Assembly (NCBI GenBank): GCA_963514005.1
Contig: OY740783.1
Location: forward strand, 133,424,001 to 133,488,000
Source of the DNA: Raja brachyura
Lineage: Eukaryota
Reading direction: 5' to 3'
DNA: 64,000 nt
In this document: one piece after another, positions 1 to 64,000 of the stretch
Layout: each line of letters begins with the position of its first letter
Numbering within the stretch: position 1 is the first letter of the stretch
Translations under genes and position numbers: made by a program
The notes under the pieces: model-generated
What the model was told of the DNA's origin: nothing
The model's database searches: none
Seen by the model: the letters and a program-made list of their open reading frames with translations, nothing else

Positions 1-1672
1 GGTTTATTCTTTAAACCCTTTTTAAACAATGGAACAACATGCCCAGTACGCCAATCCTCCGGCACTATTCCCGTTTCTAATGACATTTGAAATACTTCTG
101 TCATAGCCCCTGCTATTTCTATACTAACTTCCCTCAATGTCCTAGGGAATATCCTGTCAGGAGCTGGAGACTTATCCACTTTTATATTTTTCAAAAGTGT
201 CACTACTTCCTCCTCTTTGAATCTCATAGTTTCCATAGCTACTCTACTTTTTTCCCTTACCTCACAGAGTTCAATATCCTTCTCCTTGGTGAATACGGAA
301 GAAAATAAATTGTTCAATGTCTCCCCCATCTCTTTTGGCTCTGCAGATATCTGTCCATTCTGGCTCTCTAATGGTCCAATTTTATCCCTCGTTATCCTTT
401 TGCTATTAATATAGCTGTAGAAACCCTTTGGATTTACTTTCACCTTTCTTGCCAAAGCAACCTCATATCTTCTTTTGGCCTTGCTAATTTCTTTCTTAAT
501 ATTCTTTTTACATTCTTTATACTCCTCTGGCACCTCATTTACCCCATGCTTCCTAAAATAATTGTAGATATCTCTCTTTTTTCGAACCAAGTGTCCAATT
601 TCCCTTGAAAACCATGGCTCTTTCCAATTTTTACTATTTCCTTTCAACCGAACAGGGACATCAAGATTCTGTACTCTTACAATTTCCCCTTTAAATGTCC
701 TCCATTTCTCTTCTACACCCTTCCCATAAAACAAAATGTCCCAATTCACTCTTTTTAAATCCTTACGCATTCCCTCAAAGTTAGCCTTTAGCCAATCAAA
801 AATATCAACCCTAGGTCTAGTTCTGACTCTCCATAATTATATTAAAACTAATGGTATTGTGATCACTGGTTCCGAAGTGCTCACCAACGCATACCTCCGT
901 CACCTGACCTGCCTCATTTCCTAACAGCAGGTCCAGCACTGCCCCTTCTCTGGTCAATAACTCTATGTATTGCTGCAAAAAACTATCCTGCACACATTTT
1001 ACAAACCCCAAACCATGCAGCCCATTTACAGAATGTGTTTTCCAGTCTATTTTTCGAAAATTGAAATCTCCCACAATCACTACCTTGTGCTTACTACTAA
1101 TATCTGCTATCTCCTTACATATTAGCTCTTCCAATTCTTGCCCCACATTTGGCGCTCTATAATACACCCCTAAAAGTGTTGCTACACCGTTGCCAATTCT
1201 CAGTTCCACCCAAATAGCCTCCCTAGACGAACCCTCTAATCTATCCTGCCAAAGCACTGCTGAAATATCTTCGCTGACAAGCAATGCAACACCTTCACCT
1301 CTGGTCCCTCCAATTCTATCACACCTGAAGCAACGAAATCCTGGAATATTTAGTTTCCAATTACAGCCCTCCTGCAACCATGTTTCACTGATTGGCAGAA
1401 CATCATATTTCCAGGTGTCAATCCAGGCTCTAAGTTCATCCACCTTTCTTACAATGCTCCTCGCATTAAAATATACACATTTTAGAAACCCACCATCCCT
1501 TATTCTCTGTTTATTATCGTTCTCCTCTTTCTCGCCTACATTTTGGGTCCGAGTGCTTCCCTTCTCTGCCTCTTGGCCCACACCCTGTCCCCTACCCCCC
1601 TCTACCCGAGTCCCTCCCCCTAGCCATTCTAGTTTAAAGTCTCCCCAGTAGCGTTTGCAAATCTCCCTGCCA
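1..1672 (-). mobile_element. CR1-clade LINE fragment: end of ORF1 plus ORF2 endonuclease domain, running off the window start
   Basis: ORF 817..1581 has APE endonuclease motifs (YFNARS, ISETWL, GVYYRAP, VGDFN, LDLLL, SDHN). The upstream LAGRFANATGETLN* resembles a CR1 ORF1 C-terminus. Confidence 0.92.
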
Positions 1673-1685
1673 GGAGATTTGCAAA

Positions 1686-2900
1686 GGCTCTGTGGCAGGG
1701 AATTCCATAAGTTCCCAACTCTCTGGGTGAAAATTGTTTTTTCTCACCTCAGTCTTAAACGACCTCCCCTTTATTCTAAGACTGTGGCCCCTGGTTATGG
1801 ACTCGCCCAACATTGGGAACATTTTTCCTGCATCTAGCTTGTCCAGTCCTTTTATAATTTTATATGGTTCTATGAGATTCCCCATTATCCATCTAAACTC
1901 CAGTGAATACAAGCCGAGTATTTTCAATGTTTTCTCACATGACAGTCCCGCCATCCCAGGGATCAATCTCGTGAACCTACGTTGCACTGCCTCAATCACA
2001 AGAATGTCCTTCCTCAAATTAGGAGACCAAAATTGTACTCCAGATGTGGTCTCACCAGAGCCCTATACAACTGCAGAATAACCTATTTACTCCTATACTG
2101 AAATTCTCTGAAACATTCCATTAGCTTTCTTCACTGCCTGCTGTACCTGCACACCAACTTTCAGTGAACGGTGTATAAGGACGCGCAGGTTTCGCTGCAC
2201 CTCCCCTTACCTAACCTAACCCCATTGAGATGATAATCTGCCCTCTTGTTTTTGCCGCCAAAGTGGATAACCTCACATGTATCAATATTATGCATCTGCC
2301 ACGCATCTGCCCACTCACTCAACCTGTCCAGGCCACCCTGCAACCTCCTAACATCCTCTTCACAGTTCACACTGCCACCTAGCTTTGTGTATTCCGCAAA
2401 CTTGCTAGTGTTGCTCCTAATTCCCTCTTCCAAATCATTAATGTATATGGCAACCAGTTAGGGCCCAACACCGAGCCTTGCGGCACTCCACTCGCCACTG
2501 CCTGCCATTCTGAAAAGGACCTGTTCACTCCTACTCTTTTCTTCCGGTCTGCCAACCAATTTTCTATCCATGTCAACACCCTACCCCCAATACCATGTGC
2601 TCTTATTGTTGTCACCAGTCTCCCGTGCGGACCTTATCATAGGCTTTCTGAAAGTCTAGATACACTACATCCACTGGCACCCCTTCATCCATTTTACTTG
2701 TCACATCCTCAAACAATTCCAGAAGATTAGTCACGCATGATTTCCCTTTCATAAATCAATGTTGACTTGGACTAATCCTTTTACTGCTATCCAAATGCCC
2801 GATTATTACCCCTTTAATAATAGTCTCCAGCATCTTTCCCACCACCGAAGTCAGGCTCACTGGTCTGTAATTCCCCGTTTTCTCTCCCGCTCCTTTCTTG
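1686..2900 (-). mobile_element. CR1-clade LINE reverse transcriptase, 3' part, degenerate
   Basis: ORFs 2379..2615 (SGVPQGSVLGP), 2161..2433 (SKFAEYTKLGG, a decayed FADD) and 1634..2017 (VQRRFTRLIPGM), broken by frameshifts. Confidence 0.92.
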
Positions 2901-3484
2901 AATTATGCAACACAGCTTTAGCATTTCCAAACCAAATGGAACACAGCTTTAGCATTTCCAAACCATAGCAACATAGCTTCAGCATTTCCAAACCAAAGAC
3001 ATCACAGCTTTAGCATTTCCAAACCAAAGGCAACAGAGCTTTAGCATTTCCAAACCGAAGGCAACAGAGCTTTAGCACTTCCAAACTATATGTTCAAACC
3101 ACATTAAGGGCGCTGACGGGTCAGTAAAACTACGCACAGTTTAGTAGACACGTGTTCAGTGTTATTCACAGCTCAGACTGAGAGACGTGACCCTCTCGCT
3201 CCCCCATCTTGCAGAGACTGACTGAGGCACTCAACACTTCCAGGTTTTATAGTTCCTCCGGAAGGGGCTTGGCCTTCAGGAGAGATAATCTCAACATTTT
3301 TTAAACACTAACAACTCTTTGATTTTTCATCTAAGGGAAACATCCTCTTGTCCTGCGCAGCGGAGGGAGACTCCGGAGGGAGTAAGATGGCCAAAAATCA
3401 CAACCGTCAGTGGCAGCGTTTTTTTCTAAAAGCAATATACAGAACAACAAGAAGTGGTCAAGATCAGACTTTTAGTAATATAGA
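2901..3484 (-). mobile_element. Putative non-autonomous Helitron-like element (5' end plus internal minisatellite)
   Basis: The minus strand starts A|TCTATATTACTAAAAG at 3484, a TC start after a host A, and contains tandem repeats. No 3' hairpin or CTRR end is visible. Confidence 0.45.
2907..3086. repeat. ~30-bp minisatellite, about 6 copies (gcaacacagctttagcatttccaaaccaaa)
   Basis: Tandem units read directly from the sequence. Confidence 0.9.
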
Positions 3485-4099
3485 TTATCTGATCTGACAC
3501 AAAGCTATTCACTGTACCTCGATACACATGACAATACACCTAAACCTTCCACCACTAATGCACCTGGTCTACCCGTCTACCCTCCCCGTACCAGTATCCA
3601 CCTATCACTTGCCAGACTTTGTCCAGCCTCCACCTCTCTTCCAGCTTTCTACCCCCATTATAATCAGACTGAAGAATGGTCCCGACCCAAAATGTCACCT
3701 GTCCATGTTCGCCAGAGAGGCTGCCTGAGCCGCTGAGCCTTTGTTCGTAAAGCCGTCTATGCTGTTCCTCATTTCTGATGTGCAGGAAGGAACAGCAGAT
3801 GCTGGTTTACATCGAAGATGGACACAACATGCTGCAGTAACTCAGTGGCTGAGGCAGCACCCCTGGAGAGAAGGTTGACGTTTAGGGTCGAGTCTCTTTT
3901 TCGGACTGAGTGTCAGCGGAGAGGGAAACTGGAAGAATGGAGAGGACTAAAACAAACCAGGGACTGCACAGGTGGAAACGGTGGAGCCCACAAATAGTCC
4001 ATTGTTTGCTGTGAAATAGATAAAAAATGAAGAGATACGAACAGTTAAACCAGCAGGGTGACTAGGATGGGGGGTGGGGGGGGAGGGCGGGGGGTTGAT

Positions 4100-4400
4100 T
4101 TTCGTAGCGAAACCACATGCAAATTAGAGGAACAGTGCCTCATATTGTGCATGGGCAGCTCACAACGCAGGAGAATGAGTGTTGATTTCTCTAATTTCAA
4201 GTTGCCCTTGCGTTCCCTCTGTCTCTGTCCCTCCCCCACCCTAGTCATCCTGCTGGTTTCACTGTTTGTATCTCACGGTTATCCTCTTCCACAGCTGACA
4301 ATGGAGCATTGCGGTCATCTAGTTTGGCTCTCCGCTGACCCTCGGTCTGGAGAAGGGTCTCGACCCGAAACGTCACCCATTCCTTCTTTCCAGAGATGCT
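4100..4400 (+). mobile_element. Penelope-like element 3' end (end of GIY-YIG region plus pLTR with hammerhead-like motif)
   Basis: CKLEEQCLILCMGSSQRRRMSVDFSNF resembles a PLE ORF C-terminus. It is followed by ggtCTGGAGAagggtctcgacccGAAACGTCacc at ~4343-4377. Confidence 0.65.
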
Positions 4401-4513
4401 GCTTGGTTTATGATGTACAGTCGAGCCCTGGTCTACCTCATGTAAGGTGCAGCGCTGCTCCGCCCCCCCCCCCCCCCCCCCCCACCCCCGACCCTAGGGA
4501 AGGAGCCGGCTAC

Positions 4514-4701
4514 CTTCAGGACGGCGGCGTCAGCTTTGTTAGGTAGGCGAAGGTGACGTTGTGGAACGGGATGTGAGCGCCCAATGTAGCTGGGGCCAGG
4601 GTTCTCTGAAAGACCAGGTCAGGCTGGAGGTCCATGTATTCAAACACCTTCTCCGAGGCACCGACCGCCTTCTTCACTTGAGGATAGAAACGGAGCAGGG
4701 C
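4514..4701 (-). pseudogene. TAP1: TAP1 pseudogene, exon equivalent to human exon 7, with a 1-nt deletion
   Basis: ag|ALLRFYPQVKKAVGASEKVFEYMDLQPDLVFQRTLAPATLGAHIPFHNVTFAY[fs]NKADAAVLK|gtag aligns with human TAP1 ([20 protein letters not shown]...FQDVSFAYPNRPDVLVLQ). Length is 188 nt instead of 189. Confidence 0.9.
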
Positions 4702-5094
4702 CTGCCAATGGGCAGCTCACCTGCCCATTGGCAGGTATGTCAGGTTCTAGTCACGCACACGGCTGGAGGCGCGTAACGGAGCAGAGGCAGCGGGAGCCGG
4801 GGGGTGCGTGACAGGGGGACGGGGTCCAGTTACTGGGTGATCGCCGGGCAGGCGGGTTTCCGGTTGTCAGCTGGTTGTCGGGGGGCGGGTGCCCAGTTGG
4901 CGGGTGGTTGCCAGGGGGACGGAGGTCCAGTTGCCTGGCGGTCGTGCTGGTGTCTGTTGATCTGGATCTGTGCCCACCTGCAGCAAACACCCCTCCCCCA
5001 CCTCCCACGCTCGCCTTGACGGCAGAGGGATAGGTGTCCGGTTGCCGGGGGTTTGGCGGTTGGGGTGGAGTGGGTGACCGAGGATCTGGCTCTG

Positions 5095-5965
5095 GTGGTC
5101 TGGGTCTGGGTCTGGGTCTGGGTCTGGGTCTGGGTCCGGGTCTGGGTCTGGGTCCGGGTCTGGGTCTGGGTCTGGGTCTGGGTGTGGATCTGGGTGTGGA
5201 TCTGGGTCTGGGTGTGGATCTGGGTGTGGATCTGGGTCTGGGTCTGGGTCTGGGTGTGGGTCTGGGTCTGGGTCCGGGTCTGGGTCTGGGTCCGGGTCTG
5301 TGTCTGGGTCTGGGTCTGGGTCTGGGTCTGGGTCTGGGTCTGGGTCTGGTTCTGGATCTGTGTCTGGGTCTGGGTCTAGGTCCGGGTCTGGGTCTGGGTC
5401 TTGGTCCGAGTCTCGGTCTGGCTCTGGTTCTGGGCCTTGCTCTGGTTCTGGGTCTGGACCTGGGTCCGGGTCTGGACCTGGATCTGGGTCAGGGTCTTGG
5501 TCTAGGTCTGTGTCTGTGTCTGTGTCTAGGTCTGTGTCTGTGTCTGGGTCTGGGTCTGTGTCGGGGTCTGGGTCTGTGTCGGGGTCTGGGTCAGGGACTT
5601 GGTCTAGGTCTGTGTCTGTGACTGTGCCTGTGTCTGTGTCTGTGTCTAGGTCTGTGTCTGGGTCTGGGTCTGTGTCGGGGTCTGGGTCAGGGACTTGGTC
5701 TGGGTCCGGGTTTGGGTCTGGGTCTGGGTCCGGGTCTGGGTCTGGGTCTGGGTCTGGGTCTGGGTCTGGGTCCGGGTCTGGGTCTNNNNNNNNNNNNNNN
5801 NNNNNNNNNNNNNNNNNNNNNNNNNNNNNNNNNNNNNNNNNNNNNNNNNNNNNNNNNNNNNNNNNNNNNNNNNNNNNNNNNNNNNNNNNNNNNNNNNNNN
5901 NNNNNNNNNNNNNNNNNNNNNNNNNNNNNNNNNNNNNNNNNGGGTCTGAGTCTGAGTATGGGTCT
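5095..5965. repeat. (TGGGTC)n hexamer array in a TAP1 intron, containing gap 5786-5941
   Basis: Directly visible. It explains the DP/GS/VW/GL-repeat ORFs. Confidence 0.95.
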
Positions 5966-5987
5966 GGGATCTGTGCCGGCCACCAGC

Positions 5988-6116
5988 CTCGACGGCGGAG
6001 GTGAACTGCAGCTGGTAAAGGATGAAGGAGACGAGGAACCCACTGGTGGCGCTGCCCTCGGCCACCAGCAGCCACCCGAAGCACAGCACAGACACTTTCA
6101 GCATCAGCCCCGACAG
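5988..6116 (-). pseudogene. TAP1: TAP1 pseudogene, exon equivalent to human exon 6
   Basis: cag|LSGLMLKVSVLCFGWLLVAEGSATSGFLVSFILYQLQFTSAVE, 129 nt (43 codons). Matches TAP1 ISGMLLKVGIL...FVLYQMQFTQAVE rather than TAP2 or ABCB9. The donor is GC. Confidence 0.92.
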
Positions 6117-6541
6117 CTGTAGGACACAACAGCAGCTCCGTGAAAGGCTGCACCAGGGCACCAGCCCGGCCACCCCAACCCCAGAGAAACACCTCCCACT
6201 GATCCCCTCACTCCTACAGAATCACCTCGCCCATACCGCCAGACCTGCCCTCAACCCCAGAGCCCGACTTCCGCTCACCCACTCACCGTACACCCTTCGC
6301 CCCTCCGCCCCAACCCATCCCCATAGAATCACCCCAAGATGCCGCTCCTCCTGATGCAGACGCACTTCCCCCAGACGCAGATGCACCTTCTGCAGACGCC
6401 CCTCCCGCAGACGACCCTCTCCCACACACAGACGCCCAACCCAAATGCCTCTCCTCCAGACGCAGACGCACTTCCCTCTCCAGCAGACACCCGTCCACCC
6501 GACTGCCCTCCTCCAGATGACGACGCCCCTTCCATGCTCAC

Positions 6542-6996
6542 CAGCCGAGGACAGGACCACGAAGATAGCCACATGGAGGAAGCGTCTGGGATCTGACGGT
6601 GGCGGGCATCTGGCCCGGTGTCTGAGCCCCCTTCTGGGGCAGGAAACGGTGGGCCACCACCAGCCCCAGGGAGGTGATTAGGTAGGTGAGGGGCAGGCGG
6701 GTGACGAGGGTGACCTGCAGGAGCTCGGTGTGGGTGGAGCCCGCGGCCAGTGCCAAGCTGGCGTTGGTGTGAAGCAGCAGGCAGCGGGTGGCCTGTGCCG
6801 GCTATGGCTCAACTTGACGCTGCCCCCCAGACGTACCAGCGGCCGCTGGTGGACGGACAGCGCATCGAGATGCACCACCCCCACAGCCAGAGCTGCAACA
6901 GCGGCCCCACCCCCACAGCCGCAGCGCCCCGCTCAGCACCCAACTGACCGTCACGGCCAACAGGGCCAGTGGCAGTAGCAACACTGGCAACGCCAT
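6542..6996 (-). pseudogene. TAP1: TAP1 pseudogene exon 1 (TMD0 region), frameshifted
   Basis: ATG at 6996 (MALPVLLLPLALLAV...), then TYLITSLGLVVAHRFLP, ending RFLHVAIFVVLSSAG|gtgagc like the human exon 1 end (LFLVLVVLSSLG|). The pieces lie in different frames. Confidence 0.72.
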
Positions 6997-7429
6997 CCTC
7001 CCTACAACACAGGCAGCCCGTCACTGGCAGTGCCCACACTCTACCACCGCACTACCAACCCTCTGCCCACCTCCCACTCCCCCGGCCTGCCATTCCCAAC
7101 GGTTTATGCACAGGACAGGTTTGCAGGGATATGGGCCACGCGTATATTTGAATCGTTTCCTTTGATACAGCTCCAAATAGAATAACAAATAAAGAGCTGG
7201 AGGAGCCAGCGGAGCAGGGAGCATCCCAACCCTCCAACAGATGCCCCTCTATGTTGAACAACATGGAGGAGGCACAGGGAATTGCAGGCGTTGGAATCTT
7301 CAGCAAAACACAAAGTGCTGGAAGAACGCAGCGAATCAGGCGCTGCAATGAGGGAGGGAGTGGACAGATGACGCTCTGGGCAGGGACCCTTCTTGAGACA
7401 TCAGTCTTTCAGGTTTAACATCCATAGAG

Positions 7430-8880
7430 TGCGAGGAGCGGGGGGGGGGGGGGGGGATGGGGATAAGGGAGGAGGGGCAGAGCAGTGGGGGGAGGGCAGG
7501 CAAGGGGAACAGTATGGGGAGGGTGGAGTGGGAAAGGGATTGGTGCAGGTAAGGGGACGGAGCGGGAGAGAGGATGGTGGGGCAAAGCGCGGGTGGGATG
7601 GGCATTGGGGGGGGAGGGAGAGGTAAGGGGAAGAGATAAGGAGGAAGGATGTGACGGGAGGGACGTAGGATAGGGCAGAGTGGGGAGGGAACGAAAGAGG
7701 GGAGGCAGAGGAGGGGATGGGGTAAGGGGCATGGAGGGGGGGTACCCGTTCTCTGGGTCAGATGCAGAGCAGCACCCTCACTTCCGCTGCCGTCCTCTCC
7801 CCACACCTTTAACTCTGTACCCCCAACTCCCTATCCTCTCCCCACCTCATCCCCCCAGCAACTCACTCTCCTCACCACCCTTTAAAACTCTCTCCCTCCC
7901 TCACCATCTACCCCCGCCAACCCTACCAACACCACCCCCTTCGACTACTTCCCCTCACACCCCGTCCAACACTCTCACCCGCCTCACTCCCTCTCCCCCC
8001 AAAACCTCCCAACTCCACCCCTTCCCAACTACCCACCCAACTACTCCCCCTCACACTCGTCCAACAACCTATCCCCGCCTCACCCCCCAAACCCTCCCAG
8101 CACCACCCTTTCCCCCAACTCCCTGCTTCAACTACTTCCCCTTGCACCCATCCAAAATCCACTCCCCGCCTCACTCCCTATCTGCCCAAACCAATCAACA
8201 CCACCCCTTCCCAAACACCCTCCCCACCCGCTCCCATCCCACTCCTCACTCCCCAACCTCCCCCTCCCCCGTCATTCCCCCACAATTCCCACCCCTCTCC
8301 CAACTTCACTCCCTCTTAAACCCCGCCGCCGATACGTTTAACTCCACCGTCTTCCCAGTTGCCTCCCATTCCCCCCTCCCCATGCTCGCCGCCTCCTTTC
8401 CCCGGCCTCCTCTCCCCCCGCCTCTCCTTTTCCTATCCGGGGGGGGGGGGTGCCGGGCGTGGATGGAGGGGAGAGAGGAATGTGGAGGGAGGGGGACAGG
8501 GGAGAGGAGGGTGGAGAGGAGGGTGGGGTTGAGGAGGGAAGGAGGGGGAGATGGGGGACGGGGAATGGTAGGGGTTAAAGGAGGGGCAGAGGTGGGAGGG
8601 AGGGGGAGTGGGAGGAAGGACGGGGGGCGTAGGGGGGGCAGAGGATTGGGGAGAAAGAGGAGGGAGGGGGAAAGAGGTGGGGGCAGGGGAGAGGGGAGGA
8701 GGGGGGGGACAATTGATTGGAGGAGAGAGGGAGAGGTGTGGTGGTGTGGAGTGGTGGTGTGTTATGGAGAGGAGTGAGGGGTGGAGTGTGGTATGGAGTG
8801 GGGAGTGAGGGTTAGGGGTGTGTTATGGAGTGGGGAGTGAGGGGAGGGGGAGAGTCATGGAGGTGAGAGAGGGATGGAGA
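7430..8880. repeat. Low-complexity G-rich / C-rich / G-rich tracts
   Basis: Base composition only. The Pro/Gly-rich ORFs are by-products. Confidence 0.8.
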
Positions 8881-9100
8881 TGCAGGGGATGATTAATGTT
8901 GGAGGAGATATATCGTCCGAGATGTGGGGCAGTGAGACAGGTAAGTCCGGGGTAAGTAGACCAGTATATCATGGGGGTCGGTTCGGCCGTGGGGGAGAGG
9001 TTACAGTAACGCCCGTGACCCGTGACCGGGGGGGTCATGTATGACCAGTTCACTGGAGATCTTTGTGCAAGTGAGCCGCTGTGTGTTAGACACAGGGACC

Positions 9101-9563
9101 TGTCAGGTCTCGCGTTTGATTTAGTTTATGTTTCTTATTGGGGTTTAGTATTTGAGTTTGCATTCTTGTTTTATCTTGGTGTCTCACATCTCCTCTTGTT
9201 TCAGGTCCCATTTCCTGTCAGGTCGTTTACCCCCATGTGATTGTTGGTCCCACCCTGACGTGTTTCACCTGTGTCTCGTTATCCCCTGTCAGTTTGTATT
9301 TAAGCCCTTTGTGTTTTAGTTCTCATTGCAAGTTCGTTGTGTATGCTACTTGGTATCACCTCGTTCCAGCTCTAGAAATATTGTGACCTTGTGATCTCGC
9401 CCATTGCCTGTTTTTCGACCACTGTTTTTGCCTGCTCCAAGATTATACTGCTGCCTCTGTCTTTGCTTACCTGTGTACCGACTTGGACCGATTAAACTCT
9501 GAAAATGGATCTGCCCTGTGTCTGAGCCTGCATTTGTGTCCTCCTCCTCGTTCAGTTCTGACA
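9101..9563 (+). mobile_element. Isolated LTR (463 bp)
   Basis: TGTCAG...CTGACA inverted termini, TATTTAA at ~9297 and ATTAAA at 9491. No target-site duplication. Confidence 0.65.
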
Positions 9564-9719
9564 TGAATATTTGGTTTGCTTCATTTGGAGGTGTTATTTT
9601 AATTCCATTACGTTTTCAACTGCTTGTAACATTTCCAAATGGTCTACTCGGCCCATTGGGTCCATGTCCACACCGAGCATTCGACTCGGCTCCCGTTCGA
9701 TTCCTTTGATACCTACAAC

Positions 9720-10998
9720 AGGCCCACGGACTTTGCCATCGCCCTTGCCTTACACTACTGCCTACAACGCCTGGATAACAGATGCACATAAGCAGACCTA
9801 TTCAAATAATACAGCTCTGCATTTAATACCATGATAGCTTTCCAAACCTATCACCAAACTCCCGGGACTTGGGGGTCAGCACTCATCTCTGCCAATGGAT
9901 CCTCGACTTCCTTACCAAGAGACCCCAATCAGTAAGGATTGGGGACAATACATCCTCCACTATAATCCTCAACATGGGGGTTCCGCAAATAAACCGTTCT
10001 CAGCCCCATCCTTTATTCCTTGTACACCCTTGTAGCCATGTATAAATCTAATTCAATTTTCAAATTTGAATACAGCACCAGCAGTGTGTGCCGGATACCA
10101 TATAATTATGAGATGCAGTACAGTTGGGAGATTAACACCTTCGTGTCCTGGTGCCCAGACAACAAACATTATCTTAATGTCTGCAAGTCAAAGGAAATCG
10201 TGATCAACTTCAGGAACCAAAGCGATGCACAAACTCCAGTTCGCGTTGATGGTGCCGAAGGAAAGATGGTTGAAAAATTAAAATTCCTATGAGTCAATAT
10301 CCCCATCAACTTCTCCCGGACCTCCCACATTGAAGCAATGCCCAAGAAGGCACACCAGCGCCTCTATTTCCTGAGAAGGCTTAGGAAGTTCGGCATGTCT
10401 CTTACAACTCTCACTAACTTCTGCAGATGCGCTTTGGAAAGCATTTATCATGTTGCGTCACAGTTTGGTTTGGAAATAGCTCCATCCGAAACCGCAGGAA
10501 ATTGCAGGGAATTTTGGACGCAGCCCTGACCATCCCACTAACCAACTTCTCTTTTATTGACTCAATTTACACCTCATGTTGCCTCTGCAAGGCTAGCAGC
10601 ATAATCAAGGACGAGTCGCACCCTTGCCACTCCCCTCTCCCCTCTCCCATCAGGCAAAAGGTAGAGAAGTGTAAAAACCCACACAACCAGATTCAGGGAC
10701 AGTTTCTTCACAGTTGTTATCAGGCAACTGAATCATCAACCAAAGAGGAGTACTGAACTACTAGCTACCTTTTTGATGACCCTAGGAGTCTCCTTGACCG
10801 GACTTGGCTGGCTTTGCCTTGCACTAAACGTTATTCCCTTATCATGAATATATACTCTGTAAATGGTTCGATTGTAATCATTCCACCTTTCTGCTGACTG
10901 GTTATCATGCAACGCATGTTTTTCACTGTCCCTCGGTACACGTGACAAAAACTACACTAAACTAAGCTAAACCAAATAAAACTAAACTAAACTAAACT
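9720..10998 (+). mobile_element. Rex1/Babar-like LINE 3' fragment, degenerate
   Basis: WILDFLT.RPQ and KKAHQRLYFLRRLRKFG motifs, with an (ACTAA)n tail. Confidence 0.75.
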
Positions 10999-11708
10999 CG
11001 CATATCAATGCCGGCCACTAGGAATAGCACCCACTTAGTCCCCTGTGTGGCTTGTCCGTCTCACACTGCCTTACGTTGGGATGAAGTGAATCATTTCTGG
11101 ATCCTTCACTCCCGACACAGTGTTCACAGCCTCCAGGTGAATGGAAACAAACCGAGATGACGGATACCCGGGAATGAGATACAGCCTGTATTGGACTGAA
11201 TATGATTAATGTGGGTTAAGTGTGAATGGTTGGTTGATGGCTGGTGATGAAACGGTGTTCAACCATAAATGGCTGGTGATGAAACAGGGTTCAACCAAAA
11301 TGGCTGCCTCCAAACAAATGTTGTACAATAACAGTTCCCGTTGTCCCAAAGGGACGTGGAGCAGATGGGTCACAGTTGGATGGGGAAATAATAAAGCAGA
11401 ACGAACTCTACCCCCAAAGAGTGTCGTTCCATACAACACGTATTCTCTACGAGGCATCTGGTGTGTCAAACAGGACTGTTGCATGTAACACCGTTTGACC
11501 ACATCTGCACATCTGGAAGATTGAAATTGTGCAAAGTCCAAACTTCAACGCCAGCCTCGTTCCTTTATGCTGGACTTATACTTGTGCGTCCATGGTGATT
11601 GTTCTTGAGGGGGATTAAGTTCAGTCAAACCTGTTTGCCTGATCTATGTAGGTAAATCTCACTCCCTAAAACGCTTTTTATTCTTCCCCGTGAAATGATG
11701 AAAGCCTT

Positions 11709-12320
11709 GGTAAAGTGCTGGAGAAACTCAGCGGGTGCAGCAGCATCTATGGAGTGAGGGTAAGGACCAACTCCGCGAGGCGGAGGAGAGTATCAGTGCA
11801 CGGGTATAGGTTGTTTCTCCGGTCGAGGAAGAACCGGAGGGCGTTGAGACCATCCTGGTGGGGGATGGAGGTGTTGAGTGGCTGGACGTCCATGGTGAAG
11901 ATGAGGGGATGGGGGCGTAGAGACTGGAATGCGCGGAGACGACGGAGAGCGTCTGAGGTGTCTTGAACATAGGTAGGGAGGGATTTAACCGAGGGGGATA
12001 GGACGGAGTCAAGGTACGTGGAAATGAGTTCGGTAAGGCACGAACAGGCAAAGATAATGGGTCTACTGGGACAGTCAGGTTGGTGGATTTGGGGGAGAAG
12101 GTAAAATTGGGCCATGCGGGGCTGGGGAACGATGAGGTTGGAGGCTCGGAAAGGCAGGGAACCGGAGTTGATGAATACGGTAATTGTGATGGAGATAGTG
12201 GCCTAGTGCTCGTCAGTGGGGTCATGGTCCAGGGGTAGGTAGGAGGAGGTGTCCAATAGTTAGAGCGTGGCCTCAGCTTTGTAGAGATCGACGCGCCGGA
12301 CATTTGAGGGTTAGGACCTT
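11709..12320 (-). mobile_element. Penelope-like RT fragment inserted only in duplication copy 1
   Basis: ORF 11747..12115 (RPII...YLDSVLSP...YVQDT...FTMDVQPLNTSIPH). Absent at the equivalent site near 26314 and flanked by CCTT. Confidence 0.88.
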
Positions 12321-14373
12321 ACTCGCCACCTTCAACGTTCTCCCATTATCAGTCACATCTCCCATTCCCACCCACTTCCGCCTTTGGTAGAGACCACACT
12401 CTCCGCAAACCTTTGGTTCGTCCAACTCCTGATGGTCAGTAACATAAAGCCCCACTTATAGTATTGAAAGTGTTGACCAATGACAGCAAGCGTGCCATAC
12501 GCCTTCTTCGCTACAGTAGCTAACTGTCACCCTAAGGGCACAATGTCATTGTACCTCTTGATCTGTCTGTTTTGCAGCACACCCCAGATGAGGATGTTTC
12601 CACTAGTGGGAGAGTCTAGGACCAGAGGTCGTGGCCTCTAAATAGCAGGACGTGCCTTTAGAAAGGAGATGCGAAGGGATTTATTTAGTCAGGGGTCGGT
12701 GAATCGGTGGAACTAAATGCCACATAAAGCTGTGGAGGCTGTCAATTGATATTTTTAAGACAGTGATCGATATTTATCAGTACGGGTGTCAAGGTTATGG
12801 GCAAAAGGCAACAGAATGGAAAATAGATCAATGGATGTCAATGGATGATGTGGGGCGGGTGGGGAATGTGGTGACATTGTCCATACCTAAGTGTCCTTCA
12901 GGGGGTGGTGGTGAGGCGCCTACTTGATCCACCGAGCCTTTGGTGACGGTTATCTGGTGACGGCTAGGATGGAGGAAAAGGCGTATGGCGATCGCCATTA
13001 AAAAAAAAAAACAGAGTGAGGCTCTCGCTAAGCAAGAGGAGAAAATGTGACAGAGAGCAGGCAGCGATGTGGAGAGAGAATTAGCGGCAGAGCAGTCCCG
13101 TTGTTAATGACCGGGGCTGCGAACTGATGGGGCCGACTGGTTTCCAGTAGGGAGAAGATCTAATGGAGGGATTTAACATTGTCTACAGGGAGGTTGTTCC
13201 CATTGGTGGACAGAGAAGAGATGACGATAGAGAATGGGGATGATTAGCAAAGTAACCAAGTGTGTTGCTGGGAGCCATTAATGTTAGTTTTGTCGTTTAG
13301 CAACTCCTGAACATTCTGCAGCAAATGAAGGAAGCAACTTCTGCATTTCAGGGTCCAGGAATAAACAGCCGTGAGAGAGGACGTCACAGCACTGACGTGC
13401 TGGTGGACAAATGTCTGTGGGGTTATCGTTGCTTGGTCTTGCTGTCGCTCCGATTGCAGGGTGGCAACGGGTGATTCATTCTTTATATTCACTTCCTCAC
13501 ACAAACTGGAAAACACAGAAACAGAGTTCACAGCCACAATATTCTTGGAAACAAAGTGAGTGACAGCTACCCTGGAATGAGATACTGCCTTTTATGGGTT
13601 GCATTGGATTAATGTAGGATTAATGTGAATGGGTCACATTAATCCTACCTAAGCCAGCCACACACCTTAGTCGCCACACTGACTACCCGTGTCGCCAATT
13701 CAGGAAAATGTTAACCCTTGGGCTCTTTGTTTTACAGCACTCACCAGGCCCTGTCGTTCACAGTGTAAGTCACCCTGGTATTACTTTTTTAAATGCCTGG
13801 CCTTGTATTCCTTCGCATATTTTCCCAGTTGATCTAGATTATCATTAATTTTCTGTGCCAGTGCTATTAAATGTAAAAAACTGTCTGACGTTCTCTACAT
13901 TCCGCGAGGATCACTAGGATTATGACGATGGATACTTGTTGGCACAGTGTACACATGTGGGGTTAGAAGGCCTGTTCCTGCACCACATCGCTCCATGGCG
14001 ATAATGCTGGGGACACGAACATGCAGATCCGGAATCTTGTGCGAAAACCAAATTGCTGGAACAAGATAATCGGTTCGGGCAACGCCTGTGGAGGAGAATG
14101 GGCAGATTACGTCTCGGCTCGGGATCTCTTTATTCAGACGTCGTCTGTCAATGTCCCTTCACGGATACAGCTTAATCCGCTTAGTTCCTCCATGGCATTG
14201 CTTTTTGCTCATGACCCTGACATTGCTCAGTATGAAATAACTAATTATCAGTATTTATAGCAGTTCCTCAAATCTTTGCCGGAAATGCAGATATACTTGG
14301 AGCAAGTTCCGCGTTTCAGCGTCAAGAATCTCACAGCAGTGAGTGCGGTGGACAGCGCACTGAAGTGCTGGCG

Positions 14374-14434
14374 ATGTGCTCTCTCTGGGTGTGTCTCTGC
14401 ACCGTCCTGCTCTCCGTCTCAGTCCACGGGTACA
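14374..14434 (+). CDS. Gene A signal-peptide exon
   Basis: MCSLWVCLCTVLLSVSVHGY plus phase-1 donor A|gtaggt. Conserved in copy 2. Confidence 0.75.
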
Positions 14435-15515
14435 GTAGGTGTTTTGTTGACCATGTTATCTCCTCCTTGTCTCGTCATATCTCCCAATGTACCGGTTCGC
14501 ACTCTGTCCGCGCTCCAGCAGTTTGTACTTTGGCTGAGATCGATCAATGGGTGTGGTGGGGCTGGTGGGGAGTGAGGCGATATTGTCCATACCTAAGTGT
14601 CCTTCAGAAAGTTGTGGCGAGGCGCCCTGGTGACCCACCGAGCACTTGGTGAAGATGGTGAAAATACGTATGGAGACCGCCATTCATGAGACTCTCGATC
14701 AGCAAGAGAGGAAAATGTGACAGAGAGGAGGCGGGGATGTGGAGAGATAATTAACCGCAGAGCAGCCGCGACGTGTGTTATTATTTTCCGCAGGTGTGAG
14801 CTGGAGGGGCCGACTAGTATGCAGCTCGGTTGAGGTCGGGACGAGATCTAATGGAGGGATTTTGCGCACATGAATGTTGTTTCCATCGGTTGTGGCGCCG
14901 GGGGCGGGATAGGGGGGCAGGAGCGAGGGGGGTGGGGAGGGTGGGGTAGGGTAGACGGATAGATTTAATCGACGGTATGTGAAAGTAAGGAATATTCAGG
15001 GCTGTGTGTTGAGAATATGGATAAGAAGTCCGACTGGCTGGATTGATTTTCCATGAAGTCGGTATAGAACCGATGGGCCGAATGACAATCTCCACTTTGT
15101 ATCCATTATGTGACAGCAAGGGAATCCCAATAATCCATCTCCGGCTCCAGTCCTACAAAATGTCCAAACATTTCCTCTGCCCAGAAAGTAAATCAGCAAC
15201 ATTATAAAAACCAACTGACCCGGGGAGCAGACGTGAATCACACACCCATGAACAGTTGATTATATCCCAGCTTGTAACCCACTCCCCGTGTTGATGTATC
15301 TGTCCCACAGACATCTGAAGACATCGCGGGGCAGTGTGGATTTGGAACTCCACACCTGTACCNNNNNNNNNNNNNNNNNNNNNNNNNNNNNNNNNNNNNN
15401 NNNNNNNNNNNNNNNNNNNNNNNNNNNNNNNNNNNNNNNNNNNNNNNNNNNNNNNNNNNNNNNNNNNNNNNNNNNNNNNNNNNNNNNNNNNNNNNNNNNN
15501 NNNNNNNNNNNNNNN

Positions 15516-15892
15516 GACCAGGCGTTGGACAATATACGGTGCGGATGGGGTGTCTGCCGTGGAGGGGGCCTCCGCTGTGTTGCCGTGTACATTCACCCAC
15601 CCACGCACTGATCGCATCCTCACCGGCTCCGTGCTCTGGCACGAGGTTTCATCACAACCTCCCAGCCTTGTGTTTAAATGCACATGTCTCGGTCCCGGCC
15701 GCTCCCGGTGCGTTGAAGTGACACAGGAGGCTGGAGGAGGTCGGTTCAAATTAGTGGGGAAGCTCAGAGAGGGTGATGCCTCGATAATGGTGGAGCGACT
15801 GAGACTGGAGGACAGTGATAAGTACCGGTGCGGCCTGGAGCTCAGTGTTGGGTATTTTCAATCTCAGATTCCAACGCAGCTGACTGTGGAAG
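15516..15892 (+). CDS. Gene A V-set Ig domain 1, Siglec-15-like (acceptor hidden in gap 15363-15515)
   Basis: WTIYGADGVSAVEGASAVLPCTFTHP...W...VFKC...C...GRFKLVG...ERLRLEDSDKYRCGLE...LTVE G|gtgaga; open frame, phase 1. Confidence 0.9.
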
Positions 15893-17038
15893 GTGAGAAC
15901 AAAGTTCCGAGACTGTCGCTGCCCCAGAGCTCACGGACCGCGGGTTCCCCCGGTACAATGCTGATCAATACATGTTGATGGTTCAATTCAATGATTCAAT
16001 TATACTGTATTCTCACGCGTACATAGGTACTGCGAAATATTTTGTTTTGCAGACAAGCGTGAAAAATCATGTAGCAGACCTCACCTTGACAACACACAAG
16101 TGTCGCCATATTTTGGCGCCGAGAGTTGCAAAGATTCACTGCAGTTCTCTCTACTGCCTGTCGCCGCTCGTGATATCGCCCCCACCTCCCTCTCACTGTC
16201 ATTCTCGGCTGCCCACCTCGCCCCCCGACGGCCATCTTCACTCTCCGACGACCCTCCGCACTATCAGACGACCCTCCTCACTCTCCGACGGCCCACCTTC
16301 CTCTCGGCGGTTGCTCCCGGGTCCATCTTCGTTTTTGCGGCGCGGATCCTGTCGTTAGGTCCGCGGAAGGCGAGCCGGTCCTAAAGCAGGGCCAAGCCGG
16401 AGAACACGTGCAGCCGCACTGTTGGGCGAGAACAATCGCCTCGTGGGGTCGGGTGGGGTGGGGGTTGGTGGCTGAAGGGCCGGGGTTCCTGCTCCTGAAT
16501 CAGCTCCAGTTGATCCGTCTGGAGAGTGCGCTCCTAGAGTGGACGAGACGCCGGCGCTGGTCGACAGTGAAATACAGGTGGATGTGTAAACCGAGAAATA
16601 GGAAGATGCTGATCACCTTGTTGAAATTGTTCTCCAATTATCAATGGAAACAGAGGTGCCCAGTAGTAAAGGAGGTGTTGGGCCCCAATCCCCTGTCGGC
16701 GGGTCTCCCTCTCTGTGTGGAATTCACCGCTTCAAACAATGAATATACCCAATGGAGAACAGTGTTGGGATCCGGGGAGGCGCGGGTTCGCTGTCGCTCA
16801 CTCTCTCGCTCTCAGAGCAGCGAGGAAGAGCCGCGCTGTCAGCGGCGACCAGTGACCCCTGATCCGGAGCCACCCTTTGAACGCGTCCTGTCCCTTGCGC
16901 CCTCTGACCCACCTTCCCTGGGACCGTCACTATCAGCTGCACACTGAGCACCGCCTTCACCCACTCCCACAGGGAGAGGTCGGTACAAGACCATTCACCC
17001 ACAGAACTGATACATTCCGGTGTCTATCCTTCCCTCAG

Positions 17039-17452
17039 CTCCCGGCGGGAATGTCTCCGTGGTGACTGGGACTGTGGGAGGTTCGGCCACGTTACCCTGT
17101 GTGTATCGGCAATCCCAGTATCACCGCAGCGCCCTCAGGGTGACATGGATGAGGAAGGATCCCTACGGACACATCGTCACGTTCAGACCTCAAGCTGAAG
17201 GATCCTGGGCGGCGGAGAACGGAGCAATTCGGTTCGTGCTGGTCGGGGACCCAAAGCTGGGAAGCGCCTCAACCAGGATAAGGCAGCTGAGTGTGGACGA
17301 CTGTCACGGCTACCTGTGTCTGGTGGAGTTCAGCGAACCGGAAAACTACGATCCCATAAAGGACGTCGACTACAAGTTCAGGAGCAGTGTGCACCCGCCG
17401 TACACCCATCAGTACCAGTGTGAGGTCCAGCTCCGGATGCGGGTCACACGCG
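17039..17452 (+). CDS. Gene A V-set Ig domain 2 with long FG loop
   Basis: cag|...GGSATLPCVY...VTWMRKDP...RFVLVGD...QLSVDDCHGYLCLVEF...RVTR G|gtaagg; 414 nt, phase 1-1, open. Confidence 0.9.
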
Positions 17453-18764
17453 GTAAGGAACTATCGCCACATTCTGCCGTGTAGAGCGAAGGTGCAGAGG
17501 GAGGGAGGGGAGCATGAACAGGAAACCTCGTCTCTCAGGACTCATTAGGCACAGCCTCGCATCTGGAGGGTCAGATACAACTCCAGAGAAAAGTCAACCA
17601 TAGTTGATCCATTTATGGGAGTCCTTTGGCGAGGTGAGGAATTGAATGCCTAATAGGGAACAAGGTTCTGTGGTACTAGGATCTAAGTTGGGTCCCAGCC
17701 ACGAGTTTGGGGAACCAGATGCAACAAGGCGGCATTAAGTCAATGGACTGTCAGGGATTGAGAAGAAGTTATCGAGCAGAATGTAGAATTAAATATCTGG
17801 ATCTCTGTCATGTTGAGAGTCTGCGGCTGGCGAGGTACGTCAGAGATTGGTTCTTGGGTCTCAGCTATTCACAGTCTGCATCAGTGAGTTGATTGAGGGG
17901 GGCAATTGTCAGGTTTGATAATGATGGTAGTGCCGTGGGACTGTGAGAGGGCAGAAGGACACGGGGATGCGGGGCAGGTGGACAAGCTGAATAAGTGGGT
18001 GGGAGCATAATGTGGAATAAAATGTGGCGAATTGTCAAATTATCCACACGGTTGAACTAAACATAAAACCAGGGTGTTTATTAAATGTTGAGATCGGTTA
18101 AATGAGAGATCGGGCGCTGTGGATGTTTAAAAGGACCTGAGTGTGCTTGTTCTCATGTCAATGAAGGGTGATGTACTGATGTGGAAGAGTCGAGAAAGGC
18201 AATAAGTGGTCAGGTTTTATCAAGAGACGATTTATATTCAAGCGTTGAGATGTTTCACTGCAGTTATGTGAGGATCTAGCGACACCACCCCTGCAGTACT
18301 GGGTCGGACTTCGTTCATCTTAACTACAATAAAGCCATGATTAATGTGGAGCGTGTGTAGTGAACATCCCGTCACTATTTCCCGGAAGGGCAGGTTGTTG
18401 AAGATCAGGGGAGATTGAGTAGACCAGAGACCGTGGAGAATGCAGGTACAGGAACATTGCGCAGGAAAAAAGCTGCTGGGGGAACTCGGTAGGTTAGGCA
18501 GCAAGTCTGGAAGGAAATTAACAATGTCAATTCATATCGAGACCTTGCCTCAAAACTGGAAGGATTCCCGGACTAAACGACGTCTTTGCATTTCCTTCTA
18601 CCGTTTCCTGACTTCCTGAGCGCTGTCAGCAGTCTGTTATTTGCAGGTTAGACCTGTATTCTCCAGAGTGTCGAGCATGAGAGGTGATCTTAGTGAAGCG
18701 TACACCATTTGTACATTGTCGATAGCTCCCCGTTCCCAGTGACCACTCTGACCTCTCTCCTCAG

Positions 18765-18863
18765 TCACACAGGGTTACATGATTCTGATCCTGTGGATCG
18801 CTCTTGGATTGAAAACCCATTTCTTTTAGTGATGTGTGTTATCTTCTACCGTGACAAACTCAG
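18765..18863 (+). pseudogene. Gene A transmembrane exon with Lys and a 1-nt deletion
   Basis: cag|VTQGYMILILWIALGLKT[fs]FLLVMCVIFYRDKL AG|gtaagt; 99 nt versus 100 nt in gene C. As written it stops after THFF. Confidence 0.85.
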
Positions 18864-19617
18864 GTAAGTAATATTGCTTTTCTATGACTGGAATATCAAC
18901 TCAATGGCCCTTGGTGTGATTGAAAAATGTGAGGTTTCATAGGCGCGCCAACCATCGAGCATCCATGCACTAGTTCTATCCTGCACTATAGGGGACGTTT
19001 GCAGAAGCCAATTATCCTACAAACCCACACGTGTTTGTGATATGGGACGGAAATAAAACATGCGGTCACGGGGAGCACGTGGAAACGCCGCACAGACAGC
19101 ACCCGTGGTCAGGATCGAACCCGGGACTCTGCGCTGCAAGGCAGCATCTCTCCAACTGCACCACCGTGGTACCCCTGTCGCGTTGGAAATACATTGTCCA
19201 GGTGCATCATGTACCGGCAGATGGAAGAACAGCTTCATATCCGCTCAGACGCTCGGAGAAATCCCTCAACAGATAAGAATGTATTCCCGATCCTCATGTC
19301 TACCTTGATAGGGCCCTTGTCCTCTGCCCTTTATCTGTAACCCTATATTCTTCACGGCTTGGGTCTATGGAATAATTTATCTGGAATACAGACGCAAACA
19401 TGTTTTTTCTGTGTCAAGGTGACAATAAACCAATACCAGTACCCTGTTGTAGGTCGGACAATCTTCCTCACTGTCAACACAACCACCAATATAAGTGTCT
19501 CCTGTTAAATTAATCACCTGTTTCGCATATTGATGTCCACCTCAAATGGAGTTGCCAGAAATGGTCTTGTGGTACAATTACTGAGGCTTGTTCTAATTGG
19601 TCTTCTTCTGTCCGCAG

Positions 19618-19795
19618 CAAGCGTGGAGACCGATCCATCCTAGGAAGCTGAGCAGTGTTCAGACTGCAATATAACCTGCCTCGCTATGCAGTCCGCCGAT
19701 CATACCTGCTTTTGCGGTCCGGCTGATTTGTCGACCTATGGTTCTCAATCATATTAATTCTCCGACTGGCTTTAATATTTATGTGATATAATAAA
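19618..19795 (+). other. Gene A probable last exon (short tail, 3' UTR, AATAAA at 19790)
   Basis: The acceptor aattactgaggc...ggtcttcttctgtccgcag| is homologous to the gene C acceptor at 37067. Early stop in either plausible phase. Confidence 0.55.
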
Positions 19796-22700
19796 ATGCA
19801 GTACTTCCAATTCAAAGAAAAAGTTCTGTACACTGAGAGGGTTTGATATCTGGAATATGCTCGGAATGAAAGTGGCGAAAATGAGGTACACCAACATGTA
19901 CGATACAATTTAGACGTATGAACAGGGTCTTAATTAGGAAAACGTTGGAAGGATAGACAAAGGGCTGCAAATTCACAGCTGGTTAGAAGGGGACCGGGCA
20001 CGAAGCGTCATCTATCCATGCCCAACACAATTGCTGCCTGATCCGCTGTGTAACTCTAGCACATCGTGTCTATCTTTGGTATACACCGGCATCGGCAGTT
20101 CCCGCTTATTACAAGTTGGAAGGATATGGATCTAATTGGGACCAACGTGGTTCATGTACATAAACAAAGATGTTCATATCGACATGATTGTCCGAAGGCC
20201 CGATTTCATGACTGCACAATTCTCTGACACGTTGACTCCAGAAGCATGTCCAAACCTCCCTGCTGTGGCAACCCCTGGATCCTGACGAATGTATTTCAAG
20301 TCCTTTGCTTTGTAGTGCTCTGCTTATAAACCTCAAATGAACCATTGAGCACGCAGGGAACACAACCTGATTATTAATGCAGTTTGCTTAATTTAAAATA
20401 TTTACTTCCGAAGTAAATTTTAATGGAAGGGCGATAAATCGAAAATACAAATCAAATTCACTTATAAATTCACATAGAGAACATAACTTTAGTTTTGAAT
20501 TATGTATGCTTAATTTCGAATATGTCTGAATCTCTCAATATATTTGAATGGGAGAGCAACATGGAACAACATCTAAAATGGTTATTAAATTCAGCTATAC
20601 AATAATTATTTGGTTTGCTTTAATTTGATGTTTTATATTGATACAATGACGTTCGGAATTATTTGTAACATTTCCAAAGGGCCATTCGGTCCATTGGGCC
20701 AATGGCCACACCGAGCATTTGACTCATCTCCAGTTCTATTTCTTTGTTACCTGTTATCTTACACACATCTCTGTCCATTCCCCGCCATTTTCCAGCCCAA
20801 CACCGTAGCGCTTGATCTTAGTTTAGAAATACAGCATGTAAACGCTTTCGGTCCACAGAATCCACATCCACCATCGATCACCCGTTCACACGACTCCTAT
20901 GCTATCCCAGTTACTCATCCACTCGCTATACACCAGGTGAAATGGACAAAGGCCAATTGATCTACAGACCCGCACGGTCTTGGAATGTGGGTAGAAACCG
21001 GGGTACCCGGAGAAAACTACCCGGTAACAGGCAGAACAGCACAGACAGGAGCTCAGTTTGACAAGTTGGTGCCTGCTTTCAGAATCATAGAACATGCAAA
21101 CAGGCCTTTCGGCCCAATTCGTTGATGTTGCCCAAGATGCACAACCGAATTTGGACCCATTTGCCTACGTTTCACAAAATATCCTTTTAAATATTTTCTA
21201 CACATTGACCCATAAATCTCCCAACCTTTCATATGCTAGTCGTTTGCGTTTCCCAGGCCAAGCAGGTGCCATGGGAATACGGAACCTCAGTGTTTAAAGG
21301 GAGCGTGGGTCCCATGCCCGGGTTAAAATAAAGGAACACACAAACCCTGGGCCTCTGTTTGTCAGGGCTATTACGAAAGTGTGGATCTTGGTGTGTTAAC
21401 AAACTTTAACCCACAAACTAACAAAGCAAATTCCAATCAAACTCAAATCATCAATTCCAAGTAAATCCAGTCTCCCGTATTCCTGCCCCAACCAGACCTT
21501 ATGTTTTAGAAATATAGCGTGGAAACAGTCCCTGCGGCCCACCGCGTCCCCGCCGACCAGTGAACCCGGTATTAACACTATAGTACACATCGGAGGAAGC
21601 CCGCGCGGTCACAGAGAGAACATACAAACTCCGTGGTGGCGGCTCGCATAGTCAGGATCAAACGCGGGTCTCTGGCGCTGTAAGGCAGCAACTCCACTGT
21701 TGCTCCACTGTGCCATCCCAAACCCTTCTTCAATCTTCTGAAGATGGGGTCCAGTGACAGTTCACCCTCTGTCACTGGATCTTTCACTTTCTGACCCTTG
21801 GATCACAAGCAGCGAAGATAGGTGACAAAACATCCCCCACAATAATTCTCAACACACGTGCCTCGCAAAGGTGTATTCGCAGTCCCTTACTATTCTCCCT
21901 ATAGTCGCGGTAGTGCGGACCAACTATGCTCTGGATCATCTACCAGTTTTGAGATGACGCCATTGTAGTGGGACGGTGTCAAACAATGATGAGATGGTGT
22001 GCAGGATGGAGATAGAGAGGGTAGTAAAGCAACCCCCACCCCTCCTACAATATCAACAGGAGCGGAAGGTTTACGACCCGAACGGTCAGCTATCCACGTC
22101 GTCCAGAGATGCTGCGTGAGCCGCTGGAAGTAGTTGAGGGCTTCCGGTTCCTTTGGGCAAATATCGCCAAAAATGTGTCCTCGGGATATGAAGAGAGTTC
22201 AGCATGTCCCCAATAACAACCCACAGGGTGGTAAGAGCCTGGATGGTTCTGCTTGGCGTAATGCTGGAGGCAGATGCCATAGTGACATTCATGAGGGGCT
22301 TGGGTGGGCAGCTGGATATGCAGTGAATGGAGGGATATGGATGAAGTCCACCGATCTCACCTACTTTTGCGATCTGACTGATTTTTTATCGAACTTTGCT
22401 TGTCAATCATATTAATTATCTGACTCGCTTTTAATTTGTTAATATCACACGGCCGTTTACTAATTTCTCCAGTTTACGCAGTCAGTTTCAAGGGGGCACT
22501 GGGTGTGTCCCCCAGCGGCTTTAAAGGGAGTGAGGGGTGAGTTTAAAGGGACCGCGGGAACAGCAGCTCAGTTTGCCAAGTTGGTGCCTGCTTCTAGAGT
22601 AATAGAACTTGCAAAGAGGCCCTTCGGACCCACCCATTGATGCTGCTCAAGATTCCCCGTCCAAGATAGACCCATTTGTCTGCGTTTGGCCCATGTCGCT

Positions 22701-24449
22701 CGAAAGTCATTTCTACCCGTCACTCTCAACCTTCCCTTTCTGAGTCCGCTGTGTTCCCCCAAGGAGGTACCGTGAGAATACAGAGCCTCGCTGCGAGAGC
22801 GAGGAAACCGGTTCCAGGGTTTCTATAACAGGACACTGAACGTCAGAGACAACTAAGTAATCACTCCTGAAAAAAACATAAAGTGCTGGAGCTACTCGGC
22901 GCCTCAGGCAGGCATCTCTGGAAGACTGGATAGCTGACGAATCGGGAATAGCGGAGTGCACTCGATAGGCGAATGAACTAATTCTGTTGCAGTGTCATGT
23001 AATCTTATGATCGTATACATATATGTCGAAATACCGTTTGGAAGTCATAATCGCATCTGCTTCCATAGCTTCATTCCAGATGCAGACGAATGTCTGTGAA
23101 AATATTGTCCATCTGTCCCCTCTTACATCTCTCCAGACTCACAACCCTCTGCCCTCTAGTTGTAAGATCATCTGTCTTGGTATAAATACTGCGAGCTCCA
23201 GTTAATCCAGGTCCCTGATACTGTATACCTCAATGGAGTCACCCCTCAGCCTCGTGTACTTTAAAGGAAAATGTCCCAGCCTATCTTACCTCTCCCTATA
23301 ACTGAAGCCTGCAACCCCATGTAATACTTCCTATAGCTGATCGGCCACAGTGCTCCGAATGTGGTCTCAACAATGACTTGTAGAACTGAACCATGATATT
23401 CCAAATTTTGTATTCCATATCATTTCCGGAATATGTACTGTACTAGCAGGTCTCCCTGTTCTGCAACATTCTCCATGGCTCTACCAAGTCCCGTTTTGGT
23501 TTAACACAATAAAGTGGACGTTTTTTTTTTACACTGAGAGTGTTTGCAATCTGGAATATTTAAAAAAAGGGATGAAAATTAGATACAAATACTTGCTCAA
23601 GAGGCGTTTGGACAAATATTTAATTAGGCAAAAGTTGAAAGGTTAGACAAAGTCCTGCCGTTTCTCGGGTCAGAAAGGATCCCCACTCGATGCGTCACCA
23701 ATCCAAGTCCTCCAGAGATGCTGCCTCGGCCGCTGACTTACTCTACCACGTTGTGTCTATCATTGGTATAAACCGGTATCTGCGGTTCCTTCTCCTTACA
23801 AGTTGGAAGGATATGGATCTAATTCGGACAAACAAGATTGATGTGCACAGCCAAAATGTTCACATGAACATGGTGGGCCTAAGGACCAATTTCTCCACTG
23901 CAATTCCATGACACGTTCACTCCAGAAGCATGTCCAACCCTCCTTGCTGTGGCAACCCCAGGATCGAACTAACGTATTTGATGTCCTTTTCTTCGCAAAC
24001 CTCAAATCTGCTTATATGCATCAAACGATGCATTTCACACGCAGGGAACACAATCTAATTATTAATGCAGTTTGCTTAATTTAGAATATTTGTAACCTTC
24101 GAATCTAATTAAAATGAATCGAATCTAAAATGCTATTTCAATTCAATTATGCAATACGTACAAAATATATCTTTATTTTTAATGCAGTATACTTAATTTA
24201 GAGTATATATTTAGGCACGTCTTTAAATGCATTTTGAATATAAGGGATATACGGAACATAGTGAAAATTGTTTATAAAATTCAGCGGTACAATGATTATT
24301 TGGTTCACTTTAATTGTTATTTTAATTCAATTACGTATTCAATTGCTTGTAACATTTCCAAAGGGGGCTATACGGCCCAGTGGGTCCATGTCCACACCGA
24401 GCATTCGACTCCTCTTCCGTTCGACTCCTTGATACCGACAACAGGTCCA

Positions 24450-25585
24450 CGGACGATGCCATCGTCCTAGCCTTATAGCACTGCCGACAACGCTTAGATA
24501 ACAGATGCACCTACGTCAGACCTATTCAAAGACCACAGCCCTGCCTTCAATGCCATGATAGCTTTCCAAACTCATTACCAAATTCTCGGGACTTGGGGTC
24601 AGCACTCATCTCTATCAATGGATCCTCGACTTCCTTACCAAGTGACCCCAAATCAGTAAGGATTGGGGACAAATTATCCTCCACTATAATCCTCAACATG
24701 GGGGCTCCGCAAAGAAAGCCTTCTCAGCCCCATTCTTCATTCCTTGTACACCCTTGTAGCCATGTATACATCTAATTCAATGTTCAAATTTGATGACAGC
24801 ACCACTAGTGTGGGCCGGATACCATATAATTATGAGATGGAGTACAGTTGGGAGATTAACAACCTCGTGTCCTGGCACCCAGACAACAAACATTCTCTTA
24901 ATGTTTGCATGTGAAAGGAAATCGTGATCGACTTCAGGAGGCGAAGCGATACACAAACTCCAGTTTGCCTTCATGGTGCCGAAGGAAAGATGGTTGAAAA
25001 CTTCAAATTCCTATGTCAATATCCCCAGCAACTTCTCCATGACCACCCATATTGAAGCAATGACCAAGAAGGCACACCAGCGCCCCTATTTCCTGAGAAG
25101 GCGTAGGAAGGTCGGCATGTCCCCTACAAGTCCCACTAACTTCTACAGATGCGCTTTGGAAAGCGTTTATCATGTTGCGTCACAGCTTGGTTTGGAAACA
25201 GCTCCATCCGAAACCGCAGGAAAGTGCAGGGAATTGTGGACGTAGCCCCGACCATCACACATTCCCTTTTATTGACTCAAATTACACATCATACTGCCTC
25301 GGCAAGGCCAGCAGCATAATCAAGGACGAGTCACACCCAGGCCACTCCACCTTCTCCCCTCTCCCATCAGGCAAAAGGTAGAACAGTGTGTAAACCCACA
25401 CGTCCAGATTCAGGGACAATTTCTTCCCAGTTGTTATCACGGAACTGAATCATCAACCAAAGAGGAGTACTGAACTACTATCTACCCTATTGATGATCCT
25501 AGGAGGCTCCTTGACCGGACCAGTGTTTTTCACAGATCCTCAGTACACGTGACAAAAAACTAAACTAAGCAAAACTAAACTAAAC
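24450..25585 (+). mobile_element. Rex1/Babar-like LINE 3' fragment (duplicate of 9720-10998)
   Basis: KKAHQRPYFLRRRRK motif and (ACTAA)n tail. Confidence 0.75.
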
Positions 25586-28377
25586 ACGCATATTAATGCC
25601 GGCCACTAGGAATAGCACCCACTTAGTCCCCTGTGTGGCTTGTCCGTCCCACGCTGCCTTACTTTGGGGGGAAGTGAATATTTTCTGGATCCTTCACTCC
25701 CGACACAGTGTTCACAGCCTCAGTGTGAATGAAAGCAAACCGAGATGACGGGTACCCGGGAACGAGATACGGCCTGTATTGGACTGAATGGGAATAATGT
25801 GGGCTCAGTGTGAATGATTAGTTGATGGCTGGTGATGAAACAGGTTTCAACCATAAATGGCTGGTGATGAAACAGGGTTCAATCAAAATGGCTGCCTCCA
25901 AACAAATGTTGAACAATAACAGTTCCCGTTGTCCCAATGGGTAATCGAGCAGATGGGTTACAGGTGGATGTGGTTACTGGGCAATACGGGGAAATAAAAC
26001 AGCAGAATGAACTCTGCCCCAAAGAGTGTCGTTGCATACAACACGCATTCTCCACATAGCATCTGTTAATGCAAACAGGACTGTTGCATGTAACACCGTT
26101 TGACCACATCTGCACATCTGGAAGATTGAAATTGTGCAAAGTCCAAACTTTAACGCCAGCCGTCTTCCTTTATGTTGGACGTATAATTGTGCGTCCTTGG
26201 TGATTGTTCTTGGGGGGTATTAAGTTCAGTCAAACCTGTTTGCCTGATCTATGTAAGTAAATCTCACACCTTAAAAATTTTTTTTATTCTTCCCCGTGCT
26301 GTGATGAAAGCCTTAATCGCCATCATCAACGTTCTCCCATTATCAGTCACACCTTCCCATTCCCACTCACTTCCGCTTTCCGTAGAGACTACACTCTCCG
26401 CAAACTTTTGGTTCCTCCAACTCCTGAAGGGCTGTAACATAAAGCCCCACTTATAGTATTGATAGTGTTGGCCGACGACAGCAAGCGTGCCACACGCCTT
26501 CTTCGCCACAGTAACTAACTGTCAACCCAAGGGCACAATGTCATTGCACCTCTGGATCCGTCTGCTTTGCAGCACTCTCCAGATGAGGGTGTGTTCACTT
26601 GAGGGGGAGTCTAGGACCAGAGGGCGCGAAAGGAGATGAAAAGGGATTTATTTAGGCAGACATTGGTGAATTCATTGCCCCCGAAATCTATGGGGGCCGT
26701 CAAATGATATTTTGAAGACAGAGATTGATAATTTATCAGTACGGGTGTCAGGGTTATGGGCAAAATGCAACAGATTGGGGTTGGGAGGGAAAATTGATCA
26801 ATGGATGTCAATGGATGACGTGGGGCGGGTGGGGAATGTGGTGCTATTGTCCATACCTAAGTGTCCTTCAGAAGGTGGTGATGAGCCGGCTTCTTGACCC
26901 ACCGAGCCCTTGCTGAAGGTTATCTTGTGACGACTAAGATTGAGGAAAATGCGCGTGGAGACCGCCAGTCATCAAACTGAGTGAGACTCTCGATCTCTCG
27001 ATGAGCAAGTGGGGGAAAGGTGAGAGAGAGCAGGTGGGGATGTGGAGGGAGAATTAACAGCAGAGCAGCCGCGATGTTATTGACCAGTGGTGCGACTTGG
27101 AGGAGCAGACTGGTTTCCAGCTCCAAACAATGAAGTAGGGAGAACATCTAACGGAGGGATATAACGTTGTGTACAGGGAGGGTGTTCCCATTGGTGGACA
27201 GAGAAGAGATGACTGTAGAGAATGGCAGCGATTGGCAAAGGAAGCAAGTGTGTTGCTGGGAGCCATTAATGTTAGTTTTGTAGTTTCGCAGCTCCTGAAC
27301 ATTCTGCAGCAAATGAAGGAAACAACTTCTGCATTTCAGGGTCTAGGAATAAACAGCCGTGAGAGAGGAGGTCACAGCACAGACGTGCTGGTGGACAAAT
27401 GTCTGTGGGGTTATCGGTGCTTGGTCCTGCTGTCGCTTCGATTGCAGGGTGGCAACGGGTGATTCATTCTTTATATTCACTTCCTCACACAAACTAGAAA
27501 ACACAGAAACAGAGTTCACAGCCGCAATATTCTTGGAAAAAAAGCGAGATGACAGCTACCCTGGAATGAGACACTGCCTTTTATGGGTTGAATTGGATTA
27601 ATGTAGGATTAATGTGAATGGGCCACAATAATCCTACCTCTGCATGCCACATACCTTAGTCGCCACGCTGACTACCCGTGTCTCCAATTTCTGAAAAATG
27701 TTAACTTGTGTGCCCTTGGGCTCTTTGTTTTACCGCACTCACCAGCGACCCGTCGTTGACAGTGTAAGTCACCCTGGTATTACTTTTTTAAATGCCTGGC
27801 CTTGTTTTCCTTCGCACATGTTCCCAGTTGATCTAGATGATCAATAATTGAGTCTGCAAGTGCTATTACATGTAAAACCTCTCTGACGTTCTCTACATTC
27901 CGCGAGGATCACTAGGATTATGGCGATGGATACTTGTTGGCACCGTGTACACATGTCGGGTTAGAAGGCTTGTTCCTGCACTACATCGCTCCATAGCGAT
28001 AATGCTGGGGACACGAACATGTAGATCCGGAATCTTGTGCGAAAACCAAATTGCTGGAGAAAGATCAGCGGTTCAGGCAACGTCTGTGGAGGAGAACGTG
28101 CAAACGACGTGAGGGGTCGGCCCCTCTTTATTCAGACGTCGTCTGTCAATGTCCCTTCACAATGTCCCATACAGCCTAACCCTCTTAGTTCCTCCATGAC
28201 TTTGTTTTTTGCTTATGACCCTAACCCTGCTCAGTTTGAAATGACTAATTATCAGTACGTATAGCAGTTCCTCAAATCTTTGCCGGAAATGCAGAAATAT
28301 TTGGAGGAAGTTCGGCATTTCAGCATCAAGAAGCTCACAACAGCGGGTGAGGTGGAATCCACACTGACGTGTTGGCG

Positions 28378-28432
28378 ATGTTCCGGGTTTGTCTCCCCGC
28401 CGTCTTGATCTCCGTCTCAGTCCACGGTTATA
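28378..28432 (+). CDS. Gene B signal-peptide exon
   Basis: MFRVCLPAVLISVSVHGY plus phase-1 donor A|gttggt. Confidence 0.65.
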
Positions 28433-29370
28433 GTTGGTGTTGTTGTTGACCTTGCTATGTTCTCCTTGTCTCGTCATATATCGCAATGTACCGGTTAGCA
28501 CTCTGTGCGCGCTCCAGCAGTTTGTACTTTGGATGAGATCTATCAATGGACGAGGTGGGACGGGTGGGGATGGAGGTGATATTGTCCATACCTAAGTGTC
28601 CTTCGGAAGGTGGTTATGAGGCGCCCTGGTGACCCACCGAGCACTTGGTGAAGGTTATCTGGCGAAGGCTAAGATGGAGGAAAATACGTATGGAGATCGC
28701 CATTCATAAAACGGAGTGAGACTCTCGACGAGGGGAAAATGTGACAGAGGAGGCAGGGATATGGAGAGAGAATTAACAGCACAGCAGCCGCGATGTTATA
28801 CACCAGTGGTGCGAGCTGGTGGGGGGGAGGGGGGGGGGGGGGGGGCTTAAGGAGACGGGAAGATTTAACCGACGGTATGCGACAGTAAGGAATTAGCATG
28901 GCTGTGTGTTGAGAATATAGAGAAGAAGTTCGACTGGCTGGATTCATGTTACATGGAGTCAGTATAGAGCCGATGGGCCGAATGGCCGTCTCCACTGTGC
29001 ATCTATTATGTGACACCAAGGGAATCCCAATAATCCATCTCCGTCCCCGGTCCTGCAAAATGTCCAAACATTTCCCCTGCCCCGAAAGTAAATCAGCAAC
29101 ATTATCAAAACCTACTGACCAGGGGAGCAGACGCGAATCACACACCCATTAACAGATCATTAACCCGGGGACAGTGTGCATTTGGAACACCACACCTGTA
29201 CTNNNNNNNNNNNNNNNNNNNNNNNNNNNNNNNNNNNNNNNNNNNNNNNNNNNNNNNNNNNNNNNNNNNNNNNNNNNNNNNNNNNNNNNNNNNNNNNNNN
29301 NNNNNNNNNNNNNNNNNNNNNNNNNNNNNNNNNNNNNNNNNNNNNNNNNNNNNNNNNNNNNNNNNNNNNN

Positions 29371-30242
29371 TGGTTGGACAATATCCGGAGTCTGCCGTGG
29401 ATGGGGCCTCCGCTGTGTTGCCGTGTACATTCAACCACCCACCTGATCGCATCCTCACCGGCTCCGTGTTGTGGCACTTGTTGCAACCAGGGACTGCCAG
29501 CCTCGTGTTTAAATGCACATATGCCGGTCCCGGCCGCCCCCGATGCGTTGAAGTGACACACGTTTAATCTTGCTACTATATCCCAGCCTGGATTGGGAAC
29601 TCCACACCTGTACTCGTTCCAATATTAACCTCTCCCACCCCCCTCTCTCTCCCTCTCTCTCTCACTCTCTCTCCCTCTCTCGCTCTCTCGCTCTCTCTCA
29701 CTCTCTCTCCCTCTCTGCCTCACCCCCCATATCACCCCTCCCCTCTCTCTCTCTCTCCCCCTCTCCCTCTCTTTCCCCAGACATTAAATCAGCAACATTA
29801 TAAAAACCAACTGACCAGGGGAAAAGACGCGAATTACACACCCATGAACAGTTGATTATATCCCAGCCTGTAACCCACTCCCCGTGTTGATGTATCTGTC
29901 CCACAGACATCTGAAGACATCGCTTGTCACAACACCCCGGGGATAGTGTGGATTTAGAACACTACACCTGTACTCGTTCCAATATTAACCTCCTCTTCAG
30001 GTGTCTTCAGAGCCTCCCAGCCTTGTGTTTAAATGCACATATGCCGGTCCCCGCCACTCCCGATGCGTTGAAGTGACACAGGAGGCCGGAGGAGGTCGAT
30101 TCAAATTGGTGGGGAACCTCAGAGAGGCAGATGCCTCGATAATGGTGGAGCGACTGAGATTGGAGGACAGTGATAAGTACCGGTGCGGCTTGGAGCTCAG
30201 TGTTGGGAATGTTCAATCTGTGATTCCAACTGACTGTGGAAG
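29371..30242 (+). pseudogene. Gene B V1 exon, split, partly duplicated and frameshifted
   Basis: The 5' half (29371-29559) is frameshifted. It is followed by re-duplicated upstream intron and (CT)n, then the 3' half (30001-30242) with a 4-nt deletion before the donor. Confidence 0.85.
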
Positions 30243-31175
30243 GTGAGAACAAAGTTCAGAGACTGTCGCTGCACCAGAACTCACGGACCGCGGGTTCCCC
30301 CGGTACAATGTTCTATTCAATTCTACTGTATTCTCACACGAACCTGGCTGAAGTAAAATACTTTGTTTTGCAGACAACCCTGAAATATCATGTAGCAAAC
30401 CTCATCTTGGCGGTACACAAGTGTCGCCACGTTTTGGCGCAAAGATTCACCGCAGTTCTCTCTACTTTCTGCCGCCGCTCCTAGCATCGGCCCCACCTCC
30501 CTCTCACTGTCATTCTCGGCTTCCCTCCTCGCCCCCCGACGGCCATCTTCACTCTCCGACGACCCTCCACACTATCAGACGACCCTCCTCACTCTCTGAT
30601 GGCCCTGAAGAGCCGGGGTTCTTGCTCCTGATTCCTCTCCAGTTAATCCGTCTGGACAGTGCGCTGCTGGAGTGGACGAGACGCCGGCCCTGGTCGACAG
30701 TCAAATACAGGTGGATTGTGTAAACCCAGAAATAGGAAGATGCTGATCACTTTGTTGGAATTGTTCTCCAATTGTCAATGGAAACCCAGGTGCCCAGTAG
30801 TAAAGGAGGTGTCGGTCCCCAATGCCCTGTGGGCGGATCTCCCTCTCGGCGTGGAGTTCACCGCTTCACACGTTGATTATTCCCCGTGGAGAACAGTGTT
30901 GGGATCCGAGGAGGCGCGGATTCGCTGTCGCTCACTCTCTCGCTCTCAGGGCAGCGCCGAGGGCGAGCCGCGCTGTCAGCGGCGACCAGTAACCCCTGAT
31001 CCGGAGCCATCCTTGAATGCGTCCTGTCCCTTGCGCCCTCTGGCCCACCTTCCCTGGGACCGTCACTGTCAGCTGCACACTGGGCACCGCCTCCACCCAC
31101 TCCCATAGAAGAGATCGGTACAAGACGATTCACCCACAGAACGTTGATACATTCCGGTGTCTGTCCTTCCCTCAG

Positions 31176-31600
31176 GTCCCAGTGGGTGTGTCTCAGTGGT
31201 GACTGGGACAGCGGGGGCTTCGGCCACGTTACCATGTGTGTATCCACAATCCCGGCATTACCCTAGCGCCCTCACAGTCACATGGATGAGGAAGGATCCC
31301 TGCCGACACATCGTCACGTTCAGACCTCAAGCTGATGGATGCTGGGCTGCGGAGAACGGAGCAACTCGGTTCGAGCTGGTCGGGGACCCAGAACGTGGAA
31401 ACGCCTCAACCAGGATTAATCAGCTAAGTGTGGAGGACTGTCACGGCTACCTGTGTCTGGTGGAGTTCAGCAAACCGGAAAACTACGATCCGAGATATGA
31501 CGTCGACGTAAATTTCAGGAGCAGTGAGGTAAATTTCAGGAGCAGTGAGGTAAATTTCAGTACCAACGTGAGGTCCTACTCCGGCTGCGGGTCACACTCG
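31176..31600 (+). CDS. Gene B V2 exon (G strand frameshifted, no stop before the donor)
   Basis: GASATLPCVY...WMRKDP...GYLCLVEF; 425 nt, so it enters in phase 1 and leaves in phase 0. A 21-bp tandem repeat lies in the FG loop. Confidence 0.75.
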
Positions 31601-32918
31601 GTGAGGAACCATGGCCACACTCTGCCGTGTAGAGCGAAGATGCAGAGGGGGCGAGGGGAGTAGGAACAGGAAACCCTGTCACTCTGGACTCAGTGGGCGC
31701 AGCCTCGCATCTTGAGGGTTGGATGCAACTCCAGAGAAAGGCCAACCAAGGTTGATCCATTTATTGGAGACCTTTAGCGAGGTGAGGAGTTGAAAGCCTT
31801 AGATGAAACAAGGTGCTATGGTACGTTTCGATTCTCAGAAGGATCTAGGTTAGGTCCCAGCCACGAGTTTGGGGAACCAGGTGCGAGAAGGCGGCATTAA
31901 GTCAACGCACTGTCAGGGATTGAGAAGTAGTTTTCGAACAGAATGTCGAATTAAATATCTGGATGTCTGTCACGTTGAGAGTCTGCGGCTGGCGAGGTAC
32001 TTCAGAGATTGGTTCTTGGTCTCAGCTATTCACAGTCCGCACTCGTGAGTTGATTGAGGGGGGGGGGGGGGGGGGGGTTGTCAGGTCTAATGATGGTGGT
32101 AGTGTCTTGGGACTGTGAGGGGGCAGGAGGACGTGGAGATTCAGGGAAGGTGGACACGCTGAATAAGTGGGTACGATCATTATGTGGAATAAAATGTGGC
32201 GAATTGTCAAATTATCCACACGGGTGAACTATACATAAAACCAGAGAGTTTATTAAATGGTGAGAGATCGAGTGCTGTGGATGTGCAAAAGGACACGAGT
32301 TTGCTTGTTCTCATGTCAATGAAGGGTGATGTACTATGTGGAAGAGTCGAGAAAGGCAATAGTTGGTCAGGTTTTATCAAGATATGATTTATATTCAAGG
32401 GTTGAGATGTTTCACTGCAGTTATGTAATGGTCTAGTGAGACCACCTCTGCAGTAGTGGGTCGGAATTTGTTCTTCTTAACTACAATAAAGCCACGATTA
32501 ATGTGGAGAGAGTGCAGTGAAGATACCGTCACTGTTTCCCGGAAGGGCAGGTTGTTGAATATCAGCGGAGATTGAGTAGACCAGAGACCCCGGAAAATGC
32601 AGGTGCAGGGACTTTGAGCATAACAAAAAAACCGCTGGAGGAACTCGATAGGTCAGGTAGCATATCTGGAAGGAAATTGACGAATGACAGTGCATATCGA
32701 AACCTTGATCACAAATGGAAGGATTCCCGGACAACTCGACGTCTTTGGATTTCCTTCTACAGGTGCCTGATTTCCTGAGCGCAGTCACCAGTCTGTTATT
32801 TGCTCGAGCAGATTAGACCTGTATTCGCCAGAGTGTAGAGAATGAGAGGTGATCTCAGTGAAACATTCACTATTTGTATATTGTCGATCGCTCCCCTTCC
32901 CAGTGACTACTCTGACAT

Positions 32919-33414
32919 CTCCCACTCTCTCCTCAGTCACACTCTCACCTCAGCTCCCACTCTCCTCAGCTCCCACTCTCTCCTCAGCTCCCACTCTCTC
33001 CTCAGCTCCCACTCTCTCCTCAGCTCCCACTCTCTCCTCAGTCACACTCTCACCTCAGCTCCCACTCTCACCTCAGCTCCCACTCTCTCCTCAGTCACAC
33101 TCTCACCTCAGTCACACTCTCACCTCAGCTCCCACTCTCTCCTCAGCTCCCACTCTCACCTCAGCTCCCACTCTCTCCTCAGTCACACTCTCACCTCAGC
33201 TCCCACTCTCTCCTCAGCTCCCACTCTCTCCTCAGCTCCCACTCTCACCTCAGTAACACTCTCACCTCAGCTCCCACTCTCTCCTCAGCTCCCACTCTCT
33301 CCTCAGCTCCCACTCTCTCCTCAGCTCCCACTCTCACCTCAGCTCCCACTCTCTCCTCAGCTCCCACTCTCTCCTCAGCTCCCACTCTCTCCTCAGCTCC
33401 CACTCTCTCCTCAG
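32919..33414 (+). repeat. 28-unit 16-18 bp minisatellite derived from the TM-exon splice acceptor
   Basis: Units ctcccactct(c/ca)..cctcag and tcacactctcacctcag. The single-copy counterpart in gene A is ctctctcctcag|tcacac. Confidence 0.95.
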
Positions 33415-33490
33415 TCTTGTGGATCCCTCTTGGATTGATAATCCTTATTATTTTAGTGATATGTTTTATCTTCTACCGTGACAAAGTCAG
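33415..33490 (+). CDS. Gene B transmembrane segment, no Lys
   Basis: VLWIPLGLIILIILVICFIFYRDKV AG|gtatgt. The AAA (Lys) codon of genes A and C is ATA (Ile) here. Confidence 0.85.
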
Positions 33491-33564
33491 GTATGTAACG
33501 TTGATTTTCTATGCCAGGAATATAATCTCAATGGCTTTTGGGGAATAATTTAAAAAAATGAGGC

Positions 33565-33950
33565 TTCCCAGGCCCAAAGAATGAGGACATCCTGGATGTC
33601 CTGGCGTGGAATACCACGTGTGGGTACAAATACGGCATAGACAGAGGAATTGGGAGTTGTGGATAGAGGATTTGCAGGAAGCAGGGTGTGAAGTCTCGAT
33701 AGTTGTTGGAGCCTGTACGTTTATTGTAGACATCAGTCGATGGTCTATCTCCTGTGATGGAGACAGTGAGATCAAGAAAGGGTAGGGAGGTGCCAATGAT
33801 TGTTCCAGTGAATCTCAGTGCAGGATTGAAATTGGGGGTGAAGTTAGGGAAGTCTATGAGTTCTGCATGGGTGCAGGAGGTAAAACCGATGCCATTGTCA
33901 ATGTAACAGAAATAGAGTTCGGCGATAGGGCCAGTGTACATTTGGAACAA
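33565..33950 (-). mobile_element. Penelope-like RT fragment
   Basis: ORF 33528..33983: CYIDNGIG (decayed YIDD) and LPFLDLTVSITGD...DVYNK. Confidence 0.8.
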
Positions 33951-34611
33951 GCGTAATGTTAGCTGTGTGTTTACAATAAACACATTTATAGCTTTTGTTT
34001 CAGGTACAGTATCTGGGCAAATTCTTAGGCAATTGTCATCAAACTCTTCTATAAATGGAAACCTTGTTGCACCTTGTCCATGCTGACCAAATTAGCATTC
34101 TGGGCTTGTCATATCTGCCCACATTTGGCCAATAATCCTCTAACCCCTTCAGGTCCATATCCATATATATGTCCAAATGTTGTTTGAAAGTGATAATTGT
34201 ATCAACTTCTACACTTTCCTCTGGCAGCTCAATCTGGATACAGATTATCCCGGTGAGTGAAATTGTTGCCCATCAGGAGTGACACAGTGGTGCAGCAGTT
34301 GAGTTGCTGAACAATGCCAGAGACCCGAGTTCGATCCTAACTACGGCTGCTCTCTGTATGGAGTTTTACGTTGTACTCTGCGACCGCGTGGGGTTTTCTC
34401 TGGGTGCTCTGGTGTCCTCCGACATTCCAAAGACGTACAGGTTTGTAACTTGTCCCTTGTATGTTAGATAGAACTAGTGTTTGAGTGATCTTTGTTCGAT
34501 GTGGACTCAGTGGGCCGTAAGGCCTGCTTCCACGCTGTATCTGTAAACTAAAGTAAAATATCCCCCTTAAATCTCTCCCCTCTCACCTTAAGCCTATGTC
34601 CACTAGTTTTT

Positions 34612-34833
34612 TGTGTTAAAGAAGGAACTGCAGATGCTGGAGAATCGAGGGTTACGCAAAAAGCTGGAGAAACTCAGCGGGTGCAGCAGCATCTAAGGAG
34701 TGAAGGAGATAGGCGACGTTTCGGGTCGAGACCCTTCTTCCTGCGAAAGGTCTCGACCCGAAACGTCGCCTATCTCCTTCGCTCCTTAGATGCTGCTGCA
34801 CCCGCTGAGTTTCTCCAGCTTTTTGTGTAACCC
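34612..34833. mobile_element. Fold-back element of two inverted Penelope-type pLTR pieces with a 13-bp target-site duplication
   Basis: Near-perfect inverted repeat at 34647-34835; tccactagttttt at both 34599-34611 and 34834-34846. Confidence 0.8.
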
Positions 34834-36924
34834 TCCACTAGTTTTTAATTCGTTAATCCTGGGAAAAAGACTGTGAGGCTTCACTTTATCCATGCCCCTC
34901 GTGATCTTGTGCACCTCAATAAGGTAATCCCTCAAGGTCGGCTGCAGGAGGTTCCCTGGGAGCGAGACATCCAAGGAAGATGATGGCTGGAGGCCCTGCA
35001 GCAGCCTGGGGCACACCTGGATCGGGCGCAGCTCACAAGACCTGGAATGCAGACTGGATTTTTAAATGGCTCAAAATCCTAGTCTCTCTTGCTTGCAGTC
35101 TCAGTGGACTATTTCTGTACACGTTGCTAATCGGGGATTGTGGTTAGGTATTGCAATATGGCATTAAAGACCCTCGGACTATCTTTGATTGCACTTTACT
35201 GGACTTTTTCTTGCACTTAACGCTATTCACATTGTTCCCTTTATCGTGTATCTGTACACTGTGGATGGCTCGATTGTAATCATGTATTGTCTTTCCACTG
35301 ACTGGTTAGCACACAACAAAAGCTTTTTATTATACCTCGGTACACGTGACAATAAACTAAACTCAAAACCTTACTGGACTGTCTGTAAGGAAAATAATGT
35401 CACTGTGTGTTTGCACAATTGACAATAAAAGCAACATTGAATAATTGATTCTGACCAAAACAATGGGCTAGAACAGGGATGATGCGGTGAATGCTCAGAC
35501 TGAGTGCAGTACAGATTATCACGGAGGAACAGCCAACGTCCTTGCACAAAACAGGTTTACTTGTTGCATTTCAATTCATTGTAGTGTCATCAAAATACTT
35601 TCATAAACTCCGAGACTAGAATGGATATGGCACCTTGGACGGCACGCATCACTTGGACTGAAGGGTCAGCTGTGCGCCGTATGTCTATGTGAAAGCACAG
35701 TCCACCATGTTGGCAACAGTAAAATTAGCAAAGGTTATAAACTCTTTATGGGGAAATAAGGATATTGTCACCCTGAGACAGACAGGCAGACCCAAGGGCA
35801 AGGAACTATCCATTTGACTGTCTGTAACCCACCAGCTTTGGTTTTGAAAGCATTCGTGACTGGGAGGTCACAAGGAGAGAGGAGCTCATCCCAACTCCAC
35901 ATTAGACAGTACCTCTCCCTCAACCCTGTTTTCTGATCTAGAATGTCTACGGTAACATTGTGTGCAGATGTTGGGCGGCACAGTGGCGCAATAGGTAGAG
36001 TTGTTGCCTCACGGCACCAGAGACACGGGTTCGATCTTGACTTTGGGTGCTGTCTGTGTGGAATTAGTCTCGTTCTCCCTGTAACCCTCTGGGTTTCCTC
36101 CTGGTGCTCTGGTTTCCTGCCACATATAACGTCATGAGGGTTTGTCGGTTTGTTGGTGTGTAAAGACTGTATATGAAAGTGTGTATGATGTGTGTTTGTG
36201 TGTGGGCACAAATACATGCATTGCTGTATCATAGTACCACCCTTCACCATTCCTACATGCACGCTTGTCTGCTTATGCATGTGTTATTTGTAAATACATG
36301 CATCAGCAGTACATGGACTTTGTATGCCAATACATGTTTGTGCATATATATTATCTGTGTGTTATATGCTGATAATAATTTTGAGTGCAATTCTGTACAA
36401 TTATACTTGTGTGAATAATTATGAATTTATTCATCTTTGTGAAAGGTAGATATGTTTGCAATTGTTTACCCTTCTACTGTTTCTTCACTTGTGGGTCATT
36501 TCGGTCGTGAATGCATTTTATTATGTCTGCCTGTAGGTACATTCCCAACTTCTGATGAGCTAGTGGGATATCCCAGAACTAATATGAGTGGGTGATCGAT
36601 GGTTGGCATGGGTCGGTGGGCTGGAGGGTTTACTCCCATGGTGTATCTCCAATCTAATACTCCGCATCCCACCACTCCCCCGACCTATTCCCTCCACACT
36701 CATCATCACCTCTCCTTCTTATTCCTCGCTACTCTTTTCCCGCACTCGGCCCAAAATAAATGCTCTCAAATTTCTCGCCCTGGGTGTTTGTGAAGTTTAG
36801 TTACTGGTATTCATGTCCAGTATTATTATTGGGAATGATCGTACATAAATCCCAGTGGGAATGCCAGGGTGGTTTACAACTGTGATGGATAGCTCATCGG
36901 CAGGACGAAATTTGTACTTGGGGC

Positions 36925-37067
36925 CTATGCATCGCGCATCGAACGATTGCCTTCAAAGCACAGCTGAGATCGGCGGAGGCAGGCAGTGTGGAAAAAGCGG
37001 CAGATGTGCATGTGGATGAAGAAAATGGGTGTCTCAGCCTCCAGCGGTGGATCAGACCCGACTCCTT
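36925..37067 (-). CDS. Gene C candidate last coding exon
   Basis: Acceptor ggtcttgttctgtccacag| is homologous to 19618. Phase-1 reading EGVGSDPPLEAE...MRDA*, with no Tyr motif. Confidence 0.45.
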
Positions 37068-37656
37068 CTGTGGACAGAACAAGACCAGTGAAAATTACTG
37101 AGCTTCAGTAATTCCACAGGAAAAGCTTTTTTCCCCCATTGATCGGCAGCATCACAGAATGGTTACAACGTAGGCGGTGACCACTCAGCAGGTCAGGCAG
37201 CATCTGTGGAGGGAAATGGACGGATGGCGTTCCCGTGTGTCAAGGAACTGCAGATACTGGTTTATCAATGAAAGACACCTGGTTATTACGGGTGTCGGGG
37301 TTATGGAGAGAAGGCAGGAGAATGGGGTTGAGAGGGGAAGATAGATCATCCATGATTCAATGGTGGCATTGACTTGACAGGTCGAATGGCCTAATTCTGC
37401 TTCTTGAACTCATGAACATGAAGTTATGACACAAAGTTCTGGAGTAACTCAGTGGGTCAGGTAGCATATCTGGAGAACACTGGAGCACCTCTGGTAGATC
37501 TTCCCCTTCGCTCTACCTGTTGTACTTGAGCGTCACGTGATTAAAATTATGTATCACATTATCTGATCTGATTGGATTGCATGCAAAGCAAAGCTTGCCA
37601 CTGTACGTCAACAGCTGTGTCAACAATCAGTCTAATCCTAACCCTCACTCGCTCAC

Positions 37657-37706
37657 CTCCTTCTGGACTTGCAGCGTTCCATTCACTGAATACCATCACA
37701 TCTGAG
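37657..37706 (-). CDS. Gene C candidate 50-nt cytoplasmic exon
   Basis: tag|...SDVMVFSEWNAASPEG G|gtgagc. Phase 2 to 1 fits between the TM and last exons. Confidence 0.35.
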
Positions 37707-39073
37707 CTATTCAGGCAAAGAATGTGAAGGTCCATGGGGAGAGACGGAGCAGAGCATGGGAGACACAAGGAACTGCAGATGCTAGAATTGTGATAAAAAC
37801 GCAGAGTGCTGGAGGAATTGATTAGGTCAAGCAGCGACTGTGGAGGGAATGGACAGGGAAGATTTTGGGTCAGGACCCTCCTTCACCCCCTGAATTTCTT
37901 TTCCCCTTTAGGTTCAGGTTTATTACTGTCACATGAACTGAGGTGCAGAAAAAAGGTTTGTTTTTCATGCAAAACCATTAGACCAGATTATGCTACACAT
38001 AAAAACAATCAATTCAAACAAGTACGATAGGTAGAGCAAATGGGAAGATGCAGAGTGCAGAATATAGTTCTCAGCGTTGTAGCGCACCAGTTCCACAGAC
38101 AATGTCCAATGTCCGCAATGGACACAAAAGGTTTAGAGGGATATGGGTCAAACGCTGACAAATGGGATTATATCAGATGGGGCCAAAGGGCCTGTTTCCA
38201 TGCAGTGCATAATAGACTAATTGGATGCTGGAATGGATAGACAAGGCTTGACAGAAAAAAAACTGAGAAAACCTGGGAAGAAAGGATAATGACAGACTGT
38301 GCAGANNNNNNNNNNNNNNNNNNNNNNNNNNNNNNNNNNNNNNNNNNNNNNNNNNNNNNNNNNNNNNNNNNNNNNNNNNNNNNNNNNNNNNNNNNNNNNN
38401 NNNNNNNNNNNNNNNNNNNNNNNNNNNNNNNNNNNNNNNNNNNNNNNNNNNNNNNNNNNNNNNNNNNNNNNNNNNNNNNNNNNNNNNNNNNNNNNNNNNN
38501 NNNNNNNNNNNNNNNNNNNNNNNNNNNNNNNNNNNNNNNNNNNNNNNNNNNNNNNNNNNNNNNNNNNNNNNNNNNNNNNNNNNNNNNNNNNNNNNNNNNN
38601 NNNNNNNNNNNNNNNNNNNNNNNNNNNNNNNNNNNNNNNNNNNNNNNNNNNNNNNNNNNNNNNNNNNNNNNNNNNNNNNNNNNNNNNNNNNNNNNNNNNN
38701 NNNNNNNNNNNNNNNNNNNNNNNNNNNNNNNNNNNNNNTTGAATGAATAAAATCAACTTCTCAGATGTCTGAAAGGGAAAAGCATCGTGATAACAGAGGG
38801 AGAAATGAATGGTAATCGTGCAGGAGACAGGGTGGGGCTGGGTGCAGTCAATGAAGATCCGTGTGTTTGCTGTAAATATCTATGGATAGTTTGTCTCCTG
38901 GGATAGAGACAGAGAGATTGAGAGAGGAGAGGGGACACTGAGAACACTCAGTTGGTCAGGTAGCATCTACAGGGAGAGAAAAGGAATCAATGTTTCAGCG
39001 GAATCACCGGAAGAAGACTATGAATCACATTGCAGACATTGGAAGGCAAGTATCTCGCAGCAATATTACATAC

Positions 39074-39173
39074 CTGGTTTTGTCCCTGATTAAAATGAAG
39101 CCCATCACCAAAAGGACAAGGCTTTTCACTCCAAGTGGAATACATAGTATCAGAGTGTAGGAAAACTGTGGGG
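39074..39173 (-). CDS. Gene C transmembrane exon with Lys (intact)
   Basis: ctctctcttcag|APQFSYTLILCIPLGVKSLVLLVMGFILIRDKT AG|gtatgt; 100 nt, phase 1-2. Aligns codon for codon with the TM exons of A and B. Confidence 0.88.
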
Positions 39174-39208
39174 CTGAAGAGAGAGTGAGAGGTCAAACCA
39201 GACTCGAT

Positions 39209-39860
39209 CATAGAAAATAGGTGCAGGAGGCAGCATCGCTATTCATTGTGATCATGGCTGATCGTCCCCAATCAATAACCAGTACCTGCCTTCTCCCCAT
39301 ATCCCTTGATTCCACTAGCCCCTGGAGCTCTATTTAACTATCTCTTAAATCCATCCAGTGATTTGGCCTCCACTGCCCTCTGTGGCAGGGAATTCCACAA
39401 ATTCACAACTCTCTGGGTGAAAATGTATTTTCTCTCCTCAGTCTTAAATGACCTCCCCTTTCTTCTGAGACTGTGGCCCCTGGTTCTGGACTCGCCCAAC
39501 ATTGGGAATATTTTTCCTGCATCTAGCGTGTCCAGTCCATAGCGTAAAAGTATGAGGGGGGGTCTTAAAAAAACCCATGTACAATTATAAAATAATTATA
39601 TATGGGTTGTTTTTTAAGATCCCCCCTCGTACTTTTAAACTCCAATGAAAGCCTTGTCTTTTAAATCTTTCCTCCTGTGACAGCCCCGCCATCCCAGGGA
39701 TCAATCTCGTGAATCTACGCTGCACTACCTCAATCACAATGATGTCCTTCCTCAAATTAGGAGACCAAAACTGTATACAATACTCCAGATGTGGTCTTAC
39801 CAGAGCCCTATCCAACTGCAGAAGAACCTCTCTACTCCTGTACTGAAATCCTCTTACAAC
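39209..39860 (-). mobile_element. CR1 LINE 3' fragment
   Basis: ORF 39585..39815 (LVRPHLEYCIQFWSP) plus 3' UTR. Confidence 0.88.
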
Positions 39861-40379
39861 GGTCCTTGCAAATACTGGGGTACTGTCACCTCTACCTCAT
39901 TGAGGACAATGGACTGATGCGCTATAATGTTGAGAAATATATTCTGCACCCTACATCTTCTATGCTCTACCTATTGTACTCGAATTTGGATCGATTGTGT
40001 TTATGTGTAGTATTATCTGGTCTGTTGCATAGCATGCAAAATAAAGCTTTTCACTTTACCTGGCTGCACGTGGCAATAATAAACCTAAATCTAAACCTAA
40101 AAGACTCGATAGGCATTGAAATCGGCATTATGAGGGAGACATGCACAGTATATCAGTGAAGGACTGGCGTTTAACCCAAGAGCTGAACTTGTGGGGAAGT
40201 ATGATGCAAAAAGATACCAACATACTTAGTAAACCTCAGGTAGACACAAAATGTTGGAGTAACTCAGCGGGTGAGGCAGCATCTATGGAGAAAAGGAATT
40301 GGCGACATTTCGGGTTGAGACCCTTAATCAGACTGATGTCAGGGGACGGGGCAGGACAGAGAAAGAATTAGAGAAAGCG

Positions 40380-41480
40380 GGAGATCAGCTTGGTTAATGC
40401 GGACCGAGCGGAGGTGTTCACCGAAGTGGTCGCCGAGCATGCGCTTTGTCTCGCCGATGTAGAGAACGTGACTCCTGGAAAAGCAGATGCAGTAGATGAG
40501 GTTGGAGGAGGTGCATGTGGACCTCTGCCTCACCTTGAAAGACTGTTGGGGTCCTTGGATGGAGTCGAGGGGGGGAGGTAAAGGGACAGGTGTTGCATAT
40601 CCTGTGGTTGCAGGTGAAGGTGCCTGGGGAGGCAACAGACAATAGATAATAGGTGCAGGAGTAGGCCATTTGGCCCTTTGACCCAGCACCACCATTCAAT
40701 GTGATCATGGCTGATCATCTCCAATCAGTACCCCGTTACTGCCTTCTCCCCATATCCCCGGACTCCGCTAAGAGCCCTATCTAGCTCTCTCTTGAAAGCA
40801 TCCAGAGAACCTGCCTCCACCACCCTCTGAGGCAGATAATTCCACAGACTCACAGCTCTTTGTGAGAAAAAGTGTTTCCTCGTCTCCGTTCTAAATGGCT
40901 TACTCCTTGTTCTTGAACTGTGGCCACTGGTTCAGGACTCCCCCAACATCGGGAATATATTCCCTGCCTGTACCGTGTCCAAGCCCTTACCAATCTTATA
41001 TGTTTCAATGATATACCCTCTCATCCTTCTAAACTCCAGAGTGTACAAGCCCAGCTGCTCCATTGTCTCAGCATATGACAGTCCCGCTATCCCGGGAATT
41101 AACCTTGTAAACCTACGCTGCACTCCCTCCATAGCAAGAATGTCCTTCCTCAAATTAGTGGACCAAAACTGCACACAATACTCCAGGTGTGGTCTCCCTA
41201 AGGCTCTGTACAACTGCAGAAGGATCTCTTTGTTCCTATATTCGATTCCTCTTGTTATAAAGGCTAACATGCCATTCGCTTTCTTCACTACCTGCTGTAC
41301 CCGCATGCTTACTTTCATAGACTGATGTACAAGGACCCCCAGATCCCGTTGTACTTCCCCTTTTCCCAACTTGACTCTTTGAGTCGGTGGTATGGGTGGG
41401 AAGGTACGGGTTGACCAGGGAGTTACGGAGGGAATGGTCTCTGCGGAAAGCAGAAAGGGGTGGAGATGGGAATATACTCA
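40380..41480 (-). mobile_element. Penelope GIY-YIG fragment interrupted by a CR1 3' fragment (40636-41372)
   Basis: SSNLIYCI...LYIGETKR...EH and PPLSAFRRDHSLRNSLV flank CR1 ORF 40932..41369. Confidence 0.88.
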
Positions 41481-43509
41481 CGCTAGGAGAGGCAATAAAT
41501 ATATTTAAGATGAGTAGAAGGCATAGCTTGCTGGAGTAAAGATAAACATAGGAGGATGTAAAACCAGGTTGAGATCAATAGAACTGATCAGAAAATAGAG
41601 AAGTCCTTTATTGCACCCACTGTCAGATAAATGGGGGAATGCCTTTCTAAATGACAAGGAATAGAAGGAAAAAGAGAAATCCTGGGGAAAAAAACAAAGA
41701 TGACAGCTGCCGAGAAGCGTTGTTGAATTATTTCAAAATGTGGAATCCATATGTGGCCATTGTGACCAAAAGTCCATTGATGTTGTGAATCATTGAAACA
41801 CTTTGGGTTCCCTCATAGTGTTCCCCAGCATTTAGTGTGAAGGCCTTGAATAACGCGACTTGTTTGAGAAACTGGTCACCATTCTGCGAGATGTTTTTTG
41901 TGTGCTGCCCGTCCAGGTCAAACACACAATTCCCTCGAACAAGGACCAACAAGATGGAGCGTACAGATTACATTCGTCACACGGCTGTCGTTGACATTGA
42001 GGCAGCGGGGAAGATTAATAATAATAGGGACTGTAGAGCAAACTTGCTGTTGGCTGGAGTCACAGTGGTTGTGTTTGCTCTGGGTTAATCACCTCAATGC
42101 CAGCATTTTATAGAGTCCCAACTATTTCCAGCTGCTCCATCAACTGACCTTGCCCCAACAAAGTGCAGCACCGTGGCACCACTGATAGAGCTGCTGTCTC
42201 ACAGCGTCAGAGACCCTGGTTTGATCCCAATTTCAGGTGCTGTCTGTGTGTGGAGTTTGAACTATCCTCCTGTGACCGCTTGGGTGTTTCCTCCAGTTGT
42301 CCAGTCACCTCGCACACTCAAAAGACGTACAGGTTTGTAGGTTAATTGGCTTTGATAAAATTATAAATTGCCCCCAGTGTTTGGAATAGTGCTAGTATAC
42401 AGGGTGATCACTGGTCAGTGCAGTCTCGGTGGGCCGAAGTCCTGTTTCCGCACTGTATCTGCAGTATGTATCTCTAAAGTCCAATGTGTAAAGCATGCGA
42501 AACAAAGCTTTTAACTGTGAAGAACTTTTGTTCGCTGTAAAGCTCACTTTTCACATGTGACAAATATAACCCAAACCTAAAACATTGTGACCGCAAGAGC
42601 TATAATGACATCCTGTCTGAGGGAGCCGCCTTGTGACACTCCAAAGACATGACACCATTTACAGAGCACATGTCAGGAGTGATGCAACACGTTCCATTTC
42701 TTAACTAACAACCTTTAAGAAGCTAAAAACTTTCCAAGACAGAGCAGCCAACTTAGCATAGTGTTTAGAGATGCAGCGTCCCCACCGACCAATGATCACA
42801 CGTACACTAGTTCTATGGTGTCCCACTTTTCAACACACGTGGGGCAATTTACAGAAGCCAATTAACCGACAAACCTGTGTGTCTTTCAAATGTGGGAGCA
42901 AACCGGAGCACCTGGAAAAAACCCACACGGTCAGAGGGAGAACGTGAAAATGTTGTATAGAGAGCACCCATAGTCAGGATCGAAACTGGGTTTCTGGTGC
43001 TGTGCGGCAGCAACTTTACTGCTGTCCCGCCCTCTTACTTCTATATTGGCGTCATAGCAGAATACGTCACGGGGCTGGAAATTGGAAGTATCACGAGCTA
43101 ATTCTGCTCCCACCTTCATCAATCGTGACAAGTGATGACTTCCATTGAATGTCACCGGCAGCCTGTGTCCTTACCAGGACAGACGATGACAGCGAGACCA
43201 ACATTTGTAACAAGATGGCCACGAAAATAAGAAGAAGAAGACGAATTATATATTATCCACCTTTTGCATCCTAAAACCTTGGAACAATTTACAGTGGCCG
43301 AGTAACGTACCGACCCGTGCGTCTTTGAAGTGTGGGACGAAACCGGGGCACCAGGAGAAAACCCACATGGTCACAGGGAGAACGTACAAACTCCGTATAG
43401 ACTTCTGAACGGTCCTTCCATAATTTATGACACAGTTCCGATTATCATTGCGGACATTGGCCTCTGGAACTGTAACCCTACAATATGAAGAAACTAGTTT
43501 TCTATAATG

Positions 43510-43840
43510 TGGGTGGCACGGTGGCGCAGCGGAAGAGTTGCTGCCTTGCAGTTCCAGAGACCCGGGTTCAATCCCGACTACGGGTGCTGTCTATACAGAG
43601 TTTGTATGTTTTCCTTGTAACTGCGTGTGTTTTCTCTGAGAGCTCTGGTTTCTTGCCATGGAGGGAGTACAGAGAAGGTTAACCAGACTGATAGGCTAGA
43701 TTCAGACAGATTGTTCCCGATGTTGGGGAAATGTGTAGGATTGACTAGTTTTGACTAGTGTGTAGGATTGTGCTCGTGTATGGGGTGATCGTTGGTCGGC
43801 ACCAGGTCGGTGGACCGAAGGGCCTGTTTCCAATCTGTAA
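43510..43840 (+). mobile_element. tRNA-derived SINE (representative; related copies near 18950-19170, 21545-21720, 34280-34555, 35970-36150, 42165-42480, 55350-55590, 62230-62520)
   Basis: A-box tggcgcagcgg, B-box ggttcaatccc and a shared body ending in an (aaact)n-like tail in several copies. Confidence 0.75.
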
Positions 43841-44561
43841 TTCTCCATATTCTGCTATCTGATATCTTTCTCTTCGCTCTATAGTCAATGAGTCAACGAG
43901 TCATATAATGTGGAAACAGGCCCTTCAGCCGAAATTGCCCACACCAACACCGACCAACATGTCCCATCTACTCTAATGTGTAGGAAAGAACTGCACATGC
44001 TGGTTTAGATCAGCCTGAAGAAGATTCTCGACCCGAAATGGCACAAATCTCTTCTCTCCAGAGATGCTGTCTGTCCCGCTGAGTTACTCCAATGTTTTGT
44101 ATCTACTTTTCACTAATCCCACGTCTGCATTTGACCCATATCCCTCTAAACCTGTCCTATCCATGCACCTGTCTAATTGCTTATCAAACGTTGTGATAGT
44201 ACCTGCTCCAGCTACTTGCTGCGGCATCTCGTTCCATGCACCTACCACCTTTGTGCGAAAAGGGTACCCCTCCGATTCCATTAAAATCTTTCCCCCTTCT
44301 CCCTTCCCCTTAAACCATTGTTCTCTGGTTCTCGATTTCCCTGCTCTGGGCAAGAGTGTGCATCTACCCGATCAATTCATGTTGTACTTGTGTTTGTTTT
44401 ATTGTATTCACATACAATATTGTATGACTTGATCAGGTAGCCTTGCAAACAAAAGCTTTTTAACCATACTTCGGTACACGTGACAATACAAAACAAAAAC
44501 CTAAAGCTAACCCTAAATACCTTCGCTGCACACTGCAGCATGAGTTGATGGGGTGTCTTAC

Positions 44562-44909
44562 CTGTTGCAACTTGCAGTTGGATCTCAAACTGGAACAGAT
44601 GGAAGGTCGAGGTCACGATCTGCACCAGACACAGGTAGCCGTGACTGTCCTCCACACTCAGCTGCTTTATCCTGGTTGAGGCGTTTCCCTTCCCTGGGTC
44701 CCCAACCAGCTCGAACCGAGTTGCACCGTTCTCCGCCACCCAGGATCCATCAGTTTGGAGTCTGAACGTGACGATGTGTCGGATGGGATCCTTCCTCATC
44801 CATGTTACCGTGCGAAGCATGTGGCTCGGCAGAAGCGGTGAGAACACACAGGGTAATGTAGCCGAAGCCCCCTCAGTCCCAGTCACCGTTGAGACATTCC
44901 CTCTGGGAG
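44562..44909 (-). CDS. Gene C V-set Ig domain 2 (short FG loop)
   Basis: cag|APRGNVSTVTGTEGASATLPCVF...WMRKDP...EDSHGYLCLVQ...QLQVAT G|gtaaga; 348 nt, open. Confidence 0.92.
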
Positions 44910-45424
44910 CTGAGGGAAGGACAGACACCAGTCAAGTGAAGCAGGGCGAGGGAGCTGGAGATACAGTAAGCCGGAAATAAGAACTGAATGCTGGACTCAT
45001 GCTGAATGAGCTTTAGACGTGTCATAATTCCATAAGTGATATGAAATGAATTAGGCCATTCGGCCCATCAAGTCTACAATTCAAACATGGCTGATCTATC
45101 TTAACCTCTCAAACCCATTCTCCTGCCTTCCGCCCGTAACCCGTGACACCTGTACTAATCAAGAATCTGGCAAATCTATGCTTCAAAAATAACCATTGAC
45201 TTGACCTCCACAGCCGTCTGTGGCAATGAATTCCACAGATTCACCACACTCTGGTTTCCTCCTCATCTCCATTCTAAAGGTACATCCTTTTATGCTGAGG
45301 CTGTGGCCTCTGGTCCGTGACTCTCCCACTAGTGTAAACATCCTCTCCACATCCACTCTATCCAGGCCTTTCAGTATTCAGTAAGGTTCTATGAAGTCCC
45401 CTCTCATCCTTCTATCTTCCAGCC

Positions 45425-46058
45425 CTTGGGCGAAAATCCCGTGGGGGGGGGGGGGGGGGGACGAGTGGGGGGCGGGAGGGACGGGGATGGGGGGACGGGG
45501 ATGGGGGGGTGGCACGTCCCCCTCATGATTTGAGAGGTGGGGGACAATCCCACCCATGTTTTGTAATCAAGATTTTGAAATTAGGTAGAAACAATCTATT
45601 CAAAATCTCTGCTTTCCGGGAGGCAGTGGGGGTGGAACAGACGACTGAGGGCGCCGGTCGGATGAGAACGCCGTTGGTCAGCAGGCAGTGTGGGGAGGTG
45701 GGGGAGACATGATGATGAGGTGGAAGTACGGGGGTGGGACTGAGGATAGAGCGTGGTGATTGGAGGAGGGAGACAACCTGTTGGAGCAAATATAATAGAG
45801 TGGAGCTAGAATTGGCCCATTCGCGGGGCCTTTCATCGCACCGCCGGGGGATGGAGAATCTCGTGGCCGGTTTTAAGCCGCGCCGAGCGATGAAACGCCC
45901 TGCGAACGGGCCGATTGAAGCCCCGTGATTCAGCTCCCGATGTTATTGTCCACAGGGCCCACGGCCGAAGCTTCGCATGTGCGTGTGTGTGCGTGAGAAG
46001 CCACAAATAAATTGTGCCCCCCACCCCCTCCATGTTTTGATAGCGATTTCCGCCCCTG
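45425..46058. mobile_element. hAT-like MITE inside a CR1 3' fragment (about 45020-46130)
   Basis: Imperfect TIRs cttgggcgaaaatc / gatttccgcccctg; 8-bp flanks ttccagcc / ctccatcc match at 6 of 8. Confidence 0.55.
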
Positions 46059-46131
46059 CTCCATCCAGTACAGGTCCAGTGCCATCAAATGCTCATCATA
46101 TGTTAACACACTCATTTTTGGGATCACTCTC

Positions 46132-49100
46132 ACAATAGACAAGTGACAATAGACAATAGGTGCAGGAGTAGGCCATTCGGCCCTCAGAGCCAGCACCACC
46201 ATTCAATGTGATCATGGCTGATCATCCACAATTAGTAGCCCGTTCCTGCCTTCTCCCCATATCCCCTGACTCCGCTATTTTTAATAGCCCAATCAAGCTC
46301 TCCCTCTCGAGAATCCAGAGAACCGACATCCACCCCCCTCTGAGGCAGAGAATTCCACAGACTCACAAGTGTGAAAAAGTTCTAAATGCCTTACCCCTTA
46401 ATATTAAACTGTGACCCCTGGTTCTGGACTCCCTCAACATCGGGAACATGTTTCCTGCCTCTTGCGTTTCCAAACCCTTAATAATATCATGTGTTTCAAT
46501 AGAATCCCCTCTCATCCTTCTAAATTCCAGAATATACAAGCCCAGCCATTCCATTCTCTCAGCATATGACAGTTCCGCCATCCCAGGAATTAACCTTGTG
46601 AACCTACGCCTCATTCCCTCAATAGCAAGAATGTTGTTCCTCAAATTTGGAGACCAAAACTGCACACAATGCTCCAGGTGTGGTCTCACTATGGCCCTGT
46701 ACAACTGCAGAAGGACCTCTTTGCTCCTATACTCAATTCCTCGTGTTATGAAGGCCAACATGCCATCAGCTTTCTTCACTACCTGCTGTACCTGCATGCT
46801 TACTTTTATGGACTAATGAACAAGGAACCCCAGATCTTGTTGTACTCCCCCTTTATCCAACCTGACGCCATTTAGTTAATAATCTGCCTTACATTAGTCA
46901 TGCATCTGCCCACTCACCCAACATGTCCAAGTCACCCTGCACGCCCATGGCATCCTCATCACAGTTCATACTGCCACCCAGCTTTGTGTCATCTGCAAAT
47001 TTTTTACTGTTAATTTGAATCCCTTCATCTAAATCATTGATGTATATTGTAATAGCAAGATTAAACGAGAACTTACCAGTTTGAAGTTTGATCTTTATTT
47101 TATGAAGCGTTACGATGAGCGATTAGGTGAAGAAGCCCGCCAGTCCACATGCGCATCAATCTTCAAAGCAGCGGTGTGAAATCACAAATAACGGTAGTTG
47201 AAGTGACATAGTAAGATTATAGAAGATTATAACTACCAGATTACCTTTATGATACGAGGGTTGGGAGTGGAGGGTACGTAATCGCGCATCGTAACTCCTC
47301 ATAAAATAAAGATCAAACTTCAAACTGGTAAGTTCTCATTAAATCTTAACATTTTACTTCTGAGTCACGTGAGTGATTCCGTGAAGATTTCAAAGCTCTG
47401 TGATTTCATGCCGTGGATACGAGTCCATGCGACACACTCAGTTGACCCAGGATGAATAAATAATAAATAATGCATTCAAACATGATACAGACTTAAACAT
47501 GTTGATGCTTTAATTTGCAAAAAAGTAAAAAAAACAATAGCGACCCCTCTCTTCCAGGGGGAAGCTATAAAACAGAATTAAAAATGGAGTGGGCAAATAC
47601 CCCCGGAGTGACAAGTGGTTTATTATAAAACCTTTGAAGTCTCAGTTCATTTGACCATCCTGCGGACACGAGGATTTGGTCGAGAGGGACGTCCAGTGCC
47701 CTCGCTGCTGACGTTGATGCCGCCCTGGTGGAGTGAGATTTTAAAACGTCAGTGTCCACTCCGGCACAAGCCAGAACCTGTTTCAGCCACCTTGAAATGG
47801 TCTGTACCGACACCTTCTTATGAGGCTTTGTGTGACTGATGAATATCGTTAATTCGGAGCCTCTGGTGCTCTTGGTGACCCTGAGATACAGCTGCAAGTG
47901 CGCAACTACACATAAGCGAAGGTCTATGGGGTATGCCATAAAAATAGGTTTAAGCCCTGACATCCCTGGCCTGCTCTGCTTAAGTAAATCATAAACACAA
48001 AATGTTATGTTATTTATAGATAAAACCATGTTGTCAAGTTGCAGCTTCTGCAACGTCTGGACGTATTGCGCTGAAACCAGCACCATGAGCATGACCACCT
48101 TGAAAGTGAGTCTGGGCAAAGACAGGGATGTAGCTGGAGCCCATTGGCGAAGCAGCAGGAGAACTACGCTCAAATCCCAAATCTCCGTGTACCTGGGCCT
48201 GGGGGATTACAGTTACAAATACTCTTCATGAACCGGGATATTAAAGGGTGAGACCCAATAGAGTGTTGTCCCGATCTCTGCCACAGGTAGGATGATAAGG
48301 CGCTCCTGGCACTGTTGATGGCACTATAGCTCAGTCGCATATCAAAATATAGCTTGGAAAGAAATTCCAACACATCTGGTCTGCTTGCCGTGTGATATGA
48401 TATTTTCGACTGCAAGCAGAACACCTCCCATTTTTTGATATGAGAAATGTATTTTTTTTGTACTATCCCTCCAAGCAGCAGTAATCATATCCACCGTATG
48501 ACCTGATAGTCTGAGGAACGGTCTCCTCAGAATCTGCAAATCAATAGATTAATACGGTCATGTAGTGGTTAGTTCTCCCCACAGGGTGAACCAGCATGTT
48601 GCTGCATTTGGGGATAGCCATAAAAGGCTGCGTTATTAGTCTCAGAACGAGTGGGAACCATGGCTGTGTAGGCCAGTCGGGAACTACCAAAACGCCTGAG
48701 GCGGAGTCCTGCTTGATCTTAAGCAAGCACCGACTAATGAGGCAAATTGGGGGAAATGCATATAAAAACATTCCACCCCAGTGTAGCGAGAATGCATCTA
48801 CCGCTACTGCCCCTGGGTCTGGTTCCCATGAAACATACTTTGGTAGCTGGTGATTTACTCTGGATGCACGCAAATCAATATCTGGTATGCCATACCGAGC
48901 GCCAATATAATTAAAAATTTCATGATTCAACATCCATTCTGTGTTGTCATTGAATTTTCGTGACCTGGTGTCCGCCACCATGTTAAATCTATCTGGTAAA
49001 TAGATAGCTGAAATCCAGTGCCAAATAAGGTTAGCCAATTTATCACATGTTCCCGTCTTGATTCCACCCATGTGATTAACGTATGCTACTGCTGTGGTGT

Positions 49101-52100
49101 TGTCAATCTGAAGCTGAACATGTAAGTCATGCATACTAGTACAATAGGCCTTTAAGCCATAGAGTGCTCCCAACAACTATAAATAGTTAATACCATGTAA
49201 TTGATGAATTAATACCTCATGCATATTCCATCTGCCACCGCAGCTAGAGATGGTATCAGTAGCTCCCCATCCTAGAGTACTAACATCAGTTTGTAAAATA
49301 AATGAAGGTTTATCAATCAGAATTTTACTGGAGCAGTGCCAAATATTCGCTATCCACCACTGTAACTCTGCAATGGCTTCAGCTGGTAACCGCATGGGTC
49401 TATTGAAGTGACCTACATGTCTTTTGAGTGCCTGCTCCTTTGCACGTTGTAAACTTTGTTAATGTAAAGGCCCAAACTGTGCAGCTGGAAAAGCAGCCAC
49501 TAATTTGCCAATTATACTAGCCACCAGCCGAAATAAAAGGTTGTTGCGCATCAACGAGATTGTTACAAGCTTATATTAGCTCGCATCTCTTGCCCATTGG
49601 CAGAGTCACAGACATCTGAGTTAAATTAACGGTGAATCCCAAATAATCAATAACTCTAGATGGTATCAATTTGGATTTAACTGGATGGATGAGAAAGCAC
49701 AACCTCTCAAACACGAGTTTGGTAGCTGAAACAGATAATTCAGCTGATTTCTGAGTATGGCCTATGATTAGGACATCATCCAAATAGTCCATTACAATAT
49801 GATTCTGAGTCCGGTGTAGGCCCAACACCGGTTTTAACAATTTTGAAAATAATCTAGAAGCCGAAGTTAACCCATTAGGCAATGCTTTAAACTGCCATAG
49901 TTGCCTCATCCAGCTAAACTTCAAATATCTCCGGTGATTGTAATGAATGGATACTGAATAGTATGCATCTTTAAGATCTATGCATGCCATATAATATCCT
50001 TTGGAAACCAGTTGTTTAGCAGTAAAAAAAGTTTCCATTATGAAACATTTATACTGCACATAGGAGTTAAGTCGGGTTAGATCTAGAATGATTCGACACC
50101 CACCATCCGTCTTTTGTCTAGGAAATATATTAGACACAAATTGGTGAGATTGATGAAATTACGTCTCAATTACCCCTTTTTTAGATAACGTTTCAAATTC
50201 AGCTTACATCCAAAGACTCTTGTTGTGAAAAAAACAATGTCCGGCTTGGTGTATGCTGTGTAGGTGGACGTAAATTGAAAAGGAATTCTATTCAGAACCC
50301 TTGTATACTGTGCAGTATAAACGAATCTGATGTTATGCAACACCAATCATTGAAAAACAATTGTAATCTCCCACCAACTTGTAACTGATCCATATATGAT
50401 ATGTTTTGAAAAGAACCAGATCCACCTACCTCCATGGTTCCCGGTGGAAATTTCTGCCCCCGAATTTTGGAGGGGAAGAATGTTGGAATGCACCAATTGC
50501 GCATGTTTGGCAAGGGCTGGCTTGGTCCTTGGCCTGAACCAGCTTCAGCGAACCGTATGTAGGGGTGCTGCCGATGCAGTGGAATTTTGCTAGTCGGCTG
50601 GGCTTTTATGAGGCCGACCGTTTTTGCCTCGTCGTCCAGCTCTCTGACCCGTTTTGATAGGTCTTCACCGAACAGCAGATTCAGCAGTCGCACATTGCTG
50701 GATTTGCACAGTGCCGCAAACCTGGGGTTCAGAGTAGGACCGATGCCACTCTTTCTGAGACAGTTTATTTCAAAATGTGCATTGCACATTAGCGCCAGAG
50801 CATCCTGCTGCACCTCAGACAGGGGCCCCCCATCCACCGATCTAGCGAAAGCTGCAATGCCTGAAGCGAGCAGCTTCAGTATCTTCTGGAGCCTCATTTC
50901 CTGGGCTCTGATACCTACACCCATGTGACCCCAGATAGTGTGGTTCACAGATGGCACTTTGATCGAGGCACAATTGGCGGGTGTTTCGTATTTTTGGGAA
51001 GTTTCTTCCATTGTGATGCCGTGCAGCTGGTGTGAGGCCATGTAATTTATAGCAATGGCCAGGTCATCATCCAGCGGTTCCCCAGTTCCGGTCGGGATAG
51101 CAAATTTAGATGCCATGCTTGGCACCCCTGGTTCGCGCCCTTCTTCCCTTGAGGTATGCTCACCGGCTATACCCCCGACCTCGGAGTCAGAACAAATCTG
51201 ACCACGAATGCTCTCCTCCTCCAAGAGGGAGACATTATGGAGCCCTTTAACAGGTGCCGCTGCCACGGGCCACGAGGAGACCCGCGGATATAAAGCTCCT
51301 CTTGCTGGAGCATATTGTGATGGAGCATCCTCTCCATCAGAAGATCCATTCTGGACAAACGTCTGAAGACGCTATCCATTGTGGAAGGGGAACCGTCCTG
51401 GCCCAACTCGTCCGAGTCAACGGGCCTTACCGACTTCTTAGTGTTTTTCCGTCCCACCAGAGTAGCCACGGTGCTTTCAATCGGCACCAAGTCGGAAGCC
51501 ACTGGCCGTGCTGCCAGTGACGCTGAAGGCGAGATAGATGACCGCCCGCTACCCGCACTCCCGCGGTCTTCCATAGCTCTCCCGGCGGCCCGCCTCGACC
51601 TCCCCACAGTCATTTTCTCCATGGTTCGAACTTGCTTCCTGCAACAAGACTTACCTGAGGGTTTTTTAAACTTATCGCTGGTGCAGCTACACACCTGCCA
51701 GTCCGTCGTTGTGCCATGCGTCAGACGTAATGACGCGCATGTGGACTGGCGGGCTTCTTCACGGAATCACTCACATGACTCCTAAGTAAAATTAGTTGTG
51801 GCCCCCGTACCGAGCCTTGCGATGCACCATTAGTCATTGCCTCCATTCTGAAAGGGACCCGTTAATCCCTACTCTTTGTTTCCTGTCTGCAAACCAAATT
51901 TCTATCCATGTCAGCACACCACCCCCGATACCATGTGCCCTAATTTTGCCCACTAGTCTCCTATGTGGAACCTAGTTAAATGCCTTCTGAAAGTCCAAGT
52001 ACAGTACATCCACTGGCTCTCCCTTGTCTATTTTCCTAGTTACATCCTCAAAAAATGCCAGAAGATTAGTCAAGCATGATTTCCCCTTCGTAAATCCATG

Positions 52101-53945
52101 CTGACTCAGGCCGATCCTGTTACTGCTATCCAAATGTGCAGTCATTTCATCTTTTATGATTAACTCCAGCATCTTCCCCACCACTGATGTCAGGCTAACT
52201 GGTCTATAATTCCCTGTTTACTCTCTCCCGCCTTTCTTAAAAAGTGGGATAACTTTAGCTACCCTCAATCCACAGGAACTGATCCTCAATTTATAGAACA
52301 TAGCAAAAATTATCACCAATGCATGCACAATTTCTAGAGCAACTTTATTAAGTAACCTGGGATACCGACCATCAGGCCCTGGGGATTTATCAGCCTTCAG
52401 GCCCATCAGTCTACCCAATACCATTTCTGCCTAATGTGGATTTCCTTCAGTTCCTCAGCCACCCCAGATCCTCTGGCCACTAGTACATTAGGAAGATTGT
52501 TCATGTCCTCCTTAGTGAAGACGTATCCAAAGCGCCTGTTCAACTAATCTGCCATTTCCTTGTTCCCCATAATAAATTCACCTTTTTCAGTCTTCAAGGG
52601 TCCAACTTCGCTCTTATTTGTTTTCCTCTTCACATACCTCAACAAACTTTTACTATCCTCCTTTATAGTCTTTGCGAGCTTACCTTCGCACCTCATCATT
52701 TCTCCCCGTATTGCATTTTAGTTATCTTCTGTTGCTCTTTAAACATTACCCAATCCTCTTGCTTCCCGCTCATCTTTGCTATGCTGTACCTCTGCTCTTT
52801 TATTTTTAATCTGACCCTGACTTCCCTGGTAAGCCACGGTCAACCCTTACTTCCCTTGGAATCTTTCTTCATCTTTGGAATGAAGTGATCCTGCACCTTC
52901 TGTATTATTCCCAGAAATACCTACAATTGTTGTTCCACTGTGTCCTCCGCTAGGGTATCTTTCCAGTCAACTTTGGCCAGCTCCTACCTCATGGCCCCAT
53001 TTTCAACTGTAACACAGACACCTCAGATCTACTCTTCTCCCTCTCCAATTGAAGATTAAACCTGACCACATTATGGTCACTACCTCCAAACGGCTCCTTA
53101 ATCTCAAGTTCCCTTATCAAATCCGGTTCATTACACAACACTAAATCCAGAATTGCCTTCACCCTGGTAGGCTCTTAGAAACATAGAAACATAGAAATTA
53201 GGTGCAGGAGAAGGCCAGTCGCCCCTTCGAGCCTGCACCGCCATTCAATATGATCATGGCTGATAATCCAACTCAGTATCCCGTACCTGCCTTCTCTCCA
53301 TACCCTCTGATCCCCTTAGCCACAAGGGCCAAATCTAACTCCCTCTTAAATATAGCCAATGAACTGGCCTCAAATACCCTCTGTGGCAGAGAGTTCCAGA
53401 GACCCACCACTCTCTACAAGCTGCTCTAAGAATCCATCGTGGAGGCACTCCACAAACTCCCTTCATTGATGTCCAGTACCAACCGGATTTTCCCAGTCTA
53501 CTTGCATGTTGAAATCTCCCTTAACAACCGCAGCATTACCTTTACTACATGCCAATTTTAACTCCTGATTGAACTTGCACCCGATATCCGGGCTACTGTT
53601 TGGGGGCCTGTAGATGTCCCATTAGGGTATTTTTCCCTTACAATTCCTTAGTTCTACCCATACTGACTCCACATCTCCTGTTTCAATGATACCCCATGCA
53701 AGGGACTGAATTTCATTCCTCACCAACAGGGCTACCCCACCCCTCTGCCCACCAGCCTGGCTTTTTGATAGGAGGTATACGCAAGAATATTCAGTTCTCA
53801 GCCCTGGCCCTCTTGTCGCCATGCCTCTGTAATTCGCACAACATCATACTTGCCAATTTCTAACTGAGCCTCAAGCTCTTCCACTATATATCTTATACTT
53901 CGCACATTCATATACAACACTTTGACCTCTACATTCCACCTCGCA
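46132..53945 (-). mobile_element. Long CR1 LINE (EN + RT + 3' tail) split by the DIRS element and by a short CR1 3' piece (about 53176-53415)
   Basis: ORFs 53622..53822 (EN), 52218..52424 (KSPGPDG), 51972..52184 (QHGFTKGKSCLTNL) and 46363..46797; (acaatag)n tail. Confidence 0.9.
47056..51792 (-). mobile_element. DIRS1-type tyrosine-recombinase retrotransposon, full-length structure with decayed ORFs
   Basis: Gag-like 50292-51694; RT 49571-50137 (DLKDAY, YLDD); RNase H and methyltransferase-like 48541-49395 (DNTTAVAYVN, YAFPP); recombinase 47565-48424 (HSTRAAS, GWS, FY). ITRs at about 47128-47158 and 51731-51762; internal complementary region about 47280-47390. Confidence 0.93.
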
Positions 53946-54449
53946 CACCGCTCACAATTTGCCCTGACCTTACTCTCTTATCTCTTCTCAAACTTTCCCT
54001 CCCATTAATTCGGGAGTCTTTTGTAAATTTTCCTGTGGTCACTTCCCCTTTAACTCCATCTTTATACTCCCAGTAAACCTCCACTGGATATGTCGGTGGA
54101 CATCTTAATGGGCAACGATGAGAGGAGGGAGCCTTGACATACAGGAAATGAGAGAACTCCAGGTGTAGTGCTAGGCAGACGTCTCCCCGCAGGTCAATGC
54201 AGGGCTCAACACCCATGGACATGGCCATGATGAGCTTTGAAGATCTCACACGGGTGGTGAAGATCAGAGAAGGTCTCATTGAATTTCACCTTTCAGTCAT
54301 TGGCACCACAGTCTCCTCCCCTCTCCTCCCCTCCCCTCCCCTCCCCTACCCTACCCTTCCCACCCTCCCTAGGCACCTCCATTCATTGACTTCAGAAGTC
54401 ATCTCCCCGCAAATCCCCATCACAGTTGGTATCCAGCGTTACGATGCAT

Positions 54450-55245
54450 CACTTGCACACACACATATGCACGGGCGCCTGAACACATGCATAAACATAC
54501 AACATGCACACATACACATGTACAAACTCATAGACAGACACGTGCTATCACACATGTACAAACACGTGCACGCACACAGGCACACACATGCCCACATTCA
54601 CGTACATACACACACATACACACACACAGACCCACACACCCACACACACACATGCTCACACACACACACACACAGACCCACAGACACGCACACAGCCATA
54701 CACACACCCCCATGCCTGCACAACATAGGGTTGCAGATGCACACGTACATTCAAAGATATTTGCACATAGAAATGAGACGCACAATCACTGACATACACA
54801 CAAATGAGACACATACACAGTGACACATACACACTGCCATATATAGACACACACGCAAATGAGATGTGCACACATATAGGATTATGGACAGACACACAAA
54901 TATACACCAGCAAGTGACACACATACATACATACATAAAGACACTCGCATGCACAAGACATACAAATGGACACTCATGCACGTACTCACACATTCATACA
55001 AAAACGTACACAATGACCCAATAACACACACAAACAAAGAGACATTGACGCTTGCATGCATTCACGCACCCTACAGAATCACACACACGTAGATATACAT
55101 GCCCACATGCACACACCCATACACAAACAGACAAACACGCATAGAGATTTACGCGCACGTACTCACACACATGCACTCGCGCAGACACACATGCAGCCAC
55201 AAATGCAGCACCAGACACACACAAATACACACACAAACACACTTT
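54450..55245. repeat. Degenerate (CA)n-rich tract
   Basis: Composition. It explains the HT/CV-rich ORFs. Confidence 0.9.
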
Positions 55246-56068
55246 GTTACCTGCACGTTGTCTGTCGGTGTAGCGCCACATTCTGCACTGTTCATAATTT
55301 TCTCTTTTGCACTTCCTGATATACTCAACGTCTCCACATTTCAACATAAGGCCGGCACAGTAGCGGCAGTACCAATGCCAGAGACCCGGGTCTATCCCGG
55401 TTTTCCTTGAGTGCTCTGGTTTCCTCCCACATTACAAAGACGTGCAAGTTTGTACGTTAATTGACTTCTGTAAATTGCCCCTAATGACTAGGATGCGAAA
55501 CTGGAATCGCATAGAACTGGTGATCGCTGGTTGGCGGGGACTCGGTGGACCAAAGGGCCTGATTCCATGCTGTATCTAAACTAAACTGAATCTAGAATAC
55601 ATTTGGACAGGTACATGGATACGAAAGGTTTAGAGGAATATGGGCTAAAGACGGGCAGGTAGCACTAGTGTAGAGGAGGCATCTTGGTCATCATGGGAAA
55701 GTGCCTGTTTCCACACTGAATGACTATGATATAATTTCAACATAACGGGTGTCAGAGGTTATGGGGAGAAGGCAGGAGAATGGGGTTAGAAGGGTTAATA
55801 GATCAGCCATGATTGAATGGCGGAACAGACTTGATGAACCGAATGGCTTAATTCTACTATTCCTTACGACCTTCTGACCTTAGCATGCAAAACAAAGATT
55901 TTCACTCCATCTCGGTAAACTTAATAATAATGCACCAATCAACCAATTAATACCCTATTAAATCAAAGTGATGGAGAAACTCAGTGGGTCAGGCGGCATC
56001 TGTGAAGGGAATGGACAGTCTGTCAAATCCCTCCACCGATGCTGCCTGAATTGCTGGGTTCCTCCAAT

Positions 56069-56205
56069 AGGGTCTCGACCCGAAACGTCGCCTATCTCCT
56101 TCGCTCCACCAGTCTGAAGAAGGGTCTCGACCCGAAACGTCGCCTATCTCCTTCGCTCCTTAGATGCTGCTGCACCCGCTGAGTTTCTCCAGCTTTTTGT
56201 GTAAT
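56069..56205 (+). ncRNA. Tandem minimal hammerhead-ribozyme-like motifs in a Penelope-type pLTR repeat
   Basis: CUGAAGA (56114-56120), A, stem GGGU-CUCG-ACCC, GAAAC, GUC (56139-56141). A 5'-truncated copy sits directly upstream. Confidence 0.55.
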
Positions 56206-57245
56206 CCTCCAATACTTTGTTTTGCTTGATTATTTTGTTTTTCCAACCAATTGTCTTGGTTGGGATGTATTGGTTATCAAAAGCGCCAGTTACTAGTTTA
56301 GTTTACTGTCAGGTGTATTGGGATTCATCACATAATTTATCACAGTATTTGGGAAAAGCTCCACCCAAGACCGCAAGAAATAGCAGAGAGTTGTGAACAT
56401 AACCCAGCCCTTCACACAAAACAACCTCCCTTCCATTTATCCTGTGTACACTTTATGCAAAGCCAGCAGCATAATCAAGGATGACTCTCACCCCAGTCAC
56501 CCCCTCATCTACCCTCTCCCACAAGGCAAGAAATACAGAAGTGTGAAAATGCACACCTTCAGAATCGGGGACAGTTTCTACCAGCTGTTATCAGGCAACT
56601 GAATGGTCCTCTAACCAGCGGGAATGCGGTTCTGACCTCCCATCCACCTCACTGGAGACCCTTTGAGCTATCTTGAATGGTACTTTATCAGACTTCAATT
56701 TTATATGTTTGCACTAAACGAGCATATTTGCATCCTTTATTCTTTATCTGTGTACTGTGTACAGCTGGATTGTATTTATGTATAACATTTTCTTTGACTG
56801 AACAGCATGCAAACAAATGCTTTTCACTGTACCTCGGTGCATTTAGAGCAAATTACAGAATCCAGTTCACCAACAAACATGTGTCTTTCAAATGTGAGAG
56901 GAAACTGGAGCACCCGGAGAAAACCCACAGGGTCACAGGGATAACGTCCAAACTCTGTACAGACAGCATCAGTAGTCAGTCGAACCCGGCTCACTGGCGC
57001 AGTGAAGCAGCAATTCTACTGCTATTATGTTGAAATGCCGAGAGTTATGGTATACGAGCTGGCGCAAAAAAGAAAATTATAAGAGCGCAGTAGAATGTGC
57101 TGCAGCGACAGAGAAAGTGTAGGTAAAATAAATTGCAAAGGCTGCAACAAGGTGGATTGGGAGAGCGATCCCGGGTCTCTGCCGCTGAGAGGCAGTGGCT
57201 CTACCACTGCCCCACCGTCATTGATACAATTAGAGCCTTGCTCAC

Positions 57246-57626
57246 CTCTCACAGTCAGGCGAATGACCTTTTGTAATAGAGGAGGTCCATCGATGTCCTT
57301 CACATTGCACTGATATAGAGCATTATCCTCCTGCCCCAGTCGCTCCACCATTATTGAGGCATCCCTCCGACTGAGATTCCCGATGAACCTAAACCGATCT
57401 CCTCCTGCCCCATGCCTCATTTCATCGCACCAGGAGTGGAAGGGAGCAGTGAACAGACACTTAATAATGGCATTGAAACCCCGCAGGTCACCTTTGAACC
57501 AGCTCAGTTCGAGCTTGATGGTGTGATCAGTGGCCGTGTAGTTGAACGGACACGGCAAAACAGCCGATCCTCCTTCCACGGCAGACACTTCATCGGCAGT
57601 TGGAAAATGCCAAGTATGGGTGCCTG
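57246..57626 (-). CDS. Gene C V-set Ig domain 1, Siglec-15-like
   Basis: ttctattccag|...WHFPTADEVSAVEGGSAVLPCPF...SWFKG...IKC...C...RFRFIGNLSRRDASIMVERLGQEDNALYQCNVK...LTVR G|gtgagc; 381 nt, open, NAGNAG acceptor. Confidence 0.92.
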
Positions 57627-58144
57627 CTGGAATAGAAAGGGTCGGTAATCAATATCGCGTCGGTAATATCGTGAATAACATTTATTGCAAGAAAAATATC
57701 CAGTAAAGGTTGATCATAGACATTCCAAAAGTCTCCAATGAGGTAGATAATAATTTAGGACTGCTCTCCAGTTGCAGTAGGATGGTTCAGTTGCCTGATA
57801 ACAGTCGGGGAAAAAACTGTCCCTGAACCTGGAGGTGTGCGTTTTCACACTTTCACCCTTTTGAACCCGAGTCTGTGGCGTTATGAGTCAGCAACTCTAT
57901 CGCCGCGCCACTGTGCCAGCCATAGGGAAAAGACAGAGGACATTTCAGGTCAGGCCATTCTAAATGTTGTCCACCCTACTCAGATGCTGCCTGGCCCCTT
58001 CACTCCCTCCAGCACTGTCATAGTTTTCCCCACACAAGAATCATTGTGAAGCCACTGTGGTTCACAAAGGTTATTAACCAAATACATTTTGGAGTTAACA
58101 TTGCAAATTGTGGGTTTTCGGGAGGAAATAAATTGTGCATGTGT

Positions 58145-58175
<31 letters not shown>

Positions 58176-59069
58176 GGGGTAAGGAAAGAGCTGGAAAACG
58201 TCCATCTTAGTTTTGAAATAACCCTTCAGGAAGAAATTAGGAGATTAAAAGGATGTTCCTTCAGATGCGATGAGGAGGAATTTCTTTAGTCGCAGGGTGG
58301 TGAATATGTGCAAGTTATTGCCACTGACGGCTGTGGAGGCCGTCCATTGATATTTTTAAGGTGGAGACTGCTAGATTCTTGATTCATAAGTGTGTCAGGA
58401 ATTGTGGAGAGAAGGCAGGAGAATGGTGTTGAGAGGGAATAATATATCAGCCGTGATTGAATGGCGGAGTAGACTTGACAGGCCAAACAGCCAAACTCTG
58501 CTCCATGAACTTATGAACTCATGAACTTGGGACAGTGAGCATCACATGCGCCGTTGTCAATGAAACAAGAAATGAGGGTTGGATAGCACATAAACAAAGG
58601 TTTTTCACTGTACCTTGGTACCAGGTACAGGGTACTGATTGTGGATGATCAGCCATGATCACACTGAATGGTGCTGTTGGCTCGAGGGGCCAAATGGCCT
58701 GTCCCTGCACCAATGTTCTATCTTTCTATACAGCTGGAAGCGCTCAGCTGACCAAGCCGTAACCATGGAGAGAAAGGAACGACAGGCACAAATAGCTGGA
58801 GTAATTCAGCGGGCCAAGCAGCATCTCTGGAGAAAAGGAATAGGTGACGTTTCACAGAGTGCTGGAGTAACTCAGCGGGTCAGGCAGCATCTCTGGAGAA
58901 AAGGAATAGGTGACGCTTTGGGTCGCAACGCTTTTTCACGCTGAAAGTTAAGAGGGGGCCAGAACAAAACAGGGCCAGCAACAGATGATCTCAGGAAGGG
59001 TGGAGACCATAACGGCCTCCATAAATTGTCTAGGAATGGTCAAGGTTTCTGGTGGTGACGATCCCATTC

Positions 59070-59983
59070 CCCTCCTTCAATTGGAGAGGGAGAAGAGTAG
59101 ATCGGAGGTGTCAGTGTTGCAGTTGAATAAAGAGGACTATGGGGACATGAGGGAGGAGCTGACCAAAGTTGACTGGAAAGATACACTTGCAGGGATTACA
59201 GTGGGACACAAATGGCAGGTGTTTCTAGGAATAATACAGAGGGTGCAGGATCAGTTCATTCCTAGGAGGAAGAAAGATTCCAAGGGGAGAAAGGGACGAC
59301 CATGGCTGACAAGGGACATCAGAGACAGTATAAAAATTAAAGCAAAGAAGTACAACGTCGCAAAGATGAGCGGTAAGCAAGGGCATTAGGTACTGTTTAA
59401 AGAACAACAGAAGATAACCATAAAGACAATACGGGGAGAAAAGATGAGGTACGAAGGTAAGCTAGCTAAGAATATGAAGCAGGATAGTAAAAGCTTCTTT
59501 AGGTATGCAAAGAGGAAAACAAGAATTAAGAGCAAAGTTGGACCCTTGAAGACCGAAAAATGTGATTTTACTATGGGGAATAAGGGAATGGCAGATGAGT
59601 TGAACAGGTACTTTGGATCTGTCTTCACTAAGAACGACACAAACAATCTTCCTGGTTCAGTAGTGGCCAGAGGATCTTGGGTGACAGAGGAACTGAAGGA
59701 AATCCACATTCGGGAGGAAATGGTGTTGGATAGACTGATGGGACTGAAGGCTGATAAATCCCCAGGGCCTGATGGTCTGCATCCCAGGGTACTTAAGGAA
59801 GTGGTTCTAGAAATCGTGGATGTATTGGTGATAATTTTCCAATGTTCTGCAGACTCATGATCAGTTGCTGTGGATTGGTGGGTAGCTAATGTTATCCCAC
59901 TTTTTAAGAAAGGCGGGAGAGAGAAAACGGAATTATAAACCAGTTAGCCTGACATCGGTGGTGGGAAAGATGCTGGAGTCAAT

Positions 59984-60014
<31 letters not shown>

Positions 60015-61640
60015 TATTTTATTGTCATTAAACATAATTGCAACGAGATTTGGTTTGCAACTTCGAGATTTCGGTTTGCAACCCTCGAGAACAAGGTTTG
60101 TAAAAACGAACATTGGACCAGTAACATCAACACAGAATAAAGTGCGAGGCCGGGAGAGACAGTCCATCGGGGTAGGGGTACTCAGCAGGGCCGGTTCAGA
60201 GCCACTATAGCGCTGGGAATGAAGCTGTTCCTGAGTCTGGTAGTGCGGACGTAGAAGGCCTTGCAGCGTCTGCCTTGTATAACGTCGGCCTTGTATAAAA
60301 GATGAGATAGCTGCACATTTGGATAGCAGTAACACGATCGGTCCAAGTCAGCATGGATTTACGAAGGGGAAATCATGCTTGACTAATCTTCTGGAATTTT
60401 TTGAATATGTAACTAGGAACATGGACAAGGCAGAGACAGTGGATGTAGTGTACGTGGACTTTCAGAAAGCATTTGATAAGGTCCCACATAGGAGATTAGT
60501 GGGCAAAATTAGGGCACATGGTATTGGGGGGAGAGTGCTGACATGGATATAGAAGTCGTTGGCAGACAGGAAACAAAGAGTAGGGATTAACGGGTCCCTT
60601 TCAGAATGGAAGACAGTGACTAGTGGGGTACCGCAACGCTCGGTGCTGGGACCGCAGATATTTACAACATACATCAATGATTTGGATGAAGGGATTCAAA
60701 GTAACATTAGCAAATTTGCAGATGACACAAAGCTGGGTGGCAGTGTGAACTGTGAGGAGGATGCTATGAGAATGCAGGGTGACCTTGACAGGTTAGGGGA
60801 GCGGGCAGATGCATGGCAGATGAGGTTTAATGCGGCTAAATGTGAGGTTATCCACTTTGGTAGCAAAAACAAGGAGGCAGATTACTATCTAAATGGCGTC
60901 AAGTTGGGAAAAGGGGAAGTACAACGGGATCCGGGGGTCCTTGTTGATCAGTCTATGAAAGTAAGCATGCAGGTACTGCAGGCAGTGAAGAAAGCGAATG
61001 GCATGTTGGCATTTATAACAAGCGGGATCGAATATAGGAGCAAAGAGGCCCTTCTGCAGTTGAACAGAGCCCTAGTGAGCTCACACCTGGAGTATCTTGT
61101 GCAGTTTTGGTCCCCTAATTTGAGGAAGGACATTCTTGCTATTGAGGGAGTGCAGCGTAGGTTTACAAGGTTAATTCCCGGGATGGCGGGACTGTCATAT
61201 GCTGAGAGAATGGAGCAGCTGGGATTGTACACTCCGGAGTTTAGAAGGATAAGAGGAGATCTCATTGAAACATATCAGATTGTTAATGGCTCGGACACGC
61301 TAGAGGCAGGAAGCATGTTCCCGATTTTGGGGGAGTCCCAGTTTAAGAATAAGGAGTAAGCCAGTTAGAACGGAGGCGAGGAAACACTTTTTCTCACAGA
61401 GAGCGGTGAGTCTGTGTAATTCTCTGCATCAGAGGCGGTGGAGGCGGGTTCTTTGGATGTTTTCAAGAGAGAGCTAGATAGGGTTCTTAAAAATAGCGGG
61501 GTCAGGGGATATGGGGAGAAGGCAGGAACGGGGTACTGATTGGGGATGATCAGCCATGATCATGTTGAATGGCGGTGCTGGCTCGATGGGCCAAATGGCC
61601 TATTCCTGCACCTGTAGTCTATTGTCTAATGTCTATTGTC
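59070..61640 (+). mobile_element. CR1 LINE ORF2 3' two-thirds, with an antisense LINE-tail insertion at about 59989-60298
   Basis: ORFs 59444..59860, 60319..60552 and 60559..61359 (SGVPQ, KFADDTKL); (tctattg)n tail. The insert begins with (aat)n and is flanked by tataa. Confidence 0.93.
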
Positions 61641-63329
61641 TCCTTCTTTTCCTGTTGCCTGCTATTTACTCATGGTGACCAGTAAGAAGGGTCTCGGCCT
61701 GAAACATCACCCATTCCTTCTCTCCAGAGATGCTGCCTGCCCCGCTGAGTTACTCCAGCTTTTTATGTCTATCTTCATATGTAGCCTCCTGAACCCTCCT
61801 TAAGATCTCAGTCCATCACTCATTCCTGAGCATGCTCCTACCTAACCTGCCACATGGTGGCGCAAGTGGTACAGTTGATGCCGCACTGCCTGGTACCTCG
61901 TGTGCTATGACACAACAGGTTTACAGCGTTGAAACAGGCCCTTCGGCCCAAGTCATCTATGCTGACCTCGCTCGTCCCATTTGCCTTTGCCTGACCCATA
62001 TCCCTCTCAACCTTTCCAATCCACGGACCTGTACAAATGTTTTATAAACATTATAATTGCACCACTTCTTCTGAGAGATCGTTCAACACACACACACCAT
62101 CCTCTGTGTGAAATACTTGTCCATCAGCTCCCTTTTACGCGTGTAGTTTTAGTTTGAAGAAACAGCAAGAAAGGCTCTTCAGCCCGCTGAGTCAGTGCCG
62201 ACCACCCATCACCAATTTAACTAATTTAATTTAGTTTAACGATACAGTGTGGAAACATTTTCTTCGGCCCAACGATTCCCCGCCGACCAGCGATCCCTGT
62301 ACACACGCTCTATCCTACACACCAGGGAAAATTTACGGATGCCAAATCATCTACAAACTTGCAACACTTTGGGATGTGGGAGGAAACTGGAACACATGGA
62401 GGAACCCCACACGGTCATGGTGAGACCGTGCAAACTCCATACAGACAACCGCAGTCAAGATCGAAGCTGGGTCTCTGGTGTTCTAAGGCAGCAACTATAC
62501 CACTACTCCACTCTGCCACCCTAGTTCTACATTATCCCACTTTCTCATCCGCTCTTTATACACTTGGGGCAATATACAGAGGTCCAATCAACCTGCAAAC
62601 CCACACATCTTTGGAATGTGCAAACTCCACACAGACAGCACCCGATGTCAGGATCTCTGATGCTGTGAGTCAGCAGAAACTTGTTAAACTTGGCATCACA
62701 TTCGGCACAGACACAGCGGCTGAAGGACCTGATCATGTGCTGTACTGTTCTCTGTTCTATTTTCCCAGTACATTAATGACTACACCGATGATGCTTCCTG
62801 CTGTTGTGTTGAAATGTAACGGTTCGTCATTTTTGCGGGAAATGTCCACATTGTTTGCATTGGAACAAGAGAAAGAGGAACAGGAGTAAGCCATTTGGCT
62901 GCTCGAGTCATGTCTGCTTGCACTATGGCCATGGCTGGTCTTTTATCTTCACACCATCCCCTGCGCTATGCATTCATCCCCCAATATCGAGAAATTTACC
63001 AGATTTTCTATTTTGAAGTCACAAAGGACATGCTTATCAACATCCGTATTCCTGCATGTATGAGGAGTCTCGGCATGTCACCGAACACTCTAACCAACTT
63101 GTACGGGTATATGGTGGAGAGCATAAAGACTGATTGCGTCACAGCCTGTTTCAATAACTCGAACACGCAAGAATGAAGGAGGCTGCGAAGAAGTACTGGG
63201 GGGGGGAGGGGGAATCATGTCTTCCACACCCTCAAGGCCGGCTGTGGGAGGCGCCCACGGGGCACGGAGGCGGAAGGTGACCAGGAGAGGAGAGGTATGA
63301 CAGTTATAAGGTCCTAAGGAACATGAGTA

Positions 63330-64000
63330 GAACTAGGCCATTCAGCCCATCAGGTGTGCTCCGCCATTCAATCATGGCTGATCTATCTCACCCTTCTAAT
63401 CCCATTCTTCTGCCTTCTCTCCATAACCTCTGACATCCGTTATGTTGAAATTATATCATAGTCATACAGTGTAGAACAGGCACACCGACCCAACTTTCAC
63501 ATGATGACCAAGATGCCTGCTCTACACTTGTGCTACCTGCCCGTCTTTGGCCCACATTCCTCTAAACCTTTCGTATCCGTGTACCTGTCCAAATGTCTGC
63601 TAGATTAAGTTTAGTTTAGAGATACACTGAGTCCCCGCCAACCAGCGATCACCGGTTCTATGTGATCCCAGTTTCCCATCCTTGCATTAGGGGCAATTTA
63701 CAGAAGCCAATTGACCTACAAACTTGCACGTCTTTGGAATGTGGGAGGAAACCGGAGCACACAAGGAAACCCGCGATGGGCCCGGGTCTCTGGCACTGTT
63801 ACTGCAGCCACTGTGCCGGCCTTATGTTGAAATGTTGAGGTTGAGTATATCAGGAAGTGCAATAGAGAAAATTATGAACAGTGCAGAATGTGGCGCTACA
63901 CCTACAGAGAAAGTGCAGGAAAGAAAGTGTGTATTTGTGTGTGTCTGGGTGCTGCATTTGTGGCTGCATTTGTGTCTGTGCGAGTACATGTGTGTGTGAG
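63330..64000 (+). repeat. Inverted duplicate of gene C intron segment 55165-55860, running off the window end
   Basis: The reverse-complement match includes non-TE sequence (ttgagtatatcaggaagtgcaa...cagaatgtggcgctacacc) and the same order of repeats. Confidence 0.85.

What the first reader, a model, noticed from the sequence alone, without database searches (positions are those of the whole stretch)
14374..57626. Cluster of Siglec-15-related V-V receptors with a TM lysine but no sialic-acid-binding arginine
Seen: three paralogues (A +, B +, C -) with V1 / V2 / TM exons, leaders found for A and B, and consistent splice phases. The TM exons are missing from the ORF track. Known: Siglec-15 has AVLPCTFTHP, an extra Cys pair after VFRC, the essential Arg in YFCRVE, one C2 domain, and TM LGFK that binds DAP12. 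Here V1 keeps AVLPC(T/P)F and FKC...C, and the TM reads LGLK or LGVK. The Arg position is Gly (YRCGLE in A and B) or Asn (YQCNVK in C), and domain 2 is another V domain related to V1. Inference: an expanded, diversifying family of activating DAP12/DAP10-coupled receptors that binds something other than sialic acid. I know of no description of this architecture but cannot search for one.
Basis: partly seen in the sequence, partly recalled or inferred. Interest (0 to 1): 0.85.

Follow-up and report, generated by a model that had tools for sequence, protein, structure and literature searches.

The report
Siglec-15-like tandem-V receptor gene cluster
The window holds three copies of a skate/shark immune-receptor family related to Siglec-15, with two V domains and an adaptor-type membrane lysine. 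Only one copy looks usable, and gene predictions for this family already exist in many shark and ray genomes, though I found no paper on it.

Summary
The three paralogues and their motifs are real. V1 is closest to Siglec-15: phmmer against PDB gives human Siglec-15 at E 2e-14, with the next hit, pIgR, at 1e-5. In a 1.84-billion-protein library, every hit I looked up was either an elasmobranch or lungfish relative or a Siglec-15(-like) protein of bony vertebrates.

The copies are not equivalent:
- **C** has intact V1, V2 and TM(Lys) exons. Its little-skate orthologue has the same architecture.
- **A** has all five exons, but a 1-nt deletion in the TM exon puts a stop right after LGLK.
- **B** is broken: V1 is split, there are two frameshifts, and the TM reads LGLI, not LGLK.

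The 5' ends of V1 in A and B abut assembly gaps, so the leader-to-V1 splice phase cannot be verified.

The family spans skates, rays and sharks in RefSeq, partly named "sialic acid-binding Ig-like lectin 15". It has activating-type members (TM Lys, short tail) and inhibitory-type members (ITIM). About 75% of members keep the sialic-acid arginine, so its loss here is a lineage variant, not a family trait.

No RNA evidence could be obtained, and no paper on the family was found. This scan has noted the same family on other DNA of this genome. Verdict: a real, moderately interesting new variant of a known kind. The "non-sialic ligand" idea is untested.

The parts
14374..14434 (+). Gene A leader exon (MCSLWVCLCTVLLSVSVHGY + 1 nt). 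The likely phase-1 donor is GTAGGT at 14435. Alternative GT donors at 14430 and 14439 would be phase 2.
   Evidence: 95% identical to the leader of Amblyraja P0209. The same donor position is conserved in B.
15517..15892 (+). Gene A V1 exon, visible part only. Its 5' end abuts the gap 15363-15515. Donor G|GTGAG at 15893, phase 1. Contains AVLPCTFTHP, FKC...C and YRCGLE (Gly at the Siglec Arg position).
   Evidence: V-set, 9.6e-9; Siglec-15, 2e-14; 74% to skate V1.
17039..17452 (+). Gene A V2 exon (414 nt, phase 1 to phase 1). A V-set domain with a long F-G insertion.
   Evidence: V-set, 5.9e-9; 72-78% to skate V2.
18765..18863 (+). Gene A TM exon, 99 nt. Reads TQGYMILILWIALGLKTHFF then a stop at 18827-18829. 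A 1-nt deletion relative to B, C and the skate orthologues puts LLVMCVIFYRDKL out of frame.
   Evidence: the X1 contig is identical, and the X8 contig has +C after 18822.
19618..19651 (+). Gene A tail exon: (S)KRGDRSILGS then stop. Acceptor cgcag at 19617, phase 2.
   Evidence: Matches the tail SKREDGSIAGS of Rhinoraja P0003.
28378..28432 (+). Gene B leader exon (MFRVCLPAVLISVSVHGY + 1 nt).
29371..29560 (+). Gene B V1 5' fragment, directly after the gap 29203-29370. Contains AVLPCTFNHP.
29999..30242 (+). Gene B V1 3' fragment. It overlaps the 5' fragment by about 82 nt of homologous sequence. A 5-nt deletion before the donor shifts the exon end to phase 2. Contains YRCGLE.
31176..31600 (+). 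Gene B V2 exon, 425 nt (net +11 nt against A). Contains a perfect 21-nt tandem repeat at 31508-31560. The 3' end of the exon is therefore out of frame.
33415..33490 (+). Gene B TM exon remnant (76 nt). Reads LWIPLGLIILIILVICFIFYRDKV, with Ile in place of the Lys. It is preceded by an 18-nt minisatellite (32919-33414) made of acceptor-like units.
57246..57626 (-). Gene C V1 exon (381 nt, phase 1 to phase 1; alternative acceptor 3 nt downstream). Contains AVLPCPF, IKC...WC and YQCNVK (Asn at the Arg position).
   Evidence: V-set, 1.8e-11; 73% to Leucoraja P0253.
44562..44909 (-). Gene C V2 exon (348 nt, phase 1 to phase 1).
   Evidence: V-set, 2.9e-14; 79% to P0253.
39074..39173 (-). Gene C TM exon (100 nt, phase 1 to phase 2). 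Reads (A)PQFSYTLILCIPLGVKSLVLLVMGFILIRDKT, intact with a central Lys.
   Evidence: (82% to P0253).
38306..38738 (.). Assembly gap at the distance downstream of C's TM exon where the tail exon is expected. In A the TM-to-tail intron is about 750 nt. C's tail exon was not found.

Best explanation
This is a tandem cluster of three members of a multigene family found across elasmobranchs. The family encodes type I membrane receptors derived from the same V-domain stock as Siglec-15. The exon plan is leader, V1, V2, TM, short tail.

**Proposed working (inferred, not shown).** V1 is the membrane-distal, more variable, ligand-binding domain. V2 is a conserved spacer. The central Lys of the IPLG(L/V)K helix would pair with the acidic TM residue of an ITAM adaptor of the DAP12/DAP10/FcR-gamma type, so ligand binding gives an activating signal. 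Sister genes in the family with a neutral TM and ITIM tails would give the opposing signal.

**State of the three copies.**
- Gene C is the only copy whose visible exons are all intact. It is the orthologue of a little-skate model with the same plan.
- Gene A was disabled, or is truncated, by a 1-nt deletion in the TM exon.
- Gene B is a decayed or misassembled copy that has also lost the Lys.

**Ligand.** All three lack the strand-F Arg that Siglec-15 needs for sialic acid, so canonical sialic-acid binding is unlikely for them. Most of the family keeps this Arg.
For: **Shown here.**
- Exon anatomy and motifs.
- All complete V exons are V-set.
- V1 against PDB: human Siglec-15 at 2e-14, next pIgR at 1e-5. 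V2's best hit is also the Siglec-15 V domain, at 2.6e-7.
- A family profile against PDB gives Siglec-15 7e-25, pIgR 5e-19, CD33 3e-10. The alignment covers WSM...AVLPCTFTHP...VERL...YxCRVE.
- Library search: 198 hits. The 30 I looked up by name are elasmobranch or lungfish relatives, or Siglec-15(-like) proteins of mammals, birds, turtle, coelacanth, gar, teleosts and newt.
- 90 RefSeq-type models from about 18 elasmobranch species.
- Closest relatives are skates, at 72-79% per exon. C matches one Leucoraja protein across V1, V2 and TM.
- The V1 and V2 clades each have 98% SH-aLRT support, and each spans sharks and batoids.
- The family holds TM-Lys/short-tail forms and neutral-TM/ITIM forms.
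- The AlphaFold model of the C orthologue shows two confident V-type domains plus a TM helix (pLDDT 84). Its best structural matches are tandem-V receptors such as JAML and pIgR.

**From the literature.** Siglec-15's TM Lys binds DAP10/12 and R143 is essential for sialic-acid binding (PMC7226832).
Against: - No RNA evidence for any copy. The runs found are DNA-like contigs.
- C's leader and tail exons were not located. Its V1-V2 intron is 12 kb and holds retroelement ORFs.
- A carries a premature stop, and B is broken.
- Adaptor pairing is inferred from a motif only. No adaptor sequence was available to test.
- The tree lacks non-Siglec outgroups and its deep nodes are weak. A separate V-C2 'Siglec-15' gene exists in skates (P0099) and groups with coelacanth Siglec-15. 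So the family is Siglec-15-like, not clearly the orthologue.
Confidence: 0.7

Rival explanations
1. One reading: the Arg-less copies are functional activating receptors that have moved to a non-sialic-acid ligand, as part of a diversifying family.
For: - The Asn of C is shared with its Leucoraja orthologue and a second related protein (P0253, P0024). So this Arg-less lineage has been kept with intact V1, V2 and TM across species.
- The Gly of A and B recurs in Rhinoraja, Narcine and Pristiophorus members.
- V1 is more variable than V2: mean pairwise identity 55.8% against 63.8%.
Against: - No binding data.
- Arg loss is also what relaxed constraint gives. Two of the three copies here are damaged.
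- Crude dN/dS never clearly exceeds 1.
- 71-77% of family members keep the Arg.
Confidence: 0.25
2. The whole local cluster is a decaying relic: all three copies, C included, are non-functional pseudogenes among transposable elements.
For: - A is frameshifted and B is multiply broken.
- C's leader and tail were not found.
- Retroelement ORFs sit in C's 12-kb intron.
- No RNA holder was found.
Against: - C's three visible exons are open, with correct phases and canonical splice sites. They are 73-82% identical to one complete Leucoraja model.
- The missing tail exon is expected inside an assembly gap.
- A has all five exons and only one lesion.
Confidence: 0.2
3. The family is not Siglec-15-derived. 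It would belong instead to the pIgR/CD300/TREM-like (MDIR-type) or JAML-type V-set receptors, and the shared motifs would be convergent.
For: - pIgR is the second-best sequence hit.
- JAML and pIgR are the best whole-model structural matches.
- NCBI names some members pIgR-like, JAML-like or HAVCR1-like.
Against: - Siglec-15 beats pIgR by 9 orders of magnitude for V1 alone, and scores 89.9 bits on one domain with the family profile.
- The signature runs over the whole domain, including the extra Cys pair, and the TM has the same LGxK context.
- No protein named MDIR or from Raja eglanteria appeared among the relatives.
Confidence: 0.07

Closest known systems
Siglec-15 (human structure 7ZOZ; conserved from fish to mammals)
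   Same: - V1 has the same signature (WSM/WTI...AVLPCTFTHP, an extra Cys pair after VF(K/R)C, GRF(K/R)L(V/L)G, VERL, YxCxxE).
- The TM has a central Lys in an LGxK context.
- The tail is short, with no signalling motif.
   Different: - The second domain is a V-set duplicate, not C2.
- The essential Arg is Gly (A, B) or Asn (C).
- It is multicopy with inhibitory sister genes, whereas Siglec-15 is single-copy.
- A separate V-C2 gene annotated Siglec-15 exists in skates, and it has no TM Lys.
CD33-related Siglecs of mammals (paired Siglec-5/14 and -11/16; Arg-mutated Siglec-12). This comparison is from my own knowledge.
   Same: A rapidly evolving, clustered family with ITIM-bearing and DAP12-type (charged TM) members, and with recurrent loss of the essential Arg in some members.
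   Different: The V domain is of a different lineage (CD33 only 1e-3 to 3e-10). CD33-related Siglecs have V followed by C2 domains, never V-V.
JAML (junctional adhesion molecule-like)
   Same: Tandem V-V ectodomain. It is the best Foldseek match of the two-domain model (E 1e-17).
   Different: Sequence similarity is far weaker than to Siglec-15 (2e-12 against 7e-25). JAML has no TM Lys, and it signals through its own tail (own knowledge).
Skate MDIRs and teleost NITRs (multigene activating/inhibitory Ig receptors of fishes). From my own knowledge; MDIRs are only mentioned in PMC3031540.
   Same: Multigene, modular Ig-domain receptors with charged-TM activating forms and ITIM inhibitory forms. 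MDIRs were described in a skate.
   Different: MDIR domains were reported as related to CD300, pIgR and TREM, not to Siglec-15. No MDIR-named protein appeared among the relatives.

Membership tests
Siglec-15 (orthologue group) | N-terminal V-set domain with the Siglec-15 sequence signature and the extra Cys pair | tested here: met
   best PDB hit by a wide margin. The alignment covers the whole domain, including both extra Cys.
Siglec-15 (orthologue group) | Essential strand-F Arg (human R143) for sialic-acid binding | tested here: not met
   Gly in A and B, Asn in C. Its role as the essential residue is from PMC7226832.
Siglec-15 (orthologue group) | Second extracellular domain of C2-set type | tested here: not met
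   Domain 2 is V-set. Its best PDB match is the V domain of Siglec-15. It is modelled as a V-type domain.
Siglec-15 (orthologue group) | Transmembrane Lys that couples to DAP12/DAP10 | tested here: met
   The Lys is present in C. It is present in A but followed by a frameshift stop. It is replaced by Ile in B. Actual adaptor binding is not testable here.
Siglec-15 (orthologue group) | Orthology (one-to-one descent) with bony-vertebrate SIGLEC15 | tested here: inconclusive
   In the quick tree, a distinct skate V-C2 protein (P0099) sits with coelacanth Siglec-15, and V1 forms its own clade. Deep support is weak and there is no outgroup. Synteny was not examined.
Elasmobranch tandem-V Siglec-15-like receptors (RefSeq models such as XP_078252965.1 and XP_055488063.1, and the Leucoraja orthologue P0253) | Leader-V1-V2-TM(-tail) exon order, with V1 and V2 falling inside the family's V1 and V2 clades | tested here: met
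   (72-79% per exon to skate members). (both clades at 98% SH-aLRT).
Elasmobranch tandem-V Siglec-15-like receptors (RefSeq models such as XP_078252965.1 and XP_055488063.1, and the Leucoraja orthologue P0253) | Activating-type TM motif IPLG(L/V)K...RDK with a tail of 8-15 residues | tested here: met
   C. A: motif and tail exon are present but out of frame. B: the Lys is lost. Family pattern.
Paired activating/inhibitory receptor families | Closely related genes with ITIM tails and with a charged TM in the same family or cluster | tested here: met
   Met at family level. No ITIM exon lies inside this window. An inhibitory neighbour 14 kb upstream is reported only by an unchecked scan note (s1-880916).
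Skate MDIR family | Sequence membership | not tested
   No MDIR sequence was available. Only indirect evidence: no MDIR-named hit.

The most novel reading that the evidence does not exclude
Cartilaginous fishes carry a large multigene family of paired activating and inhibitory tandem-V receptors that grew out of the Siglec-15 lineage and that I could not find described in any paper. It would be their counterpart of the mammalian CD33-related Siglecs. In it the Lys-bearing 'Siglec-15-type' signalling module sits on V-V genes, while the V-C2 gene has a neutral TM. The sialic-acid Arg has been lost repeatedly, and at least one Arg-less lineage (gene C and its skate orthologue) has been maintained, implying a ligand shift.
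Probability: 0.35. Interest if true: 0.65.

Novelty: new variant of a known kind. Interest (0 to 1): 0.45.

Why it matters
Current reviews say fishes have only the four conserved Siglecs (Siglec-1, CD22, MAG, Siglec-15), and that rapidly evolving paired Siglecs are a tetrapod or mammalian feature (PMC7226832). An expanded, paired, Siglec-15-derived family across sharks, rays and skates would show something different. It would mean the oldest jawed vertebrates built their own fast-evolving lectin-type receptor system, with recurrent loss of the sugar-binding arginine. That gives a tractable case for asking how Siglec-type receptors change ligand.

For this window alone the value is smaller. It holds one apparently usable gene and two damaged copies of a family that is already present in public gene predictions.

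Tried and rejected
- **RNA support.** The one run search (kind 'any') returned no run on record as RNA. The four runs I laid are contig sets that cover introns as well, so they give no splice evidence. They did confirm A's TM letters and showed a frame-restoring +C in another organism.
- **The look-up of encoding contigs.** I wanted the Leucoraja locus, to find C's leader and tail by homology.
- **C's leader and tail.** Motif and ungapped BLOSUM scans of 57600-64000 and 33600-39060 found nothing convincing.
- **B's tail.** Not found.
- **MDIR identity.** No MDIR-named protein appeared among relatives of P0003 or P0013, and only one paper in the library mentions MDIRs. This is not a real test.
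- **Literature.** Seven searches for Siglec(-15) combined with shark, elasmobranch, cartilaginous-fish or skate terms, for MDIR, and for Siglec-15 evolution in fishes found no description of the family. A search for DAP12 in cartilaginous fish gave nothing useful.
- **Tree.** There are no non-Siglec outgroups among the retrievable sequences. 'V1 groups with Siglec-15' therefore rests on best-hit margins, not on a rooted tree.
- **Joined protein.** Every search used single exons by reference, and the structure model used the skate orthologue P0253.
- **Gaps.** The gaps were not filled.
- **B as a working gene.** I considered and rejected this. The V1-to-V2 phases (2 then 1) and the V2 exon length (425 nt) both break the frame.

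Full report
**What is in the sequence**

The window is eukaryotic DNA with four assembly gaps. Between 13.5 and 19 kb and between 27.5 and 33.6 kb lie two tandem copies about 85-91% identical, introns included. These are genes A and B on the + strand. A third, more divergent copy, gene C, lies on the - strand between 57.6 and 39.1 kb. Each has a V1, a V2 and a TM exon. The four complete V exons all pass Pfam V-set. V1 and V2 are about 30% identical to each other.

**Gene A**

- Leader: ATG at 14374, reading MCSLWVCLCTVLLSVSVHGY, 95% identical to a thorny-skate leader.
- V1: visible from 15517 to 15892.
- V2: 17039-17452.
- TM exon: 18765-18863.
- Tail exon: 19618-19651, encoding (S)KRGDRSILGS-stop.
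- The TM exon is 99 nt, against 100 nt in C. A single base is missing after the Lys codon, so it reads ...LGLKTHFF-stop. The rest of the helix (LLVMCVIFYRDKL) is in another frame.
- An independently assembled contig set from the same organism (X1) has exactly these letters. It may come from the same individual. A contig from a different organism (X8, 93% alike) has an extra C after 18822 that restores the frame.
- So the lesion is in the reads, not an assembler slip. It is a recent inactivation, a polymorphism, or gives a truncated anchor. The stop lies 34 nt before the last exon junction, so nonsense-mediated decay would probably not remove the mRNA (this is inference).

**Gene B**

- Its V1 is in two pieces, 29371-29560 and 29999-30242. 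They overlap by about 82 homologous bases and differ at a few positions. They are separated by low-complexity sequence and a second copy of upstream intron.
- This could be a real rearrangement or a haplotype or assembly duplication next to the gap at 29203-29370.
- Independently of that, a 5-nt deletion before the V1 donor makes V1 end in phase 2, while V2 starts in phase 1.
- V2 is 425 nt (net +11 nt, with a perfect 21-nt repeat at 31508-31560), so it ends out of phase.
- The 5' part of the TM exon is replaced by 28 copies of an 18-nt acceptor-like unit.
- The TM reads LGLI: the Lys codon AAA is ATA.
- As assembled, B cannot encode a V1-V2-TM protein.

**Gene C**

- V1 57246-57626, V2 44562-44909 and TM 39074-39173 are open. 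They have canonical AG/GT sites and phases 1-1, 1-1, 1-2.
- The TM reads (A)PQFSYTLILCIPLGVKSLVLLVMGFILIRDKT.
- All three exons match one little-skate protein (P0253, 289 aa) at 73%, 79% and 82%. That protein has the plan leader-V1-V2-TM-RRNRD and also has Asn at the Arg position. This ties the three exons into one gene despite the 12-kb V1-V2 intron, which holds retroelement ORFs.
- I found neither C's leader in the 6.4 kb upstream nor its tail exon.
- By analogy with A, whose TM-to-tail intron is about 750 nt, the tail is expected at about 38.3 kb. That is where the gap 38306-38738 begins.

**Gap test**

The gaps at 15363-15515 and 29203-29370 sit directly on the 5' ends of V1 in A and B. 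Skate orthologues have about five more residues (N-I-S-x-N/K) before the W-T-I that opens the visible part of A's V1. A phase-1 leader donor right after the Tyr codon is conserved in A and B. The AG six bases after the gap in A would be phase 2. The true acceptor is therefore probably inside the gap, and the claimed leader-to-V1 phase consistency cannot be verified. I did not fill or infer the gap letters.

**What it is related to**

- A's V1 against all PDB sequences gives human Siglec-15 at E 2e-14. The next hits are pIgR 1e-5, CAR 3.5e-5, TIM-3 1e-4, CD33 1e-3 and NKp30 0.03.
- The alignment puts A's Gly on Siglec-15's essential Arg and matches both extra cysteines.
- V2's best hit is also the V domain of Siglec-15, not its C2 domain, at 2.6e-7.
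- A 45-protein family profile raises Siglec-15 to 7e-25 (89.9 bits on V1 alone). pIgR scores 5e-19 summed over two domains, and CD33 3e-10.
- In a 1.84-billion-protein library, V1 has 198 hits at E <= 1e-3.
- I looked up 30 of them by name. They are elasmobranch proteins, a seven-V lungfish protein, or proteins named Siglec-15 or Siglec-15-like from mammals, birds, turtle, coelacanth, gar and teleosts, plus a newt 'Siglec-12'.

**The family**

- A search with a 318-aa Rhinoraja member found 90 models in about 18 species of skates, rays and sharks. Most are 'uncharacterized'. Many are named 'sialic acid-binding Ig-like lectin 15', and others sialoadhesin-like, JAML-like, HAVCR1-like or pIgR-like.
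- The closest relatives of the window's exons are skates, at 72-79%.
- In a quick maximum-likelihood tree, the V1 and V2 domains form separate clades. Each has 98% SH-aLRT support and contains both sharks and batoids, so the V-V duplication predates their split. C pairs with P0253, and A pairs with the Rhinoraja/Leucoraja group.
- Members fall into two types:
  - An activating type: TM ...IPLG(L/V)K..., then RDK or similar, with a tail of 8-15 residues.
  - An inhibitory type: neutral TM and a tail of about 100 residues with VIYAAV and CTYASI-like motifs.
  - V-only and multi-V forms also exist.
- Arg occupies the strand-F position in 48 of 62 members scanned by motif, and in 32 of 45 aligned V-V members. 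The others are His, Gly, Asn, Ser, Gln, Lys, Tyr or Leu. So the loss of Arg here is a recurrent variant, not a family trait. The Gly of A and B recurs in Rhinoraja, Narcine and Pristiophorus, and the Asn of C in Leucoraja.
- A related V-V-C2 subfamily extends to the chimaera.
- A separate V-C2 protein annotated Siglec-15 in skates (P0099) has a neutral TM and sits with coelacanth Siglec-15 in the tree.
- Orthology to SIGLEC15 is therefore unresolved. I call the family Siglec-15-like.

**Structure**

Instead I modelled the skate orthologue P0253 with the family alignment. The model has mean pLDDT 84 and pTM 0.74, with two confident V-type beta-sandwiches and a helix at 257-286. Foldseek's best matches are tandem-V ectodomains: JAML at 1e-17, then pIgR, CD226 and scFvs. 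This confirms the V-V architecture.

**Evolutionary rate**

- Across the family, V1 is more variable than V2: mean pairwise identity 55.8% against 63.8%.
- Crude Nei-Gojobori dN/dS is 0.36 for V1 (A against B), 0.58 for V2 (A against B) and 1.03 for V2 (A against C).
- The A-B V2 exon (83.8% identical) has diverged more than the flanking introns (87.6-91.3%).
- This fits a fast-evolving immune family, or relaxed constraint in B. It does not demonstrate positive selection.

**How it most likely works**

Shown here: the domain plan, the Siglec-15-type V1, and the Lys in a conserved TM motif. Inferred: a surface receptor whose TM Lys recruits an ITAM adaptor, as the Lys of Siglec-15 does with DAP10/12 (PMC7226832). 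ITIM-bearing sister genes would give the opposite signal. Without the Arg, canonical sialic-acid recognition is unlikely for these three copies. What they bind instead, if anything, is unknown.

**Expression and literature**

No RNA run was found. Seven literature searches found no description of this family. [quoted passage not shown] Subscription journals are not covered.

This scan has already noted the same family in at least seven other windows of this genome. One is an inhibitory-type gene 14 kb upstream of this window. Those notes are unchecked.

**Verdict**

There is one apparently usable gene, one frameshifted gene and one broken gene.
- The Siglec-15 relationship holds.
- The family is already present in public gene predictions, but I found no published study of it.
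- The non-sialic-ligand idea is untested.

Noticed in passing
window 32919-33414: An 18-nt minisatellite (28 copies, 91% matches, with a higher-order period of 71 nt). Its unit, CTCCCACTCTCTCCTCAG, is the polypyrimidine/AG acceptor of the TM exon. It replaces the 5' part of gene B's TM exon.
   Followed up: partly
window 31508-31560: A perfect 21-nt tandem repeat (2.5 copies) inside gene B's V2 exon. It replaces about 20 nt that encode VHPPYTH in gene A, and each unit contains an AG|GTAAAT donor-like site.
   Followed up: partly
window 47565-51694 (- strand): A run of long ORFs in gene C's V1-V2 intron, on the same strand as the gene. One (49571-50137) is a reverse transcriptase (RVT_1, 8e-14). 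This looks like a retroelement insertion.
   Followed up: partly
window 817-1581 (- strand): A LINE-type endonuclease ORF (Exo_endo_phos, 1e-10).
   Followed up: partly
window 18822 in run X8 (organism C): A contig from a different organism, 93% alike, carries one extra C that restores the reading frame of the TM exon. In that organism the orthologue or a close paralogue of gene A is therefore intact at this point.
   Followed up: no
proteins P0099 (Amblyraja) and P0072 (Latimeria), not in the window: The V-C2 proteins annotated Siglec-15 in a skate and the coelacanth have neutral TM helices, while the Lys-bearing LGxK helix sits on the V-V family. The signalling module and the domain plan of mammalian Siglec-15 are thus split between two gene types in skates.
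   Followed up: partly
proteins P0002 (lungfish, seven V domains), P0023 (gar, V-V), P0027 (newt, V-V with ITIM tail): Multi-V Siglec-15-like proteins also occur in bony vertebrates outside mammals, so tandem V is not restricted to cartilaginous fish.
   Followed up: no
window 4867-6192 and 54197-55410: Long dipeptide-like microsatellite tracts (PD/GL/GS-type reading frames around the gap 5786-5941, and HT/CV-type CA-rich repeats). I did not examine it.
   Followed up: no

Follow-up and report, generated by a model that had tools for sequence, protein, structure and literature searches.

A minisatellite grown from a splice acceptor in a probably disabled Siglec-15-like receptor gene of Raja brachyura

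Can a minisatellite that arises from a splice acceptor bring a frameshifted receptor gene back into frame, and would the outcome be a working receptor? The question is raised by a 64-kb stretch of Raja brachyura DNA, here called the window, which carries three Siglec-15-like V-V-TM receptor paralogs, A and B on the forward strand and C on the reverse strand (Table 1). A first-pass annotation of gene B proposed that V2, when spliced to an array of short units in front of the TM exon, reads on into that exon, so that an apparent pseudogene may encode a receptor with a single V domain on a new Ser/Pro/Thr-rich stalk. The arithmetic of this proposal was borne out. The receptor does not follow from it, and in our judgement gene B is probably a recently disabled chondrichthyan Siglec-15-like activating receptor that carries a neutral minisatellite derived from its own acceptor.

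To place gene B in its family, we compared its exons with known proteins and structures. The V domains of the window paralogs are V-set by Pfam, and the best solved-structure match of both V types was Siglec-15 (E 7e-15 and 3e-11), with weaker matches to pIgR and TIM; V domains resembling those of CD300, TREM and pIgR are described for the modular domain immune-type receptors (MDIR) of skates (PMC3031540). Gene B V2 had 63 longer and 14 shorter homologs, the latter being models without a leader (12 seen in full, 2 by their starts); every listed name was chondrichthyan, and the closest homologs came from skates. Two types of member occur in the family: activating (V-V, a Lys in the TM, a short tail such as RDKLSKRED) and inhibitory, with tyrosine motifs. 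The leader, the V1 pieces and V2 of gene B were located by tblastn, and its TM aligns with that of paralog A; gene B is descended from the activating type, and its ancestor would have consisted of leader, V1, V2, TM with Lys and a short tail. The nearest relatives are chondrichthyan Siglec-15-like V-V receptors (Leucoraja LOC129695295, P0011, and Amblyraja LOC116971356, P0012; inhibitory-type P0013 and P0015). Gene B shares with the P0011/P0012 type the leader, the long F-G loop, the TM motif and a V2 that is 75–78% identical over the matched part. The relatives, however, have two intact V domains, a spacer of 13–19 aa, the TM Lys and a short tail, none of which is intact in gene B; the two V-set domains, the Lys and the short tail exon are the three features of a working activating member that it lacks.

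Siglec-15 itself, according to a published account (PMC11550040), has an essential Arg (R143) in its N-terminal V-set domain, combines a V-set with a C2-set domain and bears a YENL motif in its tail. In the chondrichthyan family the Siglec-type Arg is a V1 feature, being found in 40 of 56 V1-type matches and in none of 84 V2-type matches (80 of which have Leu). Many relatives retain it in V1, whereas A and B have both lost it: the residue after the F-strand Cys is Gly in V1 of both genes and Leu in V2. Gene B is thus Siglec-15-like by descent and departs from Siglec-15 proper in the missing V1 Arg, in a second domain that Pfam assigns to V-set and not C2-set, and in the tail, which in activating homologs is short and not of the YENL kind.

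A tandem duplication of about 10–14 kb (9563–18944 and 24292–33573), 84–88% identical, contains paralogs A and B; their aligned intron sequence differs by 13% (164 of 1264 sites), and the duplication ends abruptly 83 nt past the gene B TM donor. The TM exon of paralog A has a 2-nt deletion after the Lys, which shifts the frame into a stop, and paralog A is probably a pseudogene as well. It has no acceptor-derived array. In paralog C, no lesion was found in the exons.

Table 1. Positions, in the window, of the three receptor paralogs and of the features of gene B
Feature	Position	Strand	Description
Paralog A	14374–19650	+	Leader 14374–14434, V1 to 15892, V2 17039–17452, TM 18765–18863, tail exon from 19618
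Gene B	28378–33490	+	Leader to TM exon
Gene B leader exon, coding part	28378–28432	+	Phase-1 donor, +3 A>T relative to paralog A; tblastn match to P0013 leader
Gene B V1 5' remnant	29371–29560	+	Behind N gap 29203–29370; cut off at 29560
Gene B V1 3' remnant	29999–30242	+	5-nt deletion; intact donor 30242
Gene B V2 exon	31176–31600	+	V-set; 425 nt, phase 1 to phase 0 (paralog A: 414 nt, phase 1 to phase 1)
21-nt unit, 2.5 copies, F-G region	31508–31560	+	Internal repeat in V2
Candidate ancestral branch point	32912–32916	+	A at −22 from first acceptor; shared with paralog A
Acceptor-derived minisatellite	32919–33414	+	28 units of five types (17 a, 5 b, 1 c, 4 d, 1 e); 80% pyrimidine
Sole 16-nt unit	32954–32969	+	Third unit; alone fixes phase of first acceptor
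TM exon remainder	33415–33490	+	First 24 nt of ancestral exon replaced by array; good donor 33490
Last A-B homology	33491–33573	+	Homology ends at 33573
Paralog C	37050–57618	−	V1 ~57618–57246, V2 44909–44562, TM 39173–39074 with Lys, tail exon from 37067

The origin of the array can be read from its units. As annotated, the TM-exon acceptor of gene B has been amplified into 28 units (21 of 18 nt, six of 17 nt and one of 16 nt), far beyond chance (TRF score 817), and a pyrimidine tract plus CAG closes every one of the 28. The main, 18-nt unit copies the final 18 nt of the intron. In the 17-nt unit, six bases from the start of the exon are followed by eleven from the intron's end, and a further unit type combines both. 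The acceptor that closes unit 1 is the ortholog of the TM acceptors of A (18764) and C, and after the last unit the TM exon continues in its ancestral phase, minus its first 24 nt. When the whole window was searched on both strands with up to 2 mismatches, the only other unit-like sequence was the TM acceptor of paralog C at 39191, identical at 16 of 18 nt. A dispersed repeat as the source of the unit was rejected within the window, where C's acceptor alone is similar. The candidate branch point in front of unit 1 was picked by the branch-point consensus, and by sequence match a branch-point-like motif lies 17–40 nt upstream of 11 of the 28 acceptors. Slippage between short CAC-like microhomologies flanking the AG would have seeded the array, and unequal exchange would then have spread and mixed the units. 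Growth of this kind, neutral and from the TM-exon acceptor of a disabled gene, is what we think the array most probably records.

A related structure is known from the donor side. In the accessible part of its description, the VNTR of human F7 intron 7 is a 37-bp minisatellite that spans the exon 7 donor, and the most upstream site is used (PMC1557585). As in that portrayal of F7, the first unit of the gene B array spans an exon-intron boundary, and every unit repeats a splice site. By the same account F7 repeats donors, which remain silent and intronic because the most upstream one is used, whereas gene B repeats acceptors, and with repeated acceptors the upstream-first rule would make the array exonic. 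Unlike the F7 units, those of gene B differ in length modulo 3, and the host gene is broken. With the first unit at an authentic boundary and a consensus match in every unit, the best reading by analogy is that the gene B array would be the acceptor-side counterpart of the F7 donor VNTR. The human CBS allele 844ins68 reportedly duplicates an intron-exon junction. According to the CBS report, this insertion offers an alternative splice site, so that most of the mRNA is wild-type and a lesion in cis is rescued (PMC1334203). Gene B likewise has a repeat at an exon start that offers alternative splice sites; judged by that report, CBS differs in being a single 68-bp copy that is spliced out, with evidence at the RNA level, whereas the 28 units of gene B are translated on paper, from sequence. 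For spl-TRs such as those of NARS2 and CFTR, the accessible text of another study has repeat length near a 3' splice site altering splicing, including via branch-point distance (PMC10078293). Those repeats, as described there, adjoin the splice site; in the gene B array the site itself is the unit, at a locus known from its sequence.

We then asked whether the frame of gene B is restored through the array, and whether this is more than chance would give. V2 is 425 nt long, with AG before and GT after, and the stretch 32937–33414 is 478 nt, both as first reported. Joined at 32937, V2 runs through 159 stop-free codons of SHSHLS, LPLSPQ and APTLSS repeats into the TM exon. The leader donor at 28432 and the start of V2 are both phase 1, as had been claimed, and this donor matches the leader end of skate homologs. 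However, acceptors for every frame are present in the array: 10, 10 and 8 of the 28 fit donors of phase 0, 1 and 2, respectively, and all of them are open, since the unit types together contain one stop triplet. Because the six 17-nt units total 0 mod 3 and so cancel, the phase of the first acceptor is set by the 16-nt unit alone. We built 20,000 random arrays of 11–61 units from the observed unit set; 24% of them offered a phase-0 donor an open, in-frame first acceptor, and 20% did so for a phase-1 donor. The V2 frameshift has no sequence link to the array. With this chance rate, a phase that hangs on one 16-nt unit and acceptors for every frame, the rescue is weak evidence: it is no more than chance and most likely a coincidence. 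The open frame would be a by-product of a C/T-rich, nearly stop-free unit and one 2-nt slip.

The predicted stalk has the composition that the C/T-rich unit dictates, with 89 of 159 residues Ser, Thr or Pro, 36 Leu and 15 His. The array-TM translation had no match in Pfam, stalk motifs were found in none of the 77 homologs, and the spacer from G strand to TM measures 13–19 aa in the 21 activating homologs matched by pattern. The suggestion that acceptor choice could switch the gene on and off holds as arithmetic, with 10 of 28 acceptors fitting the V2 phase, but any mixed 17/18-nt array gives the same. Scanning to the first AG past the branch point is documented, in the part of the source available, for introns with distant branch points (PMC1431707). 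Since gene B has kept the candidate ancestral branch point at its first acceptor, such scanning, if the gene is transcribed, would favour the AG next downstream of that branch point (32936), so that the in-frame V2-32937 junction is plausible.

Upstream of V2, gene B carries further lesions. The +3 change weakens the leader donor relative to paralog A, with donors compared here by matches to the 9-base donor consensus. The 5' remnant of V1 is 11 nt shorter than A near its start, which shifts the frame. The 3' remnant has acceptor-like sites before 30001 and 30011, and its inclusion via either ends the frame, after 28 or 125 aa. A restored receptor would therefore need skipping of the V1 remnant and use of the weakened leader donor in addition to one particular 16-nt unit, and the claim that frame rescue restores one is unsupported. 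Skipping V1 would also forfeit the likely binding domain of the family, since the Siglec-type Arg lies in V1. None of 29 leader-bearing homologs starts with V2; these were inspected by eye among 39 found with a loose search pattern, and all run from leader to V1. The V1 region (29080–30245, +) is a mosaic by the N gap, in which intron pieces and part of V1 are present twice and a (CT)n tract occupies 29630–29777; it may be a real rearrangement or a misassembly.

The V2 exon itself carries both damage and signs of past use. Its G strand, which had been described as replaced, is frameshifted out: between short identical ends, the F-G region has gained 42 nt and lost 31 nt, a net shift of +11. 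The 21-nt duplication makes phase-0 donor-like sites after 31528 and 31549, each with 7 of 9 consensus matches, whereas the authentic V2 donor has 5 of 9. Every strong donor-like site in the 3' part of V2 is phase 0; splicing from any of them would therefore keep the frame and give a product of 332–363 aa. The duplicated EVNFRS lines up with EVQLRV, the G strand of the family, and may supply a makeshift G strand. AlphaFold modelling of gene B V2 on a family alignment of 32 rows gave a mean pLDDT of 69.4, with residues 1–12 and 119–141 below 50; after F only a 3-residue strand (116–118) was modelled, and neither A' nor G was confident. In contrast, the control model of paralog A V2 (31 rows) had a mean pLDDT of 85.7, with A' (6–11) and G (122–134) present. 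Structural alignment of the gene B model with Siglec-15 extends to residue 120 (Z 8.2, rmsd 3.4, 97 aligned). Residues 1–96 contain 6 Cys, versus 1–3 in the 31 other aligned sequences; three of the seven residues private to gene B are Cys (positions 4, 42 and 55; 31178–31465), and a further Cys at position 88 is common to A and B. The extra cysteines may reflect decay or new disulfides.

Within the V2 core (codons 1–96), the B branch had 9 synonymous to 4 non-synonymous changes (binomial P 0.001–0.008), whereas the A branch had 3 to 13 (Fisher P 0.0095 versus B), a ratio as expected without constraint. Changes were polarised with C, a distant outgroup, which assigned 29 of the 37 A-B differences, and gene conversion between the genes is possible. 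On these codon counts gene B V2 shows past purifying selection, and gene B clearly looks to have worked longer than paralog A. It is closer than A to 4 of 4 skate paralogs, and at 4 conserved columns it differs from the family consensus, within the range of 0–9 seen in annotated proteins. The selection, the makeshift G strand and the read-through described next make a living gene possible, and they fit a recent death equally.

At the 3' end, the TM segment of gene B is still hydrophobic and its Lys has become Ile, a Lys that is kept in 25 of the 26 homologs matching the TM motif (63 examined). No homolog of the A tail exon was found on the forward strand between the gene B TM and the 3' end of gene C, a stretch that has no N gap; the A tail exon matches only the C tail, on the minus strand (37033–37113). 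Read-through of the gene B TM donor gives a frame of 363 aa whose tail contains V-x-Y-x-x-L (33485–33545, +), ITIM-like against the ITIM consensus; the motif derives from the donor sequence and lies only about 6 residues away from the membrane. The Leucoraja model P0025 ends with a similar read-through. Loss of the Lys together with a read-through tail would resemble an activating-to-inhibitory flip. Where the gene B tail exon is missing, a 189-nt near-perfect inverted repeat (93%) lies at 34647–34835, formed by a common interspersed repeat that is present twice, head to head. With a V domain that has no confident G strand, a TM without Lys and no terminal exon, gene B gives no support to the idea of a functional single-V product. 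The lost Lys and last exon, the V1 remnant that could be spliced in and the cryptic donors of V2 are absent from the first-pass annotation.

Could the frame relation, or some of the lesions, be unreal, with the unit count, the 16-nt unit or the V1 mosaic misassembled from a many-copy family? The window has four N gaps, one of them at gene B V1, a region that repeats pieces of its own intron, and contigs show many close paralogs over V2. Moreover, exact repeats of up to 78 nt within the array are offset by non-multiples of 3, so that a wrong assembly path would change the phase. On the other hand, no exact repeat within the array exceeds 79 nt, which is less than a 150-nt read, unique flank begins no more than about 50 nt from the 16-nt unit, and a contig of sequencing run X1 is identical to 32353–32948, across the first acceptor (596 nt, 0 differences), X1 being possibly the source sample and hence not independent. 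Contigs of runs X1, X2, X5 and X6 were compared over 29780–32990. At 32959, the contigs listed from all four runs have 2 extra letters, as an 18-nt unit would give, and by depth sum no listed contig spans the 16-nt unit without change. Because rare variants are lost from contigs and the listing covers part of the pieces, these lengths are not evidence that the 16-nt unit is wrong. Altogether we regard an assembly artefact as unlikely. Contig depth on the units reached 67 in X1, 225 in X2, 6 in X5 and 31 in X6, over unique flanks of about 2–6; a copy-number reading was rejected, as contig depth is not a copy number. Joints in the V2 F-G region in X2 (31479–31579) and X5 (31493–31580) were not assignable to a gene B ortholog, and no listed contig piece of the four runs covers the 21-nt repeat of gene B. 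Elsewhere in the window, a (GGTCTG)n array of about 115 units (5097–5785) runs into an N gap.

Two further readings give the stalk a function. In one, gene B still makes a single-V receptor from a transcript that omits V1 and joins V2 to the first acceptor; EVNFRS serves as the G strand, and the 159-aa Ser/Pro/Thr-rich stalk leads through the TM exon into the following intron (363 aa). This would agree with the open frame through the array and the Ser/Thr/Pro content of the stalk, with the past constraint on V2, with an in-frame first acceptor that keeps the branch-point candidate, and with the phase-0 strong donor-like sites. It must also accept V1-remnant skipping despite an intact donor, an order of domains seen in none of the inspected leader-bearing homologs, a V domain with neither G nor A' confident, the loss of the Lys and the last exon, the 24% chance rate, and a stalk with Leu at 36 of 159 positions, a Leu-rich composition unlike that of typical mucin stalks. 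We consider it the least probable of the readings. Hardly more probable is that an intact V-V receptor once included the stalk, or includes it to this day in other alleles or species, and that gene B of this individual was broken later. Were the third unit 18 nt long, the array would measure 480 nt (0 mod 3) and continue the frame of the ancestral phase-1 V2. The six 17-nt units add up to 0 mod 3, V2 was constrained for most of the history of gene B, and array-type junctions on the first units occur beyond this assembly, in contigs of X2, X5 and X6 from three other organisms (one X2 contig continues upstream as another unit). However, a length of 0 mod 3 would arise by chance one time in three, 20% of the random arrays accommodate a phase-1 donor with an open frame, none of the 77 annotated homologs has the stalk, and no contig listed for X2, X5 or X6 joins units to the unique flank of gene B.

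Even pooled, the stalked-receptor readings are together rather unlikely. Improbable, too, is that the mixed 18/17/16-nt acceptor array acts as a frame adaptor and as a de novo, variable-length Ser/Pro/Thr stalk drawn from intron sequence, with the TM Lys swapped for an ITIM-like read-through tail, and to the same low degree that such an adaptor would let a frameshifted gene, or an intact allele in relatives, reach the TM exon. If the stalk were real, the locus would illustrate a one-step path from intron ends to receptor stalks and a way to revive frameshifted genes, with repeat number as a control of length or of the on/off state. Under the preferred reading of a disabled gene with a neutral array, the in-frame junction would yield a V domain, probably misfolded, followed by a Ser/Leu/Pro tract, without the adaptor-binding Lys and the last exon. 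This product would probably not work, because V1 is broken and its Arg lost, the leader donor is weakened, V2 is modelled with low confidence and has private Cys, the Lys and tail exon are gone, and none of the 77 homologs has the stalk motifs. The order of events is not fixed by this reading: the array may have been tolerated first, with a distal phase-1 acceptor giving a near-normal TM exon. Its biological weight would then be small, and the locus would be a tidy case of a splice site seeding a minisatellite in a birth-and-death immune family. The array is also a ready-made minigene for learning which acceptor the spliceosome prefers among 28 that are nearly identical, as an acceptor-side mirror of the F7 donor experiments.

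In the accessible literature, outside which most subscription papers lie, neither a multi-unit acceptor minisatellite nor a description of a Siglec-15-like tandem-V family in cartilaginous fish had a direct match. That family is large and paired, with TM-Lys and tyrosine-motif members, and it is present in sharks, rays and skates.
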